IMG/VR virus record: IMGVR_UViG_2571042390_000001
Strand: one strand, 5' to 3'
Source: a virus
Lineage: Duplodnaviria; Heunggongvirae; Uroviricota; Caudoviricetes
DNA: 64,000 bases
Positions within the stretch are counted from its first letter, which is position 1; each line of letters begins with the position of its first letter. This document shows, piece after piece, positions 1 to 64,000 of the stretch. The translations under genes were made by a program, and so were the position numbers. The notes beneath the pieces are model-generated. The model was not told the DNA's origin. It saw only the letters and a program-made list of their open reading frames with translations, and searched no databases.

Positions 1-670
1 CACTAACAGCACGTCTGAAGTGCTGGCCGCTACACCGAAAGCTGTCAAGGCTGCATATGACCTGGCTAACGGAAAACAACCGGCAGATGCCACGCTCACT
101 GCTCTGGCAGGACTTGCCACTGCAGCAGATCGGTTGCCTTATTTTACCGGAGCAGACCGCGCAGCGCTGGCAACCCTTACAGCTATTGGTCGCGCTATTA
201 TCGCTAAGGGCAGTATAAAAGATGTCCTCAATTACCTTGGTTTGGGGGAAGGCTCGGCGCTGCCCGTTGGTGTACCTGTTCCGTGGCCCACTGCCACACC
301 GCCAGCAGGCTGGTTAAAGTGCGACGGGCGCACCTTTACAAAAGAACAATATCCTGTTCTGGCCAGAGTCTACCCGACCCTCCGTCTTCCCGATTTACGC
401 GGTGAGTTTATCCGTGGATGGGACGACGGGCGAAAAGTGGATACAGGGCGCGATCTGCTTTCACGGCAGGATGGTACAAGTTTTTCTCATTACGCAGGTA
501 ATTTTGACATTGGGTCTGGTCATGCAATCAATAACTATGACCAAATCGTTGACAACCACCCTGGATTCTCCCGTTTTTCATTTGCAGGTCCTTCGCGAGG
601 CGATGGGGTTAATTTTGTGACCATTCGTCCCCGTAACATTGCGTTTAATTACATCGTAAGGGCGGCATAG
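1..670 (+). CDS. Tail-fibre protein, C-terminal part (cassette A); reading frame enters from upstream of the window
   Basis: Frame is open from position 2 to stop at 670. Contains the block PVGVPVPWPTATPPAGWLKCDG...RGEFIRGWDDGRKVDTGR shared with two other cassettes and the C-terminal motif RPRNIAFNYIVRAA. Confidence 0.7.
   Translation, partial: TNSTSEVLAATPKAVKAAYDLANGKQPADATLTALAGLATAADRLPYFTGADRAALATLTAIGRAIIAKGSIKDVLNYLGLGEGSALPVGVPVPWPTATPPAGWLKCDGRTFTKEQYPVLARVYPTLRLPDLRGEFIRGWDDGRKVDTGRDLLSRQDGTSFSHYAGNFDIGSGHAINNYDQIVDNHPGFSRFSFAGPSRGDGVNFVTIRPRNIAFNYIVRAA
227..252. other. Candidate Cin/Gin-type crossover site 1 (cix-like), inside the tail-fibre reading frame
   Basis: Reverse complement reads TTCCCCCAAACCAAGGTAATTGA, resembling the AAACC-NN-GGTTT core of Hin/Gin/Cin sites; sits at the start of the conserved cassette block. 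Confidence 0.4.
237..440 (+). repeat. Conserved cassette 5' block, copy 1 of 3 (about 200 bp)
   Basis: Near-identical DNA to 675-880 and, inverted, 2085-2290; a roughly 90-nt core (aaagaacaatatcctgttctggccagagtctacccgaccctccgtcttcccgattt...) is almost invariant. Confidence 0.8.
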
Positions 671-689
671 AAACGTTGGTTTGGGGGAA
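664..689. other. Candidate cix-like crossover site 2
   Basis: Core aaacgttggttt; reverse complement TTCCCCCAAACCAACGTTTCTATGCC; same orientation as site 1. Confidence 0.4.
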
Positions 690-880
690 GGCTCTGCATT
701 GCCTGTTGGTGTACCGGTTCCATGGCCCACCGCCACACCGCCAGCAGGCTGGTTACAGTGCAACGGAGCTACGTTCACCAAAGAACAATATCCTGTTCTG
801 GCCAGAGTCTACCCGACCCTCCGTCTTCCCGATTTGCGCGGTGAGTTTATCCGTGGATGGGACGGTGGTCGCAAGGTTGA
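675..880 (+). repeat. Conserved cassette 5' block, copy 2 of 3
   Basis: Direct repeat of 237-440. Confidence 0.8.
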
Positions 881-1142
881 TACCGGGCGTGCGCTACTTT
901 CATTTCAGGAAGGGACTATCGTATCCGGTTTTGATGATAATGATACCGGAGATATCAGTTCGCTCGGCTCTACACAATACGGATTTGGTGACGCTTTAAC
1001 CTCTAATCAACTGGGGGTCTTAAATGGCAAAAAGTGGATATTTGATGCATCCTCTAAAGGTGCACGAAGATATGACTGGTGGGCTTATGTATCAGCTCGC
1101 CCCCGCAATATCGCATTTAACTATATCGTGAGGGCGGCGTGA
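681..1142 (+). CDS. Promoterless alternative tail-fibre C-terminal cassette B
   Basis: Begins in frame inside crossover site 2 (GEGSALPVGVPVPWPTATPPAGWLQCNG...) and ends with RPRNIAFNYIVRAA; no own start context. Confidence 0.55.
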   Translation: MGEGSALPVGVPVPWPTATPPAGWLQCNGATFTKEQYPVLARVYPTLRLPDLRGEFIRGWDGGRKVDTGRALLSFQEGTIVSGFDDNDTGDISSLGSTQYGFGDALTSNQLGVLNGKKWIFDASSKGARRYDWWAYVSARPRNIAFNYIVRAA

Positions 1143-1148
1143 TACCGT

Positions 1149-1763
1149 TCAACTGGCAAGTGCCAGTGGTGCTTCCGGCCAGCTGATTTCAGGTGCCGTG
1201 CTGATATCCAGTGCGTTCAGCTCGTCGATATAATCCAGCACGGCGTTCAGTTTTGCCGTTTCTTCTGGTGTCAGACTGCGACCAGCACGCAGTTTGAGGT
1301 TGATAAGATCGACGGACGCCATCGCCTGTTTCACCCGTTGCTGGCGTTGCTGTCTGGCAACCTCCAGTTCTGCGGTTCGCTGCCGTTCAGTATCGGTTAC
1401 CCACGCCTCACCGTTCCAGGTATCCCATGGCGTGGCTGGCTGTTTTGTGGTGGTGTCCGCCGGGTAATCACCCGGTTGGGTAATCAGAACGGGGTTACCG
1501 TTCTCCGTGCTGTATACCGTCTCGCCGCGGTGATCAGGCACATGCTCCCACCCGTTCAGCGTGGCAGTCCGGCAAACCACGTAACCCGAAATTGCCTCCG
1601 GCGGTGCATCGGCGCACGAATGTGCCGGAGTACCCACCCCAAGGGCGAGATACTCCACAGAGGATGAGGTGTATTCCCGGGTTTCCTCGTCATAGTGATA
1701 TACAGTGATATCGCCCGCTACAGTGGCGATACCGTTTTCATCCAGAACTGCAGTGTTACTCAT
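1149..1763 (-). CDS. Tail fibre assembly protein (Tfa / Mu gpU-like)
   Basis: 204 aa; typical Tfa architecture with variable N-terminus and conserved C-terminal region (LNAVLDYIDELNALDISTAPEISWPE); immediately downstream of inverted cassette C. Confidence 0.8.
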   Translation of the reverse strand: MSNTAVLDENGIATVAGDITVYHYDEETREYTSSSVEYLALGVGTPAHSCADAPPEAISGYVVCRTATLNGWEHVPDHRGETVYSTENGNPVLITQPGDYPADTTTKQPATPWDTWNGEAWVTDTERQRTAELEVARQQRQQRVKQAMASVDLINLKLRAGRSLTPEETAKLNAVLDYIDELNALDISTAPEISWPEAPLALAS

Positions 1764-2245
1764 TAAACTGCCCTCACAATGTAATTAAGTGCAATGCTAC
1801 GGGGTCTGACAGTGATACCCTTCGCATACCCGCTTCTGATAGAGGTCAGAATAGTAGCCTGCATACCATTGTCTGACATTACTATGACAGGATCGCTGAA
1901 TGTTGTCCCGTCCGGCATTTTAAAGCTGCCCTCACGAAGGTCTGTAATGGAATCTTCATTGTTGAATCCCATGCCGACTATCCCCGAGGTTCCCGTAGTG
2001 TCCTGGTTATAATAATCCAGCATTGCTGTTCTTAACAGCGTTGCCCCTTGTGCGGACAGCAACTTACGTCCTGTATCAACTTTGCGCCCGTCATCCCATC
2101 CACGGATAAACTCACCGCGTAAATCGGGAAGACGGAGGGTCGGGTAGGCTCTGGCCAGAACAGGATATTGTTCTTTTGTAAAGGCGCGCCCGTCGCACTT
2201 TAACCAGCCTGCTGGCGGTGTGGCGGTGGGCCACGGAACAGGCAC
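1763..2245 (-). CDS. Alternative tail-fibre C-terminal cassette C (inverted orientation)
   Basis: Starts with the same conserved block (PVPWPTATPPAGWLKCDGRAFTKEQYPVLARAYPTLRLPDLRGEFIRGWDDGRKVDTGR) and ends RPRSIALNYIVRAV; conserved coding continues upstream through site 3. Confidence 0.6.
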   Translation of the reverse strand: MPVPWPTATPPAGWLKCDGRAFTKEQYPVLARAYPTLRLPDLRGEFIRGWDDGRKVDTGRKLLSAQGATLLRTAMLDYYNQDTTGTSGIVGMGFNNEDSITDLREGSFKMPDGTTFSDPVIVMSDNGMQATILTSIRSGYAKGITVRPRSIALNYIVRAV

Positions 2246-2290
2246 ACCAACGGGTAGCGCCGAGCCTTCTCCTAAACCAACGTTTATCTC
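2085..2290 (-). repeat. Conserved cassette 5' block, copy 3 of 3 (inverted)
   Basis: Reverse-complement copy of 237-440 and 675-880. Confidence 0.8.
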
Positions 2291-2293
2291 TCA
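2268..2293. other. Candidate cix-like crossover site 3 (inverted relative to sites 1 and 2)
   Basis: Plus strand TTCTCCTAAACCAACGTTTATCTCTC; 54 bp upstream of the invertase start codon. Confidence 0.45.
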
Positions 2294-2346
2294 AATCCTC
2301 CCCACATTATCTCAGTACTTTAACCACTCAAAAGGGAGTATTTTTA

Positions 2347-2919
2347 ATGCTGATTGGCTACATACGTGTGTCAACAAATGACCAAAACACAGATTTGCAA
2401 CGCAATGCATTAATGTGCGCAGGATGTGAACAGATTTTTGAGGACAAAATGAGCGGAACCAAGTCGGAACGACCAGGCCTGAAACGCGCTTTAAAGTGCC
2501 TTAAAAGAGGGGATACATTGGTGGTCTGGAAGCTGGATCGGTTGGGTAGAAGAATGAAACACCTCATTGCTCTCACAGAAGAGTTACGCGCAAAAGGTGT
2601 CAATTTTCGCAGTCTGACGGATTCAATCGATACCAGCACTCCGATGGGAAGGTTCTTTTTTCATATGATGGGTGCACTGGCAGAAATGGAGCGTGAACTG
2701 ATAGTTGAGCGCACGCTGGCAGGACTGGCTGCTGCGCGAGCACAAGGAAGAGTTGGAGGACGTCGCCCGAAACTGACGAAGGAGCAGCATGAGCAGATCG
2801 CAAGATTGCTCCAGAAAGGGTATGACAGAAAGCGGCTGGCAATTATCTATGATATTGGACTGTCAACGATCTACCGCTATCACCCTGTTGGGACTGTCAT
2901 AACGCAACCTGAAATGTAA
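2347..2919 (+). CDS. cin: Serine DNA invertase (Cin/Gin/Hin/Pin family)
   Basis: 190 aa starting MLIGYIRVSTNDQNTDLQRNAL with catalytic serine context and C-terminal HTH (GYDRKRLAIIYDIGLSTIYRY); RBS aagggag upstream of ATG 2347. Confidence 0.9.
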   Translation: MLIGYIRVSTNDQNTDLQRNALMCAGCEQIFEDKMSGTKSERPGLKRALKCLKRGDTLVVWKLDRLGRRMKHLIALTEELRAKGVNFRSLTDSIDTSTPMGRFFFHMMGALAEMERELIVERTLAGLAAARAQGRVGGRRPKLTKEQHEQIARLLQKGYDRKRLAIIYDIGLSTIYRYHPVGTVITQPEM

Positions 2920-3135
2920 TTCTTTTTCAAATAATGAAACGCCGCGTGGATGCCATTTATCGCACAAGATAGAGTGCATTTATCGCGCGGCGCATCATCA
3001 TTTGTTGATATGCGAATGTATCCAATAAGCATATGTCTCCCTTGTATGCTAAGGATACGATCCTAGAAGATGTCCTGTAAGGAAATAACAAACTGACTAA
3101 GTTAGTGGCGCATTAGATGTTATTTCTGGAGGGGT

Positions 3136-3462
3136 ATGTTTGCAGATTATGAAAATCTGGCTGTAGTAGTCATAACATCCCTACTAAGTGGAACCGGCGT
3201 ATTCCTTCTCGGAGTTAGAGACGGGCGCATTTCTGCGTCCCTGCTCAATCTTGCGAGTGAATTGTTTACTGCGGTAACAGCCGGGCTTGCGGGGTATGGG
3301 GTGGCGGTTAGCCAAGAATGGCCTGAAGGTATCATTTTCTGCGTTGTTCTGATTGCCAGTAACAACGGTAGTGAAATTTTACAGGGCTTGAAGTCCAGAG
3401 CTAGTTACGTCTTGAATCTCTTAAGCGTAATAGCGAATGGGGGAAAAGGTGGAGAGAAATAA
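3136..3462 (+). CDS. Holin-like membrane protein (LydA-like by size and position)
   Basis: 108 aa with three hydrophobic segments; first gene of a plus-strand operon after the invertase. Confidence 0.45.
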   Translation: MFADYENLAVVVITSLLSGTGVFLLGVRDGRISASLLNLASELFTAVTAGLAGYGVAVSQEWPEGIIFCVVLIASNNGSEILQGLKSRASYVLNLLSVIANGGKGGEK

Positions 3463-3908
3463 TGGGTAACTTTGGAAATTATTTCATTTTTATCATGGCA
3501 TTTGTTGCCATCATTGACCGTTTCATTTTTCGTCGCAAGAGTGTTGAGATTTTGAGTATTGGTGACGCTGTAGTGAAAGAATCCGCTATAGCATTTCCTG
3601 TTTCGCTACGTGTTAAGCGAAGCTGGGTCAGCAATGCTCAAATCGAATATTGGTTGCAAGACCTGAAAAATCCATCTGTGGTTATTTCAGGGAAAACGCG
3701 ACCAGTTGACGCCTCAAAACGCGGTGAGAGAGAAGAGTATTTGCTCATCGATACGAAATATCTTGAGCCAACGAAGTGGGATCTGAAAGTCACATTGACT
3801 AACGGTAACTGCCGACTGAATCCGCTTTATCGCATTTTCCCTATCAATGACTGCATAGAGCGCCAGTTTACGATCGAAAAGCGTAAAGGAGACTGGGATG
3901 TCAAATAA
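3462..3908 (+). CDS. Membrane-anchored protein (LydB/antiholin-like by position)
   Basis: 148 aa, N-terminal transmembrane segment; start overlaps upstream stop. Confidence 0.3.
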   Translation: MGNFGNYFIFIMAFVAIIDRFIFRRKSVEILSIGDAVVKESAIAFPVSLRVKRSWVSNAQIEYWLQDLKNPSVVISGKTRPVDASKRGEREEYLLIDTKYLEPTKWDLKVTLTNGNCRLNPLYRIFPINDCIERQFTIEKRKGDWDVK

Positions 3909-4518
3909 GAATAATTATGTTCTTCTTAATTATGATGAGTTAAACGAAAAGGGGCTGGCAAAACTCGTCAAAGAAATCAGCAAAGGTGGTTACAAGATAG
4001 CGAGGGTGATCCCTGCAAGTAATGGCAGGAAGAAAGATGGGATCATGACGCGCACGTTTACCCTTATTGGTATTGATGAACAGACAATGGAAGTTCAGGT
4101 TAACGATACCGGTGATATATCTGGGATCAAACTGAATGGTAAAACAGTACCGTTCAAGCCAGTAAAAACAATGTCGGCTTTGGGGCAATCTCTTGCGGCT
4201 TTATTTAATCGCGGAGCAACTTCTTTCCAGAAGTCATTAGCTCGAAAACTTGCTCGTGCAGCAAAAAATATTGATGACGGAAATAAGAAGCGGCAGGGAG
4301 TTAAATCTAACGCTCAGAAATTAGCTGAAGCGAAAGAATCACGTGATGCACTCCGTGAAGATATCGCTAATGCTAACGACAAACTGTCTAAACTCCAGAG
4401 CAAGTCAGACAAAGTAATGCAAGATACGGGTAACGTTAAAGCTGCCTTGTCTCAGGAAGTAGCTAAGACACGTGCTCTTAAAGAAGAAATCGCGCGCCTG
4501 GAGGATGAGCATGATTAA
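3898..4518 (+). CDS. Hypothetical coiled-coil protein (Hdf-like position in a dar-type operon)
   Basis: 206 aa, charged C-terminal half with heptad-like repeats. Confidence 0.5.
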   Translation: MSNKNNYVLLNYDELNEKGLAKLVKEISKGGYKIARVIPASNGRKKDGIMTRTFTLIGIDEQTMEVQVNDTGDISGIKLNGKTVPFKPVKTMSALGQSLAALFNRGATSFQKSLARKLARAAKNIDDGNKKRQGVKSNAQKLAEAKESRDALREDIANANDKLSKLQSKSDKVMQDTGNVKAALSQEVAKTRALKEEIARLEDEHD

Positions 4519-6436
4519 CAATCCTTTACGAATTAATATTCAGTCTACTTTTGCTGATACGATCCCCGGCTATGTGCCAAGTCGCTGGTCTTCAGAAGAA
4601 TTAAGCGAAGATGACCTGATTTTTGAGGCGGCGACCTTAGAAGATATTGAGCTTGCCTATATGGGCAATGAAATTCTGGTTGTGTCTGACGAAGCTATGT
4701 TTGAGTCCATAACTACAACCAGAATTCGGTTAGCTCAAACAATGCGAGCTTTCGTCCGTGCGCTGAATCGTGGCCTGAATGGTACGAATATTATGGCAGG
4801 GACTGATGAAGCCGGGACCGATGAAAATGGACGTAATTGTATTGGTGGTGCGATTATCGGTCGTGTACGTCGGGTAGCTAATATCCCTGTTTTGACCGCG
4901 CAGATACCGCTTACTGACGGGCAGAGTACAAGCATAATTTTCCACTCTCCAACAGCTGACGGGGCAAAAATAAAGAGTAACGACGAGCTTGTTGCATTTC
5001 AGTTTTTACTTAATAAGCGTAACGTAACTCACGTTGTCGCCCCGATTGGTGGGAGAGATGTTTCTTTAAGCCAGGTATGCCAGGCGCTATCTAATTTGAT
5101 TGAGCGTAACAGCGAAAAATTTAAGAAAGCAAAAGAGCGCCAGGACAAAATGAAGGCAGATATTGAGAGTTATCTCAATGAAGCAGATAAACTGGCAGAA
5201 GAACGGTCAATAATGATTGATCAGGTGGACGTTGCGCAACGTGGGCTGACTGAAAAGCGTGCTGCTCTTACGGAGATGCAAAAAAAACTTGATGCCCAGA
5301 AAGCCATCAACGAGGAATTACAAGAAAAACGCGATAAATTGTTGTCTGCTAAAGGTGAAAAAACGAAGGAACGAGCGTTTAGTGACCAGCTGCGACATGT
5401 AAAACATAATCTTGCCATTGACGGAAAAACAGTGCTGGATAATGGCGCTGAAGTTAATTATATCACGTCCGGCAGTGACAATTTCGTTACGATAGTAGCA
5501 CCTGAAGGTAAATTCAGTATTGATGCCAGTGCTGTCAAAGGAGGCAGTTTGGCAGATGCTGCAACCAAATTACTTAAAGCCTACCGAGAGCATAACGCAG
5601 ATAAATATAAAGTTGATGTGTTACCAGGCCAGCAGGAAGACCCCGAACCACCACAGACAGACCCCGAGACGAACCCAGTATCACAACCAGAGAGCCAGGA
5701 TGTAGGTAAATACCACTATGCACTTCAATCTCGCCCGGCTGGTGTTGGTGCTGTGCCGGATGGAAATAAAGCCGTGCTTGATCGTCCTGACCAGGCTGAT
5801 CAGTATTACGAATATGCTCGTCACGGTATCATTACGTATGACCGTAAACTGACAGATGAAGAAGTCAGCCAGTACGAGTTGCTCTATCTTCCTGATGAAG
5901 ATGAGCTGAAAGATTTTGCAGGCCAATTGGTTGTGTCCAGCATGTCGAAACATATTGATGGCTATGTAGACCTGTTTGGCAGTGACCTGAAAACATTCAA
6001 GGCGCAAGTGAAAATTCTTTTCCGCAAAGCGTTTCCAAACGTGGCGTATCCACTTGGTGATGGGGAGAACCTTTTCATTATGGACGTGTATAACGCCCTT
6101 CAAAATCATTCAAGCGAAGTAAAAACAGAGCATGTGGTTGAGCCGGAATCACAACCACAACCAGCACCAGAACAGGAGCCGGAGCCAGAAGAAGCTGGTG
6201 AATCAGCAAGTGAAGCTGATCAGGAGGCAGATAAAGCACTGGAGTACCTGAAATCCGTGCCGGAGCAGTTTACATCCCGCGATCTGACGGTCATCAGTGC
6301 TGAACTTGATCATGTGCAGGAAGCAGCAAACGCTCTAATCAGCGCAGGTCGATACGACGAGAACGAAGCCACTGTTGGTGCAGCAGTTGACTACCTGATC
6401 AACATTCTGGCTGAAATTCAGCAGGGAGGTGCTTAA
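4511..6436 (+). CDS. Large virion-type protein, DarA-like by size and operon position
   Basis: About 642 aa; GGAGG RBS 7 nt upstream of ATG 4511; coiled-coil core and Pro/Glu-rich linkers (EDPEPPQTDPETNPVSQPESQ, EPESQPQPAPEQEPEPEE). Confidence 0.5.
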   Translation: MINNPLRINIQSTFADTIPGYVPSRWSSEELSEDDLIFEAATLEDIELAYMGNEILVVSDEAMFESITTTRIRLAQTMRAFVRALNRGLNGTNIMAGTDEAGTDENGRNCIGGAIIGRVRRVANIPVLTAQIPLTDGQSTSIIFHSPTADGAKIKSNDELVAFQFLLNKRNVTHVVAPIGGRDVSLSQVCQALSNLIERNSEKFKKAKERQDKMKADIESYLNEADKLAEERSIMIDQVDVAQRGLTEKRAALTEMQKKLDAQKAINEELQEKRDKLLSAKGEKTKERAFSDQLRHVKHNLAIDGKTVLDNGAEVNYITSGSDNFVTIVAPEGKFSIDASAVKGGSLADAATKLLKAYREHNADKYKVDVLPGQQEDPEPPQTDPETNPVSQPESQDVGKYHYALQSRPAGVGAVPDGNKAVLDRPDQADQYYEYARHGIITYDRKLTDEEVSQYELLYLPDEDELKDFAGQLVVSSMSKHIDGYVDLFGSDLKTFKAQVKILFRKAFPNVAYPLGDGENLFIMDVYNALQNHSSEVKTEHVVEPESQPQPAPEQEPEPEEAGESASEADQEADKALEYLKSVPEQFTSRDLTVISAELDHVQEAANALISAGRYDENEATVGAAVDYLINILAEIQQGGA

Positions 6437-6804
6437 TGACCATCTCTGTTTTAGACCGCCTGAAATTAGGTAAAGAGCTATCAGATCTAATGCAGGCGCA
6501 GAAAACGGCGCCAGTATTGCAACGCGTCACCATTGGTAAGCAGATTGTTGATGTGATGCTGAAATTGGGCTTGGGGACTGCCGCGCAACCGGCAGCGGAA
6601 CCGCAACAACAGACTGATCCTGTTGTAGATGAAGTTCCTAAGATAGTGACTGACTTCCTGGGCGGTGTGTTCACAAAGTCCACACAAATGGAATTTATTG
6701 ATGCGCTGCGTGGGATCTCAAACTATGTTGGCGAGTTCCTTACGTTGGAACAGGCAAAAGAGCAGACCATAAGCTGGGTGAAAGCCAACGGTTATGCAGG
6801 GTAA
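6436..6804 (+). CDS. Hypothetical protein (DdrA-like position)
   Basis: 122 aa; ATGA start/stop overlap with upstream gene. Confidence 0.5.
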   Translation: MTISVLDRLKLGKELSDLMQAQKTAPVLQRVTIGKQIVDVMLKLGLGTAAQPAAEPQQQTDPVVDEVPKIVTDFLGGVFTKSTQMEFIDALRGISNYVGEFLTLEQAKEQTISWVKANGYAG

Positions 6805-6807
6805 TCA

Positions 6808-6833
6808 AAGGGGCTGAAATGCCCCTTTCACTT
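6808..6833 (+). terminator. Intrinsic terminator or attenuator hairpin inside the operon
   Basis: aaggggc-tgaaat-gcccctt followed by T-rich tract. Confidence 0.45.
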
Positions 6834-6897
6834 TCCTGTAAGTCCATAAATCACACACTTTTTACACTTCCTGCTTTCTATGTAAGGGGAGTGTATT

Positions 6898-9800
6898 TTG
6901 AACAAGTCAGTTACTTCCGCGCTATCCGAAGCAGCAGACATTAACAGTGTTATTGCGCTGGTTTCTTCATTAGAGAGGCGAGAAACACGCCAGGGGCGCA
7001 GTAGTTACGTAGTCACCAGTAAAGGGGCAGAGGTAAAGACGGCTTTTAAGGTCGTTGATGCCAGCAGTCTGATCATTTCGAACAACCTTGACGGTACGAT
7101 TAATCCGGCCTTCCCGGAAGAACTCCAGCCACGTGACCGTACACGGCTATCAAGCAAACTCCAGGTTAACCGTATTGCCTCCAATTTACGCCCGGCACAA
7201 TTAACGGATTCCGGCATGAGCAGCCACGGAGCGCCGATAGTTGGTCCGGACAACGTTGTTGAATCCGGCAACGGAAGGAGCATGGGTATCTGGCGTGCCT
7301 ATGAGCAAGGGCAGGCGGATGAATATCGCCAGTACCTGATCGATCATGCAAAAGAGTTTGGTCTGAATCCTGACGACATTTCACAAATGTCTATGCCCGT
7401 ATTGGTGCGAGAAAGACTCACAGATGTAGACCGCGCACAATTTGCCCGCGATTCAAACATCAGCGATCTGCAAGAGATGGCTGCAAGTGAAAAAGCGTAT
7501 GCGGATGCGCAATTTCTCACTGAGAGCGTCATGGCGCTATTTAATCCTTCAGATGATGGAAATCTACTGGCGCGGTCCAATGATGCGTTTATTCGTGCGT
7601 TTTTGCGCGAAATAGGTGATACGGCGACGGCAGGTTTGCTTACTGCCGATGGGCGTCCAACGAAACAACTTATCGACCGCATCCAGAATGCAATTTTTGC
7701 CAAAGCGTACAAGGATGAAAGGCTTGTTCGGCTGGTGGCGGAAGAGCCAGATCCGGAAATGCGTAACATTCTTACCGCATTAAATACGGCAGCCAGCGAT
7801 TTTGCGCAAATGCAGTCGCTTTCAGGTGATGTTCACCATGACACGGTAACCGGACTGGTAGACGGTATAGAGCAATTGAATGGTCTGGATAAACAGGCTA
7901 TTGCCGCGCTACAGGAAGCAATTAACCTTGTTCGTGAAGCAAAAGATAACGGTCAGGCAGTAGAAGAGGTGATCGCACAGCGTGGATTGTTTGGAGATAG
8001 CACTCCGGAAGCAGAAGCGCTTGCTCTGTTTATTGTTGCCAACAACCGAAGCGCTAAGCGAATGGGGGCAGCTTTCAAGAAACTGGCGCAAAAAATTAAC
8101 GATGAACTTATTCACCAGCAACAAGCGTTAGGCGATATGTTCGGCGGCGGAGATGTCGATCTGCGTAGCATTTTATCTGCCGTTTCTGATGAAATTGAGG
8201 CTGAGTATGGCGAAGGTAAAGGGCTTAATTTCGCCATGTTTGAATCGGTTTCAGGAGAGGTCGAACCATACATTTCAAAGCTAATTGCTGATGCGACCAG
8301 CGTGGAGGACTTGATCCGAATCGTGAAGGTGTCAGAAAAAATTAAGGAGTCCGCAAAAAAAATAAAGCGCAATGTATTTTTGGAACTTGGTTTTTATATT
8401 CGCAATGTCACCGTTAATGAGATTAAGGAGTGGGCTAAACGTTATGGATACAGCGACGCTGTGTTAACAACGATGTTATTGTCTTATCAACGCAGCAATT
8501 TTTATGCTAACGCACTGCGTGACGCGATTGAAAAAGGAGATGAAGCTCCTTCGCTCGCAGATGAAAGAAATATTGATTGTGATATTGAAACGTTTTGCAA
8601 CATATCAGAAGAAGGCGTGCCCGCTGAACAATTTATACGTGTTTTACATAATGCAGCAAAACATATTCCTGATGACTTTAGTATTGATGAATTGCGCAAT
8701 GGTTGTCTTGTTTGGTTAGGTAACTATTTAAAATCTCCAGCGTCTATTGCAGAGAAAACAGCTTTAAGATTTAGAAAGGAAATGAATAAAGCTGGAAGCG
8801 CAGAAGAGATGGTGTGCATAATCCAAAATACTTTGAAGTTATTCAAAAAGAGCTTGCATAATATCGACGATATTATGGCGGCTGGTAGGAAAATAACAGC
8901 CAGTGTCGGAGTTAGCTCTGAACTAACGGCAGAGGAGATCGCTGATGCGTATATTGAGACACTTGTCAGGCTTAAGGAGATAGTGGAATTAGCAGAGCAT
9001 TCCTCATATTACGGAATCAAGGAGCGTGTTGACTTTACTATAGAACAAATCAATAAAGTTAGGTCAAATAAGGAAAAACTCACTGACTACCTTGCTGAGG
9101 TTTTGCACCAGAATGATCATGGGATTGGATATGATCTGAAAAAAATGCTTGTTTTTAATCTGGACATACCGGAAGACTTGCAAGCAGAACTATATGAAAT
9201 AGCTTCATTAACACGTGGACAAAAAGCCTATCCTAATGCGCTTGAAAATGTAGTACATAAAAAAGTCAGAGCCGCATTTGACATGATTCTTGAATCGTCA
9301 AATGTGTCACATGACCAGTCTAAGGAATGGAGTCGTGGGATTGCTATTTCTGATGAAGCAGAGCAGTTAAGTGGTCACGATAATGAAACTTTCTCCCGTA
9401 AAGCATACAGTATTCGCGAGACGATTGAAAAAGCCTATATTATTTCAGGAGGGACTTTATCTACATTAAAAAATATTAACCACAAGAACAATGTTCGTGC
9501 TTTTGCAAGTCGAAATGGGAATATAACAATTGATGCTAATAGTGATCACGAGCGTGTATTATGGCATGAAATAGGTCACCATATAGAACATTCAAATCCC
9601 CATCTATTGGAGAGGGCCAAAGCCTTCATTAAATCAAAAACTAACGGTAAAGTTTCTTATCATAATATTGGTAGCCGTGGCAGTGCTGAGTATTTGGTGC
9701 GAACCGACCTAAGTCATGGATATATGTCTAAAATTTATATGGAAAATACGGTAAGTTCTGTCAGCGGCAGATTTATATCAAAGCCACCTGCATTAAGCAA

Positions 9801-9939
9801 TTGCAGGGCGACTGAGATTTTTTCTATGGCCTTGCAGATGTATGCCGATCCGGAGCAGGCGACTAACTCTGTATTAAACAATGACGGCGTGCTGGAATTT
9901 TTCTTGGGATGTATGAAGGAGTTGCAAAATGAAGTATAG
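6898..9939 (+). CDS. Large protein with C-terminal HExxH zinc-metallopeptidase-like motif (DdrB-like position)
   Basis: 1013 aa; TTG start after RBS aagggga; motif ERVLWHEIGHHIEHSN near the C-terminus. Confidence 0.6.
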   Translation: MNKSVTSALSEAADINSVIALVSSLERRETRQGRSSYVVTSKGAEVKTAFKVVDASSLIISNNLDGTINPAFPEELQPRDRTRLSSKLQVNRIASNLRPAQLTDSGMSSHGAPIVGPDNVVESGNGRSMGIWRAYEQGQADEYRQYLIDHAKEFGLNPDDISQMSMPVLVRERLTDVDRAQFARDSNISDLQEMAASEKAYADAQFLTESVMALFNPSDDGNLLARSNDAFIRAFLREIGDTATAGLLTADGRPTKQLIDRIQNAIFAKAYKDERLVRLVAEEPDPEMRNILTALNTAASDFAQMQSLSGDVHHDTVTGLVDGIEQLNGLDKQAIAALQEAINLVREAKDNGQAVEEVIAQRGLFGDSTPEAEALALFIVANNRSAKRMGAAFKKLAQKINDELIHQQQALGDMFGGGDVDLRSILSAVSDEIEAEYGEGKGLNFAMFESVSGEVEPYISKLIADATSVEDLIRIVKVSEKIKESAKKIKRNVFLELGFYIRNVTVNEIKEWAKRYGYSDAVLTTMLLSYQRSNFYANALRDAIEKGDEAPSLADERNIDCDIETFCNISEEGVPAEQFIRVLHNAAKHIPDDFSIDELRNGCLVWLGNYLKSPASIAEKTALRFRKEMNKAGSAEEMVCIIQNTLKLFKKSLHNIDDIMAAGRKITASVGVSSELTAEEIADAYIETLVRLKEIVELAEHSSYYGIKERVDFTIEQINKVRSNKEKLTDYLAEVLHQNDHGIGYDLKKMLVFNLDIPEDLQAELYEIASLTRGQKAYPNALENVVHKKVRAAFDMILESSNVSHDQSKEWSRGIAISDEAEQLSGHDNETFSRKAYSIRETIEKAYIISGGTLSTLKNINHKNNVRAFASRNGNITIDANSDHERVLWHEIGHHIEHSNPHLLERAKAFIKSKTNGKVSYHNIGSRGSAEYLVRTDLSHGYMSKIYMENTVSSVSGRFISKPPALSNCRATEIFSMALQMYADPEQATNSVLNNDGVLEFFLGCMKELQNEV

Positions 9940-10222
9940 CATTGTGAGTCCCGCTGGGATTAGAGGGATTGTTGAATGCTCTGATGACGGCACATTGCGT
10001 ATATTTGAAGGCGATATTTCGGAAGAAAATATTGCGCAAGATTTACGCTTTATCAACACAAATTCCGCAATGGGGATCGTGAATACCATTCATGCCGATG
10101 GGGTGTTTGTTCTGCGGAGCCTGGAAACTGTTGGCTGGGAGGTTGAGTGGCCAGAGGTGGAAGGAGATCCTGACGACGAAGACGATACTGGCGAATCATA
10201 TCAAGACATTGATGTGAATTGA
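9929..10222 (+). CDS. Hypothetical acidic protein
   Basis: 97 aa, start overlaps upstream stop; acidic C-terminus (EGDPDDEDDTGESYQDIDVN). Confidence 0.45.
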   Translation: MKYSIVSPAGIRGIVECSDDGTLRIFEGDISEENIAQDLRFINTNSAMGIVNTIHADGVFVLRSLETVGWEVEWPEVEGDPDDEDDTGESYQDIDVN

Positions 10223-10235
10223 TATGATTGATAAT

Positions 10236-10258
10236 CCCGCCGTCAGGCGGGTTTTTTT
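10236..10258. terminator. Bidirectional intrinsic terminator
   Basis: cccgcc-gtca-ggcggg followed by TTTTTTT; lies between convergent genes. Confidence 0.65.
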
Positions 10259-10520
10259 AGCGTGGTGTAAGAATAAATTCAGGATGCTCTCCAGCAAGCA
10301 ATAACAGGTACTCAAATTCACCAGCCATAAGGCGTCTCGGTTTATTTCTATCTTCTTTGAATTGCCAAGCCCGGAGTTGATACCCCATTTTGTGGGCTAA
10401 CTCCGTTTGCGTTAGCCCCATTCGCTGGCGGATTTCAATTATAGTTTCCGGGGTGTTTGGTGGGAGTTGTTTCACAATATGCCCTTTGCCAATGCTGTGA
10501 TTCGCAACGAAGTATATCAT
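10257..10520 (-). CDS. XRE-type HTH DNA-binding protein
   Basis: 87 aa; HTH segment RMGLTQTELAHKMGYQLRAWQFKE; 12 bp downstream of partner gene. Confidence 0.6.
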   Translation of the reverse strand: MIYFVANHSIGKGHIVKQLPPNTPETIIEIRQRMGLTQTELAHKMGYQLRAWQFKEDRNKPRRLMAGEFEYLLLLAGEHPEFILTPR

Positions 10521-10532
10521 CGTTGAATCGAT

Positions 10533-10835
10533 TCACAGAGCTGCGCCGAATAGACCGCAGCATGGCATCCCTTCATCACAGTACCTGGCCCATTCTTTTT
10601 GGCATTCTTCTGTTTGCGCGTATTGGCTTAACGCGTCATCCAGCATATCCCAGGCCTTATAGGAATCCTCTGCAACGCTAAACAAAGTCCTGCCTTCCCG
10701 GCTTAGAATTTGCAGATTGTAAATGTTTTCATTGCTCAGACATGCGCGGCTGATATGCATGTAAACCGACCATGCAGGAACTCGATTTTTGATAGCAAGT
10801 TGGTGTAATTTGGAATTAATTAAAGAGCTTTTCAT
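10533..10835 (-). CDS. Hypothetical small protein, partner of the HTH gene
   Basis: About 100 aa from ATG 10835 with RBS GGAGAA; Cys-rich C-terminus (CDEGMPCCGLFG). Confidence 0.5.
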   Translation of the reverse strand: MKSSLINSKLHQLAIKNRVPAWSVYMHISRACLSNENIYNLQILSREGRTLFSVAEDSYKAWDMLDDALSQYAQTEECQKEWARYCDEGMPCCGLFGAAL

Positions 10836-11018
10836 GGGATTTCTCCGCAGCAAAGTGGTCAACTTTTTCAATCTTAATGCGCACAATGTGCATATTCAAG
10901 TTTTATTCTTCACTTTGTTACGAGAGGGGCCAGCCAATATTTCTAGTTGAAAAGATCCATCATCAAAAATCACATACTGATTATGCTGCCGCAAACTGAA
11001 AACATTTCGCGGTGACTC

Positions 11019-12701
11019 ATGGCAACGAAAGACAAAAACAAAGGCTTTCTGTCGGCATTGAAGAAAGCCTTCAACAGTGGCGATGTCACGCCTGCCGATC
11101 CGGTCGTTTTTACGAGCGGTCATAGTGTCGTTGCGCGTTCTGGTCTGTCCGCTTTACGTCCGGGGATACTGGGTGGCAATAGCGATGGCATGACAAGCGC
11201 GGCAGATACAGTATCAATTTCGGCAGAACTGCCCGGCGACCGCCTGCAAAAGTACAACATCCTGGAAACGATGGCTAAAAGCCCGACTATCTCGACGGCT
11301 TTAAATATTCACATTGCACATGCGCTTGCGCCTTCAAAAAAAACCGGACAAGCATTCATCCTTTCGCCAAAGGATGGTTCCGATGCCGAGGCAGTAAGTA
11401 GATGTGAAGAGTTAACCGCTGATTTGGGGACGATGATTAATGACGGACTTCCTTCATGGGCCATGATTATGGCGATCTTTGGGGTGTCTTATGTCCGACC
11501 TTATGCTGAACAGGGCAGGGGGATAACAGGCATTGAGTCCAGTTATTACACTCTGCCACACTTCGTCCAGGAGTTTTATCGTGGTAGCCAGCTGGTAGGT
11601 TTCAGTGGTGATTACATTCTGGATACGCATAGTTTGCGCAGAGTAATAACCGAACCGTGGAATCTGGTTTCCATGAAAAATCCCTATTGGACGCCACAGC
11701 ATAAAGTTATTCCGGTTAGCTACGGCACAAAAGGGTACTCACTGTTAAGTGATCAGGCTGATAAGCCGTTAATGGAGACGCAGAATTACGGAACTTCATT
11801 CCTGGAATACAGCTATGAACCTTACCTTAATTTATGTGCTTCGCTCGCCGCGCTGAAATCAACGCGAAATAATGCAGCCAAAATTGACCGCCTGATTGCT
11901 CTTACGACGAACACACTGGACCCGGTTAATGCGGCGAACTATACGCGTGGCGTCAGCCAGGCATTGAAGCGTCATAGTGACCTGGTGGCGCAAAGGTCGA
12001 TTAATGCCAACGCTATTCCGACTGTGCTTAACCATCTGATACCTGTTATGGGAGACGGGAAGAACGGCATCACCATTGATACGCAATCCATACCCGCAGA
12101 TATCAGTGGTATCGAAGACGTTATGTTTCACCTCCGGCAGCTTGCTGCAAGCCTCGGCATTGACGCAACAATGCTTGGCTGGGCTGATCAGATGAGCGGA
12201 GGGCTTGGAGAAGGCGGCTGGCAGCAAACTGCTATCCAGGCTGCATTGCGTGCGAACTGGATCAGACAGGCCGCCCAGCGAACTATTTATCGGCTTCTGG
12301 ACATTCACCTCGCTTATAAATACGGCAAGGTTTACACCGAAACAAACCGCCCTTATGACGTGCAATTCAACTCAATGAACACAGCTATCCAGGAAGAGGA
12401 AAACCGAGAACTGGATGCACGCGCCAACTTTGTTGCTGTCATCTCCCAAATTATGGACCAGATCCAGAACAACCCGAAACTGGCTGGTAGCGACGCGTTT
12501 ATGCGTTATCTGTTCACTGAGCAGTTGCACATCGACGATGACACTCTCAACACCATGATCAAAGAGTTTAAGGCGAATGAATCAGAGCAAAACAACGAGC
12601 ATGGTATGTACGAATCCGCGCCGTTGTCGTCCGGTGACGATCCGGAAAACTGGACGCCAGAACAGTTAATAAACTTTGCAAAATTTGTGATGAGCAATTA
12701 A
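11019..12701 (+). CDS. Hypothetical head-morphogenesis protein, possibly portal
   Basis: 560 aa; size, acidic C-terminus and position directly before a putative head-processing gene; no diagnostic motif verified. Confidence 0.4.
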   Translation: MATKDKNKGFLSALKKAFNSGDVTPADPVVFTSGHSVVARSGLSALRPGILGGNSDGMTSAADTVSISAELPGDRLQKYNILETMAKSPTISTALNIHIAHALAPSKKTGQAFILSPKDGSDAEAVSRCEELTADLGTMINDGLPSWAMIMAIFGVSYVRPYAEQGRGITGIESSYYTLPHFVQEFYRGSQLVGFSGDYILDTHSLRRVITEPWNLVSMKNPYWTPQHKVIPVSYGTKGYSLLSDQADKPLMETQNYGTSFLEYSYEPYLNLCASLAALKSTRNNAAKIDRLIALTTNTLDPVNAANYTRGVSQALKRHSDLVAQRSINANAIPTVLNHLIPVMGDGKNGITIDTQSIPADISGIEDVMFHLRQLAASLGIDATMLGWADQMSGGLGEGGWQQTAIQAALRANWIRQAAQRTIYRLLDIHLAYKYGKVYTETNRPYDVQFNSMNTAIQEEENRELDARANFVAVISQIMDQIQNNPKLAGSDAFMRYLFTEQLHIDDDTLNTMIKEFKANESEQNNEHGMYESAPLSSGDDPENWTPEQLINFAKFVMSN

Positions 12702-12714
12702 CCGGAGGGAAATA

Positions 12715-13713
12715 ATGCAATCACTGAATACTGTTACGGATCGCTTCTCCCTGGTAGAGAAAATCCGCAAACACACACCGCAGAACAACCGAAATTACGT
12801 CATTCAGTCGGTACGAGACACATTCAACTCGCCAGAAACAAAAGAGCGTATCGCGCTGGGTGAGATGTATGGTTATTACGGTCATGGTCGCCGGGCGATG
12901 CACTATAACAAAACGAAAAGCCTGAACTTGCCGGAAGTCTCTGTTGTGATGGTAGATGGGAAGCCTGTTGTATTGGAGAACGTGCCGTCAAACAGGACTA
13001 TCGACATTTCGATTGACGACAACGGCATTGTTACTCATACGCAGGAAATACTGGATACAGACACCGGGCGTATTGTTCAGGGCATGATTAATTCTGGTGC
13101 TGGTGGTTGGTCGTGGGCTACATCTGGTCCAGATTCATCGGTATCCCTGGTAAAGTCTTTCCACGGCTTTGATTACGTAACTGTGCCTAACTATATCAGC
13201 CTCGACAAGAAAAGCCTGATGCTTGAATCAGCAGAAGAGCGCGATGCGGCTATTCATGCAGCACTTATCGAACAAGGTTTTACCGATAACGCTGCTACGG
13301 ATCTGGTTCACCACTTTTCAGCAATGAAAAATCAGCAAGCCATGCTCGAATCTGCACATCGTGAAGCCCTGGAATCAGAATTGATGCTCCTTGAAGTGGA
13401 AAACATACAGCTTCGAGATAAGCTGCGCGCTCAAACAGCGATGATGGAAAGCCAGGGGGAAAATGCAAAGCAATACCGCCGGATTTTGCGTGAAGCTATC
13501 CAGGAAATGCCTGTTTTTATCAGCGCAGAACAGCGCCGGGCGCTCTGCCGTATGCAGTCTGAAGATGATGCCCGCATAGTGGCTGCGATGCTTGAATCTC
13601 TTGGGGCAAATGCTACTTATGGCTTACCGGTATCAGGCAAGAAAGAACCAGAGTTATCACCGAAGGAGAACAAAAACACTACCCCGTTACTCTTCGTTTC
13701 CAGAAGGGGGTAA
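12715..13713 (+). CDS. Hypothetical protein, possibly prohead protease or scaffold
   Basis: 332 aa; coiled-coil C-terminal half; tightly follows the 560-aa gene. Confidence 0.4.
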   Translation: MQSLNTVTDRFSLVEKIRKHTPQNNRNYVIQSVRDTFNSPETKERIALGEMYGYYGHGRRAMHYNKTKSLNLPEVSVVMVDGKPVVLENVPSNRTIDISIDDNGIVTHTQEILDTDTGRIVQGMINSGAGGWSWATSGPDSSVSLVKSFHGFDYVTVPNYISLDKKSLMLESAEERDAAIHAALIEQGFTDNAATDLVHHFSAMKNQQAMLESAHREALESELMLLEVENIQLRDKLRAQTAMMESQGENAKQYRRILREAIQEMPVFISAEQRRALCRMQSEDDARIVAAMLESLGANATYGLPVSGKKEPELSPKENKNTTPLLFVSRRG

Positions 13714-13727
13714 TCGCCTTGTTAAGT

Positions 13728-13745
13728 TAAATTTCTAACATAGTG
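13728..13745. promoter_or_regulatory. Copy of dispersed operator-like motif (TTTCTAACA core)
   Basis: aaatttctaacatagtg; member of a family of at least 14 intergenic sites. Confidence 0.5.
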
Positions 13746-13827
13746 TATTTATATACACTGTTGATCCTGGTGGATGGGATCGAGTAGGATCGCGGTCACT
13801 GCTCCGGTAGCGACTGCCAAAAAAGCA

Positions 13828-13851
13828 AAAGCCGCTTCTCAGCGGCTTTTT
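13828..13851 (+). terminator. Intrinsic terminator
   Basis: agccgct-tctc-agcggct followed by TTTTT. Confidence 0.65.
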
Positions 13852-13913
13852 GGGTGTATAAATCCACTGCCATAGATTTATACGGTAGATAGATTTTTTC
13901 ACGGAACTATCTG

Positions 13914-14876
13914 GTGAGTATTTTAAATTCAGTTTCAGTAACTTTCAACACTTCTGAGTATAAAAACAACACTGAATACCACAAAAAAATCAAAGGTCAT
14001 CAGTTGAGTTTTTTTGCTCGTCATAGCGGTCTTCTTTCCCCTTCACATAGCGCCATTATTGCCGAGTTCGCCAACCTGGCAGGGTCTACCGATGAATACA
14101 TGATCCGTCGCTCATATGCTGATATGTCCGAGATTACAGGACGCAGTATTTCTACTGTGCGCCGGGCATTTGCTGAAGCGACGAAGTGCGGAATGCTTGT
14201 TAAGCAACATCAGGTAGCGAATAACAATGCCCAGGTGTGTAACGTATATCGGTTTACGACACAATTTCTCCACTTCATTCATGTAGCAATGGAGATAGGG
14301 GGTAAGCAGGGCATCAAATTTGCCAACGCCACAAAACTGGTTAAGCAGTTGATTTCAAAGGTTCGTTATTTTTTTGAAACTGGGAACCCCCTGTTCAAAT
14401 TGAACAAGTCCCCCCATGTTCAAAATGAACAGCCAATAGAAAATAAGAGTCACTCTATAGCCAAAAGAAGAGAAAGATCATGCGCGGTTCAGCCAAAGGC
14501 TTCACCTGCAGATAGTTCTCAAACGGATAACGGGGTACTGGATAAAAAACCAGTAATCAGGGAAGAACATACCAACCACTGCCTGGCGGCGGCAAAAGCG
14601 AGAGCTGCAAAGCGTCGTTCAGACGAGGGGCACGCAAAACGGCAGGCTCTGTATCGTACCGCTGAAAATCTGGCAAAAAAATTTGCATGGATACGTAGTG
14701 CCGCTACCGCAGTGAATAAGCCTAAACAATCCAGTGCCCTAGATTTCTCAATGGATTATTCTGGCTCCCAGGGGTGTGCAACCATTGGTGAAGCCTTTGA
14801 CCTGATGAAACAGCGTGGCTATCGGTCTGAATTTGACCGTGAGGATTGGTCAATCCCTGCGGGATTTAGGGGATGA
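13914..14876 (+). CDS. Hypothetical protein with HTH-like segment; start uncertain
   Basis: 320 aa from GTG 13914; segment ITGRSISTVRRAFAEATKCGML resembles a DNA-binding helix-turn-helix. Confidence 0.45.
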   Translation: MSILNSVSVTFNTSEYKNNTEYHKKIKGHQLSFFARHSGLLSPSHSAIIAEFANLAGSTDEYMIRRSYADMSEITGRSISTVRRAFAEATKCGMLVKQHQVANNNAQVCNVYRFTTQFLHFIHVAMEIGGKQGIKFANATKLVKQLISKVRYFFETGNPLFKLNKSPHVQNEQPIENKSHSIAKRRERSCAVQPKASPADSSQTDNGVLDKKPVIREEHTNHCLAAAKARAAKRRSDEGHAKRQALYRTAENLAKKFAWIRSAATAVNKPKQSSALDFSMDYSGSQGCATIGEAFDLMKQRGYRSEFDREDWSIPAGFRG

Positions 14877-14928
14877 CCTGTGTGTCTACAAAACATCCCA
14901 ATGATCGGAAAATGCTCGGCCGATTATT

Positions 14929-14963
14929 TATGTTAGAAAATTAATTTGCTGTTTCTAAAACGG
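14929..14963. promoter_or_regulatory. Pair of divergent operator-like motifs upstream of the first icd/ant module
   Basis: atgttagaaaattaatttgctgtttctaaaacgg: one TGTTAGAAA and one TTTCTAAAA copy 11 bp apart. Confidence 0.5.
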
Positions 14964-15289
14964 AATGTATGATCTGCATCATCGACTGAAGTCATCCATT
15001 GCTGAAATTTTTAGTTGATCTTCCATGTTTTCAGGCTTATATTCATGCCGTCGTAGCAAATTCTGCGACCGGGTTTGACAGCCTGAATGTTAGTGCGGAC
15101 AACCGCAGATTTCCGATATTGCGGTATTTTTGTGTCCGTAAACCGCGTTACGCCCGAATTATGGTGGGGCGTGATGGGGAGGCTTCGGCCTGCTGGTTTC
15201 ACTAACGCCAGTCTGTCAACCCTGTCACGTCCTGCCACCTGTTTGACAGCGGGTGGCAGGTTGTTAAACCTGTTAGTGAGGCCGTAACT

Positions 15290-15514
15290 ATGGTTAATGC
15301 CAATCCTTGCTCACGTCCAGAATTCATCTGGCGTTTCCACTCCCTGCAAAAACGCTGCGATCACTTCGCAATTGCCGCAACCGAAAAAGAAGCCCGTTCT
15401 CTGATCCCTGATCAGCATGGTGTTCTTACTGGTCGTTTCTCTACTTCCCCACAACCAAACACTAATCCCTGGTATCGCAATATTACCAATCCCGGCATTG
15501 CGGAGGCTCACTGA
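15290..15514 (+). CDS. icd: Icd-like small protein (copy 1)
   Basis: 74 aa; shares FIWRF, AATE and EARS segments with the 71-aa ORF at 55564-55779; directly precedes an antirepressor-like gene. Confidence 0.5.
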   Translation: MVNANPCSRPEFIWRFHSLQKRCDHFAIAATEKEARSLIPDQHGVLTGRFSTSPQPNTNPWYRNITNPGIAEAH

Positions 15515-16221
15515 TGGGTATCTGCATTCTCGAAAAACTATCAATGACCAGCATTGAGATTGCGGAGCTGGTGGGAAGCCAACACTCTGACGTTAAACGT
15601 AGTATTGAGCGTATGGTTGCTCGAAGCATTATCCGAAAACCGCCAATGGCTGTTTTCGAAAAAATCAATAACTTAGGATTGCGTCGTGGCGTTGAGGCTT
15701 ACGTCTTCGAAGGCGAGCAAGGCAAACGAGACAGCATCATTGTCGTCGCGCAGCTCTCTCCCGAATTCACCGCCCGGCTGGTGGACCGCTGGCGCGAACT
15801 GGAAGAACAAGTACGCCAGCCGTTGACCGAAATAGAGATGATCGCTGCAATGGCTGCGAATGCAGTTCAGCAGCAAAAGCTGATTCATGCTGTTGAGTCA
15901 AAGGTTAGCCAGGTCGCTGAAACCGTCGAGCAAATAAAGAAAGGCAATATTCCGGAAGGCTACATTGGCTACCGCCAGTTGGCGGCGAAATGCGGCCTGA
16001 CTGAAGCCAAATGCCGAAACCTTGTCAACGCTTACCGGATTCCCACCGATACACATGAGTTTTTGACTCCAGAGGGGGTATTGTCGCGTCGTTCCATCGT
16101 GGCCTTATCTCCCTTCATGAATGCTTTTAACCGGATGATGTCGGAGGCTGAACACCGAGGAAAACGCTGGTATCACCCCAAAATGGGGCAATTCCAGGTG
16201 ATCGGTTGGGGAGGTGAGTGA
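15514..16221 (+). CDS. ant: Antirepressor-like protein (copy 1)
   Basis: 235 aa; N-terminus MTSIEIAELVGSQHSDVKRSIERMVA; C-terminal segment EGYIGYRQLAAKCGLTEAKCRNLVNAYRIPTDTHEFLTPEG nearly identical to 55779-56720. Confidence 0.7.
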   Translation: MGICILEKLSMTSIEIAELVGSQHSDVKRSIERMVARSIIRKPPMAVFEKINNLGLRRGVEAYVFEGEQGKRDSIIVVAQLSPEFTARLVDRWRELEEQVRQPLTEIEMIAAMAANAVQQQKLIHAVESKVSQVAETVEQIKKGNIPEGYIGYRQLAAKCGLTEAKCRNLVNAYRIPTDTHEFLTPEGVLSRRSIVALSPFMNAFNRMMSEAEHRGKRWYHPKMGQFQVIGWGGE

Positions 16222-16418
16222 TGGACATCATGCAGGCGGTAAAAAAAATCAGGGAAGGACAGGCTGAAGTGTGCCGCCGTAAAGCATGGAGTGTTGGTGT
16301 ATGGGCCTGGCCTGATAATTACTCTACTACCGGATGGTTTTGTATTAATGGACTCCAGATCCGGGAAGTTGATTTATCGACGGCTGATATAGTCGGTAAT
16401 GATTGGATCGTGACTTGA
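16221..16418 (+). CDS. Small DUF2829-like protein, split from the antirepressor by a TGATG junction
   Basis: About 65 aa; motifs CRRKAW and DIVGNDWIV match the C-terminal extension that is fused in frame in the second ant copy. Confidence 0.5.
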   Translation: MDIMQAVKKIREGQAEVCRRKAWSVGVWAWPDNYSTTGWFCINGLQIREVDLSTADIVGNDWIVT

Positions 16419-16426
16419 AGCGTGAT

Positions 16427-16452
16427 GCCCCGGCCTGGCCGGGGCTTTTTTC
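16427..16452. terminator. Bidirectional intrinsic terminator
   Basis: gccccgg-cctgg-ccggggc followed by TTTTTT. Confidence 0.7.
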
Positions 16453-16936
16453 ATGCCTCATTAGTTGAGGTTGCTGCGTCTCCGACTGGTAACAGGGCGG
16501 TATTGCGTGGTTCGCCAGCAGGCCAGCGATAGCCAGACACTCTTGATGTTGGGAATGCGCGAATATTAACCGCATCCCCCTGGTTCCCACCCAGGACAAG
16601 CAGATCGCCATTGGCGCGGCGTCCGACAACGAAGCCTACGTGCCCACCGCCTACGCGGGTAAATACAACGATACATCCGTATGCCGGTGTATCTAATTTC
16701 TCGCCCCAATCCAGATAGGATTTTGCCGACTCAAATCTTGTTGAGCGAATGCCTACACGTTCCAGCATTGCACCGACAAATGCTGCGCACCACGGCGTTT
16801 CATCGTCTTTAATTCCGCCGCGCTTGATGTCGCGCCAGAACTGAACGATTTCAGGGTTGTGTTTAGCGCCTTTTATTTCAGTCAAGCCAATGTGCTTACG
16901 GGCTTCAATTAGCCAGCGAGGTTCAATGTTTGCCAT
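16451..16936 (-). CDS. Putative papain-like (CHAP / NlpC-P60-like) peptidase
   Basis: 161 aa; candidate catalytic Cys in TPWCAAFVGAM and His in GGGHVGFVVG. Confidence 0.45.
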   Translation of the reverse strand: MANIEPRWLIEARKHIGLTEIKGAKHNPEIVQFWRDIKRGGIKDDETPWCAAFVGAMLERVGIRSTRFESAKSYLDWGEKLDTPAYGCIVVFTRVGGGHVGFVVGRRANGDLLVLGGNQGDAVNIRAFPTSRVSGYRWPAGEPRNTALLPVGDAATSTNEA

Positions 16937-17087
16937 ATTTTTCTCCCGGTCATGGGTTAATAAGTAGGCAAACTATGGGGAGTATGTGATTTTGACGGTA
17001 GTATCGTCCCCCTGAAAATAACATTCTCCATACCCTCTCAACCGTACCGCATAGCGGAATTTTTTACGGTTTAGAGGGGGAAATCCT

Positions 17088-20000
17088 TTGGACAAACTAC
17101 TTCATTCAATCAGTGAAGCCTCCAGCTTAGGCGAACTGATTGAAATTGTTAGTCGGTTGCATAAATTACGTGCTGTTGCGACCTTTGGCGTCAGGAAAGC
17201 CGATGGCGTCAGTATTCAGAAAACACGCCGGGCAGCAAACAATGCCGCAGTAAATCTTCTTAATTCCCTTCCGCCCGGCTTCGATGGGGCGAAATTAACT
17301 GACGAACAACGTCAGATTCTTGCTGGGTATACCGGTGAAGGCGGCCTGACAGATGGTGAGGGCAGCCAATACGAATACTACACGCCACAGTTTATGGCTG
17401 AAGGTATATGGGAGCTGTTTGCTGACTACGGTATTGATGGCGGTCACGTACTGGAACCATCAGCTGGCACGGGTATTTTCCAGGAGACAAAACGGCAGGG
17501 AATGATAATGACCAGCGCCGAGCTGTCTCCGATCTCCGGTCGAATCAACCAGCTGTTGCACCCGGAAGACGATGTGAACATTGGGGCGTTTGAGGCTCTG
17601 GCGGCGAAAGACGCAATGTATGACCACGCTGTTGGTAACGTACCGTTTGGCGAAGGCCGTTCCGGCGTTGCAGGGCTTGATCCGGCATATGCAAACGAGA
17701 AGAACGTTGGCAATTACTTTGTGCTGCGCACGATCGACAAGGTTAAACCTGGTGGGCTTATCGTATTGGTGGTGCCGAATGGCATGACTGATGGTACGAA
17801 ATACAAAAAATTGCGCGATAAAGTCAGCCGTAAAGCGGAATTTTTGGGCGCGCATCGTATGCCTTCCGGTACGTTCAGTGAATCAGGTACAGATACCGTG
17901 GTGGACGTATGGGTATTGCGTAAACACCCGGAAGCCTTCCTGGAGATGATCCCCGATACGGATGATTCGACGCTCAAATCGGCAAACGTCCTTTGGGTTA
18001 CCTTCCTCAAAGGGAAATGGTTTACAACCGAAGGGAAGCGATTTGTTTACGGCGACATGGAACGTACCAGCTTCCGCAATACCCTAGTGGTGAAAAAAGA
18101 CGGTCGTGTATCCAATGAGTCGATGAAAACCGCGCTATCTCGTCGCTTTGATAGTCGCATCAATTGGGATTTGCTCGGCGTAACTACTCAGGCATGGCAG
18201 GGCGCGAAAGTGGGCGATAAACGCCTTGTAGGCGGTATCTGGCATGAGTTTGATGGTCTGAAATGGGTTCAGGACACGACAACCAAATCCTCCGCGCTTG
18301 ATGTAAGTCGATATGGTGTTTCGACGTTTGGCGATCTGCAGATCGCGTTCCAGTCAACAAACGGGATTCTGGCTTTGTCATGGGACCAGATATCGGCGAT
18401 CGCGTCCGACTATCCATCGGTTGTCAGTGATGAAGTGGCAGCAATGATTCGCTTTGCTGGCAAGCAGCGAGAAAAAGACAGGGAGCGCGTTATGCGCGGT
18501 GCACTGATAGGTCAGTTGATCAACAAGGCACTTGATTTGCGTAACCTGGGGGTGAACGTTGATGACAAACTGGCAGATGCATCCCGCTTGGCGGCAGCAG
18601 AAGTTGCGAAGTATGGACCACCGCACGCGATTAAGCTGAATGGGCTTGCTGAAGCTGGCGCTAAAAACTGGATGACGTTCACTGGCAATGTGAAACAGGA
18701 TGGTTCCACTTCTGACCTTCTGGCAGGGCGACTTGATGTAACGGATGGTGCTGCCGGTATTGACTTTACGCGTCCTGAACAAGTGATAGCACATCTTTTT
18801 AGTGATGTAGCCCTTAATCCTATAACGCTGGGCGACTTTCGTGAGGCGTTTGCTGGTGAACTGCCAGAGGACGACGACGCGGTCCTTGAATACCTGGCGA
18901 AATTTGATGATATCGCTATTGATGGGTATGGCTGTCTGCTGCCGATGGACCGCGCCACCAGCGGCGATGTTGCAACCAAAACAGCACTGCTGGTGGGCTG
19001 GCGTGATGCGTCAACAGGTGAGCAGAAAGCGAACTTTGAGCGTCAGTTGGCGAAAATCGAAGAGAAACGCATTTTCACGCCACTAAATAAAGTCACCGTT
19101 AATCTGAATGCCCGCTGGCTGGATCGCCGCTTGATAAAAGAGTTCCTGGCAGAGCAGGGCTATGACGAGTTTAAGTACACTGAACCTGATCTGAAGGTCG
19201 TCGATGGCATTCTGGTATCTCCGGACGATTACGAAGGTAAGGACGGGGTATTTACCGGCTATCAGCTACGAACCGTAAACGGCAAAAACGGGAATGAGTT
19301 CAAGAAGGCCAACAATAAAGACGGCTTCCTGAACCAGTTAGAAAACTACCTGAACGGTGTTAAACCGCGTGGGCAGAACGCTAACGAGTACCTGGATAAA
19401 ATTGCTCAACTGGAAGTTAGCTTTAACGACTGGTTACGCACCCACCCGCAGGCGGATCAGATAGCCCGTGACTATAACGACGCATTCAATGGTTTCATTC
19501 CGTTCACACATTCTGACGCACCGCTTGGCCTGGAAGGGATTAGTGGAAAGCGCATTCCTCTGACTTATCAGAATGAAGAAGTTCGGCGCTTGTCAGAAGA
19601 TGGGCGTGGCATCATGGGATTTGGTACCGGGCTGGGTAAAACCACGACCGCGCTTGCGCTTGAGGCGTATAACTTCGAAACAGGTCGCACTAAACGCACG
19701 TGTATTGTTGTTCCGAAGGCGGTTTATCAGAACTGGTATCACGAGGCACAGAGTTTCTACAGTGCTGATGCCTTCGCCAATATGATGTTTATCGGTTTGG
19801 ATGAAGTTCGTGATGACAGCGGAAATATTCTGACCGCGCCGGTGCTTGATGAAAATGGCGAACCACGCCTCGACAGTAACGGGCAGCCTCTTACCAGAAA
19901 TGTTGTGAAAGAGTCCTCCAGCGCCGTTATCGTTCAGCGTATGAACATGATCCCGTCGTCAAATTGGCGAACGGTCATCATGACAAAAGAACAATTCGCG

Positions 20001-23000
20001 TCTATCCCGCTACGAGAAAAAACCATCGAGGAGAACTCACAGCAAGCTGTCTTTAATGCTGTGGAAATGGGGCGTCTTGACCTGGCGTCCGGTAAACACC
20101 GTGATGCGCAGAAGAAGAACAAGATTAAGGATCAGGCCGCGAATACCGGTACAACGAAGAAGCAGAATATCCCTTACTTTGAGGATATGAACTTCGATAG
20201 CGTGATTGCCGACGAGGGGCATAACTACCGCAACTCCTTTAATGCCGGGCGTGAAGCGGGACAACTGGCATATTTGCCTAACCCGGCAGTATCCAAGATG
20301 GCCCGCGACATGGCTGTAAAAGCTGCGTACATGATGAAACGCAACAACGGGCGTGGTGTAGTCATGCTGACGGCAACACCGCTGGTGAACAGTCCGATTG
20401 ATGCCTTCAACATGCTGTCTACTGTCATTCCGCAGGAAGAGTGGATGCGTATGGGCATCATTACGCCTGATGATTTCGTTCGTGTGTTTGGCAAAACAGC
20501 CACAGTTCAGGTCCAGAAAATTTCCGGGGAAGTGGAAGAGAAGCAGGGGCTGGTGGGCTTCCAGAACCTTGACGGCCTGCGTGGTATTTTCCATCGTTGG
20601 ACCACTCTGAAGACTGCTGCAGATGTCGGAGCGACGGTTAAAATTCCCGACATCATCGAGAACACCTTGCAGATCCCGATGACAGGGGAGCAGGAGACTG
20701 CTTATGAAGAGCTTCGTAAGCGTGCTCAGGAGTTAAGTCGCAATGATGAGCTGACAGTCGATGAAAACGGGCATATCACTAACGACAAACCGGATGATTT
20801 CATCTTCTCCATCATCCGTGACATGGATAAGGTTGCTATAGACCCGGATCTGTATGCCAGTGCGATTACATTCCAGTTCCCCGTTGAGCTTGCAGACCAG
20901 GTAAAAGCTATTGCTGATGCCTTGCCAAAAGTAGCTGGCGGTAAAGTGGCAGATGATGTTGATGAGGCCGAGGAAGACGGCGCTGGCGGGCTGGTCAGTA
21001 CGCGTACCAGCAAGGTAGTGAAGACCGCTTTTAGTGAACATCCGACGCATGTTGAAATACGTGCCAGCATTGAACTGGAAGCTGAAATACTGAAGGCCAT
21101 TGCGGCTGCCGGCATTGATATGCAGCAGGTGTCGCACCCCATCCCGCCGAAGTATGCCGCGCTGATCGAAAATCTTCGTGAAGGTCTGAAGAACGGTAAG
21201 CAGATCGTCTTTATTGATGAAAAAGCCCAGCACCAGAAGCTGCGCCGTATTATCGCCAGTGCACTGCAAATGCCGGAGCAGGAGATTGGCATTATCAATG
21301 CGACGACAGTTAGCCAGGCTGGTGGCATCAAGCTGAAGAAGGTGAATAAGCCGACCGAACCTACTCCAAACAAAAACGGTGAATACAAAGAAGGGGCATG
21401 GGAAACCTACTACAGCAAACTTGCCCAATATGAGGATTATCTCTCCGCTAAAAATGATGCTGGCCTTGAGGGCATGGAAGGTATTGCCGCCGACTATAAC
21501 GAAGGTCGCACGCGCATCATAATCTGTAACAAGAAGGCTGAAGTAGGTATTAACCTGCACATCGGGACAACCGATATCCACCACCTGACACTACCCTGGA
21601 CACCAGCCAGTATCGACCAACGAAATGGGCGCGGTGCGCGCGTAGGTTCACCGCAAGAAAAGGTCAATGTTCACTACTATTGTGGCAAAGGCACATTCGA
21701 CGACTTCCGTCTGGATACGCTGAAACGTAAGAAAGACTGGATCAAGATGGTGATGACATCCGACATGTCAGAGATCGCCAATGGTGATGCGGATGATGCT
21801 GATGAACGCGCCATTATGCTGGCGGCAAACCCGGAAGAACGCCGCGCAATCATGGCTCGCCAGGCGCAAGAGCGTGAAGAACGTCTGAAACTGAAAGCAC
21901 AGCGCGAGGCCAACAATGCTCTCGATATCTACCTGAAAGCGGCAAACGCCGCCGGAAAAGATATCGGCATGATGGAGACAGAACTGAAAAGCGCGATGGA
22001 ACAGATAGAGTATTACCAGCGCAATCTTGACGACCTGATAAAAGCGGGTACGAACAGGAATGGGCAAAAATACGCGCTTGAGCAGTTGAGTAGCTACAGA
22101 AAACGTGCGCGGGTGCTGCGGTTTGCGATCACCAGGGCAAAAGACGCGGATACCATAATGAAACGCTCTCGTGGTGATGTGGAGCGCGCTATTAAGTCTG
22201 GTGTGCTGGATATCAGTATCGATGTTATTCAGAACCCACAGGAATATATGCGCACTGACAAGAATATCCTGTTGCATAAAGGTAGTTATTACCGTGCAGT
22301 CATTGATGATCGCGAAACAACAGCGATTGTCCGGGTGGAAAAAATTGACGGTGAAAAAGCACAATACCTCTGCCGTATCGCCTGGCTGGATAGAGCAAGT
22401 CGTTACGCTCGAGCACCGGGGTCAATCGTTACATTGCCGTTTGACTCTGTGATTGAAGCGGTAACTTTTGAAGAGGGGGTAGCTGAATCGCGCGCAACGG
22501 CTGCGCGTGGTGTTCAGTGCCACCAGCTATCAACAATACTTACTCGCGATCAGTTCTATGATGCTATTCGCAATGGGGTAATGAATGTTATTGCTGGTAA
22601 ACCTGGTAATGCATGGGGCGGTGGGTCAGCTATTAAATACTGGGCATATCGCACAGATGATGGTCAGATCGCGCTGTCATCGGCCTATGATGGCGTGATA
22701 GGCCAAAAAATCGGGCGAGCATCGGATATAGCACCTGAGCGATGGATATATCCTGATGGCAACGACGAGGCGCTGAAGCGTGAAGTGGCAAAAATACAAG
22801 CCAGTGATAACCCGCTGAATATCGTGGACGGCGAGGGATTCCTCCAGGCATTGTATGGGTATGATTACACCCAGGGAATGCAGGCATGGGGCGCACAGGC
22901 AACGATGGATGATGTTGCCCATGAGTTCGAAAACTGGATGGCTGGGCGTGGTCTGTCAGGTCGTTCGCTTAATAAAGTCACTTCTGAAGATATTCTTAGC

Positions 23001-23924
23001 TTGTTCCGCAAACCGTCCGGAGAAGGTCTGGAATCATTCTGGAGGACCGTGCTGGCATACCGTTTATTCCAGGGCAGGATGAAAGCCTTTAGCAATATCG
23101 ATGATATTGAACGGATGTTTAATCAGGTCAAGATCGCGAAAATTAAGGCGAAGATCGAAAAAACACGTTCTGCGCTGGTGGCCTGGCGCGATGCATTGTT
23201 TGAGCAATATAAATCACTCAGTGATGCAGATGGATGGGCGGCATTGGAACAGCTGGCGAATAATGGGGTAGATGGAGCGAAACTCGCCATTGTTCAGGCT
23301 GATAACCCCCTGGAATCACCGGCAGCACAGTGGATTAAGGTGGGGGCTGTCATCAATGCATTTGATGAAAAACACATTAGTAAGGACGATTTTGCTGATG
23401 CTGTTTCTGTTAATCGCCTGGTAGAAATGGCTACCCGCCGCGCCCGTGAGTTGAAAGACGGCGACTATGTGAATGAGTTGCCGGATACGCTCAAATCGGC
23501 AACGTGGCAGGACTATGTATCGCTGAAAAACGGCGGGGCCACTGAATCAGAGATCGCGGAAAGGCTTGAGCAGGCTGAAAGCAAAAGAGAAGAGCAGGCG
23601 GCAGTGGCTGAAGCCAGAGCTGATGAAGCGGCGAATGATGACTATATCATTGTGGTTAATGATAAGCCGATTCGCGCTAAGGCGCGTGTTCGCGGGCGCT
23701 GGTGGAGCGTCAGCGAGGACGTTGGCGCGGTTTATCTCATTGCCGACCAACCAGGTTCCTCGACAATACGGAACGCCAAAGACGCGATTAAGAAGATTGG
23801 CGGACGTTTCTGGAATTTTGAAGCAAACCCGGTTGCTGATGTGAACTTTGACCGTCCTGCATGGATGGTATCTACGCGTTACTCGGTAGATGAACTGCGT
23901 AAAATAATCGCCGATGCGGCCTAA
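17088..23924 (+). CDS. darB: Giant DarB-like protein: N6-adenine methyltransferase domain plus SF2 helicase domain
   Basis: 2278 aa; MTase motif I VLEPSAGTGIF and motif IV NVPFGE; helicase Walker A GFGTGLGKTTTA, DEGH box VIADEGHNYRN, later QRNGRGARVG; TTG start after RBS. Confidence 0.8.
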   Translation: MDKLLHSISEASSLGELIEIVSRLHKLRAVATFGVRKADGVSIQKTRRAANNAAVNLLNSLPPGFDGAKLTDEQRQILAGYTGEGGLTDGEGSQYEYYTPQFMAEGIWELFADYGIDGGHVLEPSAGTGIFQETKRQGMIMTSAELSPISGRINQLLHPEDDVNIGAFEALAAKDAMYDHAVGNVPFGEGRSGVAGLDPAYANEKNVGNYFVLRTIDKVKPGGLIVLVVPNGMTDGTKYKKLRDKVSRKAEFLGAHRMPSGTFSESGTDTVVDVWVLRKHPEAFLEMIPDTDDSTLKSANVLWVTFLKGKWFTTEGKRFVYGDMERTSFRNTLVVKKDGRVSNESMKTALSRRFDSRINWDLLGVTTQAWQGAKVGDKRLVGGIWHEFDGLKWVQDTTTKSSALDVSRYGVSTFGDLQIAFQSTNGILALSWDQISAIASDYPSVVSDEVAAMIRFAGKQREKDRERVMRGALIGQLINKALDLRNLGVNVDDKLADASRLAAAEVAKYGPPHAIKLNGLAEAGAKNWMTFTGNVKQDGSTSDLLAGRLDVTDGAAGIDFTRPEQVIAHLFSDVALNPITLGDFREAFAGELPEDDDAVLEYLAKFDDIAIDGYGCLLPMDRATSGDVATKTALLVGWRDASTGEQKANFERQLAKIEEKRIFTPLNKVTVNLNARWLDRRLIKEFLAEQGYDEFKYTEPDLKVVDGILVSPDDYEGKDGVFTGYQLRTVNGKNGNEFKKANNKDGFLNQLENYLNGVKPRGQNANEYLDKIAQLEVSFNDWLRTHPQADQIARDYNDAFNGFIPFTHSDAPLGLEGISGKRIPLTYQNEEVRRLSEDGRGIMGFGTGLGKTTTALALEAYNFETGRTKRTCIVVPKAVYQNWYHEAQSFYSADAFANMMFIGLDEVRDDSGNILTAPVLDENGEPRLDSNGQPLTRNVVKESSSAVIVQRMNMIPSSNWRTVIMTKEQFASIPLREKTIEENSQQAVFNAVEMGRLDLASGKHRDAQKKNKIKDQAANTGTTKKQNIPYFEDMNFDSVIADEGHNYRNSFNAGREAGQLAYLPNPAVSKMARDMAVKAAYMMKRNNGRGVVMLTATPLVNSPIDAFNMLSTVIPQEEWMRMGIITPDDFVRVFGKTATVQVQKISGEVEEKQGLVGFQNLDGLRGIFHRWTTLKTAADVGATVKIPDIIENTLQIPMTGEQETAYEELRKRAQELSRNDELTVDENGHITNDKPDDFIFSIIRDMDKVAIDPDLYASAITFQFPVELADQVKAIADALPKVAGGKVADDVDEAEEDGAGGLVSTRTSKVVKTAFSEHPTHVEIRASIELEAEILKAIAAAGIDMQQVSHPIPPKYAALIENLREGLKNGKQIVFIDEKAQHQKLRRIIASALQMPEQEIGIINATTVSQAGGIKLKKVNKPTEPTPNKNGEYKEGAWETYYSKLAQYEDYLSAKNDAGLEGMEGIAADYNEGRTRIIICNKKAEVGINLHIGTTDIHHLTLPWTPASIDQRNGRGARVGSPQEKVNVHYYCGKGTFDDFRLDTLKRKKDWIKMVMTSDMSEIANGDADDADERAIMLAANPEERRAIMARQAQEREERLKLKAQREANNALDIYLKAANAAGKDIGMMETELKSAMEQIEYYQRNLDDLIKAGTNRNGQKYALEQLSSYRKRARVLRFAITRAKDADTIMKRSRGDVERAIKSGVLDISIDVIQNPQEYMRTDKNILLHKGSYYRAVIDDRETTAIVRVEKIDGEKAQYLCRIAWLDRASRYARAPGSIVTLPFDSVIEAVTFEEGVAESRATAARGVQCHQLSTILTRDQFYDAIRNGVMNVIAGKPGNAWGGGSAIKYWAYRTDDGQIALSSAYDGVIGQKIGRASDIAPERWIYPDGNDEALKREVAKIQASDNPLNIVDGEGFLQALYGYDYTQGMQAWGAQATMDDVAHEFENWMAGRGLSGRSLNKVTSEDILSLFRKPSGEGLESFWRTVLAYRLFQGRMKAFSNIDDIERMFNQVKIAKIKAKIEKTRSALVAWRDALFEQYKSLSDADGWAALEQLANNGVDGAKLAIVQADNPLESPAAQWIKVGAVINAFDEKHISKDDFADAVSVNRLVEMATRRARELKDGDYVNELPDTLKSATWQDYVSLKNGGATESEIAERLEQAESKREEQAAVAEARADEAANDDYIIVVNDKPIRAKARVRGRWWSVSEDVGAVYLIADQPGSSTIRNAKDAIKKIGGRFWNFEANPVADVNFDRPAWMVSTRYSVDELRKIIADAA

Positions 23925-23960
23925 CAGATAAGGAGCGGCCCCAACTGGGGCCGAATTTGA

Positions 23961-24395
23961 ATGACGACATTAATTGACACTGTAAAACCGACGGAATCCT
24001 ACCTTGAGGACATTTTGCCGCAGGCGCTCAATGGCAGGAGTGAAGAGGCGTTTCTGGATGCATATCTGAATGGCATGGTGGAAAGGCTGAAACGAGATCC
24101 ACAGCTTTATCACCTTTATGGGCCGTGGTGGCCTGCGCTTAAAACGTTATTGCTGGAGCGCGGCGACATATCATTTGGACAAGTTGTAGATAGTGATGTG
24201 GCAGAGATCTACAAAATGAGTCGCCCGGCGCTTACGGTTTTGGCTGGGCATCTGTATTCGAGCGATCGCCTGGAAAATGACGCGGTATACAATCCTGTTC
24301 ATGCTCTGGAAGTCGCACCTTATGCCGATGATACAGAGCCATACGTGTACACAAGTTACGACGAGTCTATAGAGAAATATCGAATTATGGGGTAG
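23961..24395 (+). CDS. Hypothetical protein
   Basis: 144 aa, follows darB-like gene with RBS aaggag. Confidence 0.5.
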   Translation: MTTLIDTVKPTESYLEDILPQALNGRSEEAFLDAYLNGMVERLKRDPQLYHLYGPWWPALKTLLLERGDISFGQVVDSDVAEIYKMSRPALTVLAGHLYSSDRLENDAVYNPVHALEVAPYADDTEPYVYTSYDESIEKYRIMG

Positions 24396-24397
24396 CC

Positions 24398-24658
24398 ATG
24401 CGAAAGAATCGTAGGTTTACGGTCGAAGACCTAAAGGAATATTCCATATCGAAGGGGTATATCCTTGAGTTCCACCGATACAAGAAGGTTTTTACGCTGC
24501 GAAAAGCAGAAAACCCTGCGAACTGGAGCTGGATATACTTTCCTCACACCGATGATAAGTTGGTAGAACTTGTTGATGATTTAACCTATGAAGGTTGGTT
24601 GATCGCAATCGACAAGACAATCAAAGAATTATCCGAACAGGATAAAATAACCCTTTAA
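24398..24658 (+). CDS. Hypothetical protein
   Basis: 86 aa, 2 bp after upstream stop. Confidence 0.5.
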   Translation: MRKNRRFTVEDLKEYSISKGYILEFHRYKKVFTLRKAENPANWSWIYFPHTDDKLVELVDDLTYEGWLIAIDKTIKELSEQDKITL

Positions 24659-24794
24659 AAATAACAGGTTGGGTAAATGCCATGCGATTTACCCTCCTTG
24701 TTGATTAAGGTCACTCTTTACTCTAAAAGCAAATCCGACCTGTTGCATATAGACCATCCTTGAGTAGTATCTCTCTTGTTTTACAAATCTAACG

Positions 24795-25289
24795 TTGTTG
24801 TTATTATTTCGCATATTTACTATCAATGGGTGTGTTAGAAAAATAGCGCGAAAGAGAAGGCGTCGCAGTGAATATTCTGAAACATCCCCACATGCCGCAG
24901 CTCTTAGAGAACTGGAGAAAAACCCAGATCTAATCAAAAGGAACCATGAGCATTACGAGCAGGTTCGCGTCCTGGACTGGATGTATCGCAATATGCGTTA
25001 TGTGTATGAGCATACTCACGCCACTCCAAACGGTGGCCTGCGAGGCATAAGGACGGCAATAAAAATGGTGGCAGAGGGCCAAAAGAAGGGATATCCCGAT
25101 CTTTCTATAGACCTTGCTTGTGGGGGATACCACGGAATGCGCATTGAGATGAAACATGGGAGAAATCGCCTGACTCCCGAACAACTCGTCTGGATGACTC
25201 GCCTCACAGAAGCCGGTTACTACTGCTTTGAGGCGCGCAGTGCCGCTGAAGCCATAAAAGCTATCACGGAGTATGTTTGTCTTGATTAA
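24795..25289 (+). CDS. VRR-NUC domain nuclease-like protein; start codon uncertain
   Basis: Segments EHYEQVRVLDWM, KGYPDLSIDLACGGYHGMRIEMKHG and LTPEQLVWMTRL fit the PD-(D/E)xK VRR-NUC pattern; the operator motif lies inside the annotated 5' end. Confidence 0.55.
   Translation: MLLLFRIFTINGCVRKIARKRRRRSEYSETSPHAAALRELEKNPDLIKRNHEHYEQVRVLDWMYRNMRYVYEHTHATPNGGLRGIRTAIKMVAEGQKKGYPDLSIDLACGGYHGMRIEMKHGRNRLTPEQLVWMTRLTEAGYYCFEARSAAEAIKAITEYVCLD
24831..24846. promoter_or_regulatory. Operator-like motif
   Basis: tgtgttagaaaaatag in an AT-rich stretch upstream of the VRR-NUC domain. Confidence 0.45.
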
Positions 25290-25303
25290 ACGGAGAAATC
25301 GTT

Positions 25304-25504
25304 TTGCGGTTACTTAACGTGGCAGAACTTATCCCTGCAGGAACTAATGCTATCGCTCGTCGTCGCTCATGGCAGCAGGCTCTATGTATTGAGATCTCGA
25401 AACGTATCAATGGAAGTTTTGAAGCTCGCAATATTGTTACTGGCGATAAGGTTCACATAACCCCGGAAAGTGCAAGCGCTGATGATTGGGAGTTTGTACA
25501 TTGA
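25304..25504 (+). CDS. Small DUF2829-like protein
   Basis: 66 aa; AIARRRSW and DDWEFV motifs; TTG start after RBS ggaga. Confidence 0.45.
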   Translation: MRLLNVAELIPAGTNAIARRRSWQQALCIEISKRINGSFEARNIVTGDKVHITPESASADDWEFVH

Positions 25505-25800
25505 GCAAAAAATATTATGTGAGTCTGGCGTTCGCTGACGATGCGGGGAGGACGCGGAGTATCACGTTGAGCACACCGGTTAAGGCTGTGACAGCGCCGT
25601 TAATCCGTGAAGCTCTCAGAGAGCTGGAATTGGGGGAAAACTCGGCACTGTTGTCGGTTAGTTGGTTCGGGAAAATGTCAGAGAAACAATACGTGGATGG
25701 AGTTACCCCAATAACAGTAATGAGGCTACTTTCATTGCTGCAATGGGCCATCGTACCTGTATTTATCGCGTATCTTATTTATCAGGCTGCAACACAGTAA
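25501..25800 (+). CDS. Small protein with C-terminal transmembrane helix
   Basis: About 99 aa from TTG overlapping upstream stop; C-terminus VMRLLSLLQWAIVPVFIAYLIY. Confidence 0.4.
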   Translation: MSKKYYVSLAFADDAGRTRSITLSTPVKAVTAPLIREALRELELGENSALLSVSWFGKMSEKQYVDGVTPITVMRLLSLLQWAIVPVFIAYLIYQAATQ

Positions 25801-25807
25801 TTGCATA

Positions 25808-25835
25808 AAAACCCGCCAATTAGCGGGTTTTTTGT
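25808..25835 (+). terminator. Intrinsic terminator
   Basis: acccgc-caatta-gcgggt followed by TTTTTT. Confidence 0.7.
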
Positions 25836-25872
25836 TTATTGCATCTTTCGATACTGTCATCAAACTAATAAA

Positions 25873-25890
25873 ATATGTTAGAAAAATAAT
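25873..25890. promoter_or_regulatory. Operator-like motif
   Basis: atatgttagaaaaataat, 25 bp upstream of the 402-aa gene. Confidence 0.5.
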
Positions 25891-25913
25891 TTAACAAAGT
25901 AACGGGAATAGCA

Positions 25914-27122
25914 ATGAGTCAACACACTGATACTTCTAATCTGGAAATTATCTCGACAGCAATTGAAACGCTGCGCACACAAATCGCTCTTATACAGAAA
26001 CGGAATCCGGGTGATGACCTGTCAAAGCGACTGCACGAGAGTGTCATTGCCACTACAGATAACCTGGTGGCGGAAATCAACAAGCTGCTTGATGATGGGG
26101 CAGTTGATTACAATAAGCTGGTGGATCAGTTTGAGGAATACCAACAAGCAGTTAATGATGGCTTGATCCGTTTTTCACAAGTCACAGGCGTATCAGCGAC
26201 AGTTGAAAGCCTGGGTGATGCAGTTAATCAATTTGCCGCGAATATGCGTAATGAGATCGGCAATCTGGAAGCGCGTCTTGAACAGGCAAATACACTGCGT
26301 AAATCTGCCGAAGCCGATTTGAACCGTTACAAAAAAGACTATCCGCCAAGCCTGACAAAGCGGCTGGATGTTGCGGAGAAGGATAACCGCACGCTGAAAA
26401 GAGAGCGCCGGGAACTAAAAGAGCGTTTAACCAAGCTCAATCAGCAATGCATTGATTATCAAGGCGAAGGCGTCACACTGCGTAAAAAGTTGGCTACAGC
26501 GCAGAGCATTATCGAAACATTAAAGCGAGAGTGCTCACAGCTTGGTCACGATCTGAACCGTGCTTGTGGCATGGGACAAAGACCAGAGACATTTCCACTT
26601 ATGTATGATGGAAGGGATGCCATTGCCTACATCCATGAGTATCCGCACGGCCTGGTTGCGGAAACTGGGCAGCGTGGCGAAGCACTGCTGACGGCTAATT
26701 ACCATCAACAAATCAGAACCAATCGCCTGTTAACGATGGATGTGATCCCATCGGTATGGGGAACGCCGCTTTACTATCGCCTGCCGGGCTTCGAAAAGGA
26801 CTGGAATACCGACATAGACGAATGTCTCGCAGATAAAATTATGGCGTATCTGGAGACGGATTTTCCGCGCTTATATCGCCGGATTATGGACTCTAAGGAT
26901 GCGCCAATCGATGAATTAAAAATGCGTCCGGAGACGCTGGAGGCAATCAAGCAGACGGAGTTTGATACTGTATTCAGTGTGGCCTGCATTCCAAGCTGTT
27001 TCCATGAAAGCATCCCGTTCATGCAAGGAGATCGTCGTCAGGAAATCATTGACGCTTGCCGGGTATGGGCGAACGAATGGGATAAGAAGAATGGGGGTGT
27101 AGAAGATCTTTATGGGAAATAA
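25914..27122 (+). CDS. Hypothetical protein, N-terminal coiled coil and C-terminal globular domain
   Basis: 402 aa; flanked by operator-like motifs on both sides. Confidence 0.6.
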   Translation: MSQHTDTSNLEIISTAIETLRTQIALIQKRNPGDDLSKRLHESVIATTDNLVAEINKLLDDGAVDYNKLVDQFEEYQQAVNDGLIRFSQVTGVSATVESLGDAVNQFAANMRNEIGNLEARLEQANTLRKSAEADLNRYKKDYPPSLTKRLDVAEKDNRTLKRERRELKERLTKLNQQCIDYQGEGVTLRKKLATAQSIIETLKRECSQLGHDLNRACGMGQRPETFPLMYDGRDAIAYIHEYPHGLVAETGQRGEALLTANYHQQIRTNRLLTMDVIPSVWGTPLYYRLPGFEKDWNTDIDECLADKIMAYLETDFPRLYRRIMDSKDAPIDELKMRPETLEAIKQTEFDTVFSVACIPSCFHESIPFMQGDRRQEIIDACRVWANEWDKKNGGVEDLYGK

Positions 27123-27140
27123 TGTGTTAGAAATCTAAAA
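27122..27140. promoter_or_regulatory. Operator-like motif
   Basis: atgtgttagaaatctaaaa, overlapping the stop codon of the 402-aa gene. Confidence 0.45.
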
Positions 27141-27276
27141 TCACAATTCGAATGTATTGATTGTGAAGATAACTTAACATAGAATTTTCCTTGCTGGTGG
27201 GCGGTACCCACGTTTCGCTTGCTGGGCTTGATAGTCACTTATTGGTTATTGTTCGCCCACCAGCATTTAACAAATT

Positions 27277-27296
27277 AAAGTGTTAGAAATGTATAG
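27277..27296. promoter_or_regulatory. Operator-like motif
   Basis: aaagtgttagaaatgtatag. Confidence 0.45.
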
Positions 27297-27872
27297 TAAT
27301 GCAAGAGCACGCTTTGGCACCGTGCAGGCCAAAGTTCAGCAGGTTTAGTGCGGAAAGTGGTTTCAGAGAGAGCACTTTGCGGAGTAAACGACAATACATG
27401 TTGAGCCACGGAAGGTCTTTTTAAGGTGTTCATTGATGATGGTCCGGCAGAGAGTAACGGTACATGCTGCATCTAATCATCAATGCACATCTTCAACATT
27501 AAGGAGGCATAGGGATTTTTGTGGCGGTTACCTTTTGCCCTGAGTCTCCTTAATGTTGCGGTAATGCACCTATGCGGATGTGGCCTTGCATTGTGTCTTG
27601 AAAGAATGGGGTAAGGCCGGGGATATCCCCAGGGGGAGGCACCCCCGCTGCAACGAACAGCCACAGACGGCAGTCGAGTGATGGAAACGTGTAAAGACTT
27701 TAAACCTCGTTACGGCTGGCGTGGCAAACGCGACAACCGAGACAGAGCGGTGACGGGCGGAGAGAGTGCCGCATCAAGAAAGAAGCCGACTTGTGATCCC
27801 TTTCAGCGGGCATTTGAAAGTGAATCCAGCTCAGGCAGTCGGCTTCTTTCTTGTGTGAGATGTAGCGTATTT

Positions 27873-27896
27873 GCCCATCTTCGGGTGGGCTTTTTT
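27873..27896 (+). terminator. Intrinsic terminator inside the ORF-poor region
   Basis: gcccatc-ttcg-ggtgggc followed by TTTTTT; preceded by a 16-bp-stem hairpin at 27767-27846. Confidence 0.55.
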
Positions 27897-28357
27897 AGGG
27901 TTTTCGTCATGGTTAGCGACTTTGCGGCGGTTTAGAAACTGACCATTAAAGTAAATGCAAACGATGATCTGATGATGGTAGCGGCCTAAGAAGCCAGACG
28001 CCACGGGGTATGAGTCGTCCCCCGTCAAAAAAATCGACCGCAGAGTGTCCCCGTCTGTGTATTAGGGAACGGGGAGGCATAACAGGCAAGGGCGCTGGTG
28101 TGATTAACCAGATGAATGAGAAGGGTCAGGTCTTTCTGGTCAGCGCCCTTACCTGTTGCGTCCTTCCCGCGTAACAGCCATTGCTTAATGGCATCCTGGG
28201 AGAACTTCTTGTAACGGGTATATCCCGTCATGCTGAAGGCGCTAATCACGCTGGAAGCCAGGGTTGTGCATCCCCTGTTACCGAATTGCAGCCAGGGCGC
28301 GGTGCGCCGAAAAGCATACGGAGGTGGAAGCCCTCGCCGGAGACGTACCCGGCAAGT

Positions 28358-28432
28358 GATGGTGTAGCTCAGCGGTAGAGCAGTTGGCTGTTAACCAACT
28401 GGTCGGTGGTTCGAATCCACCCACCATCGCCA
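28358..28432 (+). tRNA. tRNA-Asn (anticodon GTT)
   Basis: 75 nt with CCA; acceptor gatggtg/caccatc, T-arm ggtgg-ttcgaat-ccacc, anticodon loop ctGTTaa. Confidence 0.85.
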
Positions 28433-28437
28433 ATTTA

Positions 28438-28524
28438 GGGGAGTTAGTCCGTAGGGGTAGCGGGGTAGACTGTAAATCTACTGTCATTGCGACTCGGGTG
28501 GTTCGACTCCATCACTCCCCACCA
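28438..28524 (+). tRNA. tRNA-Tyr (anticodon GTA), type II with long variable arm
   Basis: 87 nt with CCA; acceptor ggggagt/actcccc, anticodon arm gtaga-ctGTAaa-tctac, variable arm gtcattgcgac, T-loop ttcgact. Confidence 0.7.
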
Positions 28525-28528
28525 AATT

Positions 28529-28604
28529 GCCGGTTTAGCTCAGTTGGTAGAGCAGTCGCTTTGTAAGCGAATGGTCAGCGGTTCGATCCCGTTAACCGGC
28601 ACCA
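28529..28604 (+). tRNA. tRNA-Thr (anticodon TGT)
   Basis: 76 nt with CCA; acceptor gccggtt/aaccggc, anticodon loop ttTGTaa, T-loop ttcgatc. Confidence 0.85.
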
Positions 28605-29058
28605 ACACAACAGGTAAGAGCATTTGTAGAGTTCGACTCTCTACCGTGGGCTTTTTCCCGCGATGCGAGCCATAAATGCTCTTACCGTTGTGATGAAGTG
28701 CAGCTCTTTGAAGCAACCAGAAGATAAGCATCTGGCTTCACAACATAAACCGCAGGAACGACCAATAAACGGTAGTCCGTATGGAGAACACCCCGTTGAG
28801 GAAGAGGTCTGGCCGGAACCGTAACCGGCACTACAACGTTGAGAACACTGGCGTAACGGGGTCATATCCCAATCTACGAATAAATGTTGCGTTGCAGCGT
28901 GACAACCAGTGTTCTCAACATTGTGGTGAATGCGCAGGCTGATGCGCGAAAGACATTGCAGCTATTGCGGAAAAGAGCTGTTCGGCGGGGCAATTAAACG
29001 CCCGTGAGAGTCTGAAATAACCGCAAGCCGGAGATCAGCACCGGTCGCCACAATAACG

Positions 29059-29145
29059 GGAGAGTAGGGAGCATGGTGCTCAAGCGGTCTTGAAAACCGT
29101 CCCATTGCGCAAGCGATGATGGTTCGATTCCATTACTCTCCGCCA
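29059..29145 (+). tRNA. tRNA-Ser (anticodon TGA), type II
   Basis: 87 nt with CCA; acceptor ggagagt/actctcc, anticodon arm gcggt-ctTGAaa-accgt, T-loop ttcgatt. Confidence 0.7.
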
Positions 29146-29436
29146 GTGCAACATTAAGGGTATTTGGCTAATTAAGCGAATGCCGGAAGCAGAACCGGAT
29201 CACCAAATGCGTACAGGCGTCATCGCCGCCCAGTCAGCCAAATGCTCTTACCATTGCGGTGAATGCGGCTAAGCGCACGCGGAACAGTTAAAACAGTAAA
29301 GGTGGTCTTTTTACTGGCGTAACGAGAATCCATAAGTGATCCGGCGTTAATTGTTAACTGGTTAACGTCACCGGGAGGCGCCCGGCACCGCAACCTAACA
29401 GCAATGGCGTTTTGTCTTAAAAGGTGGCTGCAAGTG

Positions 29437-29565
29437 ATGGATTTTTGGGCGTTTGCCGATAAAAACCCGGAGTGGACATTATTGTTTCTGCTGGTGGTTG
29501 CATACGGGGTAGAGCAAGCGGCAAAAGCCTTACGCGGTTCTGGCAAAAAGCGTAAGCGTAATTAA
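29437..29565 (+). CDS. Possible small membrane peptide (42 aa)
   Basis: RBS aaggtgg then ATG; MDFWAFADKNPEWTLLFLLVVAYGVEQAAKALRGSGKKRKRN; hydrophobic core with basic tail; sits between tRNA genes. Confidence 0.25.
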   Translation: MDFWAFADKNPEWTLLFLLVVAYGVEQAAKALRGSGKKRKRN

Positions 29566-29574
29566 CAGTAATCT

Positions 29575-29650
29575 GGCCCTTTAGCTCAGTGGTTAGAGCG
29601 GGCGACTCATAATCGCACGGTCACCGGTTCAAGTCCGGTAGGGGCCACCA
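29575..29650 (+). tRNA. tRNA with CAT anticodon (Met or lysidine-modified Ile)
   Basis: 76 nt with CCA; acceptor ggccctt/aggggcc, anticodon loop ctCATaa, T-arm accgg-ttcaagt-ccggt. Confidence 0.85.
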
Positions 29651-30102
29651 CATTTGGTTGTAACACGGCGTATGGCACATGCGTCGTTAGCGGTCTGGTG
29701 TAGCTGTTAGGTACCTTTTACTAACACTGCATGGGCACACCAGGTAGCCGGAATGTGCAAGCCCCGTTCATAGCGTCGGACTGCGGATTCACCATCCTGG
29801 CGATTCGGTGTGACAGCCGGAAGAGCACGGCGCACAACAGGAAAAGGCGTTTAATTAGCGTGAGCGCCGTTTCCGTTGTGGTAATTGCGGCTATGCGCTC
29901 GTGACGAAGCCATTTTCATTCACTACGTTCTGATAAGTGACGTCGCCAGGAGTGGCTAACCTGGCAGGTGGAGGCACCACCGCCACAACTCCTTTCAATT
30001 CATCATATAGCCGCTCAGGCTGTACCCCTTAATTAATACGAAGTTACGACATCACTACCGGTACTTCCGGGGGATAGTCGCGCGTGTAAAAAAGGAAACG
30101 TT

Positions 30103-30678
30103 ATGTTAATGGCGAACGATAACGCATATACAGAAGAAGATCTCATTTTGAGTGACTTCATAGGGAAGCGTGAACGCTGGACCCAAAAGCGAGAGGAAAT
30201 TTACGCCTCATTAGTTCGCAAAGGCGTCAATATCGAAACCGCACAGAGCGGCGATATGACAGTGGTAAGCGTTGGATTGCACGGTGTAAGCGTGTCAGCA
30301 ATCAATCATGAGCCATACGTTGCGTTATCCGAGTCAATGGTAAGGTTAGTTAAGTTCCTGAAATACACAGAAGCGAATAATGTAATCATTGGCAAAAAGA
30401 ATATCCCTTTTTCCTCGGCTTTTTACTGGATGATGAAAGGGCTTGATGCCCGGCGGACATCATGGCCCAAAGGGAGCTATATATCGATGTTCCGTGGCAG
30501 TATTGGCAGCAAAGAAAAGCTCTTCGAATTCTTGCCGGAAGAGGCATTCGATATTGTGGAAGGGTGCGATGTGATGGTGATGCCTCGCCTGGTAATGATG
30601 AATGGGGATTTACAGGCGCAGACAGACTGGTTTGCAACTGGTGTGGATATTATCGCGACTGACTGGGAGGCTTTCTGA
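30103..30678 (+). CDS. Hypothetical protein with C-terminal DUF2829-like domain
   Basis: 191 aa; C-terminal part FSSAFYWMMKGLDARRTSWPKG ... QTDWFATGVDIIATDWEAF. Confidence 0.55.
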   Translation: MLMANDNAYTEEDLILSDFIGKRERWTQKREEIYASLVRKGVNIETAQSGDMTVVSVGLHGVSVSAINHEPYVALSESMVRLVKFLKYTEANNVIIGKKNIPFSSAFYWMMKGLDARRTSWPKGSYISMFRGSIGSKEKLFEFLPEEAFDIVEGCDVMVMPRLVMMNGDLQAQTDWFATGVDIIATDWEAF

Positions 30679-31070
30679 TGTACGGGACTACCAAATTAAG
30701 CACTCAACAGGCCACCAATATGGAGTGGTCTATCGCTAACTGTAAGATCGAGTCATGCAATGCCACGCGTACTGATGTGGGCCATAAAAGCACTATAACA
30801 GGCTATCTAGTAATGACCACCAGGGGGATAAGGGTTAGATTTCGCTGGAAAGCAGAGCAAGTAACCCCATTCAGAGAGCCATCAATGCCGCTGCAGGTTG
30901 AGCAGGATTATCTATGTTTACCAGAAATAGATGGAGGAATGCTGGTGGAGTCTGATGGTAGTAAGGCTGATTTTGAAGCCAATTTGAAGCTGGCACAGGC
31001 CGTAATCAATAGTTATCGCGGACAGTGGATCGCAAAAGTGAAACATGTTGTTCGTTTGTCTCGCTGGTAG
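30678..31070 (+). CDS. Hypothetical protein
   Basis: 130 aa; ATGA overlap with upstream gene. Confidence 0.5.
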   Translation: MYGTTKLSTQQATNMEWSIANCKIESCNATRTDVGHKSTITGYLVMTTRGIRVRFRWKAEQVTPFREPSMPLQVEQDYLCLPEIDGGMLVESDGSKADFEANLKLAQAVINSYRGQWIAKVKHVVRLSRW

Positions 31071-31087
31071 CATTAGATATTTAGTAT

Positions 31088-31104
31088 TAATTTTCTAATA
31101 CATT
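31088..31104. promoter_or_regulatory. Operator-like motif (variant TTTCTAATA)
   Basis: aattttctaatacattc, upstream of the gene preceding pacA. Confidence 0.4.
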
Positions 31105-31178
31105 CATCTTTTTACCAGTCTATACAGTTTTAACATTCTCATTATCATCCCCTCGGTCATTTCCTGCCCGGGGGATTA

Positions 31179-31571
31179 ATGGAACAAATCAGCAGCGCAG
31201 AAATTGCGGATATCATGATCAGGGCTGACTGCTATCTGACAGTCACTGAAATTACCACTCTCGCCAAAGAAAAATACCCTCATCTCCATGTTTCACGAGT
31301 AAGTGTAACTAACATCATTCGTCATTTTGTTCGTTCAAGCAGGGCAATCTGTGAGCTTGATGATCGTGTTTACCCACGAAAATACTGGTTGCATGGCCTG
31401 AACGGATATCAGTTCAAGGTGCGTGGGCGAACCCCTGAATATGGCAGTTTACTGGTTAAAAACTGTAGCAGGAAATCAGTCGAACAGGCGCGAAAAGAGC
31501 AACGAGAGCTGGTGGACATGGCGAATAAGCTGTGGAATGCCGCCGTTAAAAAGCGTGGTGTTGCTTTATGA
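31179..31571 (+). CDS. Hypothetical protein in the position P1 uses for the late-promoter activator Lpa
   Basis: 130 aa; operator-like motif upstream; immediately precedes pacA; homology not verified. Confidence 0.4.
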   Translation: MEQISSAEIADIMIRADCYLTVTEITTLAKEKYPHLHVSRVSVTNIIRHFVRSSRAICELDDRVYPRKYWLHGLNGYQFKVRGRTPEYGSLLVKNCSRKSVEQARKEQRELVDMANKLWNAAVKKRGVAL

Positions 31572-32932
31572 GTCTGGTTAATTGGGAGGAGCACCGCGCC
31601 CGCTTTATAGCGTTGCGTGAAGAAAAAGGGATCACTGTAAAGGAATACTGTGAGGAGCATGGCCTTAGCTTCAATACAGCCAGAAAGCATCTCAATATGA
31701 AAAAAAATGAGGTGCGGTCGCAGGTAAAGACAACAAAAAAAAGCACCAAATCACCTGAAAAAAAACGGGCGGGAAGAGCAACAAAAAAGCTGGAAGAGGG
31801 TGCAGAAAAAACAAAATTTACAGAAATTGACAATTCGCAGGGCGCAGGTTCTTTCCGAAGTATGCCGAGAAAGAAAACTTCGGATCATGAAAATAATTCA
31901 AATAATAACAATGAGATAAAAGAATCTGTCAGGAGATCATTGCGCGAAAAAATGGCGAAAATGATCCCCGAAGAAGATAAAAACGCCCCAAAAATTGAGG
32001 GATCTTCTGCAATGATCCCTGACGGTGCTGTGCAGCGTGCCACATTGCCAACTACGAATGTGGCTCGCGATATGATGAAGAACGGCGCAGAAGAACACCT
32101 GCGGTTAGCAATTCAAATGGCGCAAGAGCGCGCACTTCAGTATCAAAGCATTGTTGATCAGGAGGCCGAACGTCTACAGGCGGAAATAGACGCCTTGGGC
32201 GATAAAGAGCCAGAAGGAATGCACCCTGGGCAGCGCCTTCTCGGTCTAATCAGTGACGCGGCCTACTACATGAATGATTTTATCAGTAGGTTGGCAGCTA
32301 TATATCAGTCCGAACAAAAGCTGCGACAGGGGGATGAAAAGCTTCGTCAGAGCGCTCGCCAGCAAGCATTCAAAGAGGCTGAGGCCAGAGAAAAACTCGA
32401 ATTAGCACGCCTACAGGCCGAACAGCGTGGCAAAGAGATTGAATATCGCATTGGCGCTGACGCACGCGCAGCCAGAGTTATCGCCGCCGCTATACGTATG
32501 CGTGAGCGCGAGGAACTGGATGATATCGGTGTTGCTGAATACATCGAGCGCCAGGGTGTCAGCGTCCCGGCTATCCTCGCGGCGCGCGCGGCGAAAGCTA
32601 TCACTCTTCTCGAACCACCTGTTTCTGACGTCAATGATGTTGATGATGAACAGCTGGACAAAGAGGCAAGGGAGTTTGCAACGCTTCAGGCTAACCATCC
32701 GCAATGGCTGGCAGAGCGCCGGGCGGATGTGGCAACCATTGTTGAAGAATTGGGGTGCGGAGATTACGACCGCAATGGCGAGCGTAAAGCTGGAGAATTC
32801 GAGGCCAACGACGAAGAGCTGGATATTGACCCTTCGGCAACGGCTGAAATTTACGGTGATTATGATGCATCTGATGCAGGGTATGACGCCGGAGATGATG
32901 ATATCGCGATAGAACCGCCGGAGGATGATTAA
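31568..32932 (+). CDS. pacA: Terminase small subunit, PacA-like
   Basis: 454 aa; N-terminus MSLVNWEEHRARFIALREEKGITVKEYCEEHGLSFNTARKHL resembles my recollection of P1 PacA; acidic C-terminus; overlaps the large subunit gene. Confidence 0.65.
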   Translation: MSLVNWEEHRARFIALREEKGITVKEYCEEHGLSFNTARKHLNMKKNEVRSQVKTTKKSTKSPEKKRAGRATKKLEEGAEKTKFTEIDNSQGAGSFRSMPRKKTSDHENNSNNNNEIKESVRRSLREKMAKMIPEEDKNAPKIEGSSAMIPDGAVQRATLPTTNVARDMMKNGAEEHLRLAIQMAQERALQYQSIVDQEAERLQAEIDALGDKEPEGMHPGQRLLGLISDAAYYMNDFISRLAAIYQSEQKLRQGDEKLRQSARQQAFKEAEAREKLELARLQAEQRGKEIEYRIGADARAARVIAAAIRMREREELDDIGVAEYIERQGVSVPAILAARAAKAITLLEPPVSDVNDVDDEQLDKEAREFATLQANHPQWLAERRADVATIVEELGCGDYDRNGERKAGEFEANDEELDIDPSATAEIYGDYDASDAGYDAGDDDIAIEPPEDD

Positions 32933-34440
32933 TGGCTGGCGGGCGCAAGATTAAATGCGTCACCAGCGATCCACGCTGGCGCGATATGGTAATCAAATAC
33001 CGCTACAACTTTACCCAGGCTGTAGTCGATATTTTTGGGATGTTCCCCTCCCACCAGCAGCAGCAGATCATTCAGTCAGTGCAGGAAACGGGGAGTAGGA
33101 CGACCGTCACGTCCGGACACGGAACGGGGAAGTCGTCCCTTACCGCGATGTTGCTGTTGATTTTTATGATCCTGTTCCCCGATGCCCGTGTCATCATTGT
33201 TGCTAACAAGATAGGCCAGGTAAAAACAGGCGTATTCAAATACGTTAAACAGTATTGGGCGAATGCAGTTAAGCGTCATGGGTGGTTGCAGACCTATTTT
33301 GTCCTCTCTGACACCATGTTTTATGAGCGCTCCCGTAAGGGGATTTGGGAAGTTCTCTGCAAAGGTTATCGACTCGGCAACGAAGAAGCGCTGGCGGGGG
33401 AACACGCGGCACATTTGCTTCTAATTCTGGATGAAGCATCTGGTATATCTGATAAGGCGATCGGCGTAATGACCGGTGCTCTTACTGAAGAAGATAACCG
33501 GATGTTGATGCTATCCCAGCCAACAAGGCCAAGTGGTTATTTCTACGATTCGCACCATTCTCGAGCAAAAACCCCAGACAACCCGAAAGGGATCTGGACA
33601 GCAATTGTTCTTAACTCGGAAGAATCACCGTTCGTCACACCACAATTCATCAAGGAGAAGCTTCTGGAATATGGTGGGCGCGATTCTATTGAGTACATGG
33701 TCAAGGTGCTTGGTCAGTTCCCACGAGAAATTAACGGCTATTTGCTTGGTCGTGATGAATGCGATCGCTCTGCTCGCCGCAAGGTGTTGTTGGAGAAAAA
33801 CTGGGGATGGGTGGCAACGGCTGACGTTGGTAATGGGCGAGATAAGTCGGTCCTCAACATCTGCAAGGTATCAGGTCACAGGGATAAGCGGCGCGTTGTT
33901 AACTTTAAGGTAATGGAGATGCCTGGCACTATGGACCCATTGGCCTTTGCTGACTTCATATATAACGAATGTACGCCGGAAAAATACCCGAATATAACAA
34001 TCGCGGTTGATGCTGATGGTTTTGGTTCTGATACGTGTGCGCAGTTGGTGCGTCGTGGTGCGAACCCGGTACGTATTCGGTGGGGAAAACCCATGTTTGC
34101 GAACAAAGACAGGGAGCGATTTGTTAATCAGCGTGCCTACGCAAATATTATGGCGCGAGATGCCATAAAGTCAGGGCGTATGCGGATAGACAGTGACCCT
34201 AAAACGGCAGAGCAAGCGTCAAAAATCCCCTTTTTACTGAATGAAGAAGGGAAAATGGCGATGATGCGCAAAGAGCACATGCGGCAAAAGCTAAACATCA
34301 AATCGCCTGACCGATGGGATACCTACTGCTTCACTATGCTGGTGGACTATGTGCCTGCTAATGAAGATATTGGTGCCGAAATGGCAACTTTCCGAGATCA
34401 GGTTCTGGCGGATATCGAAATGCCGGATCTGGATATATAA
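32932..34440 (+). CDS. pacB: Terminase large subunit, PacB-like
   Basis: 502 aa; Walker A TSGHGTGKSS, Walker B LLLILDEASG, C-terminal nuclease-type region with conserved acidic residues. Confidence 0.8.
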   Translation: MAGGRKIKCVTSDPRWRDMVIKYRYNFTQAVVDIFGMFPSHQQQQIIQSVQETGSRTTVTSGHGTGKSSLTAMLLLIFMILFPDARVIIVANKIGQVKTGVFKYVKQYWANAVKRHGWLQTYFVLSDTMFYERSRKGIWEVLCKGYRLGNEEALAGEHAAHLLLILDEASGISDKAIGVMTGALTEEDNRMLMLSQPTRPSGYFYDSHHSRAKTPDNPKGIWTAIVLNSEESPFVTPQFIKEKLLEYGGRDSIEYMVKVLGQFPREINGYLLGRDECDRSARRKVLLEKNWGWVATADVGNGRDKSVLNICKVSGHRDKRRVVNFKVMEMPGTMDPLAFADFIYNECTPEKYPNITIAVDADGFGSDTCAQLVRRGANPVRIRWGKPMFANKDRERFVNQRAYANIMARDAIKSGRMRIDSDPKTAEQASKIPFLLNEEGKMAMMRKEHMRQKLNIKSPDRWDTYCFTMLVDYVPANEDIGAEMATFRDQVLADIEMPDLDI

Positions 34441-34442
34441 AG

Positions 34443-34457
34443 CCCCGCGATGCGGGG
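34443..34457. terminator. Weak hairpin between convergent genes
   Basis: ccccgc-gat-gcgggg; flanking T-tract only on the minus-strand side. Confidence 0.35.
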
Positions 34458-34467
34458 CCGGTTGTGA

Positions 34468-35505
34468 TTACCAGAGCTTCGCGGCGTACTGCGTTTGGGG
34501 GAATGTGTATCCGTAACGTTCTTCGATTGCTTTGCCGTATTTTTTACGAGCTTCATTCAGTTTTATGCCGGTCAGGTCGTCTCCAGAGGCCATCATTACG
34601 TCTAACAATTCCAGATCCATTTTATCCAGCCTTGCCATTGCTTCACGTGATGTACGTATCTTACGCTCAATGATATGGCGAATAGCCGGATCGGCATCCT
34701 CCAGCATCTTAGCGGATTTCTGCTTAAGGCTTTCATTGCGAATATCGATGTTCCTTAAGATGTACGACTTCGCAACGTAGCTTGGCTGGTGTTTTTCCAG
34801 GTCACGAACACGATATAAGTTAAAATCGCCGAGAAGGCTGCAAGGTACCGATTCGACGCCAGAATAAATTGTAATGCTCCGGCGCTCACCAACATTATTG
34901 ACAACGGGGATCGTTGTCTTCGGTAGTCTTGCGAAAACCAATGCGCCATGTGCGCCAACTCTAAAGCGAGAAAGGGCATTGCTGCCTTCGATGTTTGTTG
35001 TCAGCACAACATCTGTATATGCCTCTTTACGCGCCCGGTAGATCTCGCCTTCAGGCTCAGCTTCAAAGAAGCGCTGTTCTTCTTCAAGAGCACCTACGAT
35101 TTGAGAAAAAACCCTATTTTTCAGGCTTTTCTTTATGATTTTGTCGTATTTTTTGAGCAATTGTTCACGTGTAAATGTACGTGTTGTTGTAGCGCTTTGC
35201 ACAACAACATGCGTGCTTTGATTGGTGTCCTCAATGATGAATGGGATCGGAGAATATACAGACTCAACAATGTTCGACGCTTTGCCGTCGGCATCGCGGC
35301 ACATGTCAACGAAGGCTTTCCATTCAGCAAGACATTTTTCAGCTTCTTCTAATATGTTTTGGTCATGCGTTAATGCAACATGGCGGAATTCCTCGCCAGC
35401 ATAACTGGTATCATGGAAAACAGAGTTTGCGACCACCAGCTCTTTCCACCGTTCAGCGGTTTGCAGGAACCGTTTGTACTCTTTCTCGATCGACTTCTTA
35501 CTCAT
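34468..35505 (-). CDS. Putative immunity repressor (C1-like by position and operator overlap); function unverified
   Basis: 345 aa; lies between pacB and the lox-type site as c1 does in P1; an operator-like motif sits 17 bp upstream of its start. Confidence 0.35.
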   Translation of the reverse strand: MSKKSIEKEYKRFLQTAERWKELVVANSVFHDTSYAGEEFRHVALTHDQNILEEAEKCLAEWKAFVDMCRDADGKASNIVESVYSPIPFIIEDTNQSTHVVVQSATTTRTFTREQLLKKYDKIIKKSLKNRVFSQIVGALEEEQRFFEAEPEGEIYRARKEAYTDVVLTTNIEGSNALSRFRVGAHGALVFARLPKTTIPVVNNVGERRSITIYSGVESVPCSLLGDFNLYRVRDLEKHQPSYVAKSYILRNIDIRNESLKQKSAKMLEDADPAIRHIIERKIRTSREAMARLDKMDLELLDVMMASGDDLTGIKLNEARKKYGKAIEERYGYTFPQTQYAAKLW

Positions 35506-35520
35506 TATTCCTACTCGATT

Positions 35521-35538
35521 TAGTTTTCTAACATAAAA
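35521..35538. promoter_or_regulatory. Operator-like motif at the promoter of the putative repressor gene
   Basis: agttttctaacataaaat. Confidence 0.5.
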
Positions 35539-35715
35539 TTACTATGACAAATTTATGTCGAATAACAGAGTGAGTAAAGGATCGAACTGTGATTTTTTGT
35601 CATCAAATTTAGAAAACCAACTGTATAAACCACGCTTCGCAAATTAAAGACCATGAAGGCAACGTGTTACTGGTCAGAATCAATCTGTGATGGATTAAAA
35701 AAAATCGCCATTTTA

Positions 35716-35747
35716 TAACTTTAAATAATTGGCATTATTTAAAGTTA
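35716..35747. other. rox recombination site (Dre target): 14-bp inverted repeats around a 4-bp spacer
   Basis: TAACTTTAAATAAT-TGGC-ATTATTTAAAGTTA; reverse complement matches the rox sequence as I recall it (TAACTTTAAATAATGCCAATTATTTAAAGTTA); 150 bp upstream of the recombinase gene. Confidence 0.85.
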
Positions 35748-35899
35748 GGCTATAATTATGGGTAGATGATCAGTATTGACATCACTGAAAATACGCGCCT
35801 CGAATCAAAGGCTTGAATCTTGAAAATTAACTTATAGCTACCCTGTCATTTTTATATTTTTCGCGTAGCGTTATCTGTATATAGAGGTTAAATAGTTTC

Positions 35900-36928
35900 A
35901 TGAGTGAATTAATTATCTCTGGCAGCTCCGGTGGTTTTCTGCGCAACATTGGCAAAGAGTACCAGGAGGCCGCAGAAAACTTTATGCGGTTCATGAATGA
36001 CCAGGGGGCTTATGCGCCGAATACTCTGCGCGACCTCCGGTTGGTGTTTCATTCATGGGCGCGCTGGTGTCACGCTCGCCAGCTTGCCTGGTTTCCGATC
36101 TCACCAGAAATGGCCCGCGAGTATTTTCTTCAGCTGCATGATGCCGATCTGGCTTCGACCACCATTGATAAGCACTACGCCATGCTGAATATGCTGCTTT
36201 CGCATTGTGGCCTTCCGCCACTTTCGGATGATAAAAGTGTTTCTCTGGCTATGCGGCGCATCCGGCGCGAAGCGGCAACTGAAAAAGGCGAACGAACAGG
36301 CCAGGCTATACCGCTTCGGTGGGACGATCTGAAACTGCTCGACGTCCTGTTGTCCAGGTCAGAACGGCTGGTGGACCTGCGCAACCGGGCTTTTCTCTTT
36401 GTTGCATACAATACGCTGATGCGTATGTCGGAAATCTCGCGTATTCGTGTAGGAGATCTGGACCAAACAGGTGACACTGTCACGCTACATATTTCACACA
36501 CGAAGACAATAACGACCGCCGCCGGGCTTGATAAGGTGCTTTCCCGTCGCACTACCGCTGTGCTGAATGACTGGCTGGATGTTTCCGGGCTTCGCGAACA
36601 TCCTGACGCAGTGCTGCTCCCGCCGATACACCGTAGCAATAAGGCCAGGATCACGACAACGCCCCTTACTGCACCTGCAATGGAGAAAATATTCAGCGAC
36701 GCCTGGGTGTTGCTGAATAAAAGAGATGCTACGCCAAACAAAGGAAGATACCGGACGTGGACCGGGCATAGTGCACGCGTCGGGGCCGCTATTGATATGG
36801 CTGAAAAGCAGGTGTCTATGGTGGAGATCATGCAGGAAGGAACCTGGAAGAAACCGGAAACACTTATGCGGTATCTTCGCCGTGGCGGCGTGTCTGTGGG
36901 GGCTAATAGCCGCCTGATGGATTTGTAA
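35900..36928 (+). CDS. dre: Cre-family tyrosine recombinase (Dre-like)
   Basis: 342 aa; Cre catalytic residues conserved (ISRIRVGDL, HTKTITTAAG, GHSARVGAA, GTWKKPETLMRYL); N-terminus MSELIISGSSGGFLRNIGKEYQ matches my recollection of Dre. Confidence 0.9.
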   Translation: MSELIISGSSGGFLRNIGKEYQEAAENFMRFMNDQGAYAPNTLRDLRLVFHSWARWCHARQLAWFPISPEMAREYFLQLHDADLASTTIDKHYAMLNMLLSHCGLPPLSDDKSVSLAMRRIRREAATEKGERTGQAIPLRWDDLKLLDVLLSRSERLVDLRNRAFLFVAYNTLMRMSEISRIRVGDLDQTGDTVTLHISHTKTITTAAGLDKVLSRRTTAVLNDWLDVSGLREHPDAVLLPPIHRSNKARITTTPLTAPAMEKIFSDAWVLLNKRDATPNKGRYRTWTGHSARVGAAIDMAEKQVSMVEIMQEGTWKKPETLMRYLRRGGVSVGANSRLMDL

Positions 36929-36930
36929 AT

Positions 36931-36948
36931 TAAATTTCTAACACATCT
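36931..36948. promoter_or_regulatory. Operator-like motif
   Basis: taaatttctaacacatct, just after the dre stop. Confidence 0.45.
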
Positions 36949-37001
36949 TTTTAGATTAACGCCTTTGCTGTAAAGTACCCTCGCCTATTTAGGAGGGTGC
37001 T

Positions 37002-37346
37002 TTGCAGAGCCAAATCACGGAATCAAGACGCTTCAAGGTGGATGGTTACACCGTAACCTTCGCCGCTGGTGTTAAGAACAGTCATGCTGTTGTTGTGTTC
37101 GGCATCATGACCGGGCTTGAGGCCGTCCCTGTGTTTACCCTCGAAAAAAACTGGCGAAATCTGGAGGAAGCAGAAAGCTACGTCCGGAAAGTAACCATCA
37201 TTGCCGCCGAAAAACTCCTGGCCCACTATCAGGAAAATTATCGCACTATGGTCGAGAAGATTAATCTCGCTTTCACTCGCCCCACTACCGGCTTTATTGC
37301 ACCGAATACTAATGCAGGTCGATATCCGGCAAGGGGGCGTCGGTGA
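37002..37346 (+). CDS. Hypothetical protein
   Basis: 114 aa; TTG start 5 nt after strong RBS aggaggg. Confidence 0.5.
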   Translation: MQSQITESRRFKVDGYTVTFAAGVKNSHAVVVFGIMTGLEAVPVFTLEKNWRNLEEAESYVRKVTIIAAEKLLAHYQENYRTMVEKINLAFTRPTTGFIAPNTNAGRYPARGRR

Positions 37347-37819
37347 AAACTTATTACCCATCTCTGAATTGTTACCCGTCTTCCTATCCAGAATTATCCG
37401 GGAAGCTGTTAGCTCTATTAGCTAAAGCACCTACGGAATGGTTTAAGCCAGTCGTTATCAATCCACACTTCCTGGATTACGGATCTGTTCGCACTCGTAA
37501 CGAACTCAAAAACCTACTGGCGCATGGATTCATTCGACACCGTTCCGGTAAAGGCTATCAGTTAGCGATTGCGCCAGAAGAGGCCGTGCGGCTATTCGCA
37601 TATCGTGACAGCCAGACAAAAGCTCGGGTAATAGCTCAAATACTTCATAACGGCAGCACCTATGCCCGCCAGTTTGGCGGCGACACGTCGCAGTTCTTGC
37701 GGGCGGTGCGATCGCTGGAGGAGCAAGGAATTATTGAAAGTTCCTGTCTTCCTGTTCCTACCGTTCCACATATCAAACGTCGGGTTTACACCTTCACGCA
37801 GAGAGCTAAAAAACAATGA
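37343..37819 (+). CDS. Hypothetical protein
   Basis: 158 aa; overlapping start/stop with neighbours. Confidence 0.5.
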   Translation: MKTYYPSLNCYPSSYPELSGKLLALLAKAPTEWFKPVVINPHFLDYGSVRTRNELKNLLAHGFIRHRSGKGYQLAIAPEEAVRLFAYRDSQTKARVIAQILHNGSTYARQFGGDTSQFLRAVRSLEEQGIIESSCLPVPTVPHIKRRVYTFTQRAKKQ

Positions 37820-38310
37820 TTTACGTAAAAGTGAAACGCCTACATCCGGCAGCAAAACTTCCAGCTTATGCCACCTCCGGATCGGCGGCGATGGATTTTG
37901 AGGCTGTTGAAATAAAACCATGCGTCGATAGCAATGGTGCAATTTCCTCAAGCTGGTGGGTGTATACCGGACTGGCTATGGAGATCCCGCCCGGCTGGTG
38001 TCTGAAACTCTATCCGCGATCCGGATTGGGCTGCAAAAAACATACTCGCCTGGCTAACTGCGTAGGAATTATCGACTCCGATTATCGCGGCGAAATCATG
38101 GCAAAACTGATTACTGATCCCGGCGGGGAAGGCGTTTGTCTCAAGCCTGGAATGGCGGTCATGCAAGGCATTTTTGAGCGTGTTGAACCGGTATCGCTGG
38201 TAGAAGTTGATGAACTCGATGAAACAGAGCGAGGTGCTGGTGGCTTTGGTAGCACATCGGAAGACCGCATTGAAATCAAGCGTACACCGCTTCAGTACGA
38301 AAAGTTTTAA
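37816..38310 (+). CDS. dut: dUTPase
   Basis: dUTPase motifs YPRSGLG, GIIDSDYRGEI and RGAGGFGSTS. Confidence 0.85.
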   Translation: MIYVKVKRLHPAAKLPAYATSGSAAMDFEAVEIKPCVDSNGAISSSWWVYTGLAMEIPPGWCLKLYPRSGLGCKKHTRLANCVGIIDSDYRGEIMAKLITDPGGEGVCLKPGMAVMQGIFERVEPVSLVEVDELDETERGAGGFGSTSEDRIEIKRTPLQYEKF

Positions 38311-38324
38311 GTAGAGGAAAGATT

Positions 38325-38987
38325 ATGGCCAGCACTTTTCAGGTGTTCCCCAAATACAAAAGCCACAGCATCATTCGGGCATCGAAAATCAAAGATATTG
38401 TTATTGTCGGCGAAGCTTATGCGCCCATTTTTGGCAGTATCGAAGTCGTTGAGCCAAAAGGAATGACGCTTCGTGTTGATGGTGTGTTCTTGGAAAAATT
38501 CCGACCGCAAATAGGAGGATATCTCGTCACTGCTGAAAATGGCTATCTGGTCTATGTGCCAGAGAAAGCATTTGAAAAATGCTATAGCCGGGTTAACGAC
38601 GCCTCCGAAAATGGGGTATCGCTCAGCATTGAAGGTCACAATGGGGTGACATTCATTACAGCCAGGGACGTAACTATTTCTGCTGGCGGTATCGCTACTC
38701 TACAAGAAGAAATCGACCTTGAAGCAGCCGACTTTTCTGACGCGCTGATGTGGCTGAAGGATGGCAAGAAAGTTGCCCGACGTGGGTGGAACGGCGAAAA
38801 CCAATTCTGCTGGCTGGTTCCCGAAGGACAGTACCCGGCACGAATGGAAGCCATTAAGGGATATTTCCCCGGCGATCTCGTTCCGTATGGTGCTTATTTC
38901 GCCTTAAAAAATGCACAAGGTGTAGTTGTTCCGTGGGTTCCTTCTGTAGGCGACTTACTGGCATGTGACTGGTTTGTGGTGGAGTGA
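38325..38987 (+). CDS. Two-domain protein with C-terminal DUF2829-like domain
   Basis: 220 aa; C-terminal FSDALMWLKDGKKVARRGWNG ... VPWVPSVGDLLACDWFVVE. Confidence 0.6.
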   Translation: MASTFQVFPKYKSHSIIRASKIKDIVIVGEAYAPIFGSIEVVEPKGMTLRVDGVFLEKFRPQIGGYLVTAENGYLVYVPEKAFEKCYSRVNDASENGVSLSIEGHNGVTFITARDVTISAGGIATLQEEIDLEAADFSDALMWLKDGKKVARRGWNGENQFCWLVPEGQYPARMEAIKGYFPGDLVPYGAYFALKNAQGVVVPWVPSVGDLLACDWFVVE

Positions 38988-38993
38988 TTTAAC

Positions 38994-39761
38994 GTGGAAA
39001 ATACTAAAGCAATTCAATACCGCTTGCGTAATGGCCTGCTGGTGGCTGTTAACGCCGACATGTCACTGCCGTTTGACACGATTGAACGCACTATCATGAC
39101 GTATCTCGGCTTTAATGAAGAACTGAATGAAGAGCATGGCGTAGCTATATGGAACGATGCAGATAACGGCGCTCGTCGTCATATTACAGCCAGAGGAAAA
39201 GACTACTCTCTGGAAGAACTGTTTACCCTTGCACAGTCTTTCGAATGTGTAGCATTGGACCTGTTTAATGATCATGCTATAGCGCAACGACTTATCCGCG
39301 AGCTTGGGCTGTCCGTTACCCCAATCATCTTTAGAAATGGCAGCCTGACTGGCACATGGCGCGTAGAACGCATCTCAAACTACCTTCCATATAACCGACT
39401 GTTAAATGGAGTAATCTCCGGCGTTAATCAGCCCGTAGCGTGTGAAAATGTAAACCTGGTTGTCGCTGTTTTGGCAACCGCATGTCGTGTTATCGGTTTG
39501 GCTAAACAGGCATTTATTCATTTCCCAAATGGTGCAGAAGGTAGCGCAGAGATTATCGCGTGTGATTTCGAATTTACCTGGATGCTACGAGAATATCTGG
39601 ACCAAACAGTGTTCCGCGCCGAAGAACTGGATATGTATATCACGTCAACGATTCCTGATGATGTGCGTGCTGAAGCAATCGCTACAGCAAGGGCCAAATG
39701 CCGTGCGGCGATTGCAGAGCAGGCCAAAGAAGAAGTTAAGGAAGTGGCAGATGGCGACTAA
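38994..39761 (+). CDS. Hypothetical protein
   Basis: 255 aa from GTG; stop overlaps the next start. Confidence 0.45.
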   Translation: MENTKAIQYRLRNGLLVAVNADMSLPFDTIERTIMTYLGFNEELNEEHGVAIWNDADNGARRHITARGKDYSLEELFTLAQSFECVALDLFNDHAIAQRLIRELGLSVTPIIFRNGSLTGTWRVERISNYLPYNRLLNGVISGVNQPVACENVNLVVAVLATACRVIGLAKQAFIHFPNGAEGSAEIIACDFEFTWMLREYLDQTVFRAEELDMYITSTIPDDVRAEAIATARAKCRAAIAEQAKEEVKEVADGD

Positions 39762-40845
39762 GAGCAATATTTATAAAGATCCGCGCTGGCTGTCGCTGGT
39801 GGAGAAATATAAAGACAATTGGGTTCTGGCAGCAAAAGAATTGTTTGATATTGATTTAAGCCACCAGCAACAACAAATTGTTGAAGCTATACAGCCCAAT
39901 AATGCAAAAGCTACTGTCACCACTCCGCATGGGATCGGACGACCGCAAGTGCTTGCTGTTATTAGTACCCTTTATACGATTATGTATCCTGATTCCCGGA
40001 CAGTAATTGTTTATCCAAAATCAAATGCTTGCAAAAAAGGAATTGTTGCATATGTGTGGCAATGTTGGGAGGCATTACTGAAAAAACAACCTTTTATCAT
40101 TGAGTATTTTAAGGTCGGTGATAGCGGTCTGATGTTCAATGAATTTTGGGGAATGTGCTTTTGTAACTACCGCCTTAACTATGAAGATAGCATTGCAGGT
40201 CACTACGCCGACCATCTGTTATTCATTATTGTGGATTCCGCACATATCAGCGATCGGGCATACAGTATTGTGTGGGCAAGCATGACTAGTGGTGATTCAC
40301 GCATATTGCTCACTTCAATTCCGTCACCAGAGGAAATAGGATTTTTTTATGATTCTCATCATGGGCGTGCTTTAGCTGAAGATAATCCGAGTGGTGCCTA
40401 TAAAGCCATTAAGCTGAGTGCTGAGGATTCACCATTTATTACCCAAGAATATCTTGATCATTTTGCCGAAAGGTATGGCGGGCGAAATAGTGATGACTAC
40501 CGTCGTATGATTCTTGGTGAGTTCCCTGGTATTAGGGAGGCTGTTCTTGAATCAGATATGCCGAAGACAATGCGCTTTTCGATGCCTGATGGTAGTGAAT
40601 GGACAATACCATTACGAGTGATAGCCCGGCATCATGCGCAGCACCACGCCAAAAAACATGGCGTCACGACATTAGAATGGTTGAAATCGCACACCATTCC
40701 ACTCTTCACTGCAGATCACAATGCTATCGTTGAGTGGGCAAAAACAATTCCGTGGGAGAATGTCGCTGAATACGCCCACATGCTAAAACCGCCGAAAGAC
40801 AGGCAAGAAATTAGCTGGCTGACAGCAGAAAAAATCATTGAGTGA
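39751..40845 (+). CDS. Terminase large-subunit paralogue with degenerate ATPase motifs and no nuclease region
   Basis: About 364 aa; aligns with PacB-like N-terminus (DPRW, HQQQQI) but Walker A reads PHGIGRPQ and Walker B IIVDSA; C-terminus unrelated to PacB nuclease region. Confidence 0.6.
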   Translation: MATKSNIYKDPRWLSLVEKYKDNWVLAAKELFDIDLSHQQQQIVEAIQPNNAKATVTTPHGIGRPQVLAVISTLYTIMYPDSRTVIVYPKSNACKKGIVAYVWQCWEALLKKQPFIIEYFKVGDSGLMFNEFWGMCFCNYRLNYEDSIAGHYADHLLFIIVDSAHISDRAYSIVWASMTSGDSRILLTSIPSPEEIGFFYDSHHGRALAEDNPSGAYKAIKLSAEDSPFITQEYLDHFAERYGGRNSDDYRRMILGEFPGIREAVLESDMPKTMRFSMPDGSEWTIPLRVIARHHAQHHAKKHGVTTLEWLKSHTIPLFTADHNAIVEWAKTIPWENVAEYAHMLKPPKDRQEISWLTAEKIIE

Positions 40846-40848
40846 TAG

Positions 40849-40880
40849 TAAGAAGCCCGCCTGGTTGAGCGGGCTTCTTT
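40849..40880. terminator. Bidirectional intrinsic terminator
   Basis: aagaagcccgc-ctggttga-gcgggcttctt followed by TT. Confidence 0.7.
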
Positions 40881-41261
40881 TCAAATATTGGAACCATATA
40901 GTTCACGTAGTTTTTTCGCTACTGAAGATACGGGGATTTCACCAGTTGCAGCCCCCACTGCAAGCTCCACCAGCACGGGATCATCATATACCTGTATACC
41001 GTTACGGCGTAGAAATAGCAGCGCACTGTTTAGCGCGGTACGCTTATTGGCATCATTGAATATATGCCCTCTCGCCGTAGCCACCAGGTAGGTGGCGGAG
41101 ACTTCGAAAAGGTCGGTGATCTCTTCGTAGGCAACTCTGGCCTGAACTCTCCCGATAATGGCCTCTGCCCTACCCGGATCTGACATTCCCGGCAGGCCGC
41201 CGTAGCGGCTTATATTCGCATCATGAAGCGCAATAAGTTCTTCCGGTGATATATGCCTCAT
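40881..41261 (-). CDS. doc: Doc toxin (Fic/Doc family)
   Basis: 126 aa; Fic-type motif region [11 protein letters not shown]; overlaps phd stop. Confidence 0.9.
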
Positions 41262-41482
41262 TATCGGTTAACCAGTTCCTTGTTGGTGGAGTCCAGGGTG
41301 TCAAACAGGGATGCAAATTCAGCATCCAGCGCCGCCTTTTTGTAGGCTTCGAAAGTAGCCTTGCTGACAATTACTGCTGGTTCACGGCCTCTGCGGGTGA
41401 TTTCAACCTCTTCCCCGGCTTCAACATTGTTGAGCAATTCAGAAAGGTTGCCGCGCGCGGTACGGAAGTTAATAGATTGCAT
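41261..41482 (-). CDS. phd: Phd antitoxin
   Basis: 73 aa from second Met ([16 protein letters not shown]...STNKELVNR), near-identical to P1 Phd as I recall it. Confidence 0.9.
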
Positions 41483-41554
41483 AAACACCTCGTGTACTCG
41501 TTATGTGTACACAATCATAAACCTCACAGGCATAAAGCACCAGCACTTTGCAGC

Positions 41555-41944
41555 TTAAATAACCGGACAATCATCAAACTCCCCACTTCGGGCATCATTG
41601 ATGACATGAGTGATCACACCAAAAACAGCATTACTGCCCGTGCATCCATCGTCATCTACTGGTAACGCCTCTTTCTTCCCGGTGCTTAAATCCTCCAGGT
41701 GCTGGCGCGGATACTTTCGGTATCTCTTTATGCGATATTCTCCCTCCATAGCGCACACAAGCAGCGAACCATCAACCGGAGTAAGCGAGGAATCAACCAC
41801 CAGCAAAGCACCCTGCAATATTCCCTCACGGTGATGGCTATCAGCTGCCCGCATGAAGTAGGTCGCTGAAGGATGTCTAATTATCTGCTGATCAAGAGAA
41901 ATTCGGCTTTCAACATAATCCGCCGCAGGAGAAGGGAAGCCCAT
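41555..41944 (-). CDS. humD: UmuD-like S24 peptidase (HumD)
   Basis: 129 aa; LexA/UmuD fold signature, Ser in LVVDSS and Lys in EYRIKRY. Confidence 0.8.
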   Translation of the reverse strand: MGFPSPAADYVESRISLDQQIIRHPSATYFMRAADSHHREGILQGALLVVDSSLTPVDGSLLVCAMEGEYRIKRYRKYPRQHLEDLSTGKKEALPVDDDGCTGSNAVFGVITHVINDARSGEFDDCPVI

Positions 41945-42067
41945 AGCGTTTTACCTCAATGATACTGTTTATTCATACAGTATACATTGAAAAGGCATAG
42001 TTTGTGAAAGCGGGGTTTGTAGGCGCGCCACGCTGGGGGCTAATCACATTTCTCCCCCATCTTGCCG

Positions 42068-42319
42068 TTATTTTTTTGGTGCATCCTCGTTCTGATACAC
42101 CGGATCGCTCCCTTTTGGCAACTGGAGGTTTAACTGCCGGTAGTGCCGTAGCCGTTCCATGAAATAGGCGCGCAGGTTTTCCGGTTGCTCACGGGCCACC
42201 TGCTCTGCAATCACAGGTATATTCAGCCGTTCTTTGTAAGCAACGCCGCTGGCGGCAAGGTCTACGTTCACCTTGTCTCGCTCTTCCTGGCTTTTAGCTG
42301 CTATATTTCGATCTGACAC
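42068..42319 (-). CDS. hot: Homologue of DNA polymerase III theta subunit (Hot)
   Basis: 83 aa; [36 protein letters not shown] closely matches E. coli theta (HolE) as I recall it. Confidence 0.75.
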
Positions 42320-42351
42320 AAGAAACCTCCAGGAGTTAGTGGATCAGGCAC

Positions 42352-42702
42352 ATGCACAACAACGTTCTCAATGTTAGCCGTTCAATTCAGACAATCAGAG
42401 ACTGCACCAGTGTGGTGGCATCAATCCCATTGCGAAACAGCATAGACGAACTGCAAATTCGTGTATTGAATCTGAATCAGGCTAATAAGCAATTGCGCTT
42501 TATTTTGACGCTGAAAAGTGAAACAGAGGGGATAAAGCACAGCGTAAAAGTGTTTTCTGAGGCCATTCTGCTTCATGGGACGCTCCGGCATCTGGTAAGG
42601 CCAGAACGTCAATATCCTGACGTCCTGGCGCGTGAAAAAGACCTTCTTTCCGAAGTTCAGAATAGGGTGATCGATTTCGTTAAATGCCACCCACTACAAT
42701 GA
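42352..42702 (+). CDS. Possible plus-strand hypothetical protein inside a minus-strand block
   Basis: 116 aa with protein-like composition but weak start context. Confidence 0.3.
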   Translation: MHNNVLNVSRSIQTIRDCTSVVASIPLRNSIDELQIRVLNLNQANKQLRFILTLKSETEGIKHSVKVFSEAILLHGTLRHLVRPERQYPDVLAREKDLLSEVQNRVIDFVKCHPLQ

Positions 42703-42758
42703 TTTGTAGTAACCAGGGGTACTGCGGGTAGCCAGAACTACAAGCTCACCAGTCATCA

Positions 42759-43556
42759 TTAATACCGGCATTCATAGCATGAGTATCTCCACTGTTCATG
42801 GTCAAAGCACCAGAATGCTTCCCTGGGCAGATTGTGTTTGTTCATTAGCGCCAGAACTTGCGTAGGCGTATTCGCGGGAATTTCTGGTAATAAAGCCTTC
42901 GCCATTTCATGAACCAACATGGCATCAATGACGCCTAGCGTATGGCCTGCCTTAATCTTTAATGCAGTTTCAAGATAGCTCCTTTCCAGAGTTGTGCTTA
43001 CTCTTGGCTTCGGCACCTCTTGTGGATGAGTATCCAGACGGTTGCCAGATTCATAGGCTACCCGCAGCCAGTGCATGAATGTTTCAGTAGACACACAACC
43101 GCAGTCCAAGTCGATTTTTTCGCGTTGTTGCCCCAGCCATTGCTCAAAATTTAACTTATTGGATGCTTCAAGAGCCTCTTCGTATTGTTTGCGCGAAATT
43201 ATTTCCGTGTATTCCTCGCGATCAAGGTTACTTATCGGAAGCCTGACCTCAAGGCAAAAATTGCGCCCACGCGGGCTTTTCGCTGGATCAGAGCCAAAAG
43301 CAAAGAAACCATATGATGGTTCACAGCAGTCCTCTCTAACCATGCGACAATCGAGCACATCATCAGGCCACCCTCCACGCTTTGGCAGCTCCTGCACCAA
43401 CAAGTCAATCAGCTTTATACTCTCACCGTCTTTGCAGGTTGCTAACGCTATTTGGGCAAGCTCCAATACCTCATCTGCCGTGTATCCAGCGCCGTGTCCA
43501 TACATTTCGATGCGTGCAATAATCTCTGATATGCGAAATTTAGTGATTTTAGTCAT
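42759..43556 (-). CDS. Hypothetical protein
   Basis: About 266 aa from ATG 43556 with RBS aagga; ATGA overlap with upstream gene. Confidence 0.5.
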   Translation of the reverse strand: MTKITKFRISEIIARIEMYGHGAGYTADEVLELAQIALATCKDGESIKLIDLLVQELPKRGGWPDDVLDCRMVREDCCEPSYGFFAFGSDPAKSPRGRNFCLEVRLPISNLDREEYTEIISRKQYEEALEASNKLNFEQWLGQQREKIDLDCGCVSTETFMHWLRVAYESGNRLDTHPQEVPKPRVSTTLERSYLETALKIKAGHTLGVIDAMLVHEMAKALLPEIPANTPTQVLALMNKHNLPREAFWCFDHEQWRYSCYECRY

Positions 43557-43762
43557 AGTTTTATTTCCTTGCATGGTTCGCCTTTACGGCATATAGCTGC
43601 ACGGTCATTTCTTACATTAACCACGGTCACCGTTCCGTCATCGCATTGAATAACGATGAAAGGGTGTTCATTCTCTTTTGTGCAATGTTGCTGTTCCCCT
43701 GCTATAACAGTGAGGGGAATTAATAAAATAATAATTACTGCGAATTTACTAAATGTTGCCAT
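43553..43762 (-). CDS. Small secreted Cys-containing protein
   Basis: 69 aa; signal peptide MATFSKFAVIIILLIPLTVIAG; four Cys in the mature part. Confidence 0.45.
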   Translation of the reverse strand: MATFSKFAVIIILLIPLTVIAGEQQHCTKENEHPFIVIQCDDGTVTVVNVRNDRAAICRKGEPCKEIKL

Positions 43763-43786
43763 AGCAATCTTTCTTTCTGTTTTTCA

Positions 43787-44080
43787 TTATGGTTGAATCC
43801 AGTTATCTTCAATAGCAATGCTCAATCTTTGTAACCATTCTGCTAATTTCAGCATTGCTTCTCTTTCGCTTAAACCACGAGGAAAATCATCAAGCGATAT
43901 TGTTGGCTTGAAGTTTCCCAAATTATCCATTTCAACGGTCAGATTTTGCTCCAGCACGGTATTCCTTACGCGGCTATTGTGCCGAAGCAAATATACTGAA
44001 CGTGATTTATTGGTTTTGTGGTCGAGCTGATATTCGGTAAGTATCATCTGGCTTCCGCCATGATTATTACCGCGCCACAT
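43787..44080 (-). CDS. Hypothetical protein
   Basis: 97 aa. Confidence 0.4.
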   Translation of the reverse strand: MWRGNNHGGSQMILTEYQLDHKTNKSRSVYLLRHNSRVRNTVLEQNLTVEMDNLGNFKPTISLDDFPRGLSEREAMLKLAEWLQRLSIAIEDNWIQP

Positions 44081-44103
44081 AATTACTCCGTGTTAATTGA
44101 AAT

Positions 44104-44406
44104 TTAGCTATTAATCTTCACTTTTATCGCGAACACCTTTACCGGTTTATCACCGAAGTGCGGATGTGTGATTGTCTTGATTTCATATCCACCATACGGA
44201 ACATCAATTCTGCGACTGGAATCGTCGCGCTTCGGATATCCCTTTGTGATAATCAGGCGGTCATACTTACGGTTAACGAGGCGCTTATTCCAGTAGTCAT
44301 TACACAGGCGATACTCTTCCGTTTTATCTCCGCGAATCATGGCATCGAAGTATTCACCTTTGACGGCAAGTTGCAGGTTAGCCATTACCTCACCTCCAGT
44401 CTCCAT
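44104..44406 (-). CDS. ASCH-like domain protein
   Basis: 100 aa; GDKTEEYR fits the ASCH GxKxxExR motif. Confidence 0.45.
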   Translation of the reverse strand: METGGEVMANLQLAVKGEYFDAMIRGDKTEEYRLCNDYWNKRLVNRKYDRLIITKGYPKRDDSSRRIDVPYGGYEIKTITHPHFGDKPVKVFAIKVKINS

Positions 44407-44645
44407 ACCGCCTGACCAATCCGGCTGGCATGGGTATCTTTGGATACTGTTCCGTCTTTAGCCAGCTCCATAAGAATTTTGCGCAAATCTGCCGAGCGCC
44501 ATTCTTCATCAGGAAATTCCTTCTCCATTGCCAACCGCAGATTCCAGGTTGCTATCGTGAATGGATATTCACCGCCGAGAGCTTTCTCTTGTAGGGCAGC
44601 ACGGGAACGCATCACCTGCAAAACCTTCTCTTTTACATCCATCAT
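44385..44645 (-). CDS. Hypothetical protein
   Basis: 86 aa; overlaps neighbours by a few bases. Confidence 0.4.
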   Translation of the reverse strand: MMDVKEKVLQVMRSRAALQEKALGGEYPFTIATWNLRLAMEKEFPDEEWRSADLRKILMELAKDGTVSKDTHASRIGQAVWRLEVR

Positions 44646-45331
44646 TACGCCTCCTTCGGCGGTTCTGGTAGCGGCATCCAGTGGGTTACTTCTTTGAGAT
44701 GCAGGTCTTCGCCATCACCGTCATCCCAAGTGGGATTGCCATCATTAAACCAGTCGCCATATACGCCGACCTGAGTGTTGGGGATGCTTGGTGGGTAGTT
44801 GTTTTTAAAGTCAGCTGCTAACACATAGTATTGTCGCTCTCCCATTTCTGGCATTCGATCACTACAGCTTATCCAACCATCCGGAGTTACCGGAGAGTTG
44901 GTTGACGTTTCCGCAATTTCCCGAAAATTATTGGTTGACGAATTCGCGTTTTTCCGAAAGTTTCCGGCATGAAGCATAGCCGCGCGGCAGGCATTCCACC
45001 CCTTCACATAACCGAACGCCATCAACTGATCACTCATGGCGGGCAGCATTGTGTGGGTCGTACTGATTTCTTCCGGCACTACCGGCGCTGGCGGGGCGAT
45101 GCGTCCAAGCAACTTATTTACCTCTTTCGCCATCGCGTCATATTTATCTAAATGGCGATTAGCTTCTAAGCAGACTCGGCGCATCTGATCTGAGTTAACT
45201 CGTTTAACTGGATCTGCTTCCAGCGATGCCAGCGCAATCCGTGCCAGTTCCATTTGTTCACCACGGGTAAGCCCGTTTTCAAGCGGATTTTTAATGAACA
45301 ATTCAATACGTTCTTTGGTAATAGTGGTCAT
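44645..45331 (-). CDS. Member of a paralogous family (MTTIT...RIALASLEA N-terminus)
   Basis: 228 aa; N-terminus homologous to 46101-46550. Confidence 0.55.
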   Translation of the reverse strand: MTTITKERIELFIKNPLENGLTRGEQMELARIALASLEADPVKRVNSDQMRRVCLEANRHLDKYDAMAKEVNKLLGRIAPPAPVVPEEISTTHTMLPAMSDQLMAFGYVKGWNACRAAMLHAGNFRKNANSSTNNFREIAETSTNSPVTPDGWISCSDRMPEMGERQYYVLAADFKNNYPPSIPNTQVGVYGDWFNDGNPTWDDGDGEDLHLKEVTHWMPLPEPPKEA

Positions 45332-45341
45332 GTGTTACTCC

Positions 45342-45605
45342 TTAACCCGCAGTGCTTTCAACTGATGAGGGGAACAAAATCTTTTCATCAAACCCTGCAT
45401 TCATATCATGAACAGCAACACACCAATCCATCGACGAACGATTATCAAGAGTCTCCATGATTTCATCCATGCGGCGCAGGTCATACAGGTAAATGCTTTT
45501 ATCGCCAATGGTGTAAAAACCAATTTTTTTCGGTGATGGACAGCGATCAAGAACGTCCTGTAATTCGCTCAACCATGCTTGTTCTTTTTTTGTCAAAGTT
45601 GCCAT
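45342..45605 (-). CDS. Hypothetical protein
   Basis: 87 aa. Confidence 0.45.
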   Translation of the reverse strand: MATLTKKEQAWLSELQDVLDRCPSPKKIGFYTIGDKSIYLYDLRRMDEIMETLDNRSSMDWCVAVHDMNAGFDEKILFPSSVESTAG

Positions 45606-45606
45606 A

Positions 45607-46098
45607 TCACTCTCCTTTGATGCGAATGCCAGTGGTACTCATTCTCCTGATTTCCCAGAGCACACGAGGAACACCACCGTTTCCGACCGGATCGCGTTTA
45701 CTCCGCAGGGCGACGCTTGATTCCGCCCAGCTTTTTCTTGGAGGAAGCTCTTTCACACGAACAAAACCAGCTGCGCGGAGAGATGCTCCTGATTCATCTG
45801 CCTGGGTGTACGTAATACAACGTTGATAACCCATAGCCTTTGCTGCCCGCCAGACAGCACCATAAAGCGCGCTGTTAGCGTTGCGTTCTCCTGTGGTACA
45901 TGTGCGATTTACTTCAAGCGTTAATCCATCGTCCAAATGTCGTGCAACAGGTCTACCGGCTGTCGCCACACCTATCAATTCTCCGGCATCATTTCTCAGA
46001 CCAATGCTGAATTTATGCCCCACTGGTGGTTTATTGTGTCGGTGATGTCTGGATATAAACGCCTTCGCAACACGAAGAGTAACCGGTGAAATTTGCAT
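45607..46098 (-). CDS. Hypothetical protein, possibly acetyltransferase-like fold
   Basis: About 164 aa from ATG 46098 preceded by AAAGGAGAG; fold assignment not verified. Confidence 0.45.
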   Translation of the reverse strand: MQISPVTLRVAKAFISRHHRHNKPPVGHKFSIGLRNDAGELIGVATAGRPVARHLDDGLTLEVNRTCTTGERNANSALYGAVWRAAKAMGYQRCITYTQADESGASLRAAGFVRVKELPPRKSWAESSVALRSKRDPVGNGGVPRVLWEIRRMSTTGIRIKGE

Positions 46099-46100
46099 TC

Positions 46101-46550
46101 TCACTCTCCTTTGATGCCAATGTTTACAGACTGGCAAGCCTCTTTGAGCACCCAGTCAACAGCGTCTTTCCATGCTCCGGTTTCGACTGGCGGATTCTCA
46201 CGCTTAACTTGTTCATAGAAACGCACGGCTTTAACCAGTCCTTCTGATGTCACCGGGACTGGCGGGGCAGTGAATAAGGCCTGAATCTCATAGCTCGGCC
46301 TGTCGTTGCAATCCTCTTTTGTCGGTACATATTTCCAGTCACCAACCCACGGCTCCCCCTGAGAGTCCGTAACGCCTTTTTTCACGTAGCGATATCGCCA
46401 CGCGACTGGCTCTGCTTCCAACGATGCCAGTGCGATACGAAACACATTGGCAAGCAGACTGCTTGAAGATTGGTTATCGTGCGCCGGGTCGCTCAGGAAA
46501 CCAGTGATGAATGATTTAATTTCCGCGTTTTCTCTGGTAATAGTGGTCAT
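46101..46550 (-). CDS. Paralogue of 44645-45331
   Basis: 149 aa; MTTITRENAEIK...RIALASLEAEPV. Confidence 0.55.
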   Translation of the reverse strand: MTTITRENAEIKSFITGFLSDPAHDNQSSSSLLANVFRIALASLEAEPVAWRYRYVKKGVTDSQGEPWVGDWKYVPTKEDCNDRPSYEIQALFTAPPVPVTSEGLVKAVRFYEQVKRENPPVETGAWKDAVDWVLKEACQSVNIGIKGE

Positions 46551-46756
46551 TTATTAATCCTCAAAACTTTATGCCCGGGCGCAAAAGCACGTGTTTTGTC
46601 TTTGCTTATTCGCCAGCCATCCTTGCGCGCCTCTTTTGCACAGCCAGCCCATGACGTACCGATATACTCACCGAAGTCTGGCGTTTGATATTTACCATTT
46701 GTACACTGGCGACAATCACAGTAGAGATGCATGGTGTAACTTGCAGCGATAGCCAC
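46547..46756 (-). CDS. Small Cys-rich protein, possible zinc ribbon
   Basis: About 70 aa from GTG after RBS aaggag; CDCRQC ... GC pattern. Confidence 0.35.
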   Translation of the reverse strand: MAIAASYTMHLYCDCRQCTNGKYQTPDFGEYIGTSWAGCAKEARKDGWRISKDKTRAFAPGHKVLRINK

Positions 46757-46757
46757 A

Positions 46758-46946
46758 TCACTCTCCTTTAGTACGCAAGTGGTTTTTCCAGCGGTTTTGC
46801 GCCGCACTGGGCTTTTTGCAACAACTGTTACCCATCACCCCGCAACACCCCGCCAACCTCACTCGTCTGTTACTAATCCTCAACCAGCGCCAGATCCCAA
46901 CACCGTTTCTGCGAGCTAACAGAATTTTTGCTTTACGGTTTTTCAT
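46758..46946 (-). CDS. Possible small basic Cys-rich protein
   Basis: 62 aa; CCGVMGNSCC; weak RBS. Confidence 0.25.
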   Translation of the reverse strand: MKNRKAKILLARRNGVGIWRWLRISNRRVRLAGCCGVMGNSCCKKPSAAQNRWKNHLRTKGE

Positions 46947-46950
46947 CGCT

Positions 46951-47616
46951 TTACTCTTCTTCCTCACGCCCAAGATATGAAAGAGATGTGACTGCTGTTG
47001 CATGGAAACCACAAACCTTGCTAAGTGCGCTTTTAAACTCTTCAAGGTCGGATTGCGATTTGATTCTGAAAGGTGACTGCGCAATCCCGGACATGGTAAT
47101 GCCACTAACATTGCTCACTGCGTTGTAGTGATATACGTGCCTATTAGCTGATTGAGTCACGCGTTCCTGTTGGCTGTTTATATTGGCATCCTGCCCTGTG
47201 GTGGTCTTCTCCAACTCTTCGATACGTTCAGCCATCGCAGCACACTCTTCAAAGTTGCTTGATGCTTTTCTCTCCCATTCGGCGCATTGTTTTCCAAGCT
47301 CTGCAATCAGCTTGTCTTTGCCTTCAAGCTCAACACGCAGCTTCCCTACCGTTAGCGCAATATCCTCGTTCTCCTGGTCGCGAGATTTGATGTATTGCTG
47401 GTTTCTTTCCAGTTCATCCAGTAATGCCAAAGCAACCTTTGGATTAAAGGCAGCAATAAATTCAGCGTTGTTTTTCAGAACGTGTTGCGCAATGGCCTGA
47501 CCACTTAGTCGGACCTTATAACCACGTGCGCCACGGTGTGGTTTATATGAGTCCCAGTCTCCCCACGTTGCTTTCTCTGCCGCCTCACGCAGTGCCTGGT
47601 AATTAATTTTGCTCAC
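46951..47616 (-). CDS. Ead/Ea22-like family protein (paralogue set)
   Basis: 221 aa; N-terminus MSKINYQALREAAEKAT and AAFNPKVALALL shared with 48552-49274. Confidence 0.55.
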   Translation of the reverse strand: MSKINYQALREAAEKATWGDWDSYKPHRGARGYKVRLSGQAIAQHVLKNNAEFIAAFNPKVALALLDELERNQQYIKSRDQENEDIALTVGKLRVELEGKDKLIAELGKQCAEWERKASSNFEECAAMAERIEELEKTTTGQDANINSQQERVTQSANRHVYHYNAVSNVSGITMSGIAQSPFRIKSQSDLEEFKSALSKVCGFHATAVTSLSYLGREEEE

Positions 47617-48148
47617 TGACTGCCTCCTTCTTAATCAGTTTACACAGGTGCTCCACAGCCACAGAGAGTGCATCCACCGCTCGTTTATCCAGACGCGGGG
47701 CCAGAGCAAGCAGTTCATTTATTGCAATCTGAATACCATGCTCCGCCGCCAGCGCCGCGCGATTGCTCTCCAGCTCTGCAATGCGCTGTTTTGCGGTATC
47801 AAGTTCAATCGATAATTTTTCCAACTGCTCTTTATGCTTCTTGTATTCCTGATATGCGTGCCAGGACTGACCTTTGCGCACACTATCAGTAATATCAGTA
47901 ATCTGTTCTGGTGTTAGAGTGGTCAGTGGCTGTGCTGGGAAAATCAGCACTTTCCCGGAATCCCAATCAAAACCAGCGTGAATTGACTGAACCTCAACTG
48001 AGGGTGTTGAACCAATGCTGCCAGGCGAATGAACAACGATCGTTACATCCATATCGCGACGATGGCTGTGGTTGTTGGACAAAATACGATTCAACAAAAT
48101 ACGATTCACCAACTCAGAAAATTTGGAGAATTTCATGCGGAGCCTCAA
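47603..48148 (-). CDS. Hypothetical coiled-coil protein
   Basis: 181 aa; contains an in-frame 15-bp tandem duplication near the 5' end. Confidence 0.45.
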   Translation of the reverse strand: MRLRMKFSKFSELVNRILLNRILSNNHSHRRDMDVTIVVHSPGSIGSTPSVEVQSIHAGFDWDSGKVLIFPAQPLTTLTPEQITDITDSVRKGQSWHAYQEYKKHKEQLEKLSIELDTAKQRIAELESNRAALAAEHGIQIAINELLALAPRLDKRAVDALSVAVEHLCKLIKKEAVSEQN

Positions 48149-48555
48149 TATGCAAAATAGACCGTTGCCACGCCGTTATAGTGATCAAACGATACGGCGT
48201 TTACTTCATAACTGGCCGGGAGCTTCGAGCCAAGAACGTATCCGGGCCACGTTTTCCATGGAATTTCTCTATTCTCACTACCCCCATATACCGTACATCC
48301 AAGTGAACCTACAGCTTCATTAGAACGCGTGCCGCACGTTATGAATCCCAGATTTTGCTTACTGCTCTTAATGGTGATTGAGTGAACGCTGGCTGATGCA
48401 TTAGCAGCACGCTGTGCCTGTTGGTTTGCGATATTCGCAGAGTTCGCAGCAGCTACAGCAGCCGTAGTCGCGGCGGTAGAGGCTACAATAGCTGCTGAAG
48501 CATGCACTTGTTGGATATTCACCAACAATGCCGCGATAAAAATCATCTTCTTCAC
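48145..48555 (-). CDS. Secreted protein
   Basis: 136 aa; signal peptide MKKMIFIAALLVNIQQVHA; Ala/Asn-rich region; two Cys. Confidence 0.5.
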   Translation of the reverse strand: MKKMIFIAALLVNIQQVHASAAIVASTAATTAAVAAANSANIANQQAQRAANASASVHSITIKSSKQNLGFITCGTRSNEAVGSLGCTVYGGSENREIPWKTWPGYVLGSKLPASYEVNAVSFDHYNGVATVYFAY

Positions 48556-49274
48556 TTGTCAGCTCCTTTGCGAATCTGTTCCGCCCATTCTTCAAGGGAT
48601 TTCTCCGCATATTCACCAGACAGGCCATCAATCGGATGCGCTTCATTAGCCAACTCTTCTTTCGCTGACAAAATCATGCGTGTAACGTCGAAAACTTCAC
48701 GCAAAGACTTATTGATAAATCCGTGATTGAACGCAGCAGCAAGACGGCTGGCGGTATAGTTAACTCCCTCGTTGCGTGCTTCCGCACGAATTTCAGCCAG
48801 AAAAGCATCGGTGGCTGGCATATTTCCTGTTGCCTTCATGGCCTCCAAAATAACCAGAACGCCATCTCGCCCAACCTCCTCAGCGATAACCTCGGTGTTG
48901 TCGCCAACAACATCGCAGAATGCCTGAACTGCCTTACGAGCCAGTTCATTCTCCGCCGCCAGCGCCGCGAGATTAGTCTCAAGCTCTGCAATTCGACACA
49001 TAGCATCAATATTTGTGTCCTCCAGGCGCTTAATTTCACCAAGAAGCTCCAGTGCAACCTTTGGGTTGAACGCGGCAACATAACGAGCGTTGTTCTCTGC
49101 ATTTTTCTGTCCATCAAAGCCGGTCCATTTGATAACGTCTTCACATCGTTCATCACCGGGCGTGTGCACCGCATAAGTACCAGTATCCGTCGAAATAAAT
49201 GCGACCCATTCGTCTGGTGTTGCCTTTTCTGCCGCCTCACGCAGTACCTGATAGTCAATTGTCATTCTCGCCAT
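48552..49274 (-). CDS. Ead/Ea22-like family protein
   Basis: 240 aa; DYQVLREAAEKAT, AAFNPKVALELL, ATDAFLAEIRAEARNEG shared with paralogues. Confidence 0.55.
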   Translation of the reverse strand: MARMTIDYQVLREAAEKATPDEWVAFISTDTGTYAVHTPGDERCEDVIKWTGFDGQKNAENNARYVAAFNPKVALELLGEIKRLEDTNIDAMCRIAELETNLAALAAENELARKAVQAFCDVVGDNTEVIAEEVGRDGVLVILEAMKATGNMPATDAFLAEIRAEARNEGVNYTASRLAAAFNHGFINKSLREVFDVTRMILSAKEELANEAHPIDGLSGEYAEKSLEEWAEQIRKGADK

Positions 49275-49906
49275 CCTTCACAGTTGTAATCACGACAGCC
49301 TTCAAAATCATATGGGCTGTACTGCCAGGTTATTTTTCCGCAATGCGGACAATTCCAACGCACCTTCCCGCTTCGCGACTTCTTTCTTCTGTTCTGCTCT
49401 TTCAACCAGTCAGGCATGACCAAACCTGCGCCCTGAACCATTGTTCTGCGGTTAAAGTTATTGATATTGAACGTCCGGCGCTTTGCTGCATCAGCAATGG
49501 AAAATGGCAACCAAACTATTCCTGGTTCGTTTTTGTTGGCGAAGCTAAAGATGGTCGCTTTACTGAAGTCATCTGTTGGCAATCCACCGTGTTGAAGCCA
49601 GTAAACATCGTTGCCGTTCCAGCTACCTTTTTTGTAGGCCACATACTCAGTGCAATCTGACTCAATCAGGCTTTCTGTAGGGATGTACTGGCAATCAACG
49701 TGCCACACAGCCATTGCATCCACACTATCGGCACAAACAGGCTGATCGATATCTCGCCCACAATTCCAGGCTTTTTGGGCTTCTTCCAGCGTGTAAATAT
49801 GAGCGCGATCGATATCAGAACTGTAACCATTGCCGTTATGGCAATGGAATGAGGCGTTATTACCCACAGTTTCACGCAAGCACATCATGTAAAAGCGGTT
49901 ATTCAC
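49262..49906 (-). CDS. Hypothetical protein with C-terminal Cys cluster
   Basis: 214 aa; CPHCGK ... C ... C near the C-terminus. Confidence 0.45.
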   Translation of the reverse strand: MNNRFYMMCLRETVGNNASFHCHNGNGYSSDIDRAHIYTLEEAQKAWNCGRDIDQPVCADSVDAMAVWHVDCQYIPTESLIESDCTEYVAYKKGSWNGNDVYWLQHGGLPTDDFSKATIFSFANKNEPGIVWLPFSIADAAKRRTFNINNFNRRTMVQGAGLVMPDWLKEQNRRKKSRSGKVRWNCPHCGKITWQYSPYDFEGCRDYNCEGWRE

Positions 49907-50192
49907 TGGTTGCCTCCGCTTCCCACGTTTTCAGACTTTCACCACAGAATGGGCAAAATGAAACTCGAATAGGCGATTTAGAAAATTCACCAGACCGCAG
50001 CATGATCAGGTCTTGTGAATGAATTAATTCATGGTTATAGATTTTGTATTTCAGCAGACCTTTCCGCGTCGTGTATTCAGCATCCTGCTCCAGAGATTGT
50101 GCCAACGCCGCGCACGGTTCTATTTTTTTGTCATTAATCAAACAAGTGGAGATTCTGCACTTTGCAGCTCCGTCACCATTACCTTGACTCAT
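49899..50192 (-). CDS. Hypothetical small Cys-containing protein
   Basis: 97 aa; CPFCGES motif. Confidence 0.4.
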   Translation of the reverse strand: MSQGNGDGAAKCRISTCLINDKKIEPCAALAQSLEQDAEYTTRKGLLKYKIYNHELIHSQDLIMLRSGEFSKSPIRVSFCPFCGESLKTWEAEATSE

Positions 50193-50205
50193 TGCATTGC
50201 TCCCA

Positions 50206-51201
50206 TCAGTTATTGAACGTGATCACTCCGCGCTCAATGGCGAAGTCGAAAAGCTGGTTAGCGGCTACGTAAAGGCGTATGCCATGTGCTTTTTCCCATG
50301 CCCGGACATCGTTTTCTGCGCTTCTGGCGCAGTCATCGCAAAGAGGAACAGTCCAGCGGTCGTGTTCGTTTAACGAGCGGGCGCGGTACATGAATGGGTG
50401 ATTAACCTTGCCGCCGCAGCCTACACACGGGCGAGACACCACAAACCGGAGATAAGCCGGGCTTTTTCCGAGTAAGGTTTTTGGACGGCGCATATATAGG
50501 AGGCCAGAATCTTCATCGACGGACAGATTGACGATCTGCTCTGCGGAAATATCCACCAGCTCGCGGGTACTATGCTCCCAAGTAATATCCGACTCTTTCA
50601 GAGTGCCGGTAGGGATTTCAGTTTTTGGCTGACAAAATGCAATGCGACCAGCTTCATCAGGCAGTTCGTCTTTAAGATTCCGGCGAATGGCCCAAAAGGT
50701 GAGTTCAACCATGCTCAGATCGCGATCTGGCGGAAGTTTTAACTCGCTGGCAGCCCAGTTCATAATCCAGTTGGCGCGATTCAGTGACAGTTGGTCTTCC
50801 AGCTTGCCGTATCCCTTCATCATGTATTCCGCATCATGCTTCCAGCACAGGCGAACGGCAGAACCGTTATAGAAATGGGTGGTTAGCTGGTGGCTGCAAT
50901 CGCGCTTATCATGCACCTGGCAATCGTGAATGTTGGTGCTAACCCAGTGAACGAGAGAATCCTCACCACCTAACGCGTTAAATACGCGCTCACTTTGAAA
51001 AAAGGGTGCCAGTGACTGGTTGGCAACCAGTGAATAATTCAGGTCAACGACACCATCAGGGGTGTTTTCAGCCTGTTCACGCGGCAATGGGGATATAAGA
51101 AAACGGCGTCCTGCGCCGATGTAATTGCTGGTGGGCTTATCTACAGGAAAGACAGCCACACCAGTTTCATTTACGACATATGGGGTGATTATTGCACTCA
51201 T
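50206..51201 (-). CDS. Hypothetical protein, DUF968-like by recollection
   Basis: 331 aa; C-terminal CVGCGG ... CDDC cluster; operator pair directly upstream. Confidence 0.45.
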   Translation of the reverse strand: MSAIITPYVVNETGVAVFPVDKPTSNYIGAGRRFLISPLPREQAENTPDGVVDLNYSLVANQSLAPFFQSERVFNALGGEDSLVHWVSTNIHDCQVHDKRDCSHQLTTHFYNGSAVRLCWKHDAEYMMKGYGKLEDQLSLNRANWIMNWAASELKLPPDRDLSMVELTFWAIRRNLKDELPDEAGRIAFCQPKTEIPTGTLKESDITWEHSTRELVDISAEQIVNLSVDEDSGLLYMRRPKTLLGKSPAYLRFVVSRPCVGCGGKVNHPFMYRARSLNEHDRWTVPLCDDCARSAENDVRAWEKAHGIRLYVAANQLFDFAIERGVITFNN

Positions 51202-51240
51202 AATGCATACCGACTCTGTTTTGTTCCGATCGGTAAAATA

Positions 51241-51275
51241 ATATGTTAGAAAACTAAAATCAATGTTCTAACGTG
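51241..51275. promoter_or_regulatory. Pair of divergent operator-like motifs
   Basis: atatgttagaaaactaaaatcaatgttctaacgtg. Confidence 0.5.
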
Positions 51276-51429
51276 ATTTTGAGTGCGTAAATGATTTGAT
51301 CAGACTTTAAGCTGCCCTCCCTTCACCTGCATTAGCGTCAGATTTCCGCTAAAAACCGCGCCCGTGTCTAGTTTCTATAGCCAGAACCATCAATACGGCT
51401 ATATAAATTCACTTCATGCAGAGCCTGGG

Positions 51430-51741
51430 TCATGCGGCAACCTTCTCACGCAGCCAGATACAAACCGGACCATCTTCAGTGTCATGAATAGAGCCAACAA
51501 ACCAGCCTTCACCCTCTGGTCGCTCCGGTTCCCAGGCGGCAATATCGGGACCAGCTGCGTCCAGATCAAAATCATCTTCATCCATACTGCGAATAGTCCA
51601 CTGAAGATTATTTTCCTTCATCCAGGCGTCAAATTCCTCAGTGGAAATATATTCACGACCTGCGCAAAACTTCTCATACTCCGGATGTGTCCAGCAGCCA
51701 TATTCATCACGTTCTACCGGCATTTCTTTAATTGTGTTCAC
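51430..51741 (-). CDS. Hypothetical acidic protein
   Basis: 103 aa. Confidence 0.45.
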   Translation of the reverse strand: MNTIKEMPVERDEYGCWTHPEYEKFCAGREYISTEEFDAWMKENNLQWTIRSMDEDDFDLDAAGPDIAAWEPERPEGEGWFVGSIHDTEDGPVCIWLREKVAA

Positions 51742-51962
51742 TCTTCATCCTCCAAATCAGCAACCGCGTCCATCACATCAGAACCGCGAATAACTTCAAA
51801 AGCGCGGCAGGCCATTTGAAATACCCGTTGCTCTTGCGGGTGCGGAGACTCCCAATATTTGAAGCCTGGGCGATGCGTGTACCCCATCATGGAATAAAAA
51901 TCGCCAGCAAGTTCAATCGCGGCATCAACAAGTTCGCGATTTGTCATCGTCTGTTCTGTCAT
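51738..51962 (-). CDS. Hypothetical acidic protein
   Basis: 74 aa; overlapping stop/start. Confidence 0.4.
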   Translation of the reverse strand: MTEQTMTNRELVDAAIELAGDFYSMMGYTHRPGFKYWESPHPQEQRVFQMACRAFEVIRGSDVMDAVADLEDEE

Positions 51963-52234
51963 TTGGTTTTCTCCTGTCTGAACATCACTATCATCAGGTC
52001 GCCTTTTGTCGCTATTCTGGCTGTTGTGCCTGGTTCAATGCGGCTAAGTTCAAATGCGTCATAGAACGCTTCTAATGCCTTCTGGCGTAGTTCCTGTTTG
52101 CGCCGTTTTTTCCACTCTTTTAGGAAAATGGAACCCAGCCATCGCCAGGTACGGGACATGATGTAAAGCCAACCAAGAAGTGCCAGACCGGTATTTAGGG
52201 CCGTATCGAGCGTTATCGTGGTGTCGATATTCAC
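51959..52234 (-). CDS. Small membrane protein
   Basis: 91 aa; hydrophobic N-terminal half. Confidence 0.4.
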   Translation of the reverse strand: MNIDTTITLDTALNTGLALLGWLYIMSRTWRWLGSIFLKEWKKRRKQELRQKALEAFYDAFELSRIEPGTTARIATKGDLMIVMFRQEKTK

Positions 52235-52479
52235 TGTGGTGGTTCCTGCTTTTCTGCCTTCAATACCATGCGAGAACCATCATCCAGCTCCCAATTAATT
52301 TCACCGCCTTCTGCCATGACCAGATGCCAGACGAGTTGAGCGGCCTCGTTGGTTACATCACGACCGCGATCATTGCCAACACGACGTTTTGTTCCATCCC
52401 CTAAGTCACGCATTTTTGCCAACACGATGGTTTTTGATAGCGGTGAAAAACCAAGCTGTAGTCGTGCGGTATTACTCAC
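52231..52479 (-). CDS. Hypothetical protein
   Basis: 82 aa. Confidence 0.4.
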   Translation of the reverse strand: MSNTARLQLGFSPLSKTIVLAKMRDLGDGTKRRVGNDRGRDVTNEAAQLVWHLVMAEGGEINWELDDGSRMVLKAEKQEPPQ

Positions 52480-52482
52480 TGT

Positions 52483-52986
52483 TTACCTTCCTTTTCTAAG
52501 CTGTTCGGCGATATCTTCGAGAACGCCATCAGAGAATGAGCGGTCAAAATCGCCTTCCCGCGCATTAGCCATAAACTCAGTAGAGGTAAGAATCATCCGG
52601 GCAATATCCGCGGCGTTCTTCGCAGTATCATCAATAAAACCAGCTTCCCAAGCAGCCAGCATCCTGTTCGCCACAAAGTAAGCGCCCTCCTTGCGTGCTT
52701 CAGTCTTCACTTCATCCAGGAAAGTGTCGGTCGCAGGAGTGGTTTTTTGTGGTGATAGGGCGAGACGAATTGTTTCGAGAGCTGGATCTATTTCCACTGT
52801 TGGCACCTTGATAAAGCCAAGCTGCACGCCATTCATAATGAACGTGCGGCGATCCTCACATATCGCATTCAGTCTCGCATTCTCCGCCGCCAGCGCAGCA
52901 CACGCTTTCTCAAGTCGGGAAATTTCCGTTACATACTCAGCGTTACGCTCTGCCAGTTGTGCTGGCGTTAAACCTTCAGACTTCAT
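52483..52986 (-). CDS. Ead/Ea22-like family protein
   Basis: 167 aa; TDTFLDEVKTEARKEGAYFVANRMLAAWEAGF shared with paralogues. Confidence 0.5.
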   Translation of the reverse strand: MKSEGLTPAQLAERNAEYVTEISRLEKACAALAAENARLNAICEDRRTFIMNGVQLGFIKVPTVEIDPALETIRLALSPQKTTPATDTFLDEVKTEARKEGAYFVANRMLAAWEAGFIDDTAKNAADIARMILTSTEFMANAREGDFDRSFSDGVLEDIAEQLRKGR

Positions 52987-53293
52987 GTACTCTCCTTTCG
53001 AAATAAACGTACTGATTAATCATGCCCAGGGGCATTTCGAGTTTTTCCGCGATCTCACGGCGGGGAACACCACACTGATGAAGCTGCCGCGCCAGTTCTA
53101 TATCGCTCTGCCGGAATTTGGCTGACGGATGAAAGTCTCCTTTCAGAATCATGCTGATCCCCAACTCCCGCGCTTTAGTCCTGACGGCATCACCGGTACG
53201 ACCGATCAGCTTCCCAATACTCTCGACCGTCATAGTTCCGGCGCACTGGCGGAGTATCATGATTTCTGCCCTTCCCCATCCCCGCCAGCTCAC
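52976..53293 (-). CDS. Small DNA-binding-like protein with two HTH-like segments
   Basis: 105 aa; SIGKLIGRTGDAVRTKAREL and GVPRREIAEKLEM. Confidence 0.4.
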   Translation of the reverse strand: MSWRGWGRAEIMILRQCAGTMTVESIGKLIGRTGDAVRTKARELGISMILKGDFHPSAKFRQSDIELARQLHQCGVPRREIAEKLEMPLGMINQYVYFERRVHEV

Positions 53294-53928
53294 GCAGAAC
53301 TCCTTCTAACCAAAAGAACGCCATCTTCAGAAACAACGTTGCAGGACTTCAGGTAATTCATTGCCTCTTTCGGTAATGGATTCTTTGGATCGGCGTTTGC
53401 CAGGGATTTCGATAACCTCATGATAAATTTGATCATTACCTTCTGGCGGAGCTTGTGCTCATGAGATAAAGACAGGTAATAGGAAATGGTATGGGCTAAA
53501 CGCTCACGAAGCTGTTCTGTGCCGTGATATACAGCAGCGATATCACGCAGTGCATTGACCAGTTCCCGGTAAATATGCGGAGCAACCTGGCATTCAATGT
53601 TGGTTGGTGACTCATAAATTACAGTCAGCCCCAGCTTTTCAGCCAGCGCGTGCTCTGCGCGAGCACCAACCGATTCTTCCCATCGATTGAGCAAGTAGAT
53701 CGCATCAGCAGAACGCACCATTGCCAGGCAAATATCCATGTATTCACTCTGACAAAGGCCACCAGGTAACATAGCTGGATTCAGAACGATATGCCCTTCA
53801 GCCATCAACTCGCTCGCTTTCGCATTAAACGCCGCACGGTTGTAATCTGGATAACCAGTCATCGGCCCCGCGATGTAAATTTTCAAAACACGTTTCACCA
53901 TCAAAATTTCCCCAGAATCGTGACGCAA
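53290..53928 (-). CDS. Protein with N-terminal nucleoside 2-deoxyribosyltransferase-like (DUF4406-like) domain
   Basis: 212 aa; LKIYIAGPMTGYPDYNRAAF and AEHALAEKLGLTV; first gene after the operator at about 54100. Confidence 0.4.
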   Translation of the reverse strand: MRHDSGEILMVKRVLKIYIAGPMTGYPDYNRAAFNAKASELMAEGHIVLNPAMLPGGLCQSEYMDICLAMVRSADAIYLLNRWEESVGARAEHALAEKLGLTVIYESPTNIECQVAPHIYRELVNALRDIAAVYHGTEQLRERLAHTISYYLSLSHEHKLRQKVMIKFIMRLSKSLANADPKNPLPKEAMNYLKSCNVVSEDGVLLVRRSSA

Positions 53929-54093
53929 AACATAAGCACTGCGAAAAGCTCAATACCAAGCTCAAGTAGCGCCAACGCCCCGAAAAACAACACATAGAAC
54001 AGGCCAATCTCATTCACAGATGGCTGGTGGATCGCACTTAAAGCTATAAGCATCATGTCCTCCAAACAGTTATCAGGAATGATATTAATGTTT

Positions 54094-54112
54094 TGTGTTA
54101 GAAAATCAATTT
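54094..54112. promoter_or_regulatory. Operator-like motif between divergent operons
   Basis: tgtgttagaaaatcaatt. Confidence 0.5.
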
Positions 54113-54173
54113 TGAATATCTAACCATTTTGATCAATCATAGAAAAATCGTTGAAAAGTAAGAGACTGCCATC

Positions 54174-54752
54174 ATGCAGAAACAGAGTTATTGGGAGAAA
54201 CAGAGACAAAAAGCCATGCAAAAATTGGCTGACCCGGCCTGGCGAGAGGAACAAAGGGCAAAGCGCCTTCAACAAGCTCAACGCCAGCAGCAGCGAGCGA
54301 GAGAAAAAGCCGCATCGCCTGAATATCGGCAAAAGAAAATTGAAAAAGCAAAGCAATATGAACAGCGGAGAAAAGATAAAGCTGTATCCGCTCCGTCCAA
54401 AAAAACACGCACGTCACGCGGCCTGAAAGGCAGATCACTCACAGCCGATGAACGCCGGATACAGACCGCTATCGGTGCTCTCCCCTGCATTGCCTGCCAT
54501 ATTCACGGGCAACATAGCCCAGTGGTATCCCTGCACCATATCTTCGGGAGAACGGCAGAGAACGCGCATAAATATGTCCTCCCTTTGTGTAAATGGCACC
54601 ACCAGTACGCAGCGCCAGCCGAGGTCAGAGAACAATATCCCTGGCTGGTCCCTGTTCATGCTGACGGAAAAATAGGCGGAAAAGCAGATTTCATGCGGCA
54701 CAATGCCGATGAAATGACGTTGTATCAGATGGCGATTGAGTTGATAAATTAG
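54174..54752 (+). CDS. ref: Ref-like HNH endonuclease (recombination enhancement function)
   Basis: 192 aa; basic N-terminal region and HNH-type core LPCIACHIHGQHSPVVSLHHIFGRTAENAHKYVLPLCKWHH. Confidence 0.75.
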   Translation: MQKQSYWEKQRQKAMQKLADPAWREEQRAKRLQQAQRQQQRAREKAASPEYRQKKIEKAKQYEQRRKDKAVSAPSKKTRTSRGLKGRSLTADERRIQTAIGALPCIACHIHGQHSPVVSLHHIFGRTAENAHKYVLPLCKWHHQYAAPAEVREQYPWLVPVHADGKIGGKADFMRHNADEMTLYQMAIELIN

Positions 54753-54767
54753 TTTTCTAACATTTTA
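54750..54767. promoter_or_regulatory. Operator-like motif upstream of the second icd/ant module
   Basis: ttagttttctaacatttt. Confidence 0.5.
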
Positions 54768-55389
54768 AGTTGAATTGAAAAACTCTCCGATGTACATTCA
54801 CTACCGATTGGCACACCGGTCAACTTTTTGAGACAAACTGTTTAGTTTTTCGTATTATTGCCTCCGCCATACCTATGGCGGTGCAATATAGGTGGCTGAA
54901 AAGCCCCCGTTGACTCACGGTGTTCCAGCCTTTATTGCGCCGCCACCAGACCGTGGAACAGTCGATGGCGGCTCCGAAAGCAAGGAGTCACAACACTATG
55001 AACAACTACAGTCTTTTCCCATCACTCGTCTTCCACCACTCACGCGATAATCTGCATTCTTTGCTCGCGCCGGGGGTGTCAAAATGACTGTTCGCTACCT
55101 CAACTTTCAAATCAAGAACATTACTGGCGGTTGCTATGACTGGTTTGTCACTCTCGGAAAAGAAGTGATCACCGGGAAGCTGGATGAAGTGAAAGCTAAA
55201 GCAATGGCCTACGCCTGCAAGCAAGTCAGGAAGAAATCCGCCAAAGCATAAAATACTGACTGTTGCGCCCTGGCATTATCGTGGGGTATATTTCTACGGC
55301 ACCTTAGAAAAACGGGTGCCGGGATTGGAACCCCGGATAATGTCAAAGGCGACACAGACGCCGAACGCGTCTTTTTTTGTGTCATGCCA

Positions 55390-55560
55390 TCGCACAGCCA
55401 TACTTAGCGTTTAGCTCAGAGATCAATGGTAGTGCTGGCTGGGCTGCCGAAAGGCAGGCCGGTTCCCTTTGACGCCGGTAGTTCCAACCCAGTCAGTGCT
55501 ACCGCCATTGAGATTGGAACCTCACGCGGTAGCTCCTTAACTTAGTCAAAGGAGGCTGCC
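55390..55560 (+). ncRNA. Candidate c4-type antisense regulatory RNA locus; boundaries not defined
   Basis: ORF-free, hairpin-rich leader between operator and icd-like gene, where P1 places c4; no sequence match verified. Confidence 0.2.
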
Positions 55561-55563
55561 AAT

Positions 55564-55779
55564 ATGGCTACTATCCCTACCCCAACTCATTCTGAATTTA
55601 TCTGGCGTTTCTATTCCTGCCAAAAACACCTGTATATCTGCGTCATGGCTGCTACCGAAGCAGAGGCGCGCTCATACCTTCCCGAAGAACCCTGCATTTT
55701 TGCTGCTCGCTTCACTCTTGATGCGATGGAGATCCTCAATTACTGGAATCTGCCGATGAACTGCGTGGAGGTGCACTGA
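55564..55779 (+). CDS. icd: Icd-like small protein (copy 2)
   Basis: 71 aa; EFIWRFYSCQKH ... AATEAEARSYLPEE; strong RBS aaggagg. Confidence 0.6.
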   Translation: MATIPTPTHSEFIWRFYSCQKHLYICVMAATEAEARSYLPEEPCIFAARFTLDAMEILNYWNLPMNCVEVH

Positions 55780-56720
55780 TGAATCTGTCCATCTCTCAAA
55801 AAGCGACAATGACCAGTATTGAGATCGCGGAACTGGTGGGAAGTCGTCACTCTGATGTTAAACGCAGCATCGAAAGACTTGTTGCTAAAGGAGTTATCCA
55901 ACATACGCCATTGGCTACAGTTGAGAATAATCAATCACTTAGCCCTAATAAATACACAAAAGCCTATTTCTTCGAAGGCGAACAAGGCAAGCGCGATAGT
56001 ATTGTCGTCGTCGCGCAGCTCTCTCCCGAATTTACCGCCCGGCTGGTGGACCGCTGGCGCGAACTGGAGAATGCCCGGGTACAGTTAAAATCAAAAGCCG
56101 AAATCCTGGCTGAAATGGCGCAAATGCATCTTGAGCATGAACGCCGGATCAACGCCGTAAATGCCCAGGTAGCCGAGGTATCGGCACAAGTGTCCAGGGT
56201 CGCTGAAACCGTTGAGCAAATCAAGAAAGGCAATATGCCGGAAGGCTACATTGGCTACCGCCAGCTGGCGGCGAAATGTGGCCTGACTGAAGCCAAATGC
56301 CGTAACCTTGTCAACGCTTACCGGATTCCCACCGATACACATGAGTTTTTGACCCCCGATGGCTTGCTTGCGCGACGCTCCATTGTGGCCCTTGCCCCCT
56401 TCCGGAAAGCCTTTAAGCAGGTGATGTCGGAGGCAGAACCACGCAATAAACGCTGGTATCATCCAAAGATGGGGATGTTTCAGGCAATCCACCATCCTGT
56501 GCCTGAAAGCCCAAAGGATAATCTGTCACTACATACCGCCAGAGAGAAGATCAGGACTGGATACGCAACAGTGTGTCGTCGTTCTTCCTGGCCTGAAGGT
56601 ATATGGGTGTGGCCCGAAGGTGGATCACGAAAGCACTGGCGCACCATCCGTGACGGGAAAATCCATGCTATTGATTTAGCTCCAGAGGATGTTATTGCTA
56701 TGGACTGGATTGTTAGTTAA
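55779..56720 (+). CDS. ant: Antirepressor-like protein fused to a C-terminal DUF2829-like domain (copy 2)
   Basis: 313 aa; N-terminus MTSIEIAELVGSRHSDVKRSIERLVA; C-terminal extension VCRRSSWPEGIWVWPEG ... DVIAMDWIVS. Confidence 0.75.
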   Translation: MNLSISQKATMTSIEIAELVGSRHSDVKRSIERLVAKGVIQHTPLATVENNQSLSPNKYTKAYFFEGEQGKRDSIVVVAQLSPEFTARLVDRWRELENARVQLKSKAEILAEMAQMHLEHERRINAVNAQVAEVSAQVSRVAETVEQIKKGNMPEGYIGYRQLAAKCGLTEAKCRNLVNAYRIPTDTHEFLTPDGLLARRSIVALAPFRKAFKQVMSEAEPRNKRWYHPKMGMFQAIHHPVPESPKDNLSLHTAREKIRTGYATVCRRSSWPEGIWVWPEGGSRKHWRTIRDGKIHAIDLAPEDVIAMDWIVS

Positions 56721-56727
56721 ATGCTGC

Positions 56728-56750
56728 ATCCCCGGCGACGCCGGGGATTT
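56728..56750 (+). terminator. Intrinsic terminator
   Basis: tccccgg-cgacg-ccgggga followed by TTT. Confidence 0.6.
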
Positions 56751-56779
56751 AACTGCCAAATAATCGGATTATCCGCACG

Positions 56780-57091
56780 ATGAAAAAAATAGATTTCACT
56801 TATTCTGCCGCCACACTTGAGCGGCGCTTCACCCTCATTAGAGAGTTGGAACTGTCAAAAGTCTGGTATCAAATCCTACTGGATGAAGAGTTTTCACTGA
56901 TGGTTATAGCAGAAAAATTGGCTATGCCTAATGACCGGCACAAGGTCATAGCCAGCCTCGATCTGGTGACAAACAGATACTGGGAAACAGAGGAACTACA
57001 TGAGGCGGGAGTAATTCGTGACCTGATGGAGAATTCCGTTCCCCGCCGCTATCGTGCAGGGAACGGCATCTCCGTGGTTAAAGGTGTTTAA
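56780..57091 (+). CDS. Hypothetical protein
   Basis: 103 aa. Confidence 0.45.
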   Translation: MKKIDFTYSAATLERRFTLIRELELSKVWYQILLDEEFSLMVIAEKLAMPNDRHKVIASLDLVTNRYWETEELHEAGVIRDLMENSVPRRYRAGNGISVVKGV

Positions 57092-57480
57092 AGCTCACCT
57101 GCGCGCTGTTTTTCAAGCACAGATTTAACATTTGGCGCTTTCCCTTTAAAAGAATGGAAAGTGCCACATTTTTCTGTTTTAACCTCGCGCAGAGCTTCGC
57201 CATCGGCGTTCTGCCATTGATGGGATAATGTCATATCACCGCGAGAAGGAACATCCAGCGAGTACAGCGTGTAAGTTCCCCCCATCTCCGCATACTCCTG
57301 GAACACATAGCTCATTACGTCAGATTCAGTTTTTCGGTGTGCGTTATCAACCTTATTCCCATTCAGAAATATGGCATCTGGATAGATTTTTATATCAAAC
57401 CTACCGCACTTAACTTGTAAATTTCCGGCGCTCGCGATCAAAGGGAAAGACGCCAGTAAAGCAATAGCCAATCTTTTCAA
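57088..57480 (-). CDS. Secreted protein
   Basis: 130 aa; signal peptide MKRLAIALLASFPLIASA. Confidence 0.55.
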   Translation of the reverse strand: MKRLAIALLASFPLIASAGNLQVKCGRFDIKIYPDAIFLNGNKVDNAHRKTESDVMSYVFQEYAEMGGTYTLYSLDVPSRGDMTLSHQWQNADGEALREVKTEKCGTFHSFKGKAPNVKSVLEKQRAGEL

Positions 57481-57500
57481 TTCTGCCTCCGCTGCGTAAC

Positions 57501-58124
57501 TTATTGCCCGTATTTTTTACACCATTGCTCTGCCATTTGTTTGGCTAAAGGCCCGGCTACTGCACTGTATTCTGCTGTTTTACTTTGCACACATGAAGCA
57601 GATGGTTTTTTATTTCGCTGCTCGGTTAGTTTGCGCTCATAAGCCATCATGCTATCGAACCCGGCAATATCACTTTGGCGAAGCATTCCCTTTTTAACCA
57701 AAAATTGCTGCCCCTCGGGCACCAGCGCAAGCATAAAAAGTGGTTGTAATAACTCACCTAATCCTTGCTGGCGATACACTTCGAATTGCTGCCATCCCTG
57801 ACTTAATCTGGAAAGAGTATCTTTGGTTGAATAACCTGTTTTTGTTATAGCTTTGTCCGTCAGATATGCTGTATATGCAAAAACGCAAAAGTCAGTTTTA
57901 CCAATAAACTGAGTTCCAACAGGCCGTAATGGAATGCCCTCTCTCTTGCAAAAGTCCATAATTGCCGCTTGTGAATGATCCCCACCAGCGTTATTCATAA
58001 CCTGCTGCCCTGCCCTGAATTGTGCAGGTAACGCAGTTGCATTGGCTGTATTAACAGATACGCATCCCAACATAGCCGCGAGCGCGGTCCCTAAAACCCT
58101 TAACTTCACTACACCGTCCTTCAT
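57501..58124 (-). CDS. Secreted protein or lipoprotein
   Basis: 207 aa; N-terminal hydrophobic segment with possible lipobox (AAMLGC). Confidence 0.5.
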   Translation of the reverse strand: MKDGVVKLRVLGTALAAMLGCVSVNTANATALPAQFRAGQQVMNNAGGDHSQAAIMDFCKREGIPLRPVGTQFIGKTDFCVFAYTAYLTDKAITKTGYSTKDTLSRLSQGWQQFEVYRQQGLGELLQPLFMLALVPEGQQFLVKKGMLRQSDIAGFDSMMAYERKLTEQRNKKPSASCVQSKTAEYSAVAGPLAKQMAEQWCKKYGQ

Positions 58125-58392
58125 GTAAACAAAATGAAGTTTTATGTTACAAAAACAATCAACTACATCAACATGATTTAGGCCAAATTTCGGTCAAAAA
58201 ATAAAATCCACAAAAAGTGGTTGACACTATTTTGGAAATCACAAACTGCACATAATCCATCGCGCTAACGGCTCCCGTTGAAGGTTCTTTTGACGATTAA
58301 CTTTCAGCCGAAGCGCGGTAGGGAGTCATAACGCCAAAGCAGGCCGCCATGTGCGGCCTTTTTTTGTATCCGTCATCCGTGGAGGAAGGACA

Positions 58393-59046
58393 ATGGAGAA
58401 GATAGCAATATTCAGCCTGACCACCAGCAAACCGCAAATGCTCACTGCAATACTGAAAGACGGTGCTCTCGTGATTAACGAAGTAAAACCCCTTCCCGCG
58501 TCAGCATTGGAACAAAAGCAAAAGATTCCTCCAGCTATAGCAGCCCTGCGGAAAAGCAAATTTAAGGTGCTGGTAGACGAAATTACGCCAACGATCTCCG
58601 CTGGCACCGGAGCAAGCCAGGTAACACTCAAGACACGTCATGCCGACGGCAGAGCTGCGATCATCGTAGGGATGGAAAGATACAGAGAGCTAAAACTCCA
58701 GAAGCTATTATCCCTGCCGCAAAACAATAAAGGTGCTTTCGAAATTCCCGACTCCATCGTTGACACCGAATACAACGGTAACGGAGAAGAAGTTTACCGG
58801 GTGAACTGGCAGGATATTAGGCCGGAACATATTTTGATGATCCTGTGTTGCTACGCGACCGTATACCACAATGTTGCCAGTGCGGATTACGTAGAGCAGA
58901 TGACCGGTACAGTCGAGAAAGAGCAAAAAACAGGCATACTCGCTTCGTTCCTGTCCATTATTGGGCATGAAAAAGTTAAAGCAGGCACCTCCCAGCCAAA
59001 GTCGCTGACTGGGAAAGAAGTTGATGAAGATACCGTGATACTTTGA
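58393..59046 (+). CDS. Hypothetical protein
   Basis: 218 aa from ATG 58393 after RBS ggaggaagg. Confidence 0.55.
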   Translation: MEKIAIFSLTTSKPQMLTAILKDGALVINEVKPLPASALEQKQKIPPAIAALRKSKFKVLVDEITPTISAGTGASQVTLKTRHADGRAAIIVGMERYRELKLQKLLSLPQNNKGAFEIPDSIVDTEYNGNGEEVYRVNWQDIRPEHILMILCCYATVYHNVASADYVEQMTGTVEKEQKTGILASFLSIIGHEKVKAGTSQPKSLTGKEVDEDTVIL

Positions 59047-59319
59047 TCACATTAGTAGCTTTGTTAACTCCCTCAATACCAGGTAGAAGAGTAACAAAAA
59101 CACTGACGTGGATACCTGCTGAGTTAAAGAAGCACTAATAAATTTATTCAATAAATCAATCAGCTTATTAAAAATATTCATCTTTTCGAATCCATTCGAT
59201 CGGTAAATAACACCCAGCTCACTATCGAGCTGGTCCACGCCTTAAGATTAATGAAAGTCACTTGTTGACAGTCAATAAATTCCAGGGTGGCGAAAAAACT
59301 CTGTCTATACGGATAGTGC

Positions 59320-59664
59320 TTGCATTTTACTCTTTCTGTGTGTAGCGTATATACACAGGTTGCACGCACGAATGGAATTATTTTGATTAAGTCATTTCGC
59401 CATAAAGGGCTTGAACGCTTTTTCAAGACAGGTTCAACCGCAGGCATTCAGGCCAAACATGCGGTTAAGCTACGCATTCAATTGACTGCGCTTAATACAG
59501 CTAAACGCCCGGACGATATGTCTGCGCCTGGATGGGAATTGCACCCTCTAAAGGGGGCGGACCTTAAAGGTCACTGGGCAATATCGGTAAACGGTAACTG
59601 GCGACTTACCTTCCGATTTGAAGGAGAAGACGCAATTCTAGTTGACTATCAGGATTATCATTGA
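59320..59664 (+). CDS. higB: HigB-type toxin (RelE/ParE superfamily); true start probably downstream of 59320
   Basis: C-terminal 92 aa [13 protein letters not shown] ... [40 protein letters not shown] matches the plasmid-maintenance-killer family. Confidence 0.7.
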
Positions 59665-59954
59665 GGAACACTATGAGTCGCATGCATAATCCCGCGCATC
59701 CAGGCGCGGTTCTTCGTGAATATTTGGGAGACATGTCAGTCACAGACGCCGCTGCGGCATTAGGCATTACTCGCACGGCGCTTTCCCGAATTCTGAATGA
59801 AAAAGCAGGTATATCTGCTGATATGGCACTTCGTCTGGAGTCCGCTCTTGGAACCAGTGCCGAAATGTGGACCGGTATGCAATCCCAGTATGAGCTTTGG
59901 GTTGCTTCGCAAACCACTCGCCCAAACATCCGTCCATTATTTTTCCACGCATAA
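59661..59954 (+). CDS. higA: HigA-type HTH antitoxin
   Basis: 97 aa; HTH region [31 protein letters not shown]; overlaps toxin stop. Confidence 0.75.
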
Positions 59955-60046
59955 TTTCACAGCGTCACCAGGCCTGGTGACGCTGCTTTCTCGCATTTCA
60001 CACCCTGCATACAGTTTCCCCCAGGTTATGACTGAGGGGCTTTGTT

Positions 60047-60376
60047 ATGGGCTATAGCAGACTCGACGATAGGTACATTGAAGACGATATTTTTCGTGCG
60101 CTGTTTCACCAGGAAATGATTAAGCGGGTATCGGAGTATCACTCTGATAATTTCCAGTACACGATAAAGATTGATGAAGTATATCGTTCAGACCTTGCAG
60201 CCTACAGGGCGTATGGCAATGCAGATTTGCGCTGGGTATTCCGGGTGCTGGTGGGCCATGAGTCAGAAATGGAAGAAATGCCCGCAGGGACCACGTTAAC
60301 TCTTCCTGATGTGGCATGGCTGAGGAACAAGATCCGTGATTACGCAAGCGCGGAACCGGAGATAGAAAATGCCTGA
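60047..60376 (+). CDS. Hypothetical protein
   Basis: 109 aa; overlaps start of next gene. Confidence 0.45.
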   Translation: MGYSRLDDRYIEDDIFRALFHQEMIKRVSEYHSDNFQYTIKIDEVYRSDLAAYRAYGNADLRWVFRVLVGHESEMEEMPAGTTLTLPDVAWLRNKIRDYASAEPEIENA

Positions 60377-61562
60377 TTTCCTGAAAAACCAGGACGGGCG
60401 CTATATCACTGACGGTCTGTCCTCTAAGGACTTCACGCGTATATTCGAGCTTATCAGGAAAGAACAAACCCGTAAGCGCCGACAAGCTCACCGGACGCTG
60501 ACGCCAGGTAGACTGAGGAACAAATCCGCCGAAGATATTCTCAAGTTAGGGAAGAAAAAAGGCGGCACGTTCTTCACGCGAGACGACCTGAAAGGTTTCG
60601 AAAAGCTACGGAGTAAAACACGCGAAAAATATGACAGCAAGACGGCTGGCATCACATACGCCCAGCTGGTGGCATCCAGCCAGGCAATCGATATTAAGCG
60701 TGCAAATAACGCCGTGGATGACGGATCTGGTATCAAAAGAGCTACCCCCGTATCTCTTCGCCACAACGTGATTAATATCCGCGTAGAAGCATCGGATATA
60801 TCCGTCCACCAGCACCATATCGTCCGGATACGCTTTGAAGAATGGGATCAGATGGTCGATGACATCGCAGAAGACGATAAATCAGCTCTCAAAATCACTA
60901 AATCACTGTGCGCCGGGCGAGTGTCTTTCGATTGTGACTGTGGTCGTCATCAATACTGGTATCGTTACATCGCTACTGCGGGTAACTTTGCCCTGGCCCC
61001 GCCAAAAGAATACGCCTATCCAAAAGTTCGTAACCCTAAGCTACAAGGCGTCGCCTGTAAACACGTGATCCACTCAATGACGCGGTTACAGTCCGCAAGT
61101 TGGCAAATGAGTATTGCTCGTGCACTACAAAAGGCTGCAACGCAAATTGCATTTGGTGACGATCGCCGCCGTACAACCAAACACTTCTCAAAAGAAGACG
61201 AGAAGGAGTTTAATCGCAATCGTAGCAGTAAAACGAACGTTGACGCTGCCAAGCGAGAATGGAGACTCTATCAGAAGCGCCAGGCCGCTTTAAGCACAAA
61301 ACTGGCAAAGGACAACGGCAAGATTGACAAGCTACGTGACCAACTGACCAAGGCCAGAAAGTTGTCAGACGCACAGAAAAAACGGGCGGCAGCAAAAGAA
61401 GCGGCGTTGCAACGTGAGAAACAGAAAAACAAGGAGCTTCAGCAACGCCTGGCCGATCAGTTCGCACTGAAGAAGCAGGCGTTTATTGATGCGCTTGTCA
61501 TGGCAGGAACGCCACAAGAACATGCTGAAAAAATGTTTATGGCGTATGTAAAAAAAGCATAA
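60369..61562 (+). CDS. Hypothetical protein with SWIM-type zinc-finger-like motif and basic coiled-coil tail
   Basis: 397 aa; CxC...CxH pattern (FDCDCGRH ... GVACKHVIH); Lys/Arg-rich C-terminal coiled coil. Confidence 0.5.
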   Translation: MPDFLKNQDGRYITDGLSSKDFTRIFELIRKEQTRKRRQAHRTLTPGRLRNKSAEDILKLGKKKGGTFFTRDDLKGFEKLRSKTREKYDSKTAGITYAQLVASSQAIDIKRANNAVDDGSGIKRATPVSLRHNVINIRVEASDISVHQHHIVRIRFEEWDQMVDDIAEDDKSALKITKSLCAGRVSFDCDCGRHQYWYRYIATAGNFALAPPKEYAYPKVRNPKLQGVACKHVIHSMTRLQSASWQMSIARALQKAATQIAFGDDRRRTTKHFSKEDEKEFNRNRSSKTNVDAAKREWRLYQKRQAALSTKLAKDNGKIDKLRDQLTKARKLSDAQKKRAAAKEAALQREKQKNKELQQRLADQFALKKQAFIDALVMAGTPQEHAEKMFMAYVKKA

Positions 61563-61573
61563 ACCACACATAT

Positions 61574-61606
61574 AGCCTGGTGGTCTATGCCAGGCTTTCA
61601 CTTTTC
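61574..61606. terminator. Hairpin between convergent genes
   Basis: agcctgg-tggtctatg-ccaggct followed by T-rich tract. Confidence 0.5.
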
Positions 61607-62389
61607 TGATAAATCAGTTTGCATTTCAGAATACAATCGAGAAATATCAGAGAACAATTCATTAAAATCAGTACTATAGAATGATGTTTTCTTTATTGCT
61701 GCAATAAAATCATATAAATCCTGCGGAGTTTCAATTTTACATTTCCTATTCTCATACAGAGTAGGCAAAATGTGAATATTTTTATATGTAAGCGTTATGG
61801 CATCATCAAACCTTTCTTTCATTTTATCATATTTTTCTTTTTCATCTTCTATTTTGTTTAAAATGTCTTCCAGTTCTTTTTTTCTTTCATCCAGCTTTTG
61901 TTGGCTATAGCTAGCCTCTATTTCACGCTCAGCTCTTTTCTTGGCTCTTTTTGCTAATTTCTCTTTCTCGTTTTCGTCTGTTTTATTGTCCAAAATTTTT
62001 ATTTTATAGTACACCTTAGTTGTAATGCAAGATACCGCAAGTGTAATTACTGGTGCCACAATCGACGCAATCACACCATAGAAAAACGGCAAGAAAAAGT
62101 GGGCAAACCAAGGAGGTAAAATCTCGCCATCAAGAAATTGTATTTTTTCACCGGTAAAAACTATTGACAGAGTATATAGAACATCTTCTTTTGATTTGAA
62201 CAAAATTAATATATCTCTCCAGTTAACAACCAGAAAAGATATAAAAATATATGCAAAAAGCTTATTAAATACTTTATCTTTTATAACATATTCCATTGTA
62301 TTCTTGACGGAATCAACAACGGACTCATTTTCTTTATCTGATTCAGATGTCTTCTTTACTGATGAATCTGTACTCATATATGCTACCAA
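61598..62389 (-). CDS. AT-rich membrane protein with C-terminal charged coiled coil
   Basis: 263 aa; hydrophobic segments (FAYIFISFLVVNW, VIASIVAPVITLAVSCI) then KEKLAKRAKKRAEREIE-type coiled coil; much lower GC than surroundings. Confidence 0.55.
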   Translation of the reverse strand: MVAYMSTDSSVKKTSESDKENESVVDSVKNTMEYVIKDKVFNKLFAYIFISFLVVNWRDILILFKSKEDVLYTLSIVFTGEKIQFLDGEILPPWFAHFFLPFFYGVIASIVAPVITLAVSCITTKVYYKIKILDNKTDENEKEKLAKRAKKRAEREIEASYSQQKLDERKKELEDILNKIEDEKEKYDKMKERFDDAITLTYKNIHILPTLYENRKCKIETPQDLYDFIAAIKKTSFYSTDFNELFSDISRLYSEMQTDLSEK

Positions 62390-62440
62390 ATTTCTAGTAT
62401 CTATTTTTTATAAAAACAGCGGTCATCCAGACCGCAAAAC

Positions 62441-62800
62441 TCAAACGCCAACCAGGCTTTCCAGTGGAATACCAAACTGGGCATGTAAACGACGAATCAT
62501 AGGTAACGTCAAATTTCGTGTCCCATTAAGCACTTCGTAAACACGGTTTGACTTACCAATTGCCGGTTCCAGATCCTTCACGGTCAGTCCTTGCAGTTCC
62601 ATACGGAATTTAATGGCCTCAATAGGTGATGGTGGCTCAATTGGGTAATGTTTTTTCTCGTACTCCTCAATGAGAAGACACATAACCTCAAAGAAATCAC
62701 CTTCCGGAGTATTCATTTCCGGTTCGTTATCGAACATCGGTTCGACCGCACGCAGTGCGGCCTCATAATCTTGTTCTGTACGGATAGGTTTAATGTTCAT
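62441..62800 (-). CDS. HigA-like HTH protein
   Basis: 119 aa; C-terminal HTH GLTVKDLEPAIGKSNRVYEVLNGTRNLTLPMIRRLHAQFGI; upstream of the membrane protein gene in the same orientation. Confidence 0.6.
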   Translation of the reverse strand: MNIKPIRTEQDYEAALRAVEPMFDNEPEMNTPEGDFFEVMCLLIEEYEKKHYPIEPPSPIEAIKFRMELQGLTVKDLEPAIGKSNRVYEVLNGTRNLTLPMIRRLHAQFGIPLESLVGV

Positions 62801-62814
62801 TAATTACAAAGGAA

Positions 62815-62841
62815 AGCCCACTTGCTAAGTGGGCTTTTTGT
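62815..62841. terminator. Hairpin separating the two minus-strand units
   Basis: agcccac-ttgctaa-gtgggct followed by TTTTT on the plus strand. Confidence 0.45.
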
Positions 62842-62856
62842 ATGTGTTTTACTATA

Positions 62857-63195
62857 TCAGGCTGCTTTTTTATTCAGGTTCCGCTGAGAAATAAATTTTT
62901 CAGCAGTATTGATACGACTTAACTCTTCCTGAACGCGCATATCATTTTCGACTTCCCACAGATCTACTGCGGTCTGAAGATTAATCCAAAAATCTACAGA
63001 AGTATCGAATGCTTTTGCCAGGCGATATGCCATATCCATCGTTAGCTTACGATTATTATTAACAAGAGCACTTACGGTGTTACGATGAACATGAAGTATT
63101 TCTGCTAACTCGTTGATCTTCAGCTCTAACGGCTCCAGGTATTCGTACAGCAGGATATCACCTACGGTCGTCGGTTTTCTGGTTGCCTGTTTCAT
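62857..63195 (-). CDS. higA: HigA-type HTH antitoxin
   Basis: 112 aa; HTH ELAEILHVHRNTVSALVNNNRKLTMDMAYRL. Confidence 0.75.
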   Translation of the reverse strand: MKQATRKPTTVGDILLYEYLEPLELKINELAEILHVHRNTVSALVNNNRKLTMDMAYRLAKAFDTSVDFWINLQTAVDLWEVENDMRVQEELSRINTAEKFISQRNLNKKAA

Positions 63196-63265
63196 TTTTT
63201 GCCCTTACTAGCGTGCGTATTAAGTGGACTCTGGTCAGAACCCGGTCCGTAACCGGGTATCTGTT

Positions 63266-63568
63266 TTAGTATTTGTGAGGGTCGAGATACAAGTCCTCGG
63301 CCTTTCCGTTAACCCACTTAAAAATTAACCTATATTGCTTATTCACCCTTACTGATGAATAGCCATTTAGCTTCCCTGACAGTTCCTCATACCGATTACC
63401 TGGTGGTGATCTTAAATCCTTACAGGTAGTTGCGGCATTGATAATGTCCAACTTCCGTGACAATGTCATATGAATATCAGGAGGTATCTTTCTATGTGGT
63501 GTTGAAAATTCAAAAAAATCATCAAGCCACGCATCCCTGAAATCCTTTATGTTAATTTTTTTGGTCAT
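63266..63568 (-). CDS. higB: HigB/RelE-type toxin
   Basis: 100 aa; sits immediately upstream of the HTH antitoxin in toxin-first order. Confidence 0.65.
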   Translation of the reverse strand: MTKKINIKDFRDAWLDDFFEFSTPHRKIPPDIHMTLSRKLDIINAATTCKDLRSPPGNRYEELSGKLNGYSSVRVNKQYRLIFKWVNGKAEDLYLDPHKY

Positions 63569-63791
63569 TAGTCATTTGATCCTCCGTGATGATTACCGAA
63601 TGCCATAACTATAGCGCACCGTTGCACTGTGCGCAAGTGCATTTTATGAATTCCCCCTCCTTCATCCAAAATCACAATCTCCCGAAAATCTTCCTTTCGA
63701 TACCTGACAGATCGACCTTTGAGGATGCTTATGGGCCGTTTTGACGAATGGTTTGCTGACGATGCAAACCTGGCAAGTAAGGAGTCAGAAC

Positions 63792-63980
63792 ATGACAGCA
63801 CGCAGAGAGAAACGCCAGCGCCGATTGAAGCGAATGCAGGAGGCGCGCCGGAACATGGCAATACCGGTTCGGATTCATTCAGCATTCTGGAAGAGCAACC
63901 CGCCGCCAAAGCTGATAGCCATGATAATTTTGCTGATAGCAACGGTGGCCTTACTCCGGATGCTGGCGAATCAGATATAG
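63792..63980 (+). CDS. Possible small tail-anchored membrane protein
   Basis: 62 aa; RBS aaggag 7 nt upstream; basic N-terminus (TARREKRQRRLKRMQEARR) and hydrophobic C-terminus (LIAMIILLIATVALL). Confidence 0.3.
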   Translation: MTARREKRQRRLKRMQEARRNMAIPVRIHSAFWKSNPPPKLIAMIILLIATVALLRMLANQI

Positions 63981-64000
63981 CCATACTTCCATCTTCCCTG

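Follow-up and report, generated by a model that had tools for sequence, protein, structure and literature searches.

Tad2 is a phage-encoded sponge for bacterial immune signals, and it is among the main known means by which phages disarm signalling immunity (Thoeris, CBASS and Pycsar). The sponge is a homotetramer with pockets at the protomer interfaces. In HgmTad2 numbering, the residues of the gcADPR/His-ADPR pocket are W21, N22 and G23 of the GWNG loop together with W87, S90, T92 and D93 (10.1101/2023.11.15.567273). Sponges are typically short homo-oligomers, and Tad2 is often fused to further domains, other sponges included (10.1101/2025.07.12.664507). Taken as a whole, the Tad2 family acts on five types of system. 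Tad2_68 was positive against Thoeris types I and II (Table S2 of 10.1101/2025.08.24.671296); in the 2025 screen Tad2_72 inhibited Thoeris I, and Tad2_69 and Tad2_80 inhibited 0 of 7 Thoeris, CBASS and Pycsar systems. Among short members, Tad2_75 (69 aa) inhibits a CBASS and Tad2_79 (80 aa) inhibits Thoeris I/IV; the family is functionally very plastic, and a member without the canonical pocket may still be a sponge. A second system of reference is the immI operon of phage P1, in which C4 antisense RNA, icd and ant1/ant2 follow one another.

Putative Tad2-fold domains of a D6-like phage-plasmid

The stretch of DNA analysed here (64,000 nt, referred to as the window) belongs to a D6-like, P1-family phage-plasmid of E. 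coli, and is 100% identical to plasmid NZ_CP035876.1 and 98.5% identical to phage D6. Such phage-plasmids are common in E. coli and Salmonella, with 110-229 plasmid records. A preliminary description had proposed five segments with an N-terminal basic motif and a C-terminal DW motif, and all five were found, motif by motif (Table 1). When the window and the whole phage D6 genome were scanned in all six frames, these five segments, c1 to c5, came up and no sixth. Of the 803 ORF segments from the six frames of the window, the pattern RR..W / DW[IVFEL][VAFI] matched only c1, c2, c3 and c5; relaxed to RR.{1,2}W and applied to the 1,125 segments of the entire D6 genome, it picked out the five copies and nothing else. 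In Smith-Waterman alignments compared with 500 shuffles, z-scores were 26 for c1 with c5, 8.1 for c2 with c5, 6.5 for c3 with c4, 4.6 for c3 with c5 and 4.1 for c2 with c3. This selectivity and these z-scores place the motif pattern beyond chance. All of c1-c5 appear to have helix alpha1 as well as the RR(x)xW strand and the C-terminal DW strand, with the DW 2-3 residues before the domain end in every copy (5/5). All five are under selection and kept in D6-like elements, and the positions of c2 and c3 are unchanged in a relative that is only about 50% identical.

DUF2829 is indeed PF11195, the Tad2 family, and c4 scored 80.2 bits against it. With the Pfam gathering threshold of 25 bits as the membership cut-off, the expected profile match was borne out for c4 and for c3 (39.3 bits), and failed for the other three. 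c1 scored 15.1 bits (E 0.034, model positions 1-72 of 73), and c2 and c5 had no listed PF11195 match in the Pfam search. NCBIfam holds no model for any of the copies. On structure and profile evidence, the assignment to the PF11195 family is right, with c4 and c3 above the threshold and c1, c2 and c5 as probable remote members.

Table 1 Positions of the Tad2-fold copies and immI features in the window
Feature	Position (nt)	Strand	Description
First immI module	15037-16221	+	upstream of c1
a1b1 targets	15037-15089	+	Rfam RF03163, 55 bits
C4 antisense RNA, first module	15157-15242	+	Rfam RF01695, 69 bits
icd-like gene (icd1)	15290-15514	+	first module
Rha-type antirepressor Ant1	15514-16221	+	Pfam Phage_pRha, phrog_63 Ant
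c1	16221-16418 (ATG; alternative GTG 16218)	+	stand-alone, 65/66 aa; CRRKAW...DWIV; last gene of first immI operon
Intrinsic terminator	16427-16445	+	8-bp all-GC stem, then T-run; closes icd1-ant1-c1 operon
c2	25304-25504 (TTG start)	+	stand-alone, 66 aa; RRRSW...DWEF; between pmgM-like (VRR-NUC) and pmgR-like genes
c3	30103-30678	+	191 aa; uncharacterised N-terminal domain (1-98) and divergent full-size Tad2-like domain
c3 Tad2-like domain	30397-30678	+	residues 99-191; RRTSW...DWEA
c4	38325-38987	+	220 aa; Dec-like OB-fold domain, linker, canonical Tad2 domain
c4 OB-fold domain	38346-38600	+	about residues 8-92; Dec-like
c4 Tad2 domain	38718-38987	+	residues 132-220; ARRGWNG...DWFV
Second immI module	55299-55779	+	upstream of ant2::c5
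isrK-like RNA	55299-55377	+	Rfam RF01394, 61 bits
C4 antisense RNA, second module	55422-55509	+	Rfam RF01695, 77 bits
icd-like gene, second module	55564-55779	+	D6 annotation: orf83, Icd-like
Antirepressor Ant2	55779-56720	+	carries c5 at C-terminus
c5	56523-56720	+	Ant2 residues 249-313; CRRSSW...DWIV; minimal Tad2-fold domain fused to Ant2

The full-size copies c4 and c3

The Tad2 domain of c4 is like the known sponges (SPO1 gp34.65, MoTad2 9EIB, HgmTad2/AcrIIA7 8KBI, SptTad2 8WJD and Tad2_68) in length, motifs and pocket residues. A phmmer search of the PDB matched it to MoTad2 (9eib, 5.9e-20) and also to 8v3e, HgmTad2 (8kbi) and SPO1 Tad2 (8sme), and it shares 45% identity with the solved MoTad2 and 68% with Tad2_68. 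Among the five copies, only c4 retained the pocket (GWNG loop with W87, S90, T92 and D93): W21, N22, G23, W87, S90 and D93 are kept, and the full row reads W,N,G,W,S,G,D against W,N,G,W,S,S,D in MoTad2. Judged from its sequence, c4 is likely a working anti-Thoeris sponge. By analogy with its close tested relative, it would form the usual homotetramer and sequester TIR-made ADP-ribose signals (3'cADPR and/or His-ADPR), which would block activation of the Thoeris effector upon phage infection or induction.

Known Tad2 sponges are stand-alone proteins of about 90 aa, whereas in c4 and c3 the domain forms the C-terminal part of a larger protein. In c4, the N-terminal domain matched no Pfam family, which ruled out Acb4 and Sequestin as its identity. 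Searched as a profile of 12 homologues against the PDB, it matched residues 23-100 of phage L Dec (6e3c_C, E 1.3e-6), and the single-sequence search gave the same protein at E 0.0019. The match lies in the OB-fold region of Dec (PDB 6E3C); c4 itself stands outside the capsid module. Its neighbours are early or plasmid genes (a cre-like recombinase and dut). In the reference D6 genome the OB domain has been removed by an in-frame deletion, and in three relatives (P0027, P0029 and P0030) the order is reversed, with Tad2 preceding the OB domain. Acb4-Tad2 of Pasteurella phage Pm86 and Sequestin (PF21825)-Tad2 likewise join Tad2 to a second small domain, with the partner on either side, but the Dec-like partner in c4 has no known sponge activity. 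The Tad2 plus 6E3C-like architecture was deliberately left out of the published sponge screen and Tad2 dataset, so the c4 fusion may act unlike a stand-alone Tad2.

c3 possesses all Tad2 secondary-structure elements, and its homologues carry a precomputed PF11195 match. The sole PDB match of its family profile was SptTad2 (8wjd, E 0.011), and hhalign aligned it to the c4-type profile with a probability of 93%; by single-sequence phmmer, c3 gave no Tad2 match in the PDB. In place of GWNG it has SWPKG, and of the pocket it keeps W21, M76, W87 and D93, with P at position 22 and G23 gone. The nearest recognised members to c3 and to c1/c5 are Tad2_69 (80 aa, ARRASWPQG), Tad2_80 (73 aa) and Tad2_72 (108 aa, RRKAWPKN), in which, as in these copies, 'RRxxWP' replaces GWNG. 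Shuffle z-scores of c3 were 17.1 to Tad2_69, 13.1 to Tad2_72 and 10 to Tad2_80. We assign c3 to the 'RRxSWPxG' subclass, as a probable full-size but divergent Tad2 fused behind an uncharacterised N-terminal domain. Its closest tested relatives are mixed, Tad2_72 being active on Thoeris I and Tad2_69 on nothing, and c3 might work as a sponge, with altered specificity.

Minimal copies and the immI operons

Compared with the Tad2 sponges, c1, c2 and c5 are cut down to 66 residues and go unrecognised by Pfam. All three lack the beta3-beta4 hairpin and the beta2-beta3 insertion, which build both known pockets; 10-11 of 12 pocket positions are lost, and positions 76-88 are absent throughout. c1 and c5 retain W21 and D93 (c1 also S90) and c2 retains W21 only, while c1 and c5 share a conserved Trp-rich strand (W24, W29, W31, W40). 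Purifying selection acts on all three. From these losses we infer that none of the three is still a canonical sponge. All appear to be lineage-specific derivatives that retained the fold core (helix alpha1, RR..W strand and DW strand) and shed the hairpin and insertion along with nearly all pocket residues.

c1 matched phrog_7385 and had a z-score of 6.3 to Tad2_80, with values of 5-6.3 for c1/c5 to their nearest tested relatives, and the spacing from W to DW in Tad2_80 (about 38 residues) is that of the minimal copies. Tad2_69, Tad2_80 and Tad2_72 are stand-alone metagenomic proteins, whereas the D6 modules are joined to an antirepressor, by fusion or coupling, or lie within a late operon. 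Word-indexed protein searches yielded 5 relatives for c2 and 7 for c1/c5, all close, and 4 of 11 members of the c1/c2/c5 families gave weak PF11195 matches (best E 0.012). A narrow Tad2 HMM, made from the top 150 relatives of c4, scored c1 at 7.9, c5 at 4.5 and c2 at 1.4 bits, a profile too c4-like to settle the question. The domains of c1, c2 and c5 had no Tad2 match in the PDB by single-sequence phmmer, and the mini-family HMM matched nothing relevant there. By tblastn (E <= 0.01 for the c5-type domain), the c2, c3 and c5 domains were absent outside D6 from 50,697 phage records, and an IMG/VR scan for the c5 domain returned only loci at least 86% identical. One 81-aa c5-like ORF (P0010) is an Ant remnant adjoining an integrase and IS elements, a context that is uninformative.

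In both immI modules a C4 RNA is followed by an icd-like gene and an antirepressor on the same strand, as in P1. The differences from P1 are that two modules are present rather than one, that the antirepressors are of the Rha/Roi type and that a minimal Tad2-fold domain closes each module. The icd-like and Ant1 genes of the first module are annotated as orf18 and orf19 in D6. c1 has a GGAGG Shine-Dalgarno upstream, and its start and the stop of ant1 overlap in TGATG. The idea that c1 is the frameshifted pseudogene tail of ant1 was ruled out by its own Shine-Dalgarno, the stop-overlapping start, the terminator and the identical arrangement in D6. The P1 C1 operator consensus ATTGCTCTAATAAATTT gave no match at up to 3 mismatches. 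The two C4 RNA-icd-ant operons are paralogous and differ in having ant1 and c1 split and ant2::c5 fused; this split/fused association with the antirepressor shows that the minimal domain is functionally linked to Ant. The c5-type domain has a dN/dS of 0.10 against 0.31 for the Ant body, and identity between the paralogues is 40% in the minimal domain and 69% in the Ant body. c2 lies in a late morphogenesis operon. The minimal copies are more likely small oligomerisation or partner-binding modules held in fixed stoichiometry with their partners, which would be Ant1 for the translationally coupled c1, Ant2 for the fused c5 and the pmgM/pmgR late proteins for the coupled c2.

Functional readings and their meaning

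Taken together, we favour, at a probability of about 0.5, a reading with c4 as a canonical sponge, c3 as a divergent Tad2 and c1, c2 and c5 as minimal derivatives serving as interaction modules, so that the Tad2/DUF2829 superfamily would occur in three functional grades in one D6-type phage-plasmid. A likely sponge (c4), a possible one (c3) and three derived modules make a better reading than the battery of five sponges suggested earlier, in which every copy would be functional and tuned to a different immune nucleotide, together neutralising several defences (Thoeris I/II/IV, CBASS, Pycsar and others). That suggestion finds support only in c4; c3 might also qualify, and in c1, c2 and c5 the hairpin and most of the pocket are gone. 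The breadth of the Tad2 family, its active members of 69-80 aa, the frequency of fusions, also to other sponges, and the selection on all five copies speak for a battery, and the Trp-rich strand of c1/c5 could stack on bases. However, the closest tested relatives of the minimal copies, Tad2_69 and Tad2_80, inhibited none of the seven systems, C4-RNA/immI control governs c1 and c5 along with an antirepressor, and the late operon of c2 would be poor timing for early anti-defence, so we consider five working sponges quite improbable. It is unlikely, if less so, that only c3 and c4 are real Tad2 and that c1, c2 and c5 form an unrelated D6-specific family of small beta-barrels with convergent RR..W/DW motifs and fold.

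The domain on Ant2, and c1 with Ant1, might also bind a small molecule and gate the antirepressor, placing the lysis-lysogeny switch under a metabolic or immune signal. The parent fold binds nucleotides, in two immI operons the domain is joined to Ant by fusion or translational coupling, and its low dN/dS, yet low identity between paralogues, would fit specificity determination. Against this, the minimal domains have lost nearly all pocket residues, their nearest tested relatives are without known ligand, c2 is of the same module type and attached to no regulator, and a domain confined to D6-like elements has no precedent in the phage database; we consider such a sensor very improbable. There is likewise a small chance that the 66-residue module is a new sponge-derived class that couples the immI antirepressor and lysis-lysogeny switch to a small-molecule signal, for example a host immune nucleotide, or a mini-sponge for a signal outside current screens.

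For D6-like phage-plasmids, standard annotation finds one DUF2829 gene where the fold has five members. As a likely sponge, c4 predicts Thoeris resistance of these plasmids and of many P1-like ones, which bears on the spread of phage-plasmids, including those that carry resistance genes. In the minimal copies, the sponge fold appears to have been cut down and reused, next to an antirepressor in two cases and within a late operon in the third. Should these copies bind something, the ligand and functional range of the family would be widened; should they bind nothing, a sponge fold would have become a structural or interaction module. In both cases, caution is needed before each 'Tad2-like' match is taken as an anti-defence gene.

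Five copies of a Tad2-like domain and their family assignment

A 10-kb stretch surrounding c3 and c4 showed 100% identity to the E. coli plasmid NZ_CP035876.1 and 98.5% to Escherichia phage D6, a phage-plasmid of the P1 family. The preliminary description had listed five dispersed copies of a DUF2829-like domain (c1 to c5), and all segments were present with the motifs it gave, DW lying 2-3 residues before the domain end in every copy. Of 803 six-frame ORF segments in the window, the regular expression RR..W...DW[IVFEL][VAFI] matched only c1, c2, c3 and c5, and the form with RR.{1,2}W matched exactly the five copies among 1,125 segments of the complete D6 genome; six-frame motif scans of the window and the whole D6 genome gave no sixth copy. 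Smith-Waterman z-scores against 500 shuffles were 26 (c1-c5), 8.1 (c2-c5), 6.5 (c3-c4), 4.6 (c3-c5) and 4.1 (c2-c3), which link all copies in a single network.

Tad2-like copies and neighbouring features in the window (pocket residues numbered as in HgmTad2)
Feature	Coordinates	D6 counterpart	Setting or content	Pocket
c1	16221-16418	orf17	after Ant orf18 and Icd-like orf19	W21, S90, D93 kept; entire 76-88 hairpin and insertion lacking
c2	25304-25504	orf11	between pmgR- and pmgM-like genes	only W21 kept; entire 76-88 hairpin and insertion lacking
c3 (C-terminus)	within 30103-30678	orf6, annotated hypothetical		W21, M76, W87, D93 kept; GWNG replaced by SWPKG
c4 (C-terminus)	within 38325-38987	orf114, sole copy annotated DUF2829		W, N, G, W87, S90, D93 kept; MoTad2 pattern
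c5 (C-terminus of Ant2)	within 55779-56720	C-terminus of Ant orf82	after Icd-like orf83	W21, D93 kept; entire 76-88 hairpin and insertion lacking
c4 N-terminal domain	38346-38600		Dec-like OB fold
isaA homologue	38994-39761		gene after c4
tRNA genes (four)	28358-28601, 29575-29647		directly upstream of c3 operon
immI module 1	15037-16445		RF03163 a1b1 targets (15037-15089), C4 RNA (15157-15242), icd1, ant1, c1, terminator
immI module 2	55299-56720		isrK-like RNA, C4 RNA (55422-55509), icd2, ant2::c5

DUF2829 is indeed the Tad2 family, Pfam PF11195 being named 'Tad2-like'. The profile itself (gathering score 25 bits) recovered c4 (80.2 bits) and c3 (39.3 bits), but c2 and c5 were unmatched and c1 stayed below threshold (15.1 bits, E 0.034), yet with an alignment spanning model positions 1-72 of 73; across the families of these three copies, 4 of 11 members gave weak PF11195 matches (best E 0.012). 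Among solved structures, c4 matched MoTad2 (9EIB, 5.9e-20), 8V3E, HgmTad2/AcrIIA7 (8KBI), SPO1 Tad2 (8SME) and SptTad2 (8WJD); SptTad2 was the lone PDB match of the c3 family profile (E 0.011), and hhalign aligned c3 with the c4-type profile at 93% probability. A c3 homologue in GCA_036607165.1, a divergent D6-like relative (10001-10576, 55% identical, PF11195-containing), bears the NCBI name 'MW1434 family type I TA system toxin'. This label is at odds with published work on Tad2 sponges and seems to be an outdated, mistaken annotation of DUF2829 proteins.

That the short copies (c1, c2, c5) are not homologous to Tad2 at all is improbable, though of the alternatives considered it is the one to be taken most seriously. 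PDB sequence searches with them, the profile of their family (mini family) included, yielded no Tad2. On the other side, the mini family scored 27.4 in hhalign with the c3 domain (P 8.8e-5), where none of 30 column-shuffled controls exceeded 15.6, and 24.4 with the c4-type profile (P 2.4e-4), where the control maximum was 17.8. In six-frame scans c1 ranked third behind c4 and c3 with the Tad2 profile, and c3 was the top non-member with the mini profile. Shuffle z-scores to Tad2_69 and Tad2_80, divergent homologues recognised as Tad2 by the Sorek laboratory (10.1101/2025.08.24.671296), were 5.7 and 6.3 for c1 and 5.0 and 5.9 for c5; c2 reached 4.5 to Tad2_69. The predicted structure of c5 was poor (pLDDT 68), yet in comparison with it Tad2 structures took ranks 2 and 4.

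Ligand pocket and tested relatives

SPO1 Tad2 is built of helix alpha1 and a five-stranded sheet and assembles as a tetramer whose pockets lie where protomers meet (10.1101/2023.05.01.538930). In HgmTad2, gcADPR is contacted by W21, N22, G23, M76, A78, T82, V84, W87, L88, S90, T92 and D93, and the cyclic-dinucleotide site lies in the beta2-beta5 insertion (10.1101/2023.11.15.567273). Judged from a seven-sequence alignment, the short copies appear to keep the fold core (alpha1, RR..W, DW) and not the pocket.

Sequences of 18 tested Tad2 homologues are available (Table S2 of 10.1101/2025.08.24.671296). Tad2_68 (87 aa), active on Thoeris I and II, shared 68% identity with the c4 Tad2 domain over 82 ungapped residues, and the tested-homologue results thus make c4 a strong anti-Thoeris candidate. 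Of the tested proteins, those closest to c3 and the short copies were Tad2_69 (80 aa, ARRASWPQG) and Tad2_80 (73 aa), the latter with the same W-to-DW spacing as c1, c2 and c5; both inhibited 0 of 7 systems, while Tad2_72 (RRKAWPKN) inhibited type I Thoeris (10.1101/2025.08.24.671296).

Gene contexts and fusion partners

The short ORFs are genuine genes. A GGAG Shine-Dalgarno sequence precedes the TTG start of c2, whose stop overlaps the next gene's start, and c2 is translationally coupled within the pmgM-c2-pmgR-pmgS late operon; it was full-length in 110 plasmid records. In GCA_036607165.1 its position is kept between VRR-NUC (pmgM-like) and pmgR-like genes by a homologue (5784-6002, 51% identical, dN/dS ~0.13) that the record's gene finder missed. 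In c1, a GGAGG Shine-Dalgarno sequence precedes an ATG that overlaps with the stop of ant1 (TGATG), and the gene is followed by a strong terminator. Between the window and D6 dN/dS was 0.10 for the c5 domain versus 0.31 for the remaining Ant2.

Rfam searches showed two complete modules of the immI type, each with a C4 antisense RNA, an icd-like ORF and a Rha-type antirepressor, as against a single one in P1; in module 2 the isrK-like RNA stands in place of the a1b1 targets. Ant1 and Ant2 were 69% identical over 230 residues, the Icd-like ORFs 43% and c1 and c5 40%. The mini-domain is split from Ant in one paralogue (ant1 + c1) and fused to it in the other (ant2::c5), classic evidence that it would work physically with Ant. 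Expression of c1 and c5 is linked to immI derepression and not to a dedicated early anti-defence locus. An 81-aa ORF annotated 'transcriptional regulator' (4001-4246 in three other E. coli contigs) comprises just the end of an Ant and a c5-like mini-domain. Its neighbours are IS elements and a tyrosine integrase, and it is probably left over from recombination.

The c4 N-terminal domain matched Dec, the decoration protein of phage L, in its OB fold (PDB 6E3C, profile E 1.3e-6). Among the 150 best relatives of the c4 Tad2 domain, 77 were extended N-terminally by 40 residues or more, 36 were stand-alone, and the OB-like domain recurred as a fusion partner on either side of Tad2. The published Tad2 screen left out proteins also bearing PF21825 or a 6E3C-like domain; PF21825, another frequent partner of Tad2, was later shown to be the sponge family Sequestin, found precisely via Tad2 fusions (10.1101/2025.07.12.664507), so the Dec-like domain may likewise merit sponge testing. 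The c3 N-terminal 98 residues matched nothing known. Upstream of c3, the tRNA genes scored 42-76 bits (RF00005); the D6 counterpart region has three annotated tRNAs (Ser, Thr, Asn), Ser with a note that tRNAscan-SE left its amino acid uncalled.

In D6 itself, orf114 (38126-38566) carries an in-frame deletion of ~79 codons (146 vs 220 aa) that removes the OB-fold core and keeps the linker and Tad2 domain, and in GCA_036607165.1 the interval from dut to the isaA-like gene contains no c4; c4 is therefore an accessory gene. It also occurs in P1-like plasmids (229 plasmid and 159 phage records). The following gene is a homologue of P1 isaA, an 'IS1-associated' gene, and the c4 homologue of phage RCS47 adjoins an inverted repeat and carries the annotation 'part 1', which suggests that the Tad2 locus is an IS insertion site in some P1-like elements.

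Proposed roles of the five copies

From its identity to an active homologue and its intact pocket, we propose, with a probability of roughly 0.65, that c4 would form a Tad2-type tetramer sequestering 3'cADPR and/or His-ADPR and so block Thoeris. A sponge of altered specificity is a tentative reading for c3. The short copies are reduced derivatives without the canonical pocket. Judging by context only, their most likely role is that of small modules for oligomerisation or partner binding, acting with Ant1, Ant2 and the pmgM/pmgR proteins.

Of the battery of sponges first envisaged, only c4 is supported as a candidate; for the short copies no precedent speaks for sponge activity, and their nearest tested relatives had no effect on the seven systems. 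Sponge activity in them is conceivable because the Tad2 family is plastic, and short members such as Tad2_75 (69 aa, against CBASS) and Tad2_79 (80 aa, against Thoeris I and IV) are active (10.1101/2025.08.24.671296); that all five domains are sponges is nevertheless quite unlikely. Slightly less likely still is a ligand-sensing role for the Ant-linked modules, which their link to a regulator might invite and their loss of pocket residues speaks against. Partner-binding modules stay our preferred reading of the short copies, and the original interpretation is supported in part.

Tad2 and its fusions were already known, and c4 is another member. New are three minimal Tad2-fold modules scoring below the Pfam threshold, which searches of phage records (50,697) and IMG/VR placed only in D6-like elements; two of them are wired into duplicated immI antirepressor operons. 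The family-level finding is solid and of use for annotation.

Follow-up and report, generated by a model that had tools for sequence, protein, structure and literature searches.

Judged from its sequence, the open reading frame at positions 17,088 to 23,924 of the window, the 64,000-nucleotide stretch of DNA analysed here, codes for an ortholog of P1 DarB that belongs to the D6 lineage; its carrier is a D6-like E. coli phage-plasmid. The darB gene of P1, the archetype of the family and under study since 1987, encodes a giant methylase-helicase that is packed into the phage head and protects the infecting DNA against restriction by the host. A preliminary description had called the ORF DarB-like, and BLASTP and alignment with P1 DarB bear this out with a similarity that exceeds generic motifs (1523 bits, 949 identities, collinear from residue 1): residues 1-1935 of the 2278 are 43.5% identical, and the set of Pfam domains is the same in both proteins. 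Public annotation already contains both the DarB assignment and the adjacent ulx. The window is a phage-plasmid with ~99% DNA identity to Escherichia phage D6, whose GenBank record (MF356679.1 / NC_050154.1) labels gene D6_15 (ASR76325.1) “defense against restriction; similar to P1 gene darB”, and D6_14 in MF356679.1 is annotated as similar to P1 ulx; the best overall match to the window is the E. coli plasmid NZ_CP117014.1 (99.6-99.7% identical). Taken as a whole, the observations are best explained by a D6-type DarB ortholog that plays the same part in the Dar pathway as its counterpart in P1, a reading that we consider highly probable.

The gene and its upstream region contain the following features.

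16,992 to 17,019, plus strand: weak sigma-70-like site, a candidate promoter (TTGACG, 16 nt, GAAAAT; 9 of 12 consensus matches).
17,074 to 17,080, plus strand: Shine-Dalgarno sequence GAGGGGG, 7 nt 5' of the darB TTG, read directly from the sequence.
17,088 to 23,924, plus strand: darB ortholog of the D6 type, 2278 aa with a TTG start, listed as an ORF at exactly these coordinates.

Three lines of evidence back the TTG start, namely the Shine-Dalgarno sequence, an alignment to P1 DarB that starts at residue 1, and the start in the D6 record. With a dN/dS of 0.087 against a diverged relative, the 2278-aa ORF is no chance product. In a consensus scan, sigma-70-like sites were rarer in the darB region as a whole than in shuffled sequence, and a P1-type late-promoter motif was not seen 5' of darB; no convincing promoter emerged. 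From its amino to its carboxy terminus, the protein consists of a putative N-terminal targeting-signal region, an LPD36-like segment, an N6-adenine methyltransferase, an SNF2-type SF2 helicase and a C-terminal part that has diverged. The two catalytic modules are placed as follows.

17,358 to 17,987, plus strand: EcoKI/TaqI-like N6-adenine methyltransferase domain (DarB residues 91-300; Pfam N6_Mtase; EYYTP, LEPSAGTG, NVPF).
19,548 to 21,887, plus strand: SNF2-type SF2 helicase/translocase (DarB residues 821-1600; Pfam SNF2-rel_dom, ResIII, Helicase_C).

That a single ORF joins a methyltransferase to an SF2 helicase, as originally proposed, holds: both motifs quoted at the time (VLEPSAGTGIF at aa 121-131, nt 17,448-17,480, and NVPFGE at aa 184-189, nt 17,637-17,654) were located, as were helicase motifs I (GFGTGLGKTT, aa 844-853), II (DEGH, aa 1042-1045), III (TATP, aa 1095-1098) and VI (QRNGRGARVG, aa 1511-1520). 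In the methyltransferase domain, EYYTP occupies aa 96-100, LEPSAGTG constitutes motif I and NVPF motif IV. Only Pfam domains above gathering cutoffs are reported, and N6_Mtase (aa 151-281) reaches 20.7 bits against a cutoff of 20.4 bits; the top PDB sequence match of the domain is 7eew, the methyltransferase subunit (HsdM) of a Type I restriction-modification (R-M) system. The helicase is made up of an N-lobe (821-1220), a helical insert (1221-1460) and a C-lobe (1461-1600), for which INO80 is the top PDB match. Pfam places SNF2-rel_dom at aa 840-964 (2.9e-12) and Helicase_C at 1464-1520, and ResIII is present as well. Assignment to a known SNF2 enzyme of an R-M or defence system was considered and rejected, since the best NCBIfam match, DrmD, reached 44.5 bits where the family cutoff is 610 bits, and the remaining matches missed their cutoffs in like manner.

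Conservation along the protein is uneven. All methyltransferase and helicase motifs are unchanged in three DarB lineages that are 40-53% identical overall, and GYTGEGG of the LPD36 segment, EYYTP, LEPSAGTG and GNVPFG are identical in the window protein, P1 and the third lineage. The catalytic regions are the best-conserved parts (56-63% identity to P1, dN/dS ~0.065), and evolution is fastest in the first 30 residues and in the final ~680. Two of the variable segments deserve to be listed.

17,088 to 17,177, plus strand: DarB residues 1-30, a poorly conserved segment at the position that the capsid-targeting sequence occupies in P1 DarB.
22,893 to 23,921, plus strand: fast-evolving tail, DarB residues 1936-2278, a helical region followed by a conserved ~90-aa terminal domain (FW-F..NPV..PAW).

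P1 DarB is a virion protein whose first 30 residues are enough for capsid targeting (PMC9024508). Residues 6-10 of this signal are critical, and the P1 Dar proteins share no consensus signal (PMC9024508). In the alignment, these five residues of P1 (MGVFR) stand opposite HSISE in the window protein, and residues 1-30 are 27% identical to P1 and 47% to lineage P0024. Relative L007 has 73% amino acid identity in this segment, with a dS of 0.61 as against ~0.1 in the rest of the gene. In the tail, similarity to P1 is undetectable save for the terminal ~130 aa, which match weakly (27%); a PDB fold search with the AF2 model (pLDDT 70.5) gave nothing at E<=1e-3, and a Pfam search gave no match. Together with the third lineage, the window protein thus maps the constrained parts of DarB (every methyltransferase and SNF2 catalytic motif and the ~90-aa domain at the extreme C-terminus) and the variable ones (the putative N-terminal targeting segment, the post-helicase region and the tail). 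This offers targets for mutagenesis and is of modest comparative value.

The genes for the other Dar proteins are present in the window, as are those for the portal, the prohead protease, Lpa and the remainder of a virion module like that of P1.

3,898 to 4,518, plus strand: hdf ortholog (tblastn with P1 Hdf, 40% identity, E 5e-28; Pfam DarA_N).
4,472 to 6,436, plus strand: darA ortholog (tblastn with P1 DarA, 39%, E 4e-127; Pfam DarA_N and DarA_C).
6,436 to 6,804, plus strand: ddrA ortholog (tblastn with P1 DdrA, 33% identity, E 1e-19).
6,898 to 9,939, plus strand: full-length ddrB ortholog, 1013 aa (tblastn with P1 DdrB residues 2-993, 44%; Pfam ddrB-ParB 1e-41).
23,930 to 23,953, plus strand: AAGGAG and then a 7-bp GC hairpin (CGGCCCC-AACT-GGGGCCG), 3' of the darB stop and 5' of the ulx ATG.
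23,961 to 24,395, plus strand: ulx ortholog, 144 aa (46% identity to P1 Ulx, E 7e-45).

The tblastn matches of the four partner genes span 3907-9930. The darA ORF is listed from its first possible start, and the true start may lie slightly downstream. Of the two small genes that follow darB, the first had been described as of unknown function; it is in fact an ortholog of Ulx, a known DarB accessory, and also matches phrog_1629 (“Ulx-like anti-restriction”, 2.3e-59), with a dN/dS of 0.07. In P1, Ulx is virion-associated and listed as aiding the localization of DarB (PMC9024508). The hairpin in the 36-nt gap between darB and ulx has a dG of -16.2 kcal/mol (z -3.7), and the layout of AAGGAG plus hairpin recurs in relatives L007 and L006 and in P1 with differing stem sequences.

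By analogy with its P1 ortholog, the protein would be made in lytic growth and loaded into the prohead at the last Dar step, Hdf and DarA being followed by DdrA and DdrB, and these by DarB and Ulx; a fixed order of incorporation is documented for Dar proteins (PMC12810830). Loading would proceed via the N-terminal targeting segment and require the adjacent Ulx, and DarB would then be ejected together with the DNA, which it would guard in cis from Type I restriction of the EcoKI/EcoBI kind. The window holds 8 EcoKI and 11 EcoBI sites, which makes its DNA a target for these enzymes. We found no reports of virion proteomics or restriction plating for D6-type phages in the searched literature. For the protective step itself, we tentatively favour a scheme in which the SNF2-type motor travels on the entering duplex while the N6-adenine methyltransferase modifies it, and in which the moving enzyme may also occlude or displace Type I complexes; both enzymatic activities would be required. 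A translocating-methylase model has been put forward for the methyltransferase-SNF2 dyad (PMC5512222). The anti-restriction effect of plasmid-borne darB turned out to be an artefact of DNA sequence, and darB variants mutated in predicted catalytic residues still gave the plasmid effect (PMC11109961), so that methylation counts as a putative protective act, not an established one.

A different mode of action for the same ortholog is that protection is non-enzymatic, with the packaged copies coating or accompanying the DNA and blocking Type I recognition or translocation, and with the methyltransferase and motor domains serving DNA binding or ejection and not modification. Dar protection operates only in cis, on packaged DNA, which prompted a physical-obstruction hypothesis (PMC12707154), virions are reported to contain ~40-45 copies of DarB (PMC9024508; PMC12810830), and the mechanism of DarB has explicitly been called undefined (PMC11109961). 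However, the SAM-binding motif I, NVPF, Walker A, DEGH, TATP and motif VI are invariant across the three diverged lineages and lie in the most conserved regions of the protein, as expected if enzymatic activity is retained and needless for a passive coat, so that we regard non-enzymatic protection as somewhat unlikely. Far less credible, to the point of deserving hardly any weight, is that the ORF is the fused methyltransferase-helicase of a plasmid-prophage R-M or defence system (Type ISP, Type III-like, DISARM or BREX-related) that excludes other phages. The kinship of its methyltransferase to HsdM, the ResIII domain and the weak helicase matches to the NCBIfam families for DISARM DrmD, DpdE and a Dnd restriction enzyme would fit such a system, but Pfam searches revealed no nuclease or specificity domain across the 2278 aa, the neighbours of the gene are ulx and virion morphogenesis genes and not R-M partners, and the collinearity with P1 DarB over 1935 residues speaks against it.

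The second small gene calls for a separate judgement.

24,398 to 24,658, plus strand: orf13 of D6, 86 aa, in the position of P1 lxc (phrog_6844).
24,671 to 24,694, plus strand: terminator-like hairpin 3' of orf13 (dG -17.7 kcal/mol, z -2.8; weak T-tract TCCTTGTTGA).

Both small genes are where the preliminary description had put them, and their co-transcription with darB, which it had assumed, is plausible: the gaps are short (36 nt between darB and ulx, 2 nt between ulx and orf13), no strong promoter was found between the three genes, and the hairpin likely marks the end of a darB-ulx-orf13 transcription unit. Its further suggestion that the second gene may be an accessory component found no evidence. 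Orf13 might be a working part of the D6-type DarB module, either as a packaging adaptor or chaperone together with Ulx or as a non-homologous replacement of Lxc, and several observations are consistent with this: it begins 2 nt past the ulx stop and before the hairpin, lies directly 3' of ulx in all relatives that were examined, even the most diverged, is under purifying selection (dN/dS 0.21), and matches P1 lxc (82 aa) in place and approximately in size. Lxc (Bof) of P1 is a co-factor of the C1 repressor. However, BLASTP gave no alignment between orf13 and P1 Lxc at E<=100, Pfam and NCBIfam searches gave no match, and a BFVD fold search with the AF2 model (pLDDT 70) gave none at E<=1e-3; Lxc was not one of the matches listed, in a library that may not contain it. 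Moreover, P1-type phages have functional DarB and Ulx without orf13. With its counterpart in L007, orf13 shares 71% identity (dS 0.87), as against 98.6% for the adjacent ulx (dS 0.09), which places orf13 in another recombination segment that was not co-inherited with darB-ulx. Judged by sequence homologs, which form only 6 clusters (4 from Escherichia and 2 from metagenome reads), orf13 is confined to Escherichia D6-like elements. A working part in the DarB module is therefore improbable, and orf13 is most probably a passenger peculiar to its lineage, co-transcribed with its neighbours and no core Dar component.

The last ~340 residues of the window protein are unlike P1, and its target range or partners may therefore differ. 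It is conceivable, if quite improbable, that D6-type DarB has been retargeted, with the C-terminal ~340-680 residues, the N-terminal signal and orf13 as a specificity and loading module directed against other host defences than those of P1 DarB. In that case, it might counter other Type I families or BREX, and orf13 would be a seventh component of the Dar system that had gone unrecognised. Returning to the preferred reading, a DarB ortholog with the Dar-pathway role known from P1, D6-type darB-ulx blocks occur in 93 of 5426 complete E. coli genomes (~1.7%), nearly always on phage-plasmids, and are relevant to how these elements cross restriction barriers. D6-type phage-plasmids can carry resistance genes.

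Among the known systems closest to it are the DarB-like polyvalent-protein dyads of methyltransferase and SF2 helicase, for example in Bcep22-like podophages and Serratia phage Parlo (Iyer et al. 2017, PMC5512222), which have LPD36, an EcoKI/TaqI-like adenine methyltransferase and a SWI2/SNF2 ATPase in common with the window protein. However, the similarity extends over only ~200-300 residues (27-37% identity in the methyltransferase region), the dyads sit inside proteins of 3700-4600 aa that also contain a lytic transglycosylase and other domains, and Ulx and the other Dar partners are absent. Phage D6 has essentially the same gene: its darB differs by 59 nucleotides and 11 of 2278 amino acids, with ulx and orf13 arranged behind it as in the window. 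The window is nonetheless distinct from D6, which is annotated with a 454-aa ddrB-like ORF and three tRNA genes where the window has a full-length ddrB and five. The DarB of P1 (and P7; 2255 aa) differs from the window protein in the first 30 residues, its own targeting signal, and is not detectably alike in the last ~340 apart from the weak terminal match; darB of P1 is flanked by prt and pro instead of an upstream divergent CHAP-domain gene, and ulx of P1 is followed by lxc instead of an unrelated 86-aa ORF. P1 and the window both have the P1-like myovirus phage-plasmid backbone, hdf, darA, ddrA and ddrB elsewhere in the genome, ulx directly 3' of darB behind a like Shine-Dalgarno sequence and hairpin, and the same order of DarB modules, from the LPD36-like GYTGEGG through EYYTP and methyltransferase motifs I and IV to SNF2 helicase motifs I, II, III and VI.

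The ORF listing gives darB as a single open frame of 2278 aa with a TTG start, and its translation contains the N6-adenine methyltransferase motifs and the full SF2 helicase set that the preliminary description had read from it:

17088..23924 (+), darB ORF
17448-17480 (+), VLEPSAGTGIF, DarB aa 121-131
17637-17654 (+), NVPFGE, DarB aa 184-189
DarB aa 844-853, helicase motif I, GFGTGLGKTT
DarB aa 1042-1045, helicase motif II, DEGH
DarB aa 1095-1098, helicase motif III, TATP
DarB aa 1511-1520, helicase motif VI, QRNGRGARVG

Pfam agrees with this reading, since N6_Mtase, SNF2-rel_dom, ResIII and Helicase_C each exceed their gathering scores. The unusual start is credible, because GAGGGGG precedes the TTG by 7 nt, the alignment with P1 DarB opens at residue 1 (MDKL versus MNKL), and the record of Escherichia phage D6 (MF356679.1 / NC_050154.1) has the identical start.

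The likeness to DarB, which had been proposed from the motifs, proves to reach far beyond generic ones. BLASTP with P1 DarB (2255 aa) yields one collinear alignment from residue 1, with 1523 bits and 949 identities; on a re-run, identity was 43.5% across residues 1-1935, with no significant similarity beyond, where the last ~130 residues match weakly (27%). Every P1-type DarB of the phage collection aligns over the same residues 1-1935 at about 43%, and five Pfam hits are common to the P1 and window proteins. Conservation along the protein was followed in an alignment of three lineages, namely window DarB, P1 DarB and P0024, a third lineage protein of 2289 aa that is 53% identical to the window protein.

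Identity of window DarB by region (aa): versus P1; versus P0024
1-30: 27%; 47%
31-90, LPD36-like: 65%; 65%
91-300, MTase: 56%; 74%
301-820: 38%; 55%
821-1220, SNF2 N-lobe: 60%; 72%
1221-1460, insert: 43%; 60%
1461-1600, helicase C-lobe: 63%; 70%
1601-1935: 22%; 37%
1936-2278, tail: 17%; 27%

The catalytic or diagnostic motifs GY(T/S)GEGG, EYYTP, LEPSAGTG and GNVPFG are without exception identical among the three lineages, as are the helicase motifs GFGTGLGKTT, ADEGHNYRN, LTATP and QRNGRGARVG. Against the closer relative L007, dN/dS is 0.087 over the whole of darB and about 0.065 for the enzymatic regions. The window protein has exactly the GxGU, TP-cap and NPP(Y/F)-type features of the DarB-type "methylase-helicase dyad" of Iyer et al. 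(PMC5512222).

About 40 copies of P1 DarB are present per virion, and the protein is packaged by way of an N-terminal signal, as the final step of an ordered pathway (PMC9024508; PMC12810830). A 2024 study calls its mechanism undefined (PMC11109961). DarB has been modelled as a translocating methylase (PMC5512222) and as a physical shield, the latter in the paper that describes Dar protection as strictly in cis, for DNA from the same capsid (PMC12707154). All catalytic motifs are strictly kept while the lineages have diverged to 40-53% identity, and we therefore favour a requirement for enzymatic activity. Judged from these motifs, DarB could possibly protect by acting on DNA as a translocating methylase, a reading that we put forward tentatively; protection by physical shielding seems to us somewhat less likely. 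The DNA of the window, with its 8 EcoKI and 11 EcoBI sites, needs such protection. Neither kind of site occurs inside darB; we do not regard this absence as meaningful, since fewer than one of each is estimated in 6.8 kb.

At E<=1, Pfam has nothing for aa 305-821 and nothing for aa 1601-2278. A word-indexed search with the tail (aa 1936-2278) returned near-identical E. coli fragments only. Exhaustive HMMER against 1.84 billion representative proteins found 16 matches, of which several are frameshifted junk. The genuine matches have in common a conserved terminal domain of about 90 residues with the pattern FW-F..NPV..PAW. An AF2 model of the tail, built on a 5-sequence alignment (pLDDT 70.5), has a helical region and a small beta-rich domain, and it had no match in the PDB at E<=1e-3. 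A fold assignment for the tail was dropped, as none of the word-indexed, HMMER, AF2/PDB and Pfam searches gave one.

Four further components of the Dar system are found downstream of lydA and lydB, the same placement as in P1:

3898-4518 (+), Hdf ortholog, matched with P1 Hdf
4472-6436 (+), DarA ortholog, with the Pfam domains DarA_N and DarA_C
6436-6804 (+), DdrA ortholog, matched with P1 DdrA
6898-9939 (+), DdrB ortholog, 1013 aa, aligned with residues 2-993 of P1 DdrB; Pfam domain ddrB-ParB

The first small gene downstream of darB (23961..24395), which the preliminary description had left without a function, is ulx: its product shares 46% identity with P1 Ulx (E 7e-45) and matches the PHROG "Ulx-like anti-restriction" at 2.3e-59. 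Ulx is itself one of the six known Dar components, so that, with DarB and the four orthologs, all six are encoded in the window. In the work of Piya from 2017, deletion of ulx reportedly gave a darB-like phenotype. Ulx of P1 is a virion protein, listed as helping DarB localization (PMC9024508).

The second small gene, orf13 (24398-24658, 86 aa), had been offered as a possible accessory component, for which we found no support. It is a real gene (dN/dS 0.21) that fills the slot held by lxc in P1, without sequence similarity to P1 Lxc. Its AF2 model (pLDDT 70, alpha-beta4-alpha) had no match in the BFVD viral structure library at E<=1e-3, and the idea that orf13 is a cryptic Lxc analog was rejected as unsupported on both counts. 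Public genomes and metagenomes contain just six protein clusters of orf13, four named Escherichia and two from metagenome reads; D6 is the sole deposited phage carrying the gene, which lies directly 3' of ulx in every relative looked at.

Comparison with L007 places orf13 in another recombination segment than darB and ulx. DNA identity is 92-100% in darB and ulx. At the first codon of orf13 it drops to 71-88%, a level that continues through the 5' part of pmgM (24398-25000), and dS is 0.87 for orf13 versus 0.09 for ulx. Identity also falls, to about 80%, in 17000-17250, a stretch made up of the DNA upstream of darB and its first ~30 codons. As read from these identities, the darB-ulx block is flanked on both sides by mosaic boundaries. 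The neighbouring genes are:

16451-16936 (-), CHAP-domain peptidoglycan hydrolase gene, divergent from darB
24795-25289 (+), pmgM-like 'morphogenetic' gene, with a VRR-NUC nuclease domain (27 bits versus a 23.8-bit cutoff)

The CHAP-domain gene stands where P1 has prt and pro. The relatives L007-L009 have an additional 165-aa ORF between it and darB, which the window lacks.

The following features bear on expression of the block:

16992-17019 (+), weak sigma-70-like site, the sole promoter candidate upstream of darB
23930-23963 (+), darB-ulx hairpin layout
24671-24694 (+), terminator-like hairpin after orf13
31179-31571 (+), Lpa, late-gene activator, well conserved (PF25716, 5e-57)

Transcription of darB, ulx and orf13 as one unit is plausible, because the gaps between them are just 36 nt and 2 nt. 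Three promoters annotated in P1 (LPlyz, LPpro and LPdar) supplied the P1 late-promoter consensus AAGTNAYTN-N4-TANNNT. The window matches it exactly at a single place, 59245-59263 (-), far from darB; with one mismatch there are 10 matches versus 6.7 expected, none of them upstream of darB. As there is neither an upstream match nor an enrichment in the window, a P1-type Lpa late promoter for darB was rejected. A de novo search for shared k-mers in the DNA ahead of five late operons produced no convincing candidate. The upstream element of D6-type late promoters is probably not that of P1.

The hairpin layout recurs in the relatives L007 (L007:8533-8566) and L006 (L006:180-212) and in P1 (L002:11324-11357). 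These four lineages have a common order of darB stop, AGGAG, a 6-8-bp GC hairpin with tetraloop, 7-9 nt and the ulx ATG, with stems whose sequence varies by lineage (dG -14.7 to -17.1 kcal/mol). Because MAFFT placed P1 out of register, column-wise counting of covariation was given up in favour of folding the sequences one by one. The SD-AUG spacing of ulx is 25-27 nt unfolded and would shorten to 8-9 nt on folding, which suggests a structure-dependent ribosome-binding site, as in T4 genes 38 and 25; an mRNA-stability element would be the other candidate role.

Chi (GCTGGTGG) is strongly over-represented in the window, with 38 sites versus about 1.7 expected (26 on the plus and 12 on the minus strand, where about 0.8 would be expected on each). 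The darB gene contains seven of them, at 18962, 18989, 20549, 21318, 22527, 23174 and 23698; P1 darB has 11. Cloned darB fragments with Chi produce artefactual restriction alleviation, and anti-restriction by plasmid-borne darB has been traced to such a DNA-sequence effect of Chi and EcoKI sites and not to the protein (PMC11109961). Elsewhere, the element may have a second counter-defence gene, judging by its domain match:

30103-30678 (+), Tad2-like (anti-Thoeris) domain protein, 191 aa, the hypothetical orf6 of D6 (PF11195, 39.3 bits versus a 25-bit cutoff)

Phage D6 is a P1-like myovirus whose lysogen state is a plasmid. Across 17000-25000 the window is 99.2% identical to it, and its closest overall match is E. 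coli plasmid NZ_CP117014.1 (99.6-99.7% identity). The window is a relative of D6 and distinct from it, since its ddrB is full length and its tRNA cluster differs:

28358-29650 (+), five tRNA genes, Asn-GTT, Tyr-GTA, Thr-TGT, Ser-TGA and Met-CAT (ARAGORN)

The D6 record has three tRNAs (Asn, Thr, Ser), annotated on the strand opposite to that given by ARAGORN. In place of the intact 1013-aa ddrB it has a ddrB-like ORF annotated as 454 aa and two small hypothetical ORFs, so that D6 ddrB may be truncated or rearranged. Of 5426 complete E. coli genomes, 93 carry the darB-ulx-orf13 block (at least 80% coverage); when all its matches are counted, plasmids account for 367 of the 373 places, and the usual PGAP name of the large protein is just "SNF2-related protein". 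In GenBank, D6_15 is already annotated as "defense against restriction; similar to P1 gene darB" and the gene after it, D6_14, as "similar to P1 gene ulx", with orf13 as the hypothetical third. The identity and reading of darB are thus public, and both the gene and the family to which it belongs were known already; the value of the D6-type darB is modest and comparative, as a counterpart to P1 darB for dissecting DarB.

Follow-up and report, generated by a model that had tools for sequence, protein, structure and literature searches.

In the window (the whole 64,000-nucleotide stretch of DNA analyzed here), an operator-like motif is associated with three closely spaced genes for a nuclease-like protein, a 66-aa protein and a small membrane protein, which raises the question of whether this unit is a compact defense, exclusion or anti-defense cassette, as the original prediction favored, or a core phage function. 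The stretch and Escherichia phage D6 share 99.3% identity, and the three genes correspond to orf12, orf11, and orf10 of that phage; the D6 annotation describes orf12 as 'similar to pmgM', orf10 as 'similar to pmgR', and orf9 as 'similar to pmgS' (as a separate observation, the tRNA annotation of D6 has the strand wrong and misses two genes). The operon is an already annotated small unit of the P1-like plasmid-phage D6, of a known kind and with ordinary phage biology apart from the possible relationship of orf11 described below. Based on sequence comparison, we consider it likely, with a probability of about 0.7, that the unit is the D6 version of the P1 pmgM/pmgR-pmgS region, which would be repressed by the D6 C1-type repressor in the plasmid prophage and expressed on induction.

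Layout of the transcription unit

The three genes are located on the plus strand at positions 24795-25289 (orf12, with TTG 24795 or 24798 as the most likely start), 25304-25504 (orf11), and 25501-25800 (orf10). Their tight coupling is as originally described: orf12 and orf11 are separated by a 14-nt gap, with GGAG located 8 nt before the TTG start of orf11, while the stop codon of orf11 and the start codon of orf10 share bases in TTGA, and GGGAG precedes the orf10 start by 8 nt. The terminator expected after the third gene was found on the plus strand at 25807-25832 (10-bp stem, T-run, -15.5 kcal/mol, z -3.7). On the other side, an intrinsic-terminator-like hairpin on the same strand (24671-24694; 8-bp stem, T-rich tail, -18.2 kcal/mol, z -3.7) ends the darB-ulx-orf13 operon and sets it apart from the orf12-orf10 unit. 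With terminators at both ends, the three genes appear to constitute one transcription unit; transcription would stop at the downstream terminator, and pmgS, the next gene, would have its own operator and promoter. An Rfam scan gave no credible match within the orf12-orf10 unit.

Repeated operator-like motif and the inferred C1 regulon

The motif TGTGTTAGAAAAATAG is located at 24831-24846, as had been claimed; the consensus T(A/G)TGTTAGAAA(A/T)nTAA has about 13 copies scattered over the window, of which this is one. Exact copies of the core TGTTAGAAAAATA are found at two positions only, 24833 and 25876. When up to two mismatches are allowed, the core is found 15 times, compared with 2.3 expected occurrences, a count reached in none of 100 shuffled sequences. 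Scanning with a positional weight matrix likewise yielded 15 sites scoring 10 bits or more, in both orientations, vs. 2.4 in shuffles. On the plus strand, the main site (GTGTGTTAGAAAAATAGCG, 24830-24848, 19.7 bits) is situated within the longest orf12 frame, at codons 13-17; in the alignment with the L008 lineage its core is kept, while its flanks have diverged. A second, weaker operator-like site (TTGTTTTACAAATCTAACG, 24776-24794, plus strand, 15.1 bits) lies 54 bp from the main copy and directly upstream of TTG 24795; in the Enterobacter and Raoultella lineages, operator-like TTAGAA sites align with it. A separate strong C1-type operator (25873-25891, plus strand, 28.4 bits) is located just upstream of the pmgS homolog (25914-27122) and belongs to the next unit.

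Other motif sites precede the homologs of c1 (35521), lpa (31088), repL (13728), icd/ant (14931), and ref (54096), the pmgS site being the one at 25876. In the P1 record, C1 operators are annotated at lpa, c1, pmgL, ppp (just downstream of pmgM), and pmgR-pmgS. Read as its reverse complement, TTAnTTTTCTAACA, the motif agrees with the P1 operator ATTGCTCTAATAAATTT in about 10 of 14 positions, and the repressor ORF of the window (34468-35505) encodes a distant C1 homolog (E 2e-8, 21% identity). P1 also has C1 operators at repL, immI, and ref. Because its copies sit at the same gene set that P1 controls via C1 operators, the repeated motif is very probably a C1-type repressor operator; enrichment and gene set also suggest that the site at 24831-24846 acts in this way. 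The D6 C1-type repressor would bind an asymmetric site, roughly 17 bp long, with the consensus given above, as judged from sequence and synteny, and the main and weaker sites would bracket the promoter region of orf12, in the same manner as OpmgRa and OpmgRb around PpmgR in P1. For D6-type phage-plasmids, elements that are common in Escherichia and Salmonella, the immunity operator can now be described by a working consensus and by a map of its sites.

Could the motif instead be a promoter element, for example an Lpa-like late-activator target or an extended -10 (TGnTAGAAA)? The majority of copies are located 15-40 nt upstream of start codons, and TGTTAGAAA resembles an extended -10; however, copies occur in either orientation relative to the downstream gene (the lpa, repL, and 36931 sites are inverted), and they are found at c1, lpa, repL, immI, and ref, genes that in P1 are under C1 control and do not belong to the late class. 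Moreover, the matrix scan of the window revealed no copy upstream of the portal, lysis, darA, darB, and baseplate operons; darB has instead ATGTGATTT...TAGTAT, which is similar to the -22 box of P1 LPpac. The P1-like late -22 box (ATGTGAYTT) showed no enrichment and was absent upstream of the orf12-orf10 operon. A promoter-element role of the motif is thus highly improbable, its late-promoter variant being rejected because of orientation and gene set, and we retain the assignment as a C1-type operator.

Candidate promoters and the start of orf12

The block AGTAGTAT (24763-24770, plus strand), which is unique in the window and is the sole upstream block invariant across all five aligned lineages, contains a -10-like TAGTAT at 24765-24770 and is a candidate promoter -10 with a putative transcription start at about 24777. 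Between the two operator-like sites, a sigma-70-like promoter on the plus strand (24780-24807; TTTACA-16-TATTAT, with TG before the -10) has 10 of 12 consensus matches; sigma-70-like matches in this region are no more frequent than in shuffles. Transcription from this best match would start at about 24814, downstream of both TTG 24795 and TTG 24798.

The ambiguity of the nuclease start that had been pointed out is real: the operator lies inside the longest frame, and the only canonical in-frame starts upstream of it, TTG 24795 and 24798, are both devoid of a Shine-Dalgarno sequence. The conserved protein region and the basic patch encoded here indicate that translation of orf12 must begin upstream of the operator. 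Three other starts were considered and rejected. GTG 24868 has a good Shine-Dalgarno sequence but is out of frame, opening a 21-aa ORF, and is not conserved in L008. ATG 24981 (M63), the PGAP call in plasmid pTB423, is incompatible with the strong conservation of residues 29-62, among which E52, H53, Q56, and V57 are invariant; this call, which yields a nuclease minus invariant residues, is corrected here. A start at ATG 24826 combined with a -1 frameshift on the A-run has neither a Shine-Dalgarno sequence nor other support and was deemed unlikely. In plasmids of the pTB423 type, the A-run of the operator has lost 1 nt, a deletion that breaks the long orf12 frame.

The PmgM nuclease encoded by orf12

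The predicted assignment of orf12 to the VRR-NUC (PD-(D/E)xK) nucleases is well founded, since the protein exceeds the Pfam cut-off for this family (PF08774; 27.0 bits vs. a gathering score of 23.8, E 5e-6, residues 45-150), matches the psNUC structure 4QBL in PDB (E 9e-14, residues 55-163), and retains the catalytic residues. In particular, E52, P101-D102, E118, and K120 are invariant in 22 homologs and align with 4QBL, leaving the D-ExK motif intact. The orf12 product shares 57% identity with P1 PmgM over residues 29-163, its N-terminal 28 residues being not alignable, and this similarity, combined with pmgR and pmgS homologs downstream, identifies orf12 as the pmgM ortholog. The psNUC enzyme is a dimeric Holliday-junction resolvase (PMC4103454). 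By homology, D6 PmgM belongs to the VRR-NUC enzymes and has kept its active site intact; it most likely acts as a dimeric Holliday-junction or branch resolvase, dimeric Holliday-junction resolution being probable. The enzyme would trim branched replication or recombination intermediates before or during headful packaging; since pmgM is dispensable in P1 (PMC10695390, PMC9024508), such a packaging role is only a plausible guess.

The PmgR homolog encoded by orf10

The orf10 product combines an N-terminal beta-beta-alpha-beta domain with a C-terminal transmembrane helix. It is similar to P1 PmgR (BLASTP, 31% identity over 61 aa, E 3e-6) and matches phrog_3177 (E 2.4e-6), and its sequence similarity and position directly upstream of pmgS place it in the PmgR family; a weak Pfam match to DUF2922 (E 0.064) is insignificant. 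The transmembrane helix foreseen in the third protein is evident as a 19-residue Kyte-Doolittle maximum of 1.99 at residues 76-94, with the helix spanning about 70-97. Deletion of pmgR in P1 results in tails and incomplete heads, which makes the gene essential for virion completion (PMC9024508); contrary to this deletion study, pmgR was not scored essential by CRISPRi (PMC10695390). The D6 protein is a homolog of this P1 protein, which is needed for completed, tail-joined heads; it would have the same role in D6, where the extra C-terminal helix would tether it to the inner membrane. Such a membrane-anchored version of the head-completion factor PmgR is an oddity of D6-type elements.

Defense cassette or backbone genes with cargo

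The gene order darB-ulx-orf13, pmgM-small gene-pmgR (with the transmembrane helix), and pmgS is kept in elements of Escherichia, Enterobacter, Raoultella, Rosenbergiella, and Tatumella. The pmgM-pmgR slot is occupied by pmgN-O-P-ppp-pmgQ in P1 and is empty in L015. Since this slot is variable between lineages, orf11 looks like cargo rather than a part of a three-protein machine.

The proposed cassette would be a joint defense, superinfection-exclusion or anti-defense system, with the small protein as ligand sensor, the nuclease as effector, and the membrane protein as a partner. None of the three proteins matches a defense-system family in PADLOC-DB at E <= 0.1, and searches of NCBIfam with them gave nothing. 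The tight coupling of the genes, the conservation of the trio across several lineages, the adjoining darB-ulx anti-restriction genes, and the remote Tad2-like signal of the small protein all speak for a joint system; however, two of the three genes are homologs of pmgM and pmgR, which belong to the P1 backbone, the latter being needed for virion completion (PMC9024508), the nuclease is nearest to a resolvase and not to any known effector, and pmgM and pmgR are still present in P1 and L015, where the small gene is missing. The location of the middle gene in a slot that is empty or otherwise filled in related phages also speaks against a tripartite machine. The picture of a single machine made up of all three is therefore corrected: it does not hold, and we regard a joint defense or anti-defense function of all three genes as improbable, in favor of the D6 version of the pmgM/pmgR-pmgS region. 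Only orf11 stays a candidate anti-defense cargo, an unproven assignment that draws on its remote DUF2829/Tad2-like relationship.

The small protein encoded by orf11

The description of the 66-aa protein as DUF2829-like stands in part. The orf11 sequence itself has no match to Pfam DUF2829/Tad2 (PF11195, threshold 25 bits), and direct Pfam searches, PDB sequence-profile searches, and a HMMER search of 1.84 billion proteins returned only its own small family, which comprises only about ten clusters and is lineage-restricted, and spurious repeat proteins. PDB searches recovered Tudor/SH3-like barrels only and no solved Tad2 structure. On the other hand, sub-threshold signals point to the DUF2829 family: one of nine members of the orf11 family matches PF11195 (E 0.056), two positional homologs reach 22.4 and 21.4 bits against the Pfam Tad2-like model (E 1.8e-4 and 3.7e-4, below the 25-bit threshold), and the top BFVD match is a 66-aa DUF2829 protein, but with E 0.0099 and TM 0.36. 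By hhalign, the narrow orf11 family aligns with DUF2829 at 1% probability, vs. 62% (P 7e-5, nearly full length) for the family broadened with positional homologs. The protein is predicted to be a small beta-barrel, and the predicted order of its secondary structure elements is alpha1, beta1-beta4, short helix, beta5. Thus, orf11 may be a remote, shortened or minimal DUF2829 fold, and the protein would be a 66-aa beta-barrel inserted as accessory cargo in the variable pmgM-pmgR slot.

Would such a protein function as a minimal Tad2-type sponge for a nucleotide signal of Thoeris, Pycsar or CBASS immunity, carried as cargo in a morphogenetic operon? This assignment would be compatible with the PmgM and PmgR roles of the other two genes. 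Of the ligand contacts of SPO1 Tad2 (W25, N26, W73, and D79), one of four is kept: the invariant W23 of orf11 aligns with W25, whereas position 24, the N26 equivalent, varies, the region around W73 is deleted, and D79 has no conserved counterpart. The profile signals of the positional homologs and broadened family, the BFVD match, and the agreement of the predicted element order with the published Tad2 description favor a sponge, as do the diverse ligand specificities within the Tad2 family (PMC12393519). Against it stand the negative direct searches, the three ligand contacts that are not kept, the small number of clusters, and a full Tad2-like protein already encoded in the same genome (38325-38987), and overall we find a sponge function of orf11 unlikely. 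Somewhat less likely still is the bolder proposal that the orf11 family is the smallest known DUF2829/Tad2 derivative, an immune-nucleotide sponge with a binding mode unlike that of SPO1 Tad2, which would be under direct prophage-repressor control in the variable pmgM-pmgR slot of D6-like phage-plasmids, beside the Dar anti-restriction genes. The possible minimal Tad2-like protein is a second oddity of this operon.

Alternatively, orf11 could be a partner or regulator of its neighbors. As a small beta-barrel, it might serve the PmgM nuclease as an adaptor or inhibitor, or it might help in assembly as a cofactor of the membrane-anchored PmgR. Its translational coupling to both neighbors and its restriction to lineages with a transmembrane helix on PmgR are consistent with this role, but the co-occurrence with helix-bearing PmgR may reflect a single evolutionary event, P1 does without orf11, and the protein has no homology to known nuclease inhibitors or head-completion proteins; we consider such a partnership very unlikely and treat orf11 as accessory cargo.

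Comparison with known systems

The closest known counterparts of the D6 operon are the P1 pmgL-pmgM and pmgR-pmgS units, which have the C1 operators O26/Op82, Oppp/Op83, and OpmgRa/b (Op86a,b). Both phages have a homologous nuclease (57% identity) and PmgR (31%) followed by pmgS, repressor operators flanking a promoter, and a dispersed C1 regulon that includes c1, lpa, repL, immI, and ref, and the regulon layout is conserved between P1 and D6 despite C1 repressors that are only 21% identical. The two systems differ in the operator (TTAnTTTTCTAACA in D6 vs. ATTGCTCTAATAAATTT in P1), one copy of which lies inside the nuclease reading frame in D6, and in gene arrangement: D6 has pmgM and pmgR in one operon, with pmgN, pmgO, pmgP, ppp, and pmgQ replaced by the 66-aa orf11, and its pmgR, whose product carries the C-terminal transmembrane helix, is split from pmgS by a terminator and a separate operator. 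None of the findings on this operon overturns the present picture of P1-like phages.

Similar to psNUC, stNUC, and saNUC (PDB 4QBL, 4QBO, and 4QBN; Pennell et al., 2014), the orf12 product is a single-domain VRR-NUC protein of similar size, and it has the GYPD...ExK motif in common with psNUC; in contrast to psNUC, orf12 and P1 PmgM share a conserved N-terminal extension (basic patch and SPHAxAL...EHxxQV). The orf11 family resembles the Tad2/DUF2829 (PF11195) sponges in its N-terminal G-x-x-[VI]-A-R-x-x-W and C-terminal A-x-D-W motifs, in the predicted order of secondary structure elements, and in weak profile and fold signals, whereas orf11 is about 25 residues shorter and lacks the beta2-beta3 insertion.

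Gene content and relationship to phage D6

The orf12-orf11-orf10 region (24795-25800) is an already annotated portion of a known phage, because Escherichia phage D6, a P1-like prophage maintained as a circular plasmid, shares 99.3% identity with window positions 24400-26200 and has the genes in its records. These records list orf15 (darB-like; 17088-23924), orf14 (ulx-like) and orf13, followed by orf12 ("similar to P1 pmgM"; 24795-25289), orf11 (hypothetical; 25304-25504), orf10 ("similar to P1 pmgR"; 25501-25800) and orf9 (pmgS-like; 25914-27122). The features described in the original prediction, which read these genes as an operator-gated mini-operon, were confirmed as observations. TTG is the start codon in all three unit genes, and the codons of the invariant W62-E63 of orf11 (TGG GAG) double as the orf10 Shine-Dalgarno GGGAG, located 8 nt upstream of the orf10 TTG (25485-25503).

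Operator motif and its proposed regulon

The window has two exact copies of TGTTAGAAAAATA, at 24833 and 25876; allowing up to two mismatches gives 15 copies versus 2.3 expected, a count reached in 0 of 100 shuffles. Thirteen aligned sites gave the consensus T(A/G)TGTTAGAAA(A/T)nTAA, and a PWM built from these sites found 15 matches scoring 10 bits or more versus 2.4 in shuffles. Operator-like sites are located upstream of orf12, pmgS, lpa (31088) and ref (54096), directly 5' of the c1-homologous gene (34468-35505; site at 35521; both on the - strand), some 175 bp 5' of repL (13728), in the repL-icd/ant interval (14931), after cre (36931), as a + strand pair ahead of the tRNA cluster (27125 and 27281), and in three further intergenic regions; several are inverted relative to the downstream gene. 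By the window site map and PWM, the operons for the portal, lysis and baseplate, and those of darA and darB, have no such site upstream.

C1 operators annotated in the P1 record are Olpa at lpa, Oc1a-e at c1, O26 close to pmgL, Oppp at ppp (immediately 3' of pmgM) and OpmgRa/b at pmgR-pmgS, the last labelled "controls expression of pmgR and pmgS". In P1, repL, immI and ref are also under C1 control. Read as its reverse complement, TTAnTTTTCTAACA, the D6 motif agrees with the P1 operator ATTGCTCTAATAAATTT in about 10 of 14 aligned positions around a common TCTAA core, and the window repressor ORF is a distant homologue of P1 C1 (21% identity over 240 aa, E 2e-8). The operator label is thus borne out by copy number, regulon gene set, likeness to the P1 operators and the C1-type repressor ORF, from which we infer that the motif is bound as operator by the D6 C1-type repressor.

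At the immI-like (14931-14960) and lpa (31075-31103) sites the operator is joined by a further inverted copy of degenerate sequence (TTAGAAA...TTTCTAA and TTAGAAAATTAATACTAAATATCTAA), possibly forming bivalent operators like P1 Oc1ab. In a Rosenbergiella epipactidis contig (L014, 3471-3483), the pmgM homologue has a P1-type operator-like ATTGCTTTATTAA between its ATG and a TACAAT -10; this single site, alone without statistical significance, suggests conserved control of pmgM by a repressor, with the operator type differing by lineage.

ARAGORN and Rfam place tRNA genes for Asn, Tyr, Thr, Ser-UGA and Met, five in all, at 28358-29650 (+), in the direction of pmgS; they may be C1-controlled because the + strand site pair lies upstream. 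D6 records contain just the Asn, Thr and Ser genes and put them on the other strand. Within the cluster, Rfam matches 29255-29392 (+) to the gammaproteobacterial sRNA STnc100 below threshold (39 bits, gathering score 47, E 6e-6). Upstream of darB, ATGTGATTT is followed by TAGTAT (16984-17005, +), and the same 9-mer, which shows no overall enrichment across the window, recurs in the divergent region 5' of the portal gene (10967-10975, -). Both copies are similar to the -22 box (ATGTGACTT) of LPpac, a P1 late promoter, and are possible D6 late promoters.

Promoter and start codon of orf12

A hairpin with a T-rich tail (24671-24694) marks the 3' end of the darB-ulx-orf13 operon. The PWM places the main operator at 24830-24848 and a second, weaker operator-like site 54 bp upstream (24776-24794); between them, a sequence match identifies a sigma-70-like promoter, TTTACA-16-TATTAT with TG (24780-24807). 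The same arrangement is found at P1 PpmgR, with OpmgRa over the -35 and OpmgRb downstream of the -10. Alignment with four other lineages reveals an invariant block AGTAGTAT including a -10-like TAGTAT (24763-24770), followed in Enterobacter and Raoultella relatives by operator-like TTAGAA, a Shine-Dalgarno and the start codon. TTTACA-16-TATTAT and the TAGTAT block are both candidate orf12 promoters.

The 22 orf12 homologues share a conserved segment from residue ~29, SPHAxAL...EHxxQV (E52, H53, Q56 and V57 invariant), with a basic patch just N-terminal to it. Since both precede M63, the M63 start called by PGAP in plasmid pTB423 is wrong, as it would remove this segment, and translation must begin 5' of ~24840, where TTG 24795 and TTG 24798 are the sole canonical starts in frame. 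Neither has a Shine-Dalgarno, and the sigma-70 match predicts a TSS downstream of both. The main operator, read in the orf12 frame, gives C-V-R-K-I (codons 13-17); in an 83%-identical lineage (L008) its core is kept and the neighbouring N-terminal codons are not. In pTB423-type plasmids, one A is missing from the operator A-run (about 1430-1470 in NZ_CP034790.1, L006; window 24839-24843), breaking the TTG frame, and PGAP annotates a truncated 102-aa VRR-NUC that is missing invariant residues; a second plasmid, NZ_CP050999.1, has the same truncated match. The deletion reflects a pseudogene or else an error in sequencing the homopolymer. The originally noted ambiguity of the nuclease start is justified, with only TTGs lacking a Shine-Dalgarno available and the operator inside the frame; we favor TTG 24795 or 24798, putatively transcribed from the conserved TAGTAT promoter.

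Nuclease and PmgR homologues

The proposed VRR-NUC assignment of orf12 holds in profile search (Pfam, 27 bits, cut-off 23.8) and against PDB 4QBL (psNUC; residues 55-163, E 9e-14). The protein is 57% identical to P1 PmgM, its PHROG matches include one family named Holliday junction resolvase, and P101-D102, E118 and K120 are invariant in the 22 aligned homologues; by homology, orf12 is a genuine VRR-NUC nuclease. psNUC and two phage VRR-Nuc proteins are dimers that cut four-way junctions symmetrically (PMC4103454), and orf12 may plausibly trim branched DNA ahead of headful packaging. In P1, pmgM is dispensable for plaque formation (PMC10695390, PMC9024508).

BLASTP aligns orf10 with P1 PmgR at 31% identity over 61 residues (E 3e-6), and a phrog_3177 match backs this homology. 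Deletion of P1 pmgR yields no infectious virions, leaving tails and incomplete heads, and is complemented in trans (PMC9024508); a CRISPRi screen of P1 failed to detect the requirement (PMC10695390). All D6-type PmgR proteins (97-101 aa) have a hydrophobic C-terminal segment, a predicted transmembrane helix, with 19-residue Kyte-Doolittle maxima of 1.75-2.29, whereas P1 PmgR reaches 0.88. In the single-sequence AlphaFold model of orf10 (pLDDT 73), a disordered linker joins a beta-beta-alpha-beta domain to a helix (70-97). Orf10 is, from its sequence, a PmgR homologue with an extra predicted membrane anchor.

Orf11 and the DUF2829/Tad2 family

The orf11 family is small, with five 90% clusters; 1.84 billion proteins yield about seven 50% representatives, and every member is 66-76 aa long. 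Its description as DUF2829-like stands only in part: the window protein has no Pfam match, and direct hhalign of the family with genuine DUF2829 domains gives 1% probability, which counts against a relationship; other signals favour a remote one. The 85-aa same-slot proteins of Rosenbergiella and Tatumella match Pfam Tad2-like with E 1.8e-4 and 3.7e-4 (22.4 and 21.4 bits, below the cut-off of 25), the Rosenbergiella protein matches the orf11 family alignment (P 4.6e-4), and the family plus positional homologues matches DUF2829 with 62% probability (P 7e-5, 67 columns). Among 1232 BFVD candidates, a DUF2829 protein of 66 aa from Pectobacterium phage CBB ranks first, though as a weak match (E 0.0099, TM 0.36), and the predicted order of helix, four strands, short helix and strand is consistent with the published Tad2 description. 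Orf11 is not demonstrably a DUF2829 family member and is probably, at slightly better than three chances in five, a remote, shortened DUF2829 fold. Among the Tad2 ligand contacts W25, N26, W73 and D79 (SPO1 numbering), only the W25 equivalent (W23) is kept, and binding of 3'cADPR in the Tad2 manner is unlikely.

The element already encodes a bona fide Tad2-family candidate sponge, because C-terminal residues 136-219 of a 220-aa protein (38325-38987, +) clearly form a Tad2-like/DUF2829 domain (Pfam, E 1.6e-22); in the D6 record the protein is annotated as a shorter, 146-aa version (orf114).

Conserved backbone with a variable slot

PADLOC models have no match among the three unit proteins, and the middle slot of the pmgM-pmgR-pmgS backbone is variable, which together argue against a three-part defence cassette. 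The operator, single operon and nuclease of the original prediction stand, whereas its choice of a defence, exclusion or anti-defence cassette rather than a core phage function does not; only orf11 is left as possible anti-defence cargo. Three small points remain of interest: where orf12 begins, the predicted membrane anchor on PmgR and a possible mini-DUF2829 in orf11.

Elements from Escherichia, Enterobacter, Raoultella, Rosenbergiella and Tatumella, together with a metagenomic contig, share the order darB-ulx-orf13, pmgM-small gene-pmgR (with transmembrane helix), pmgS. In comparison locus L015, pmgM is directly followed by a 70-aa PmgR without transmembrane helix, then pmgS. Because its contents differ between lineages, the pmgM-pmgR slot behaves as a cargo site within a conserved backbone: it is empty in L015, holds orf11 in D6, and in P1 contains the five genes pmgN, pmgO, pmgP, ppp and pmgQ.
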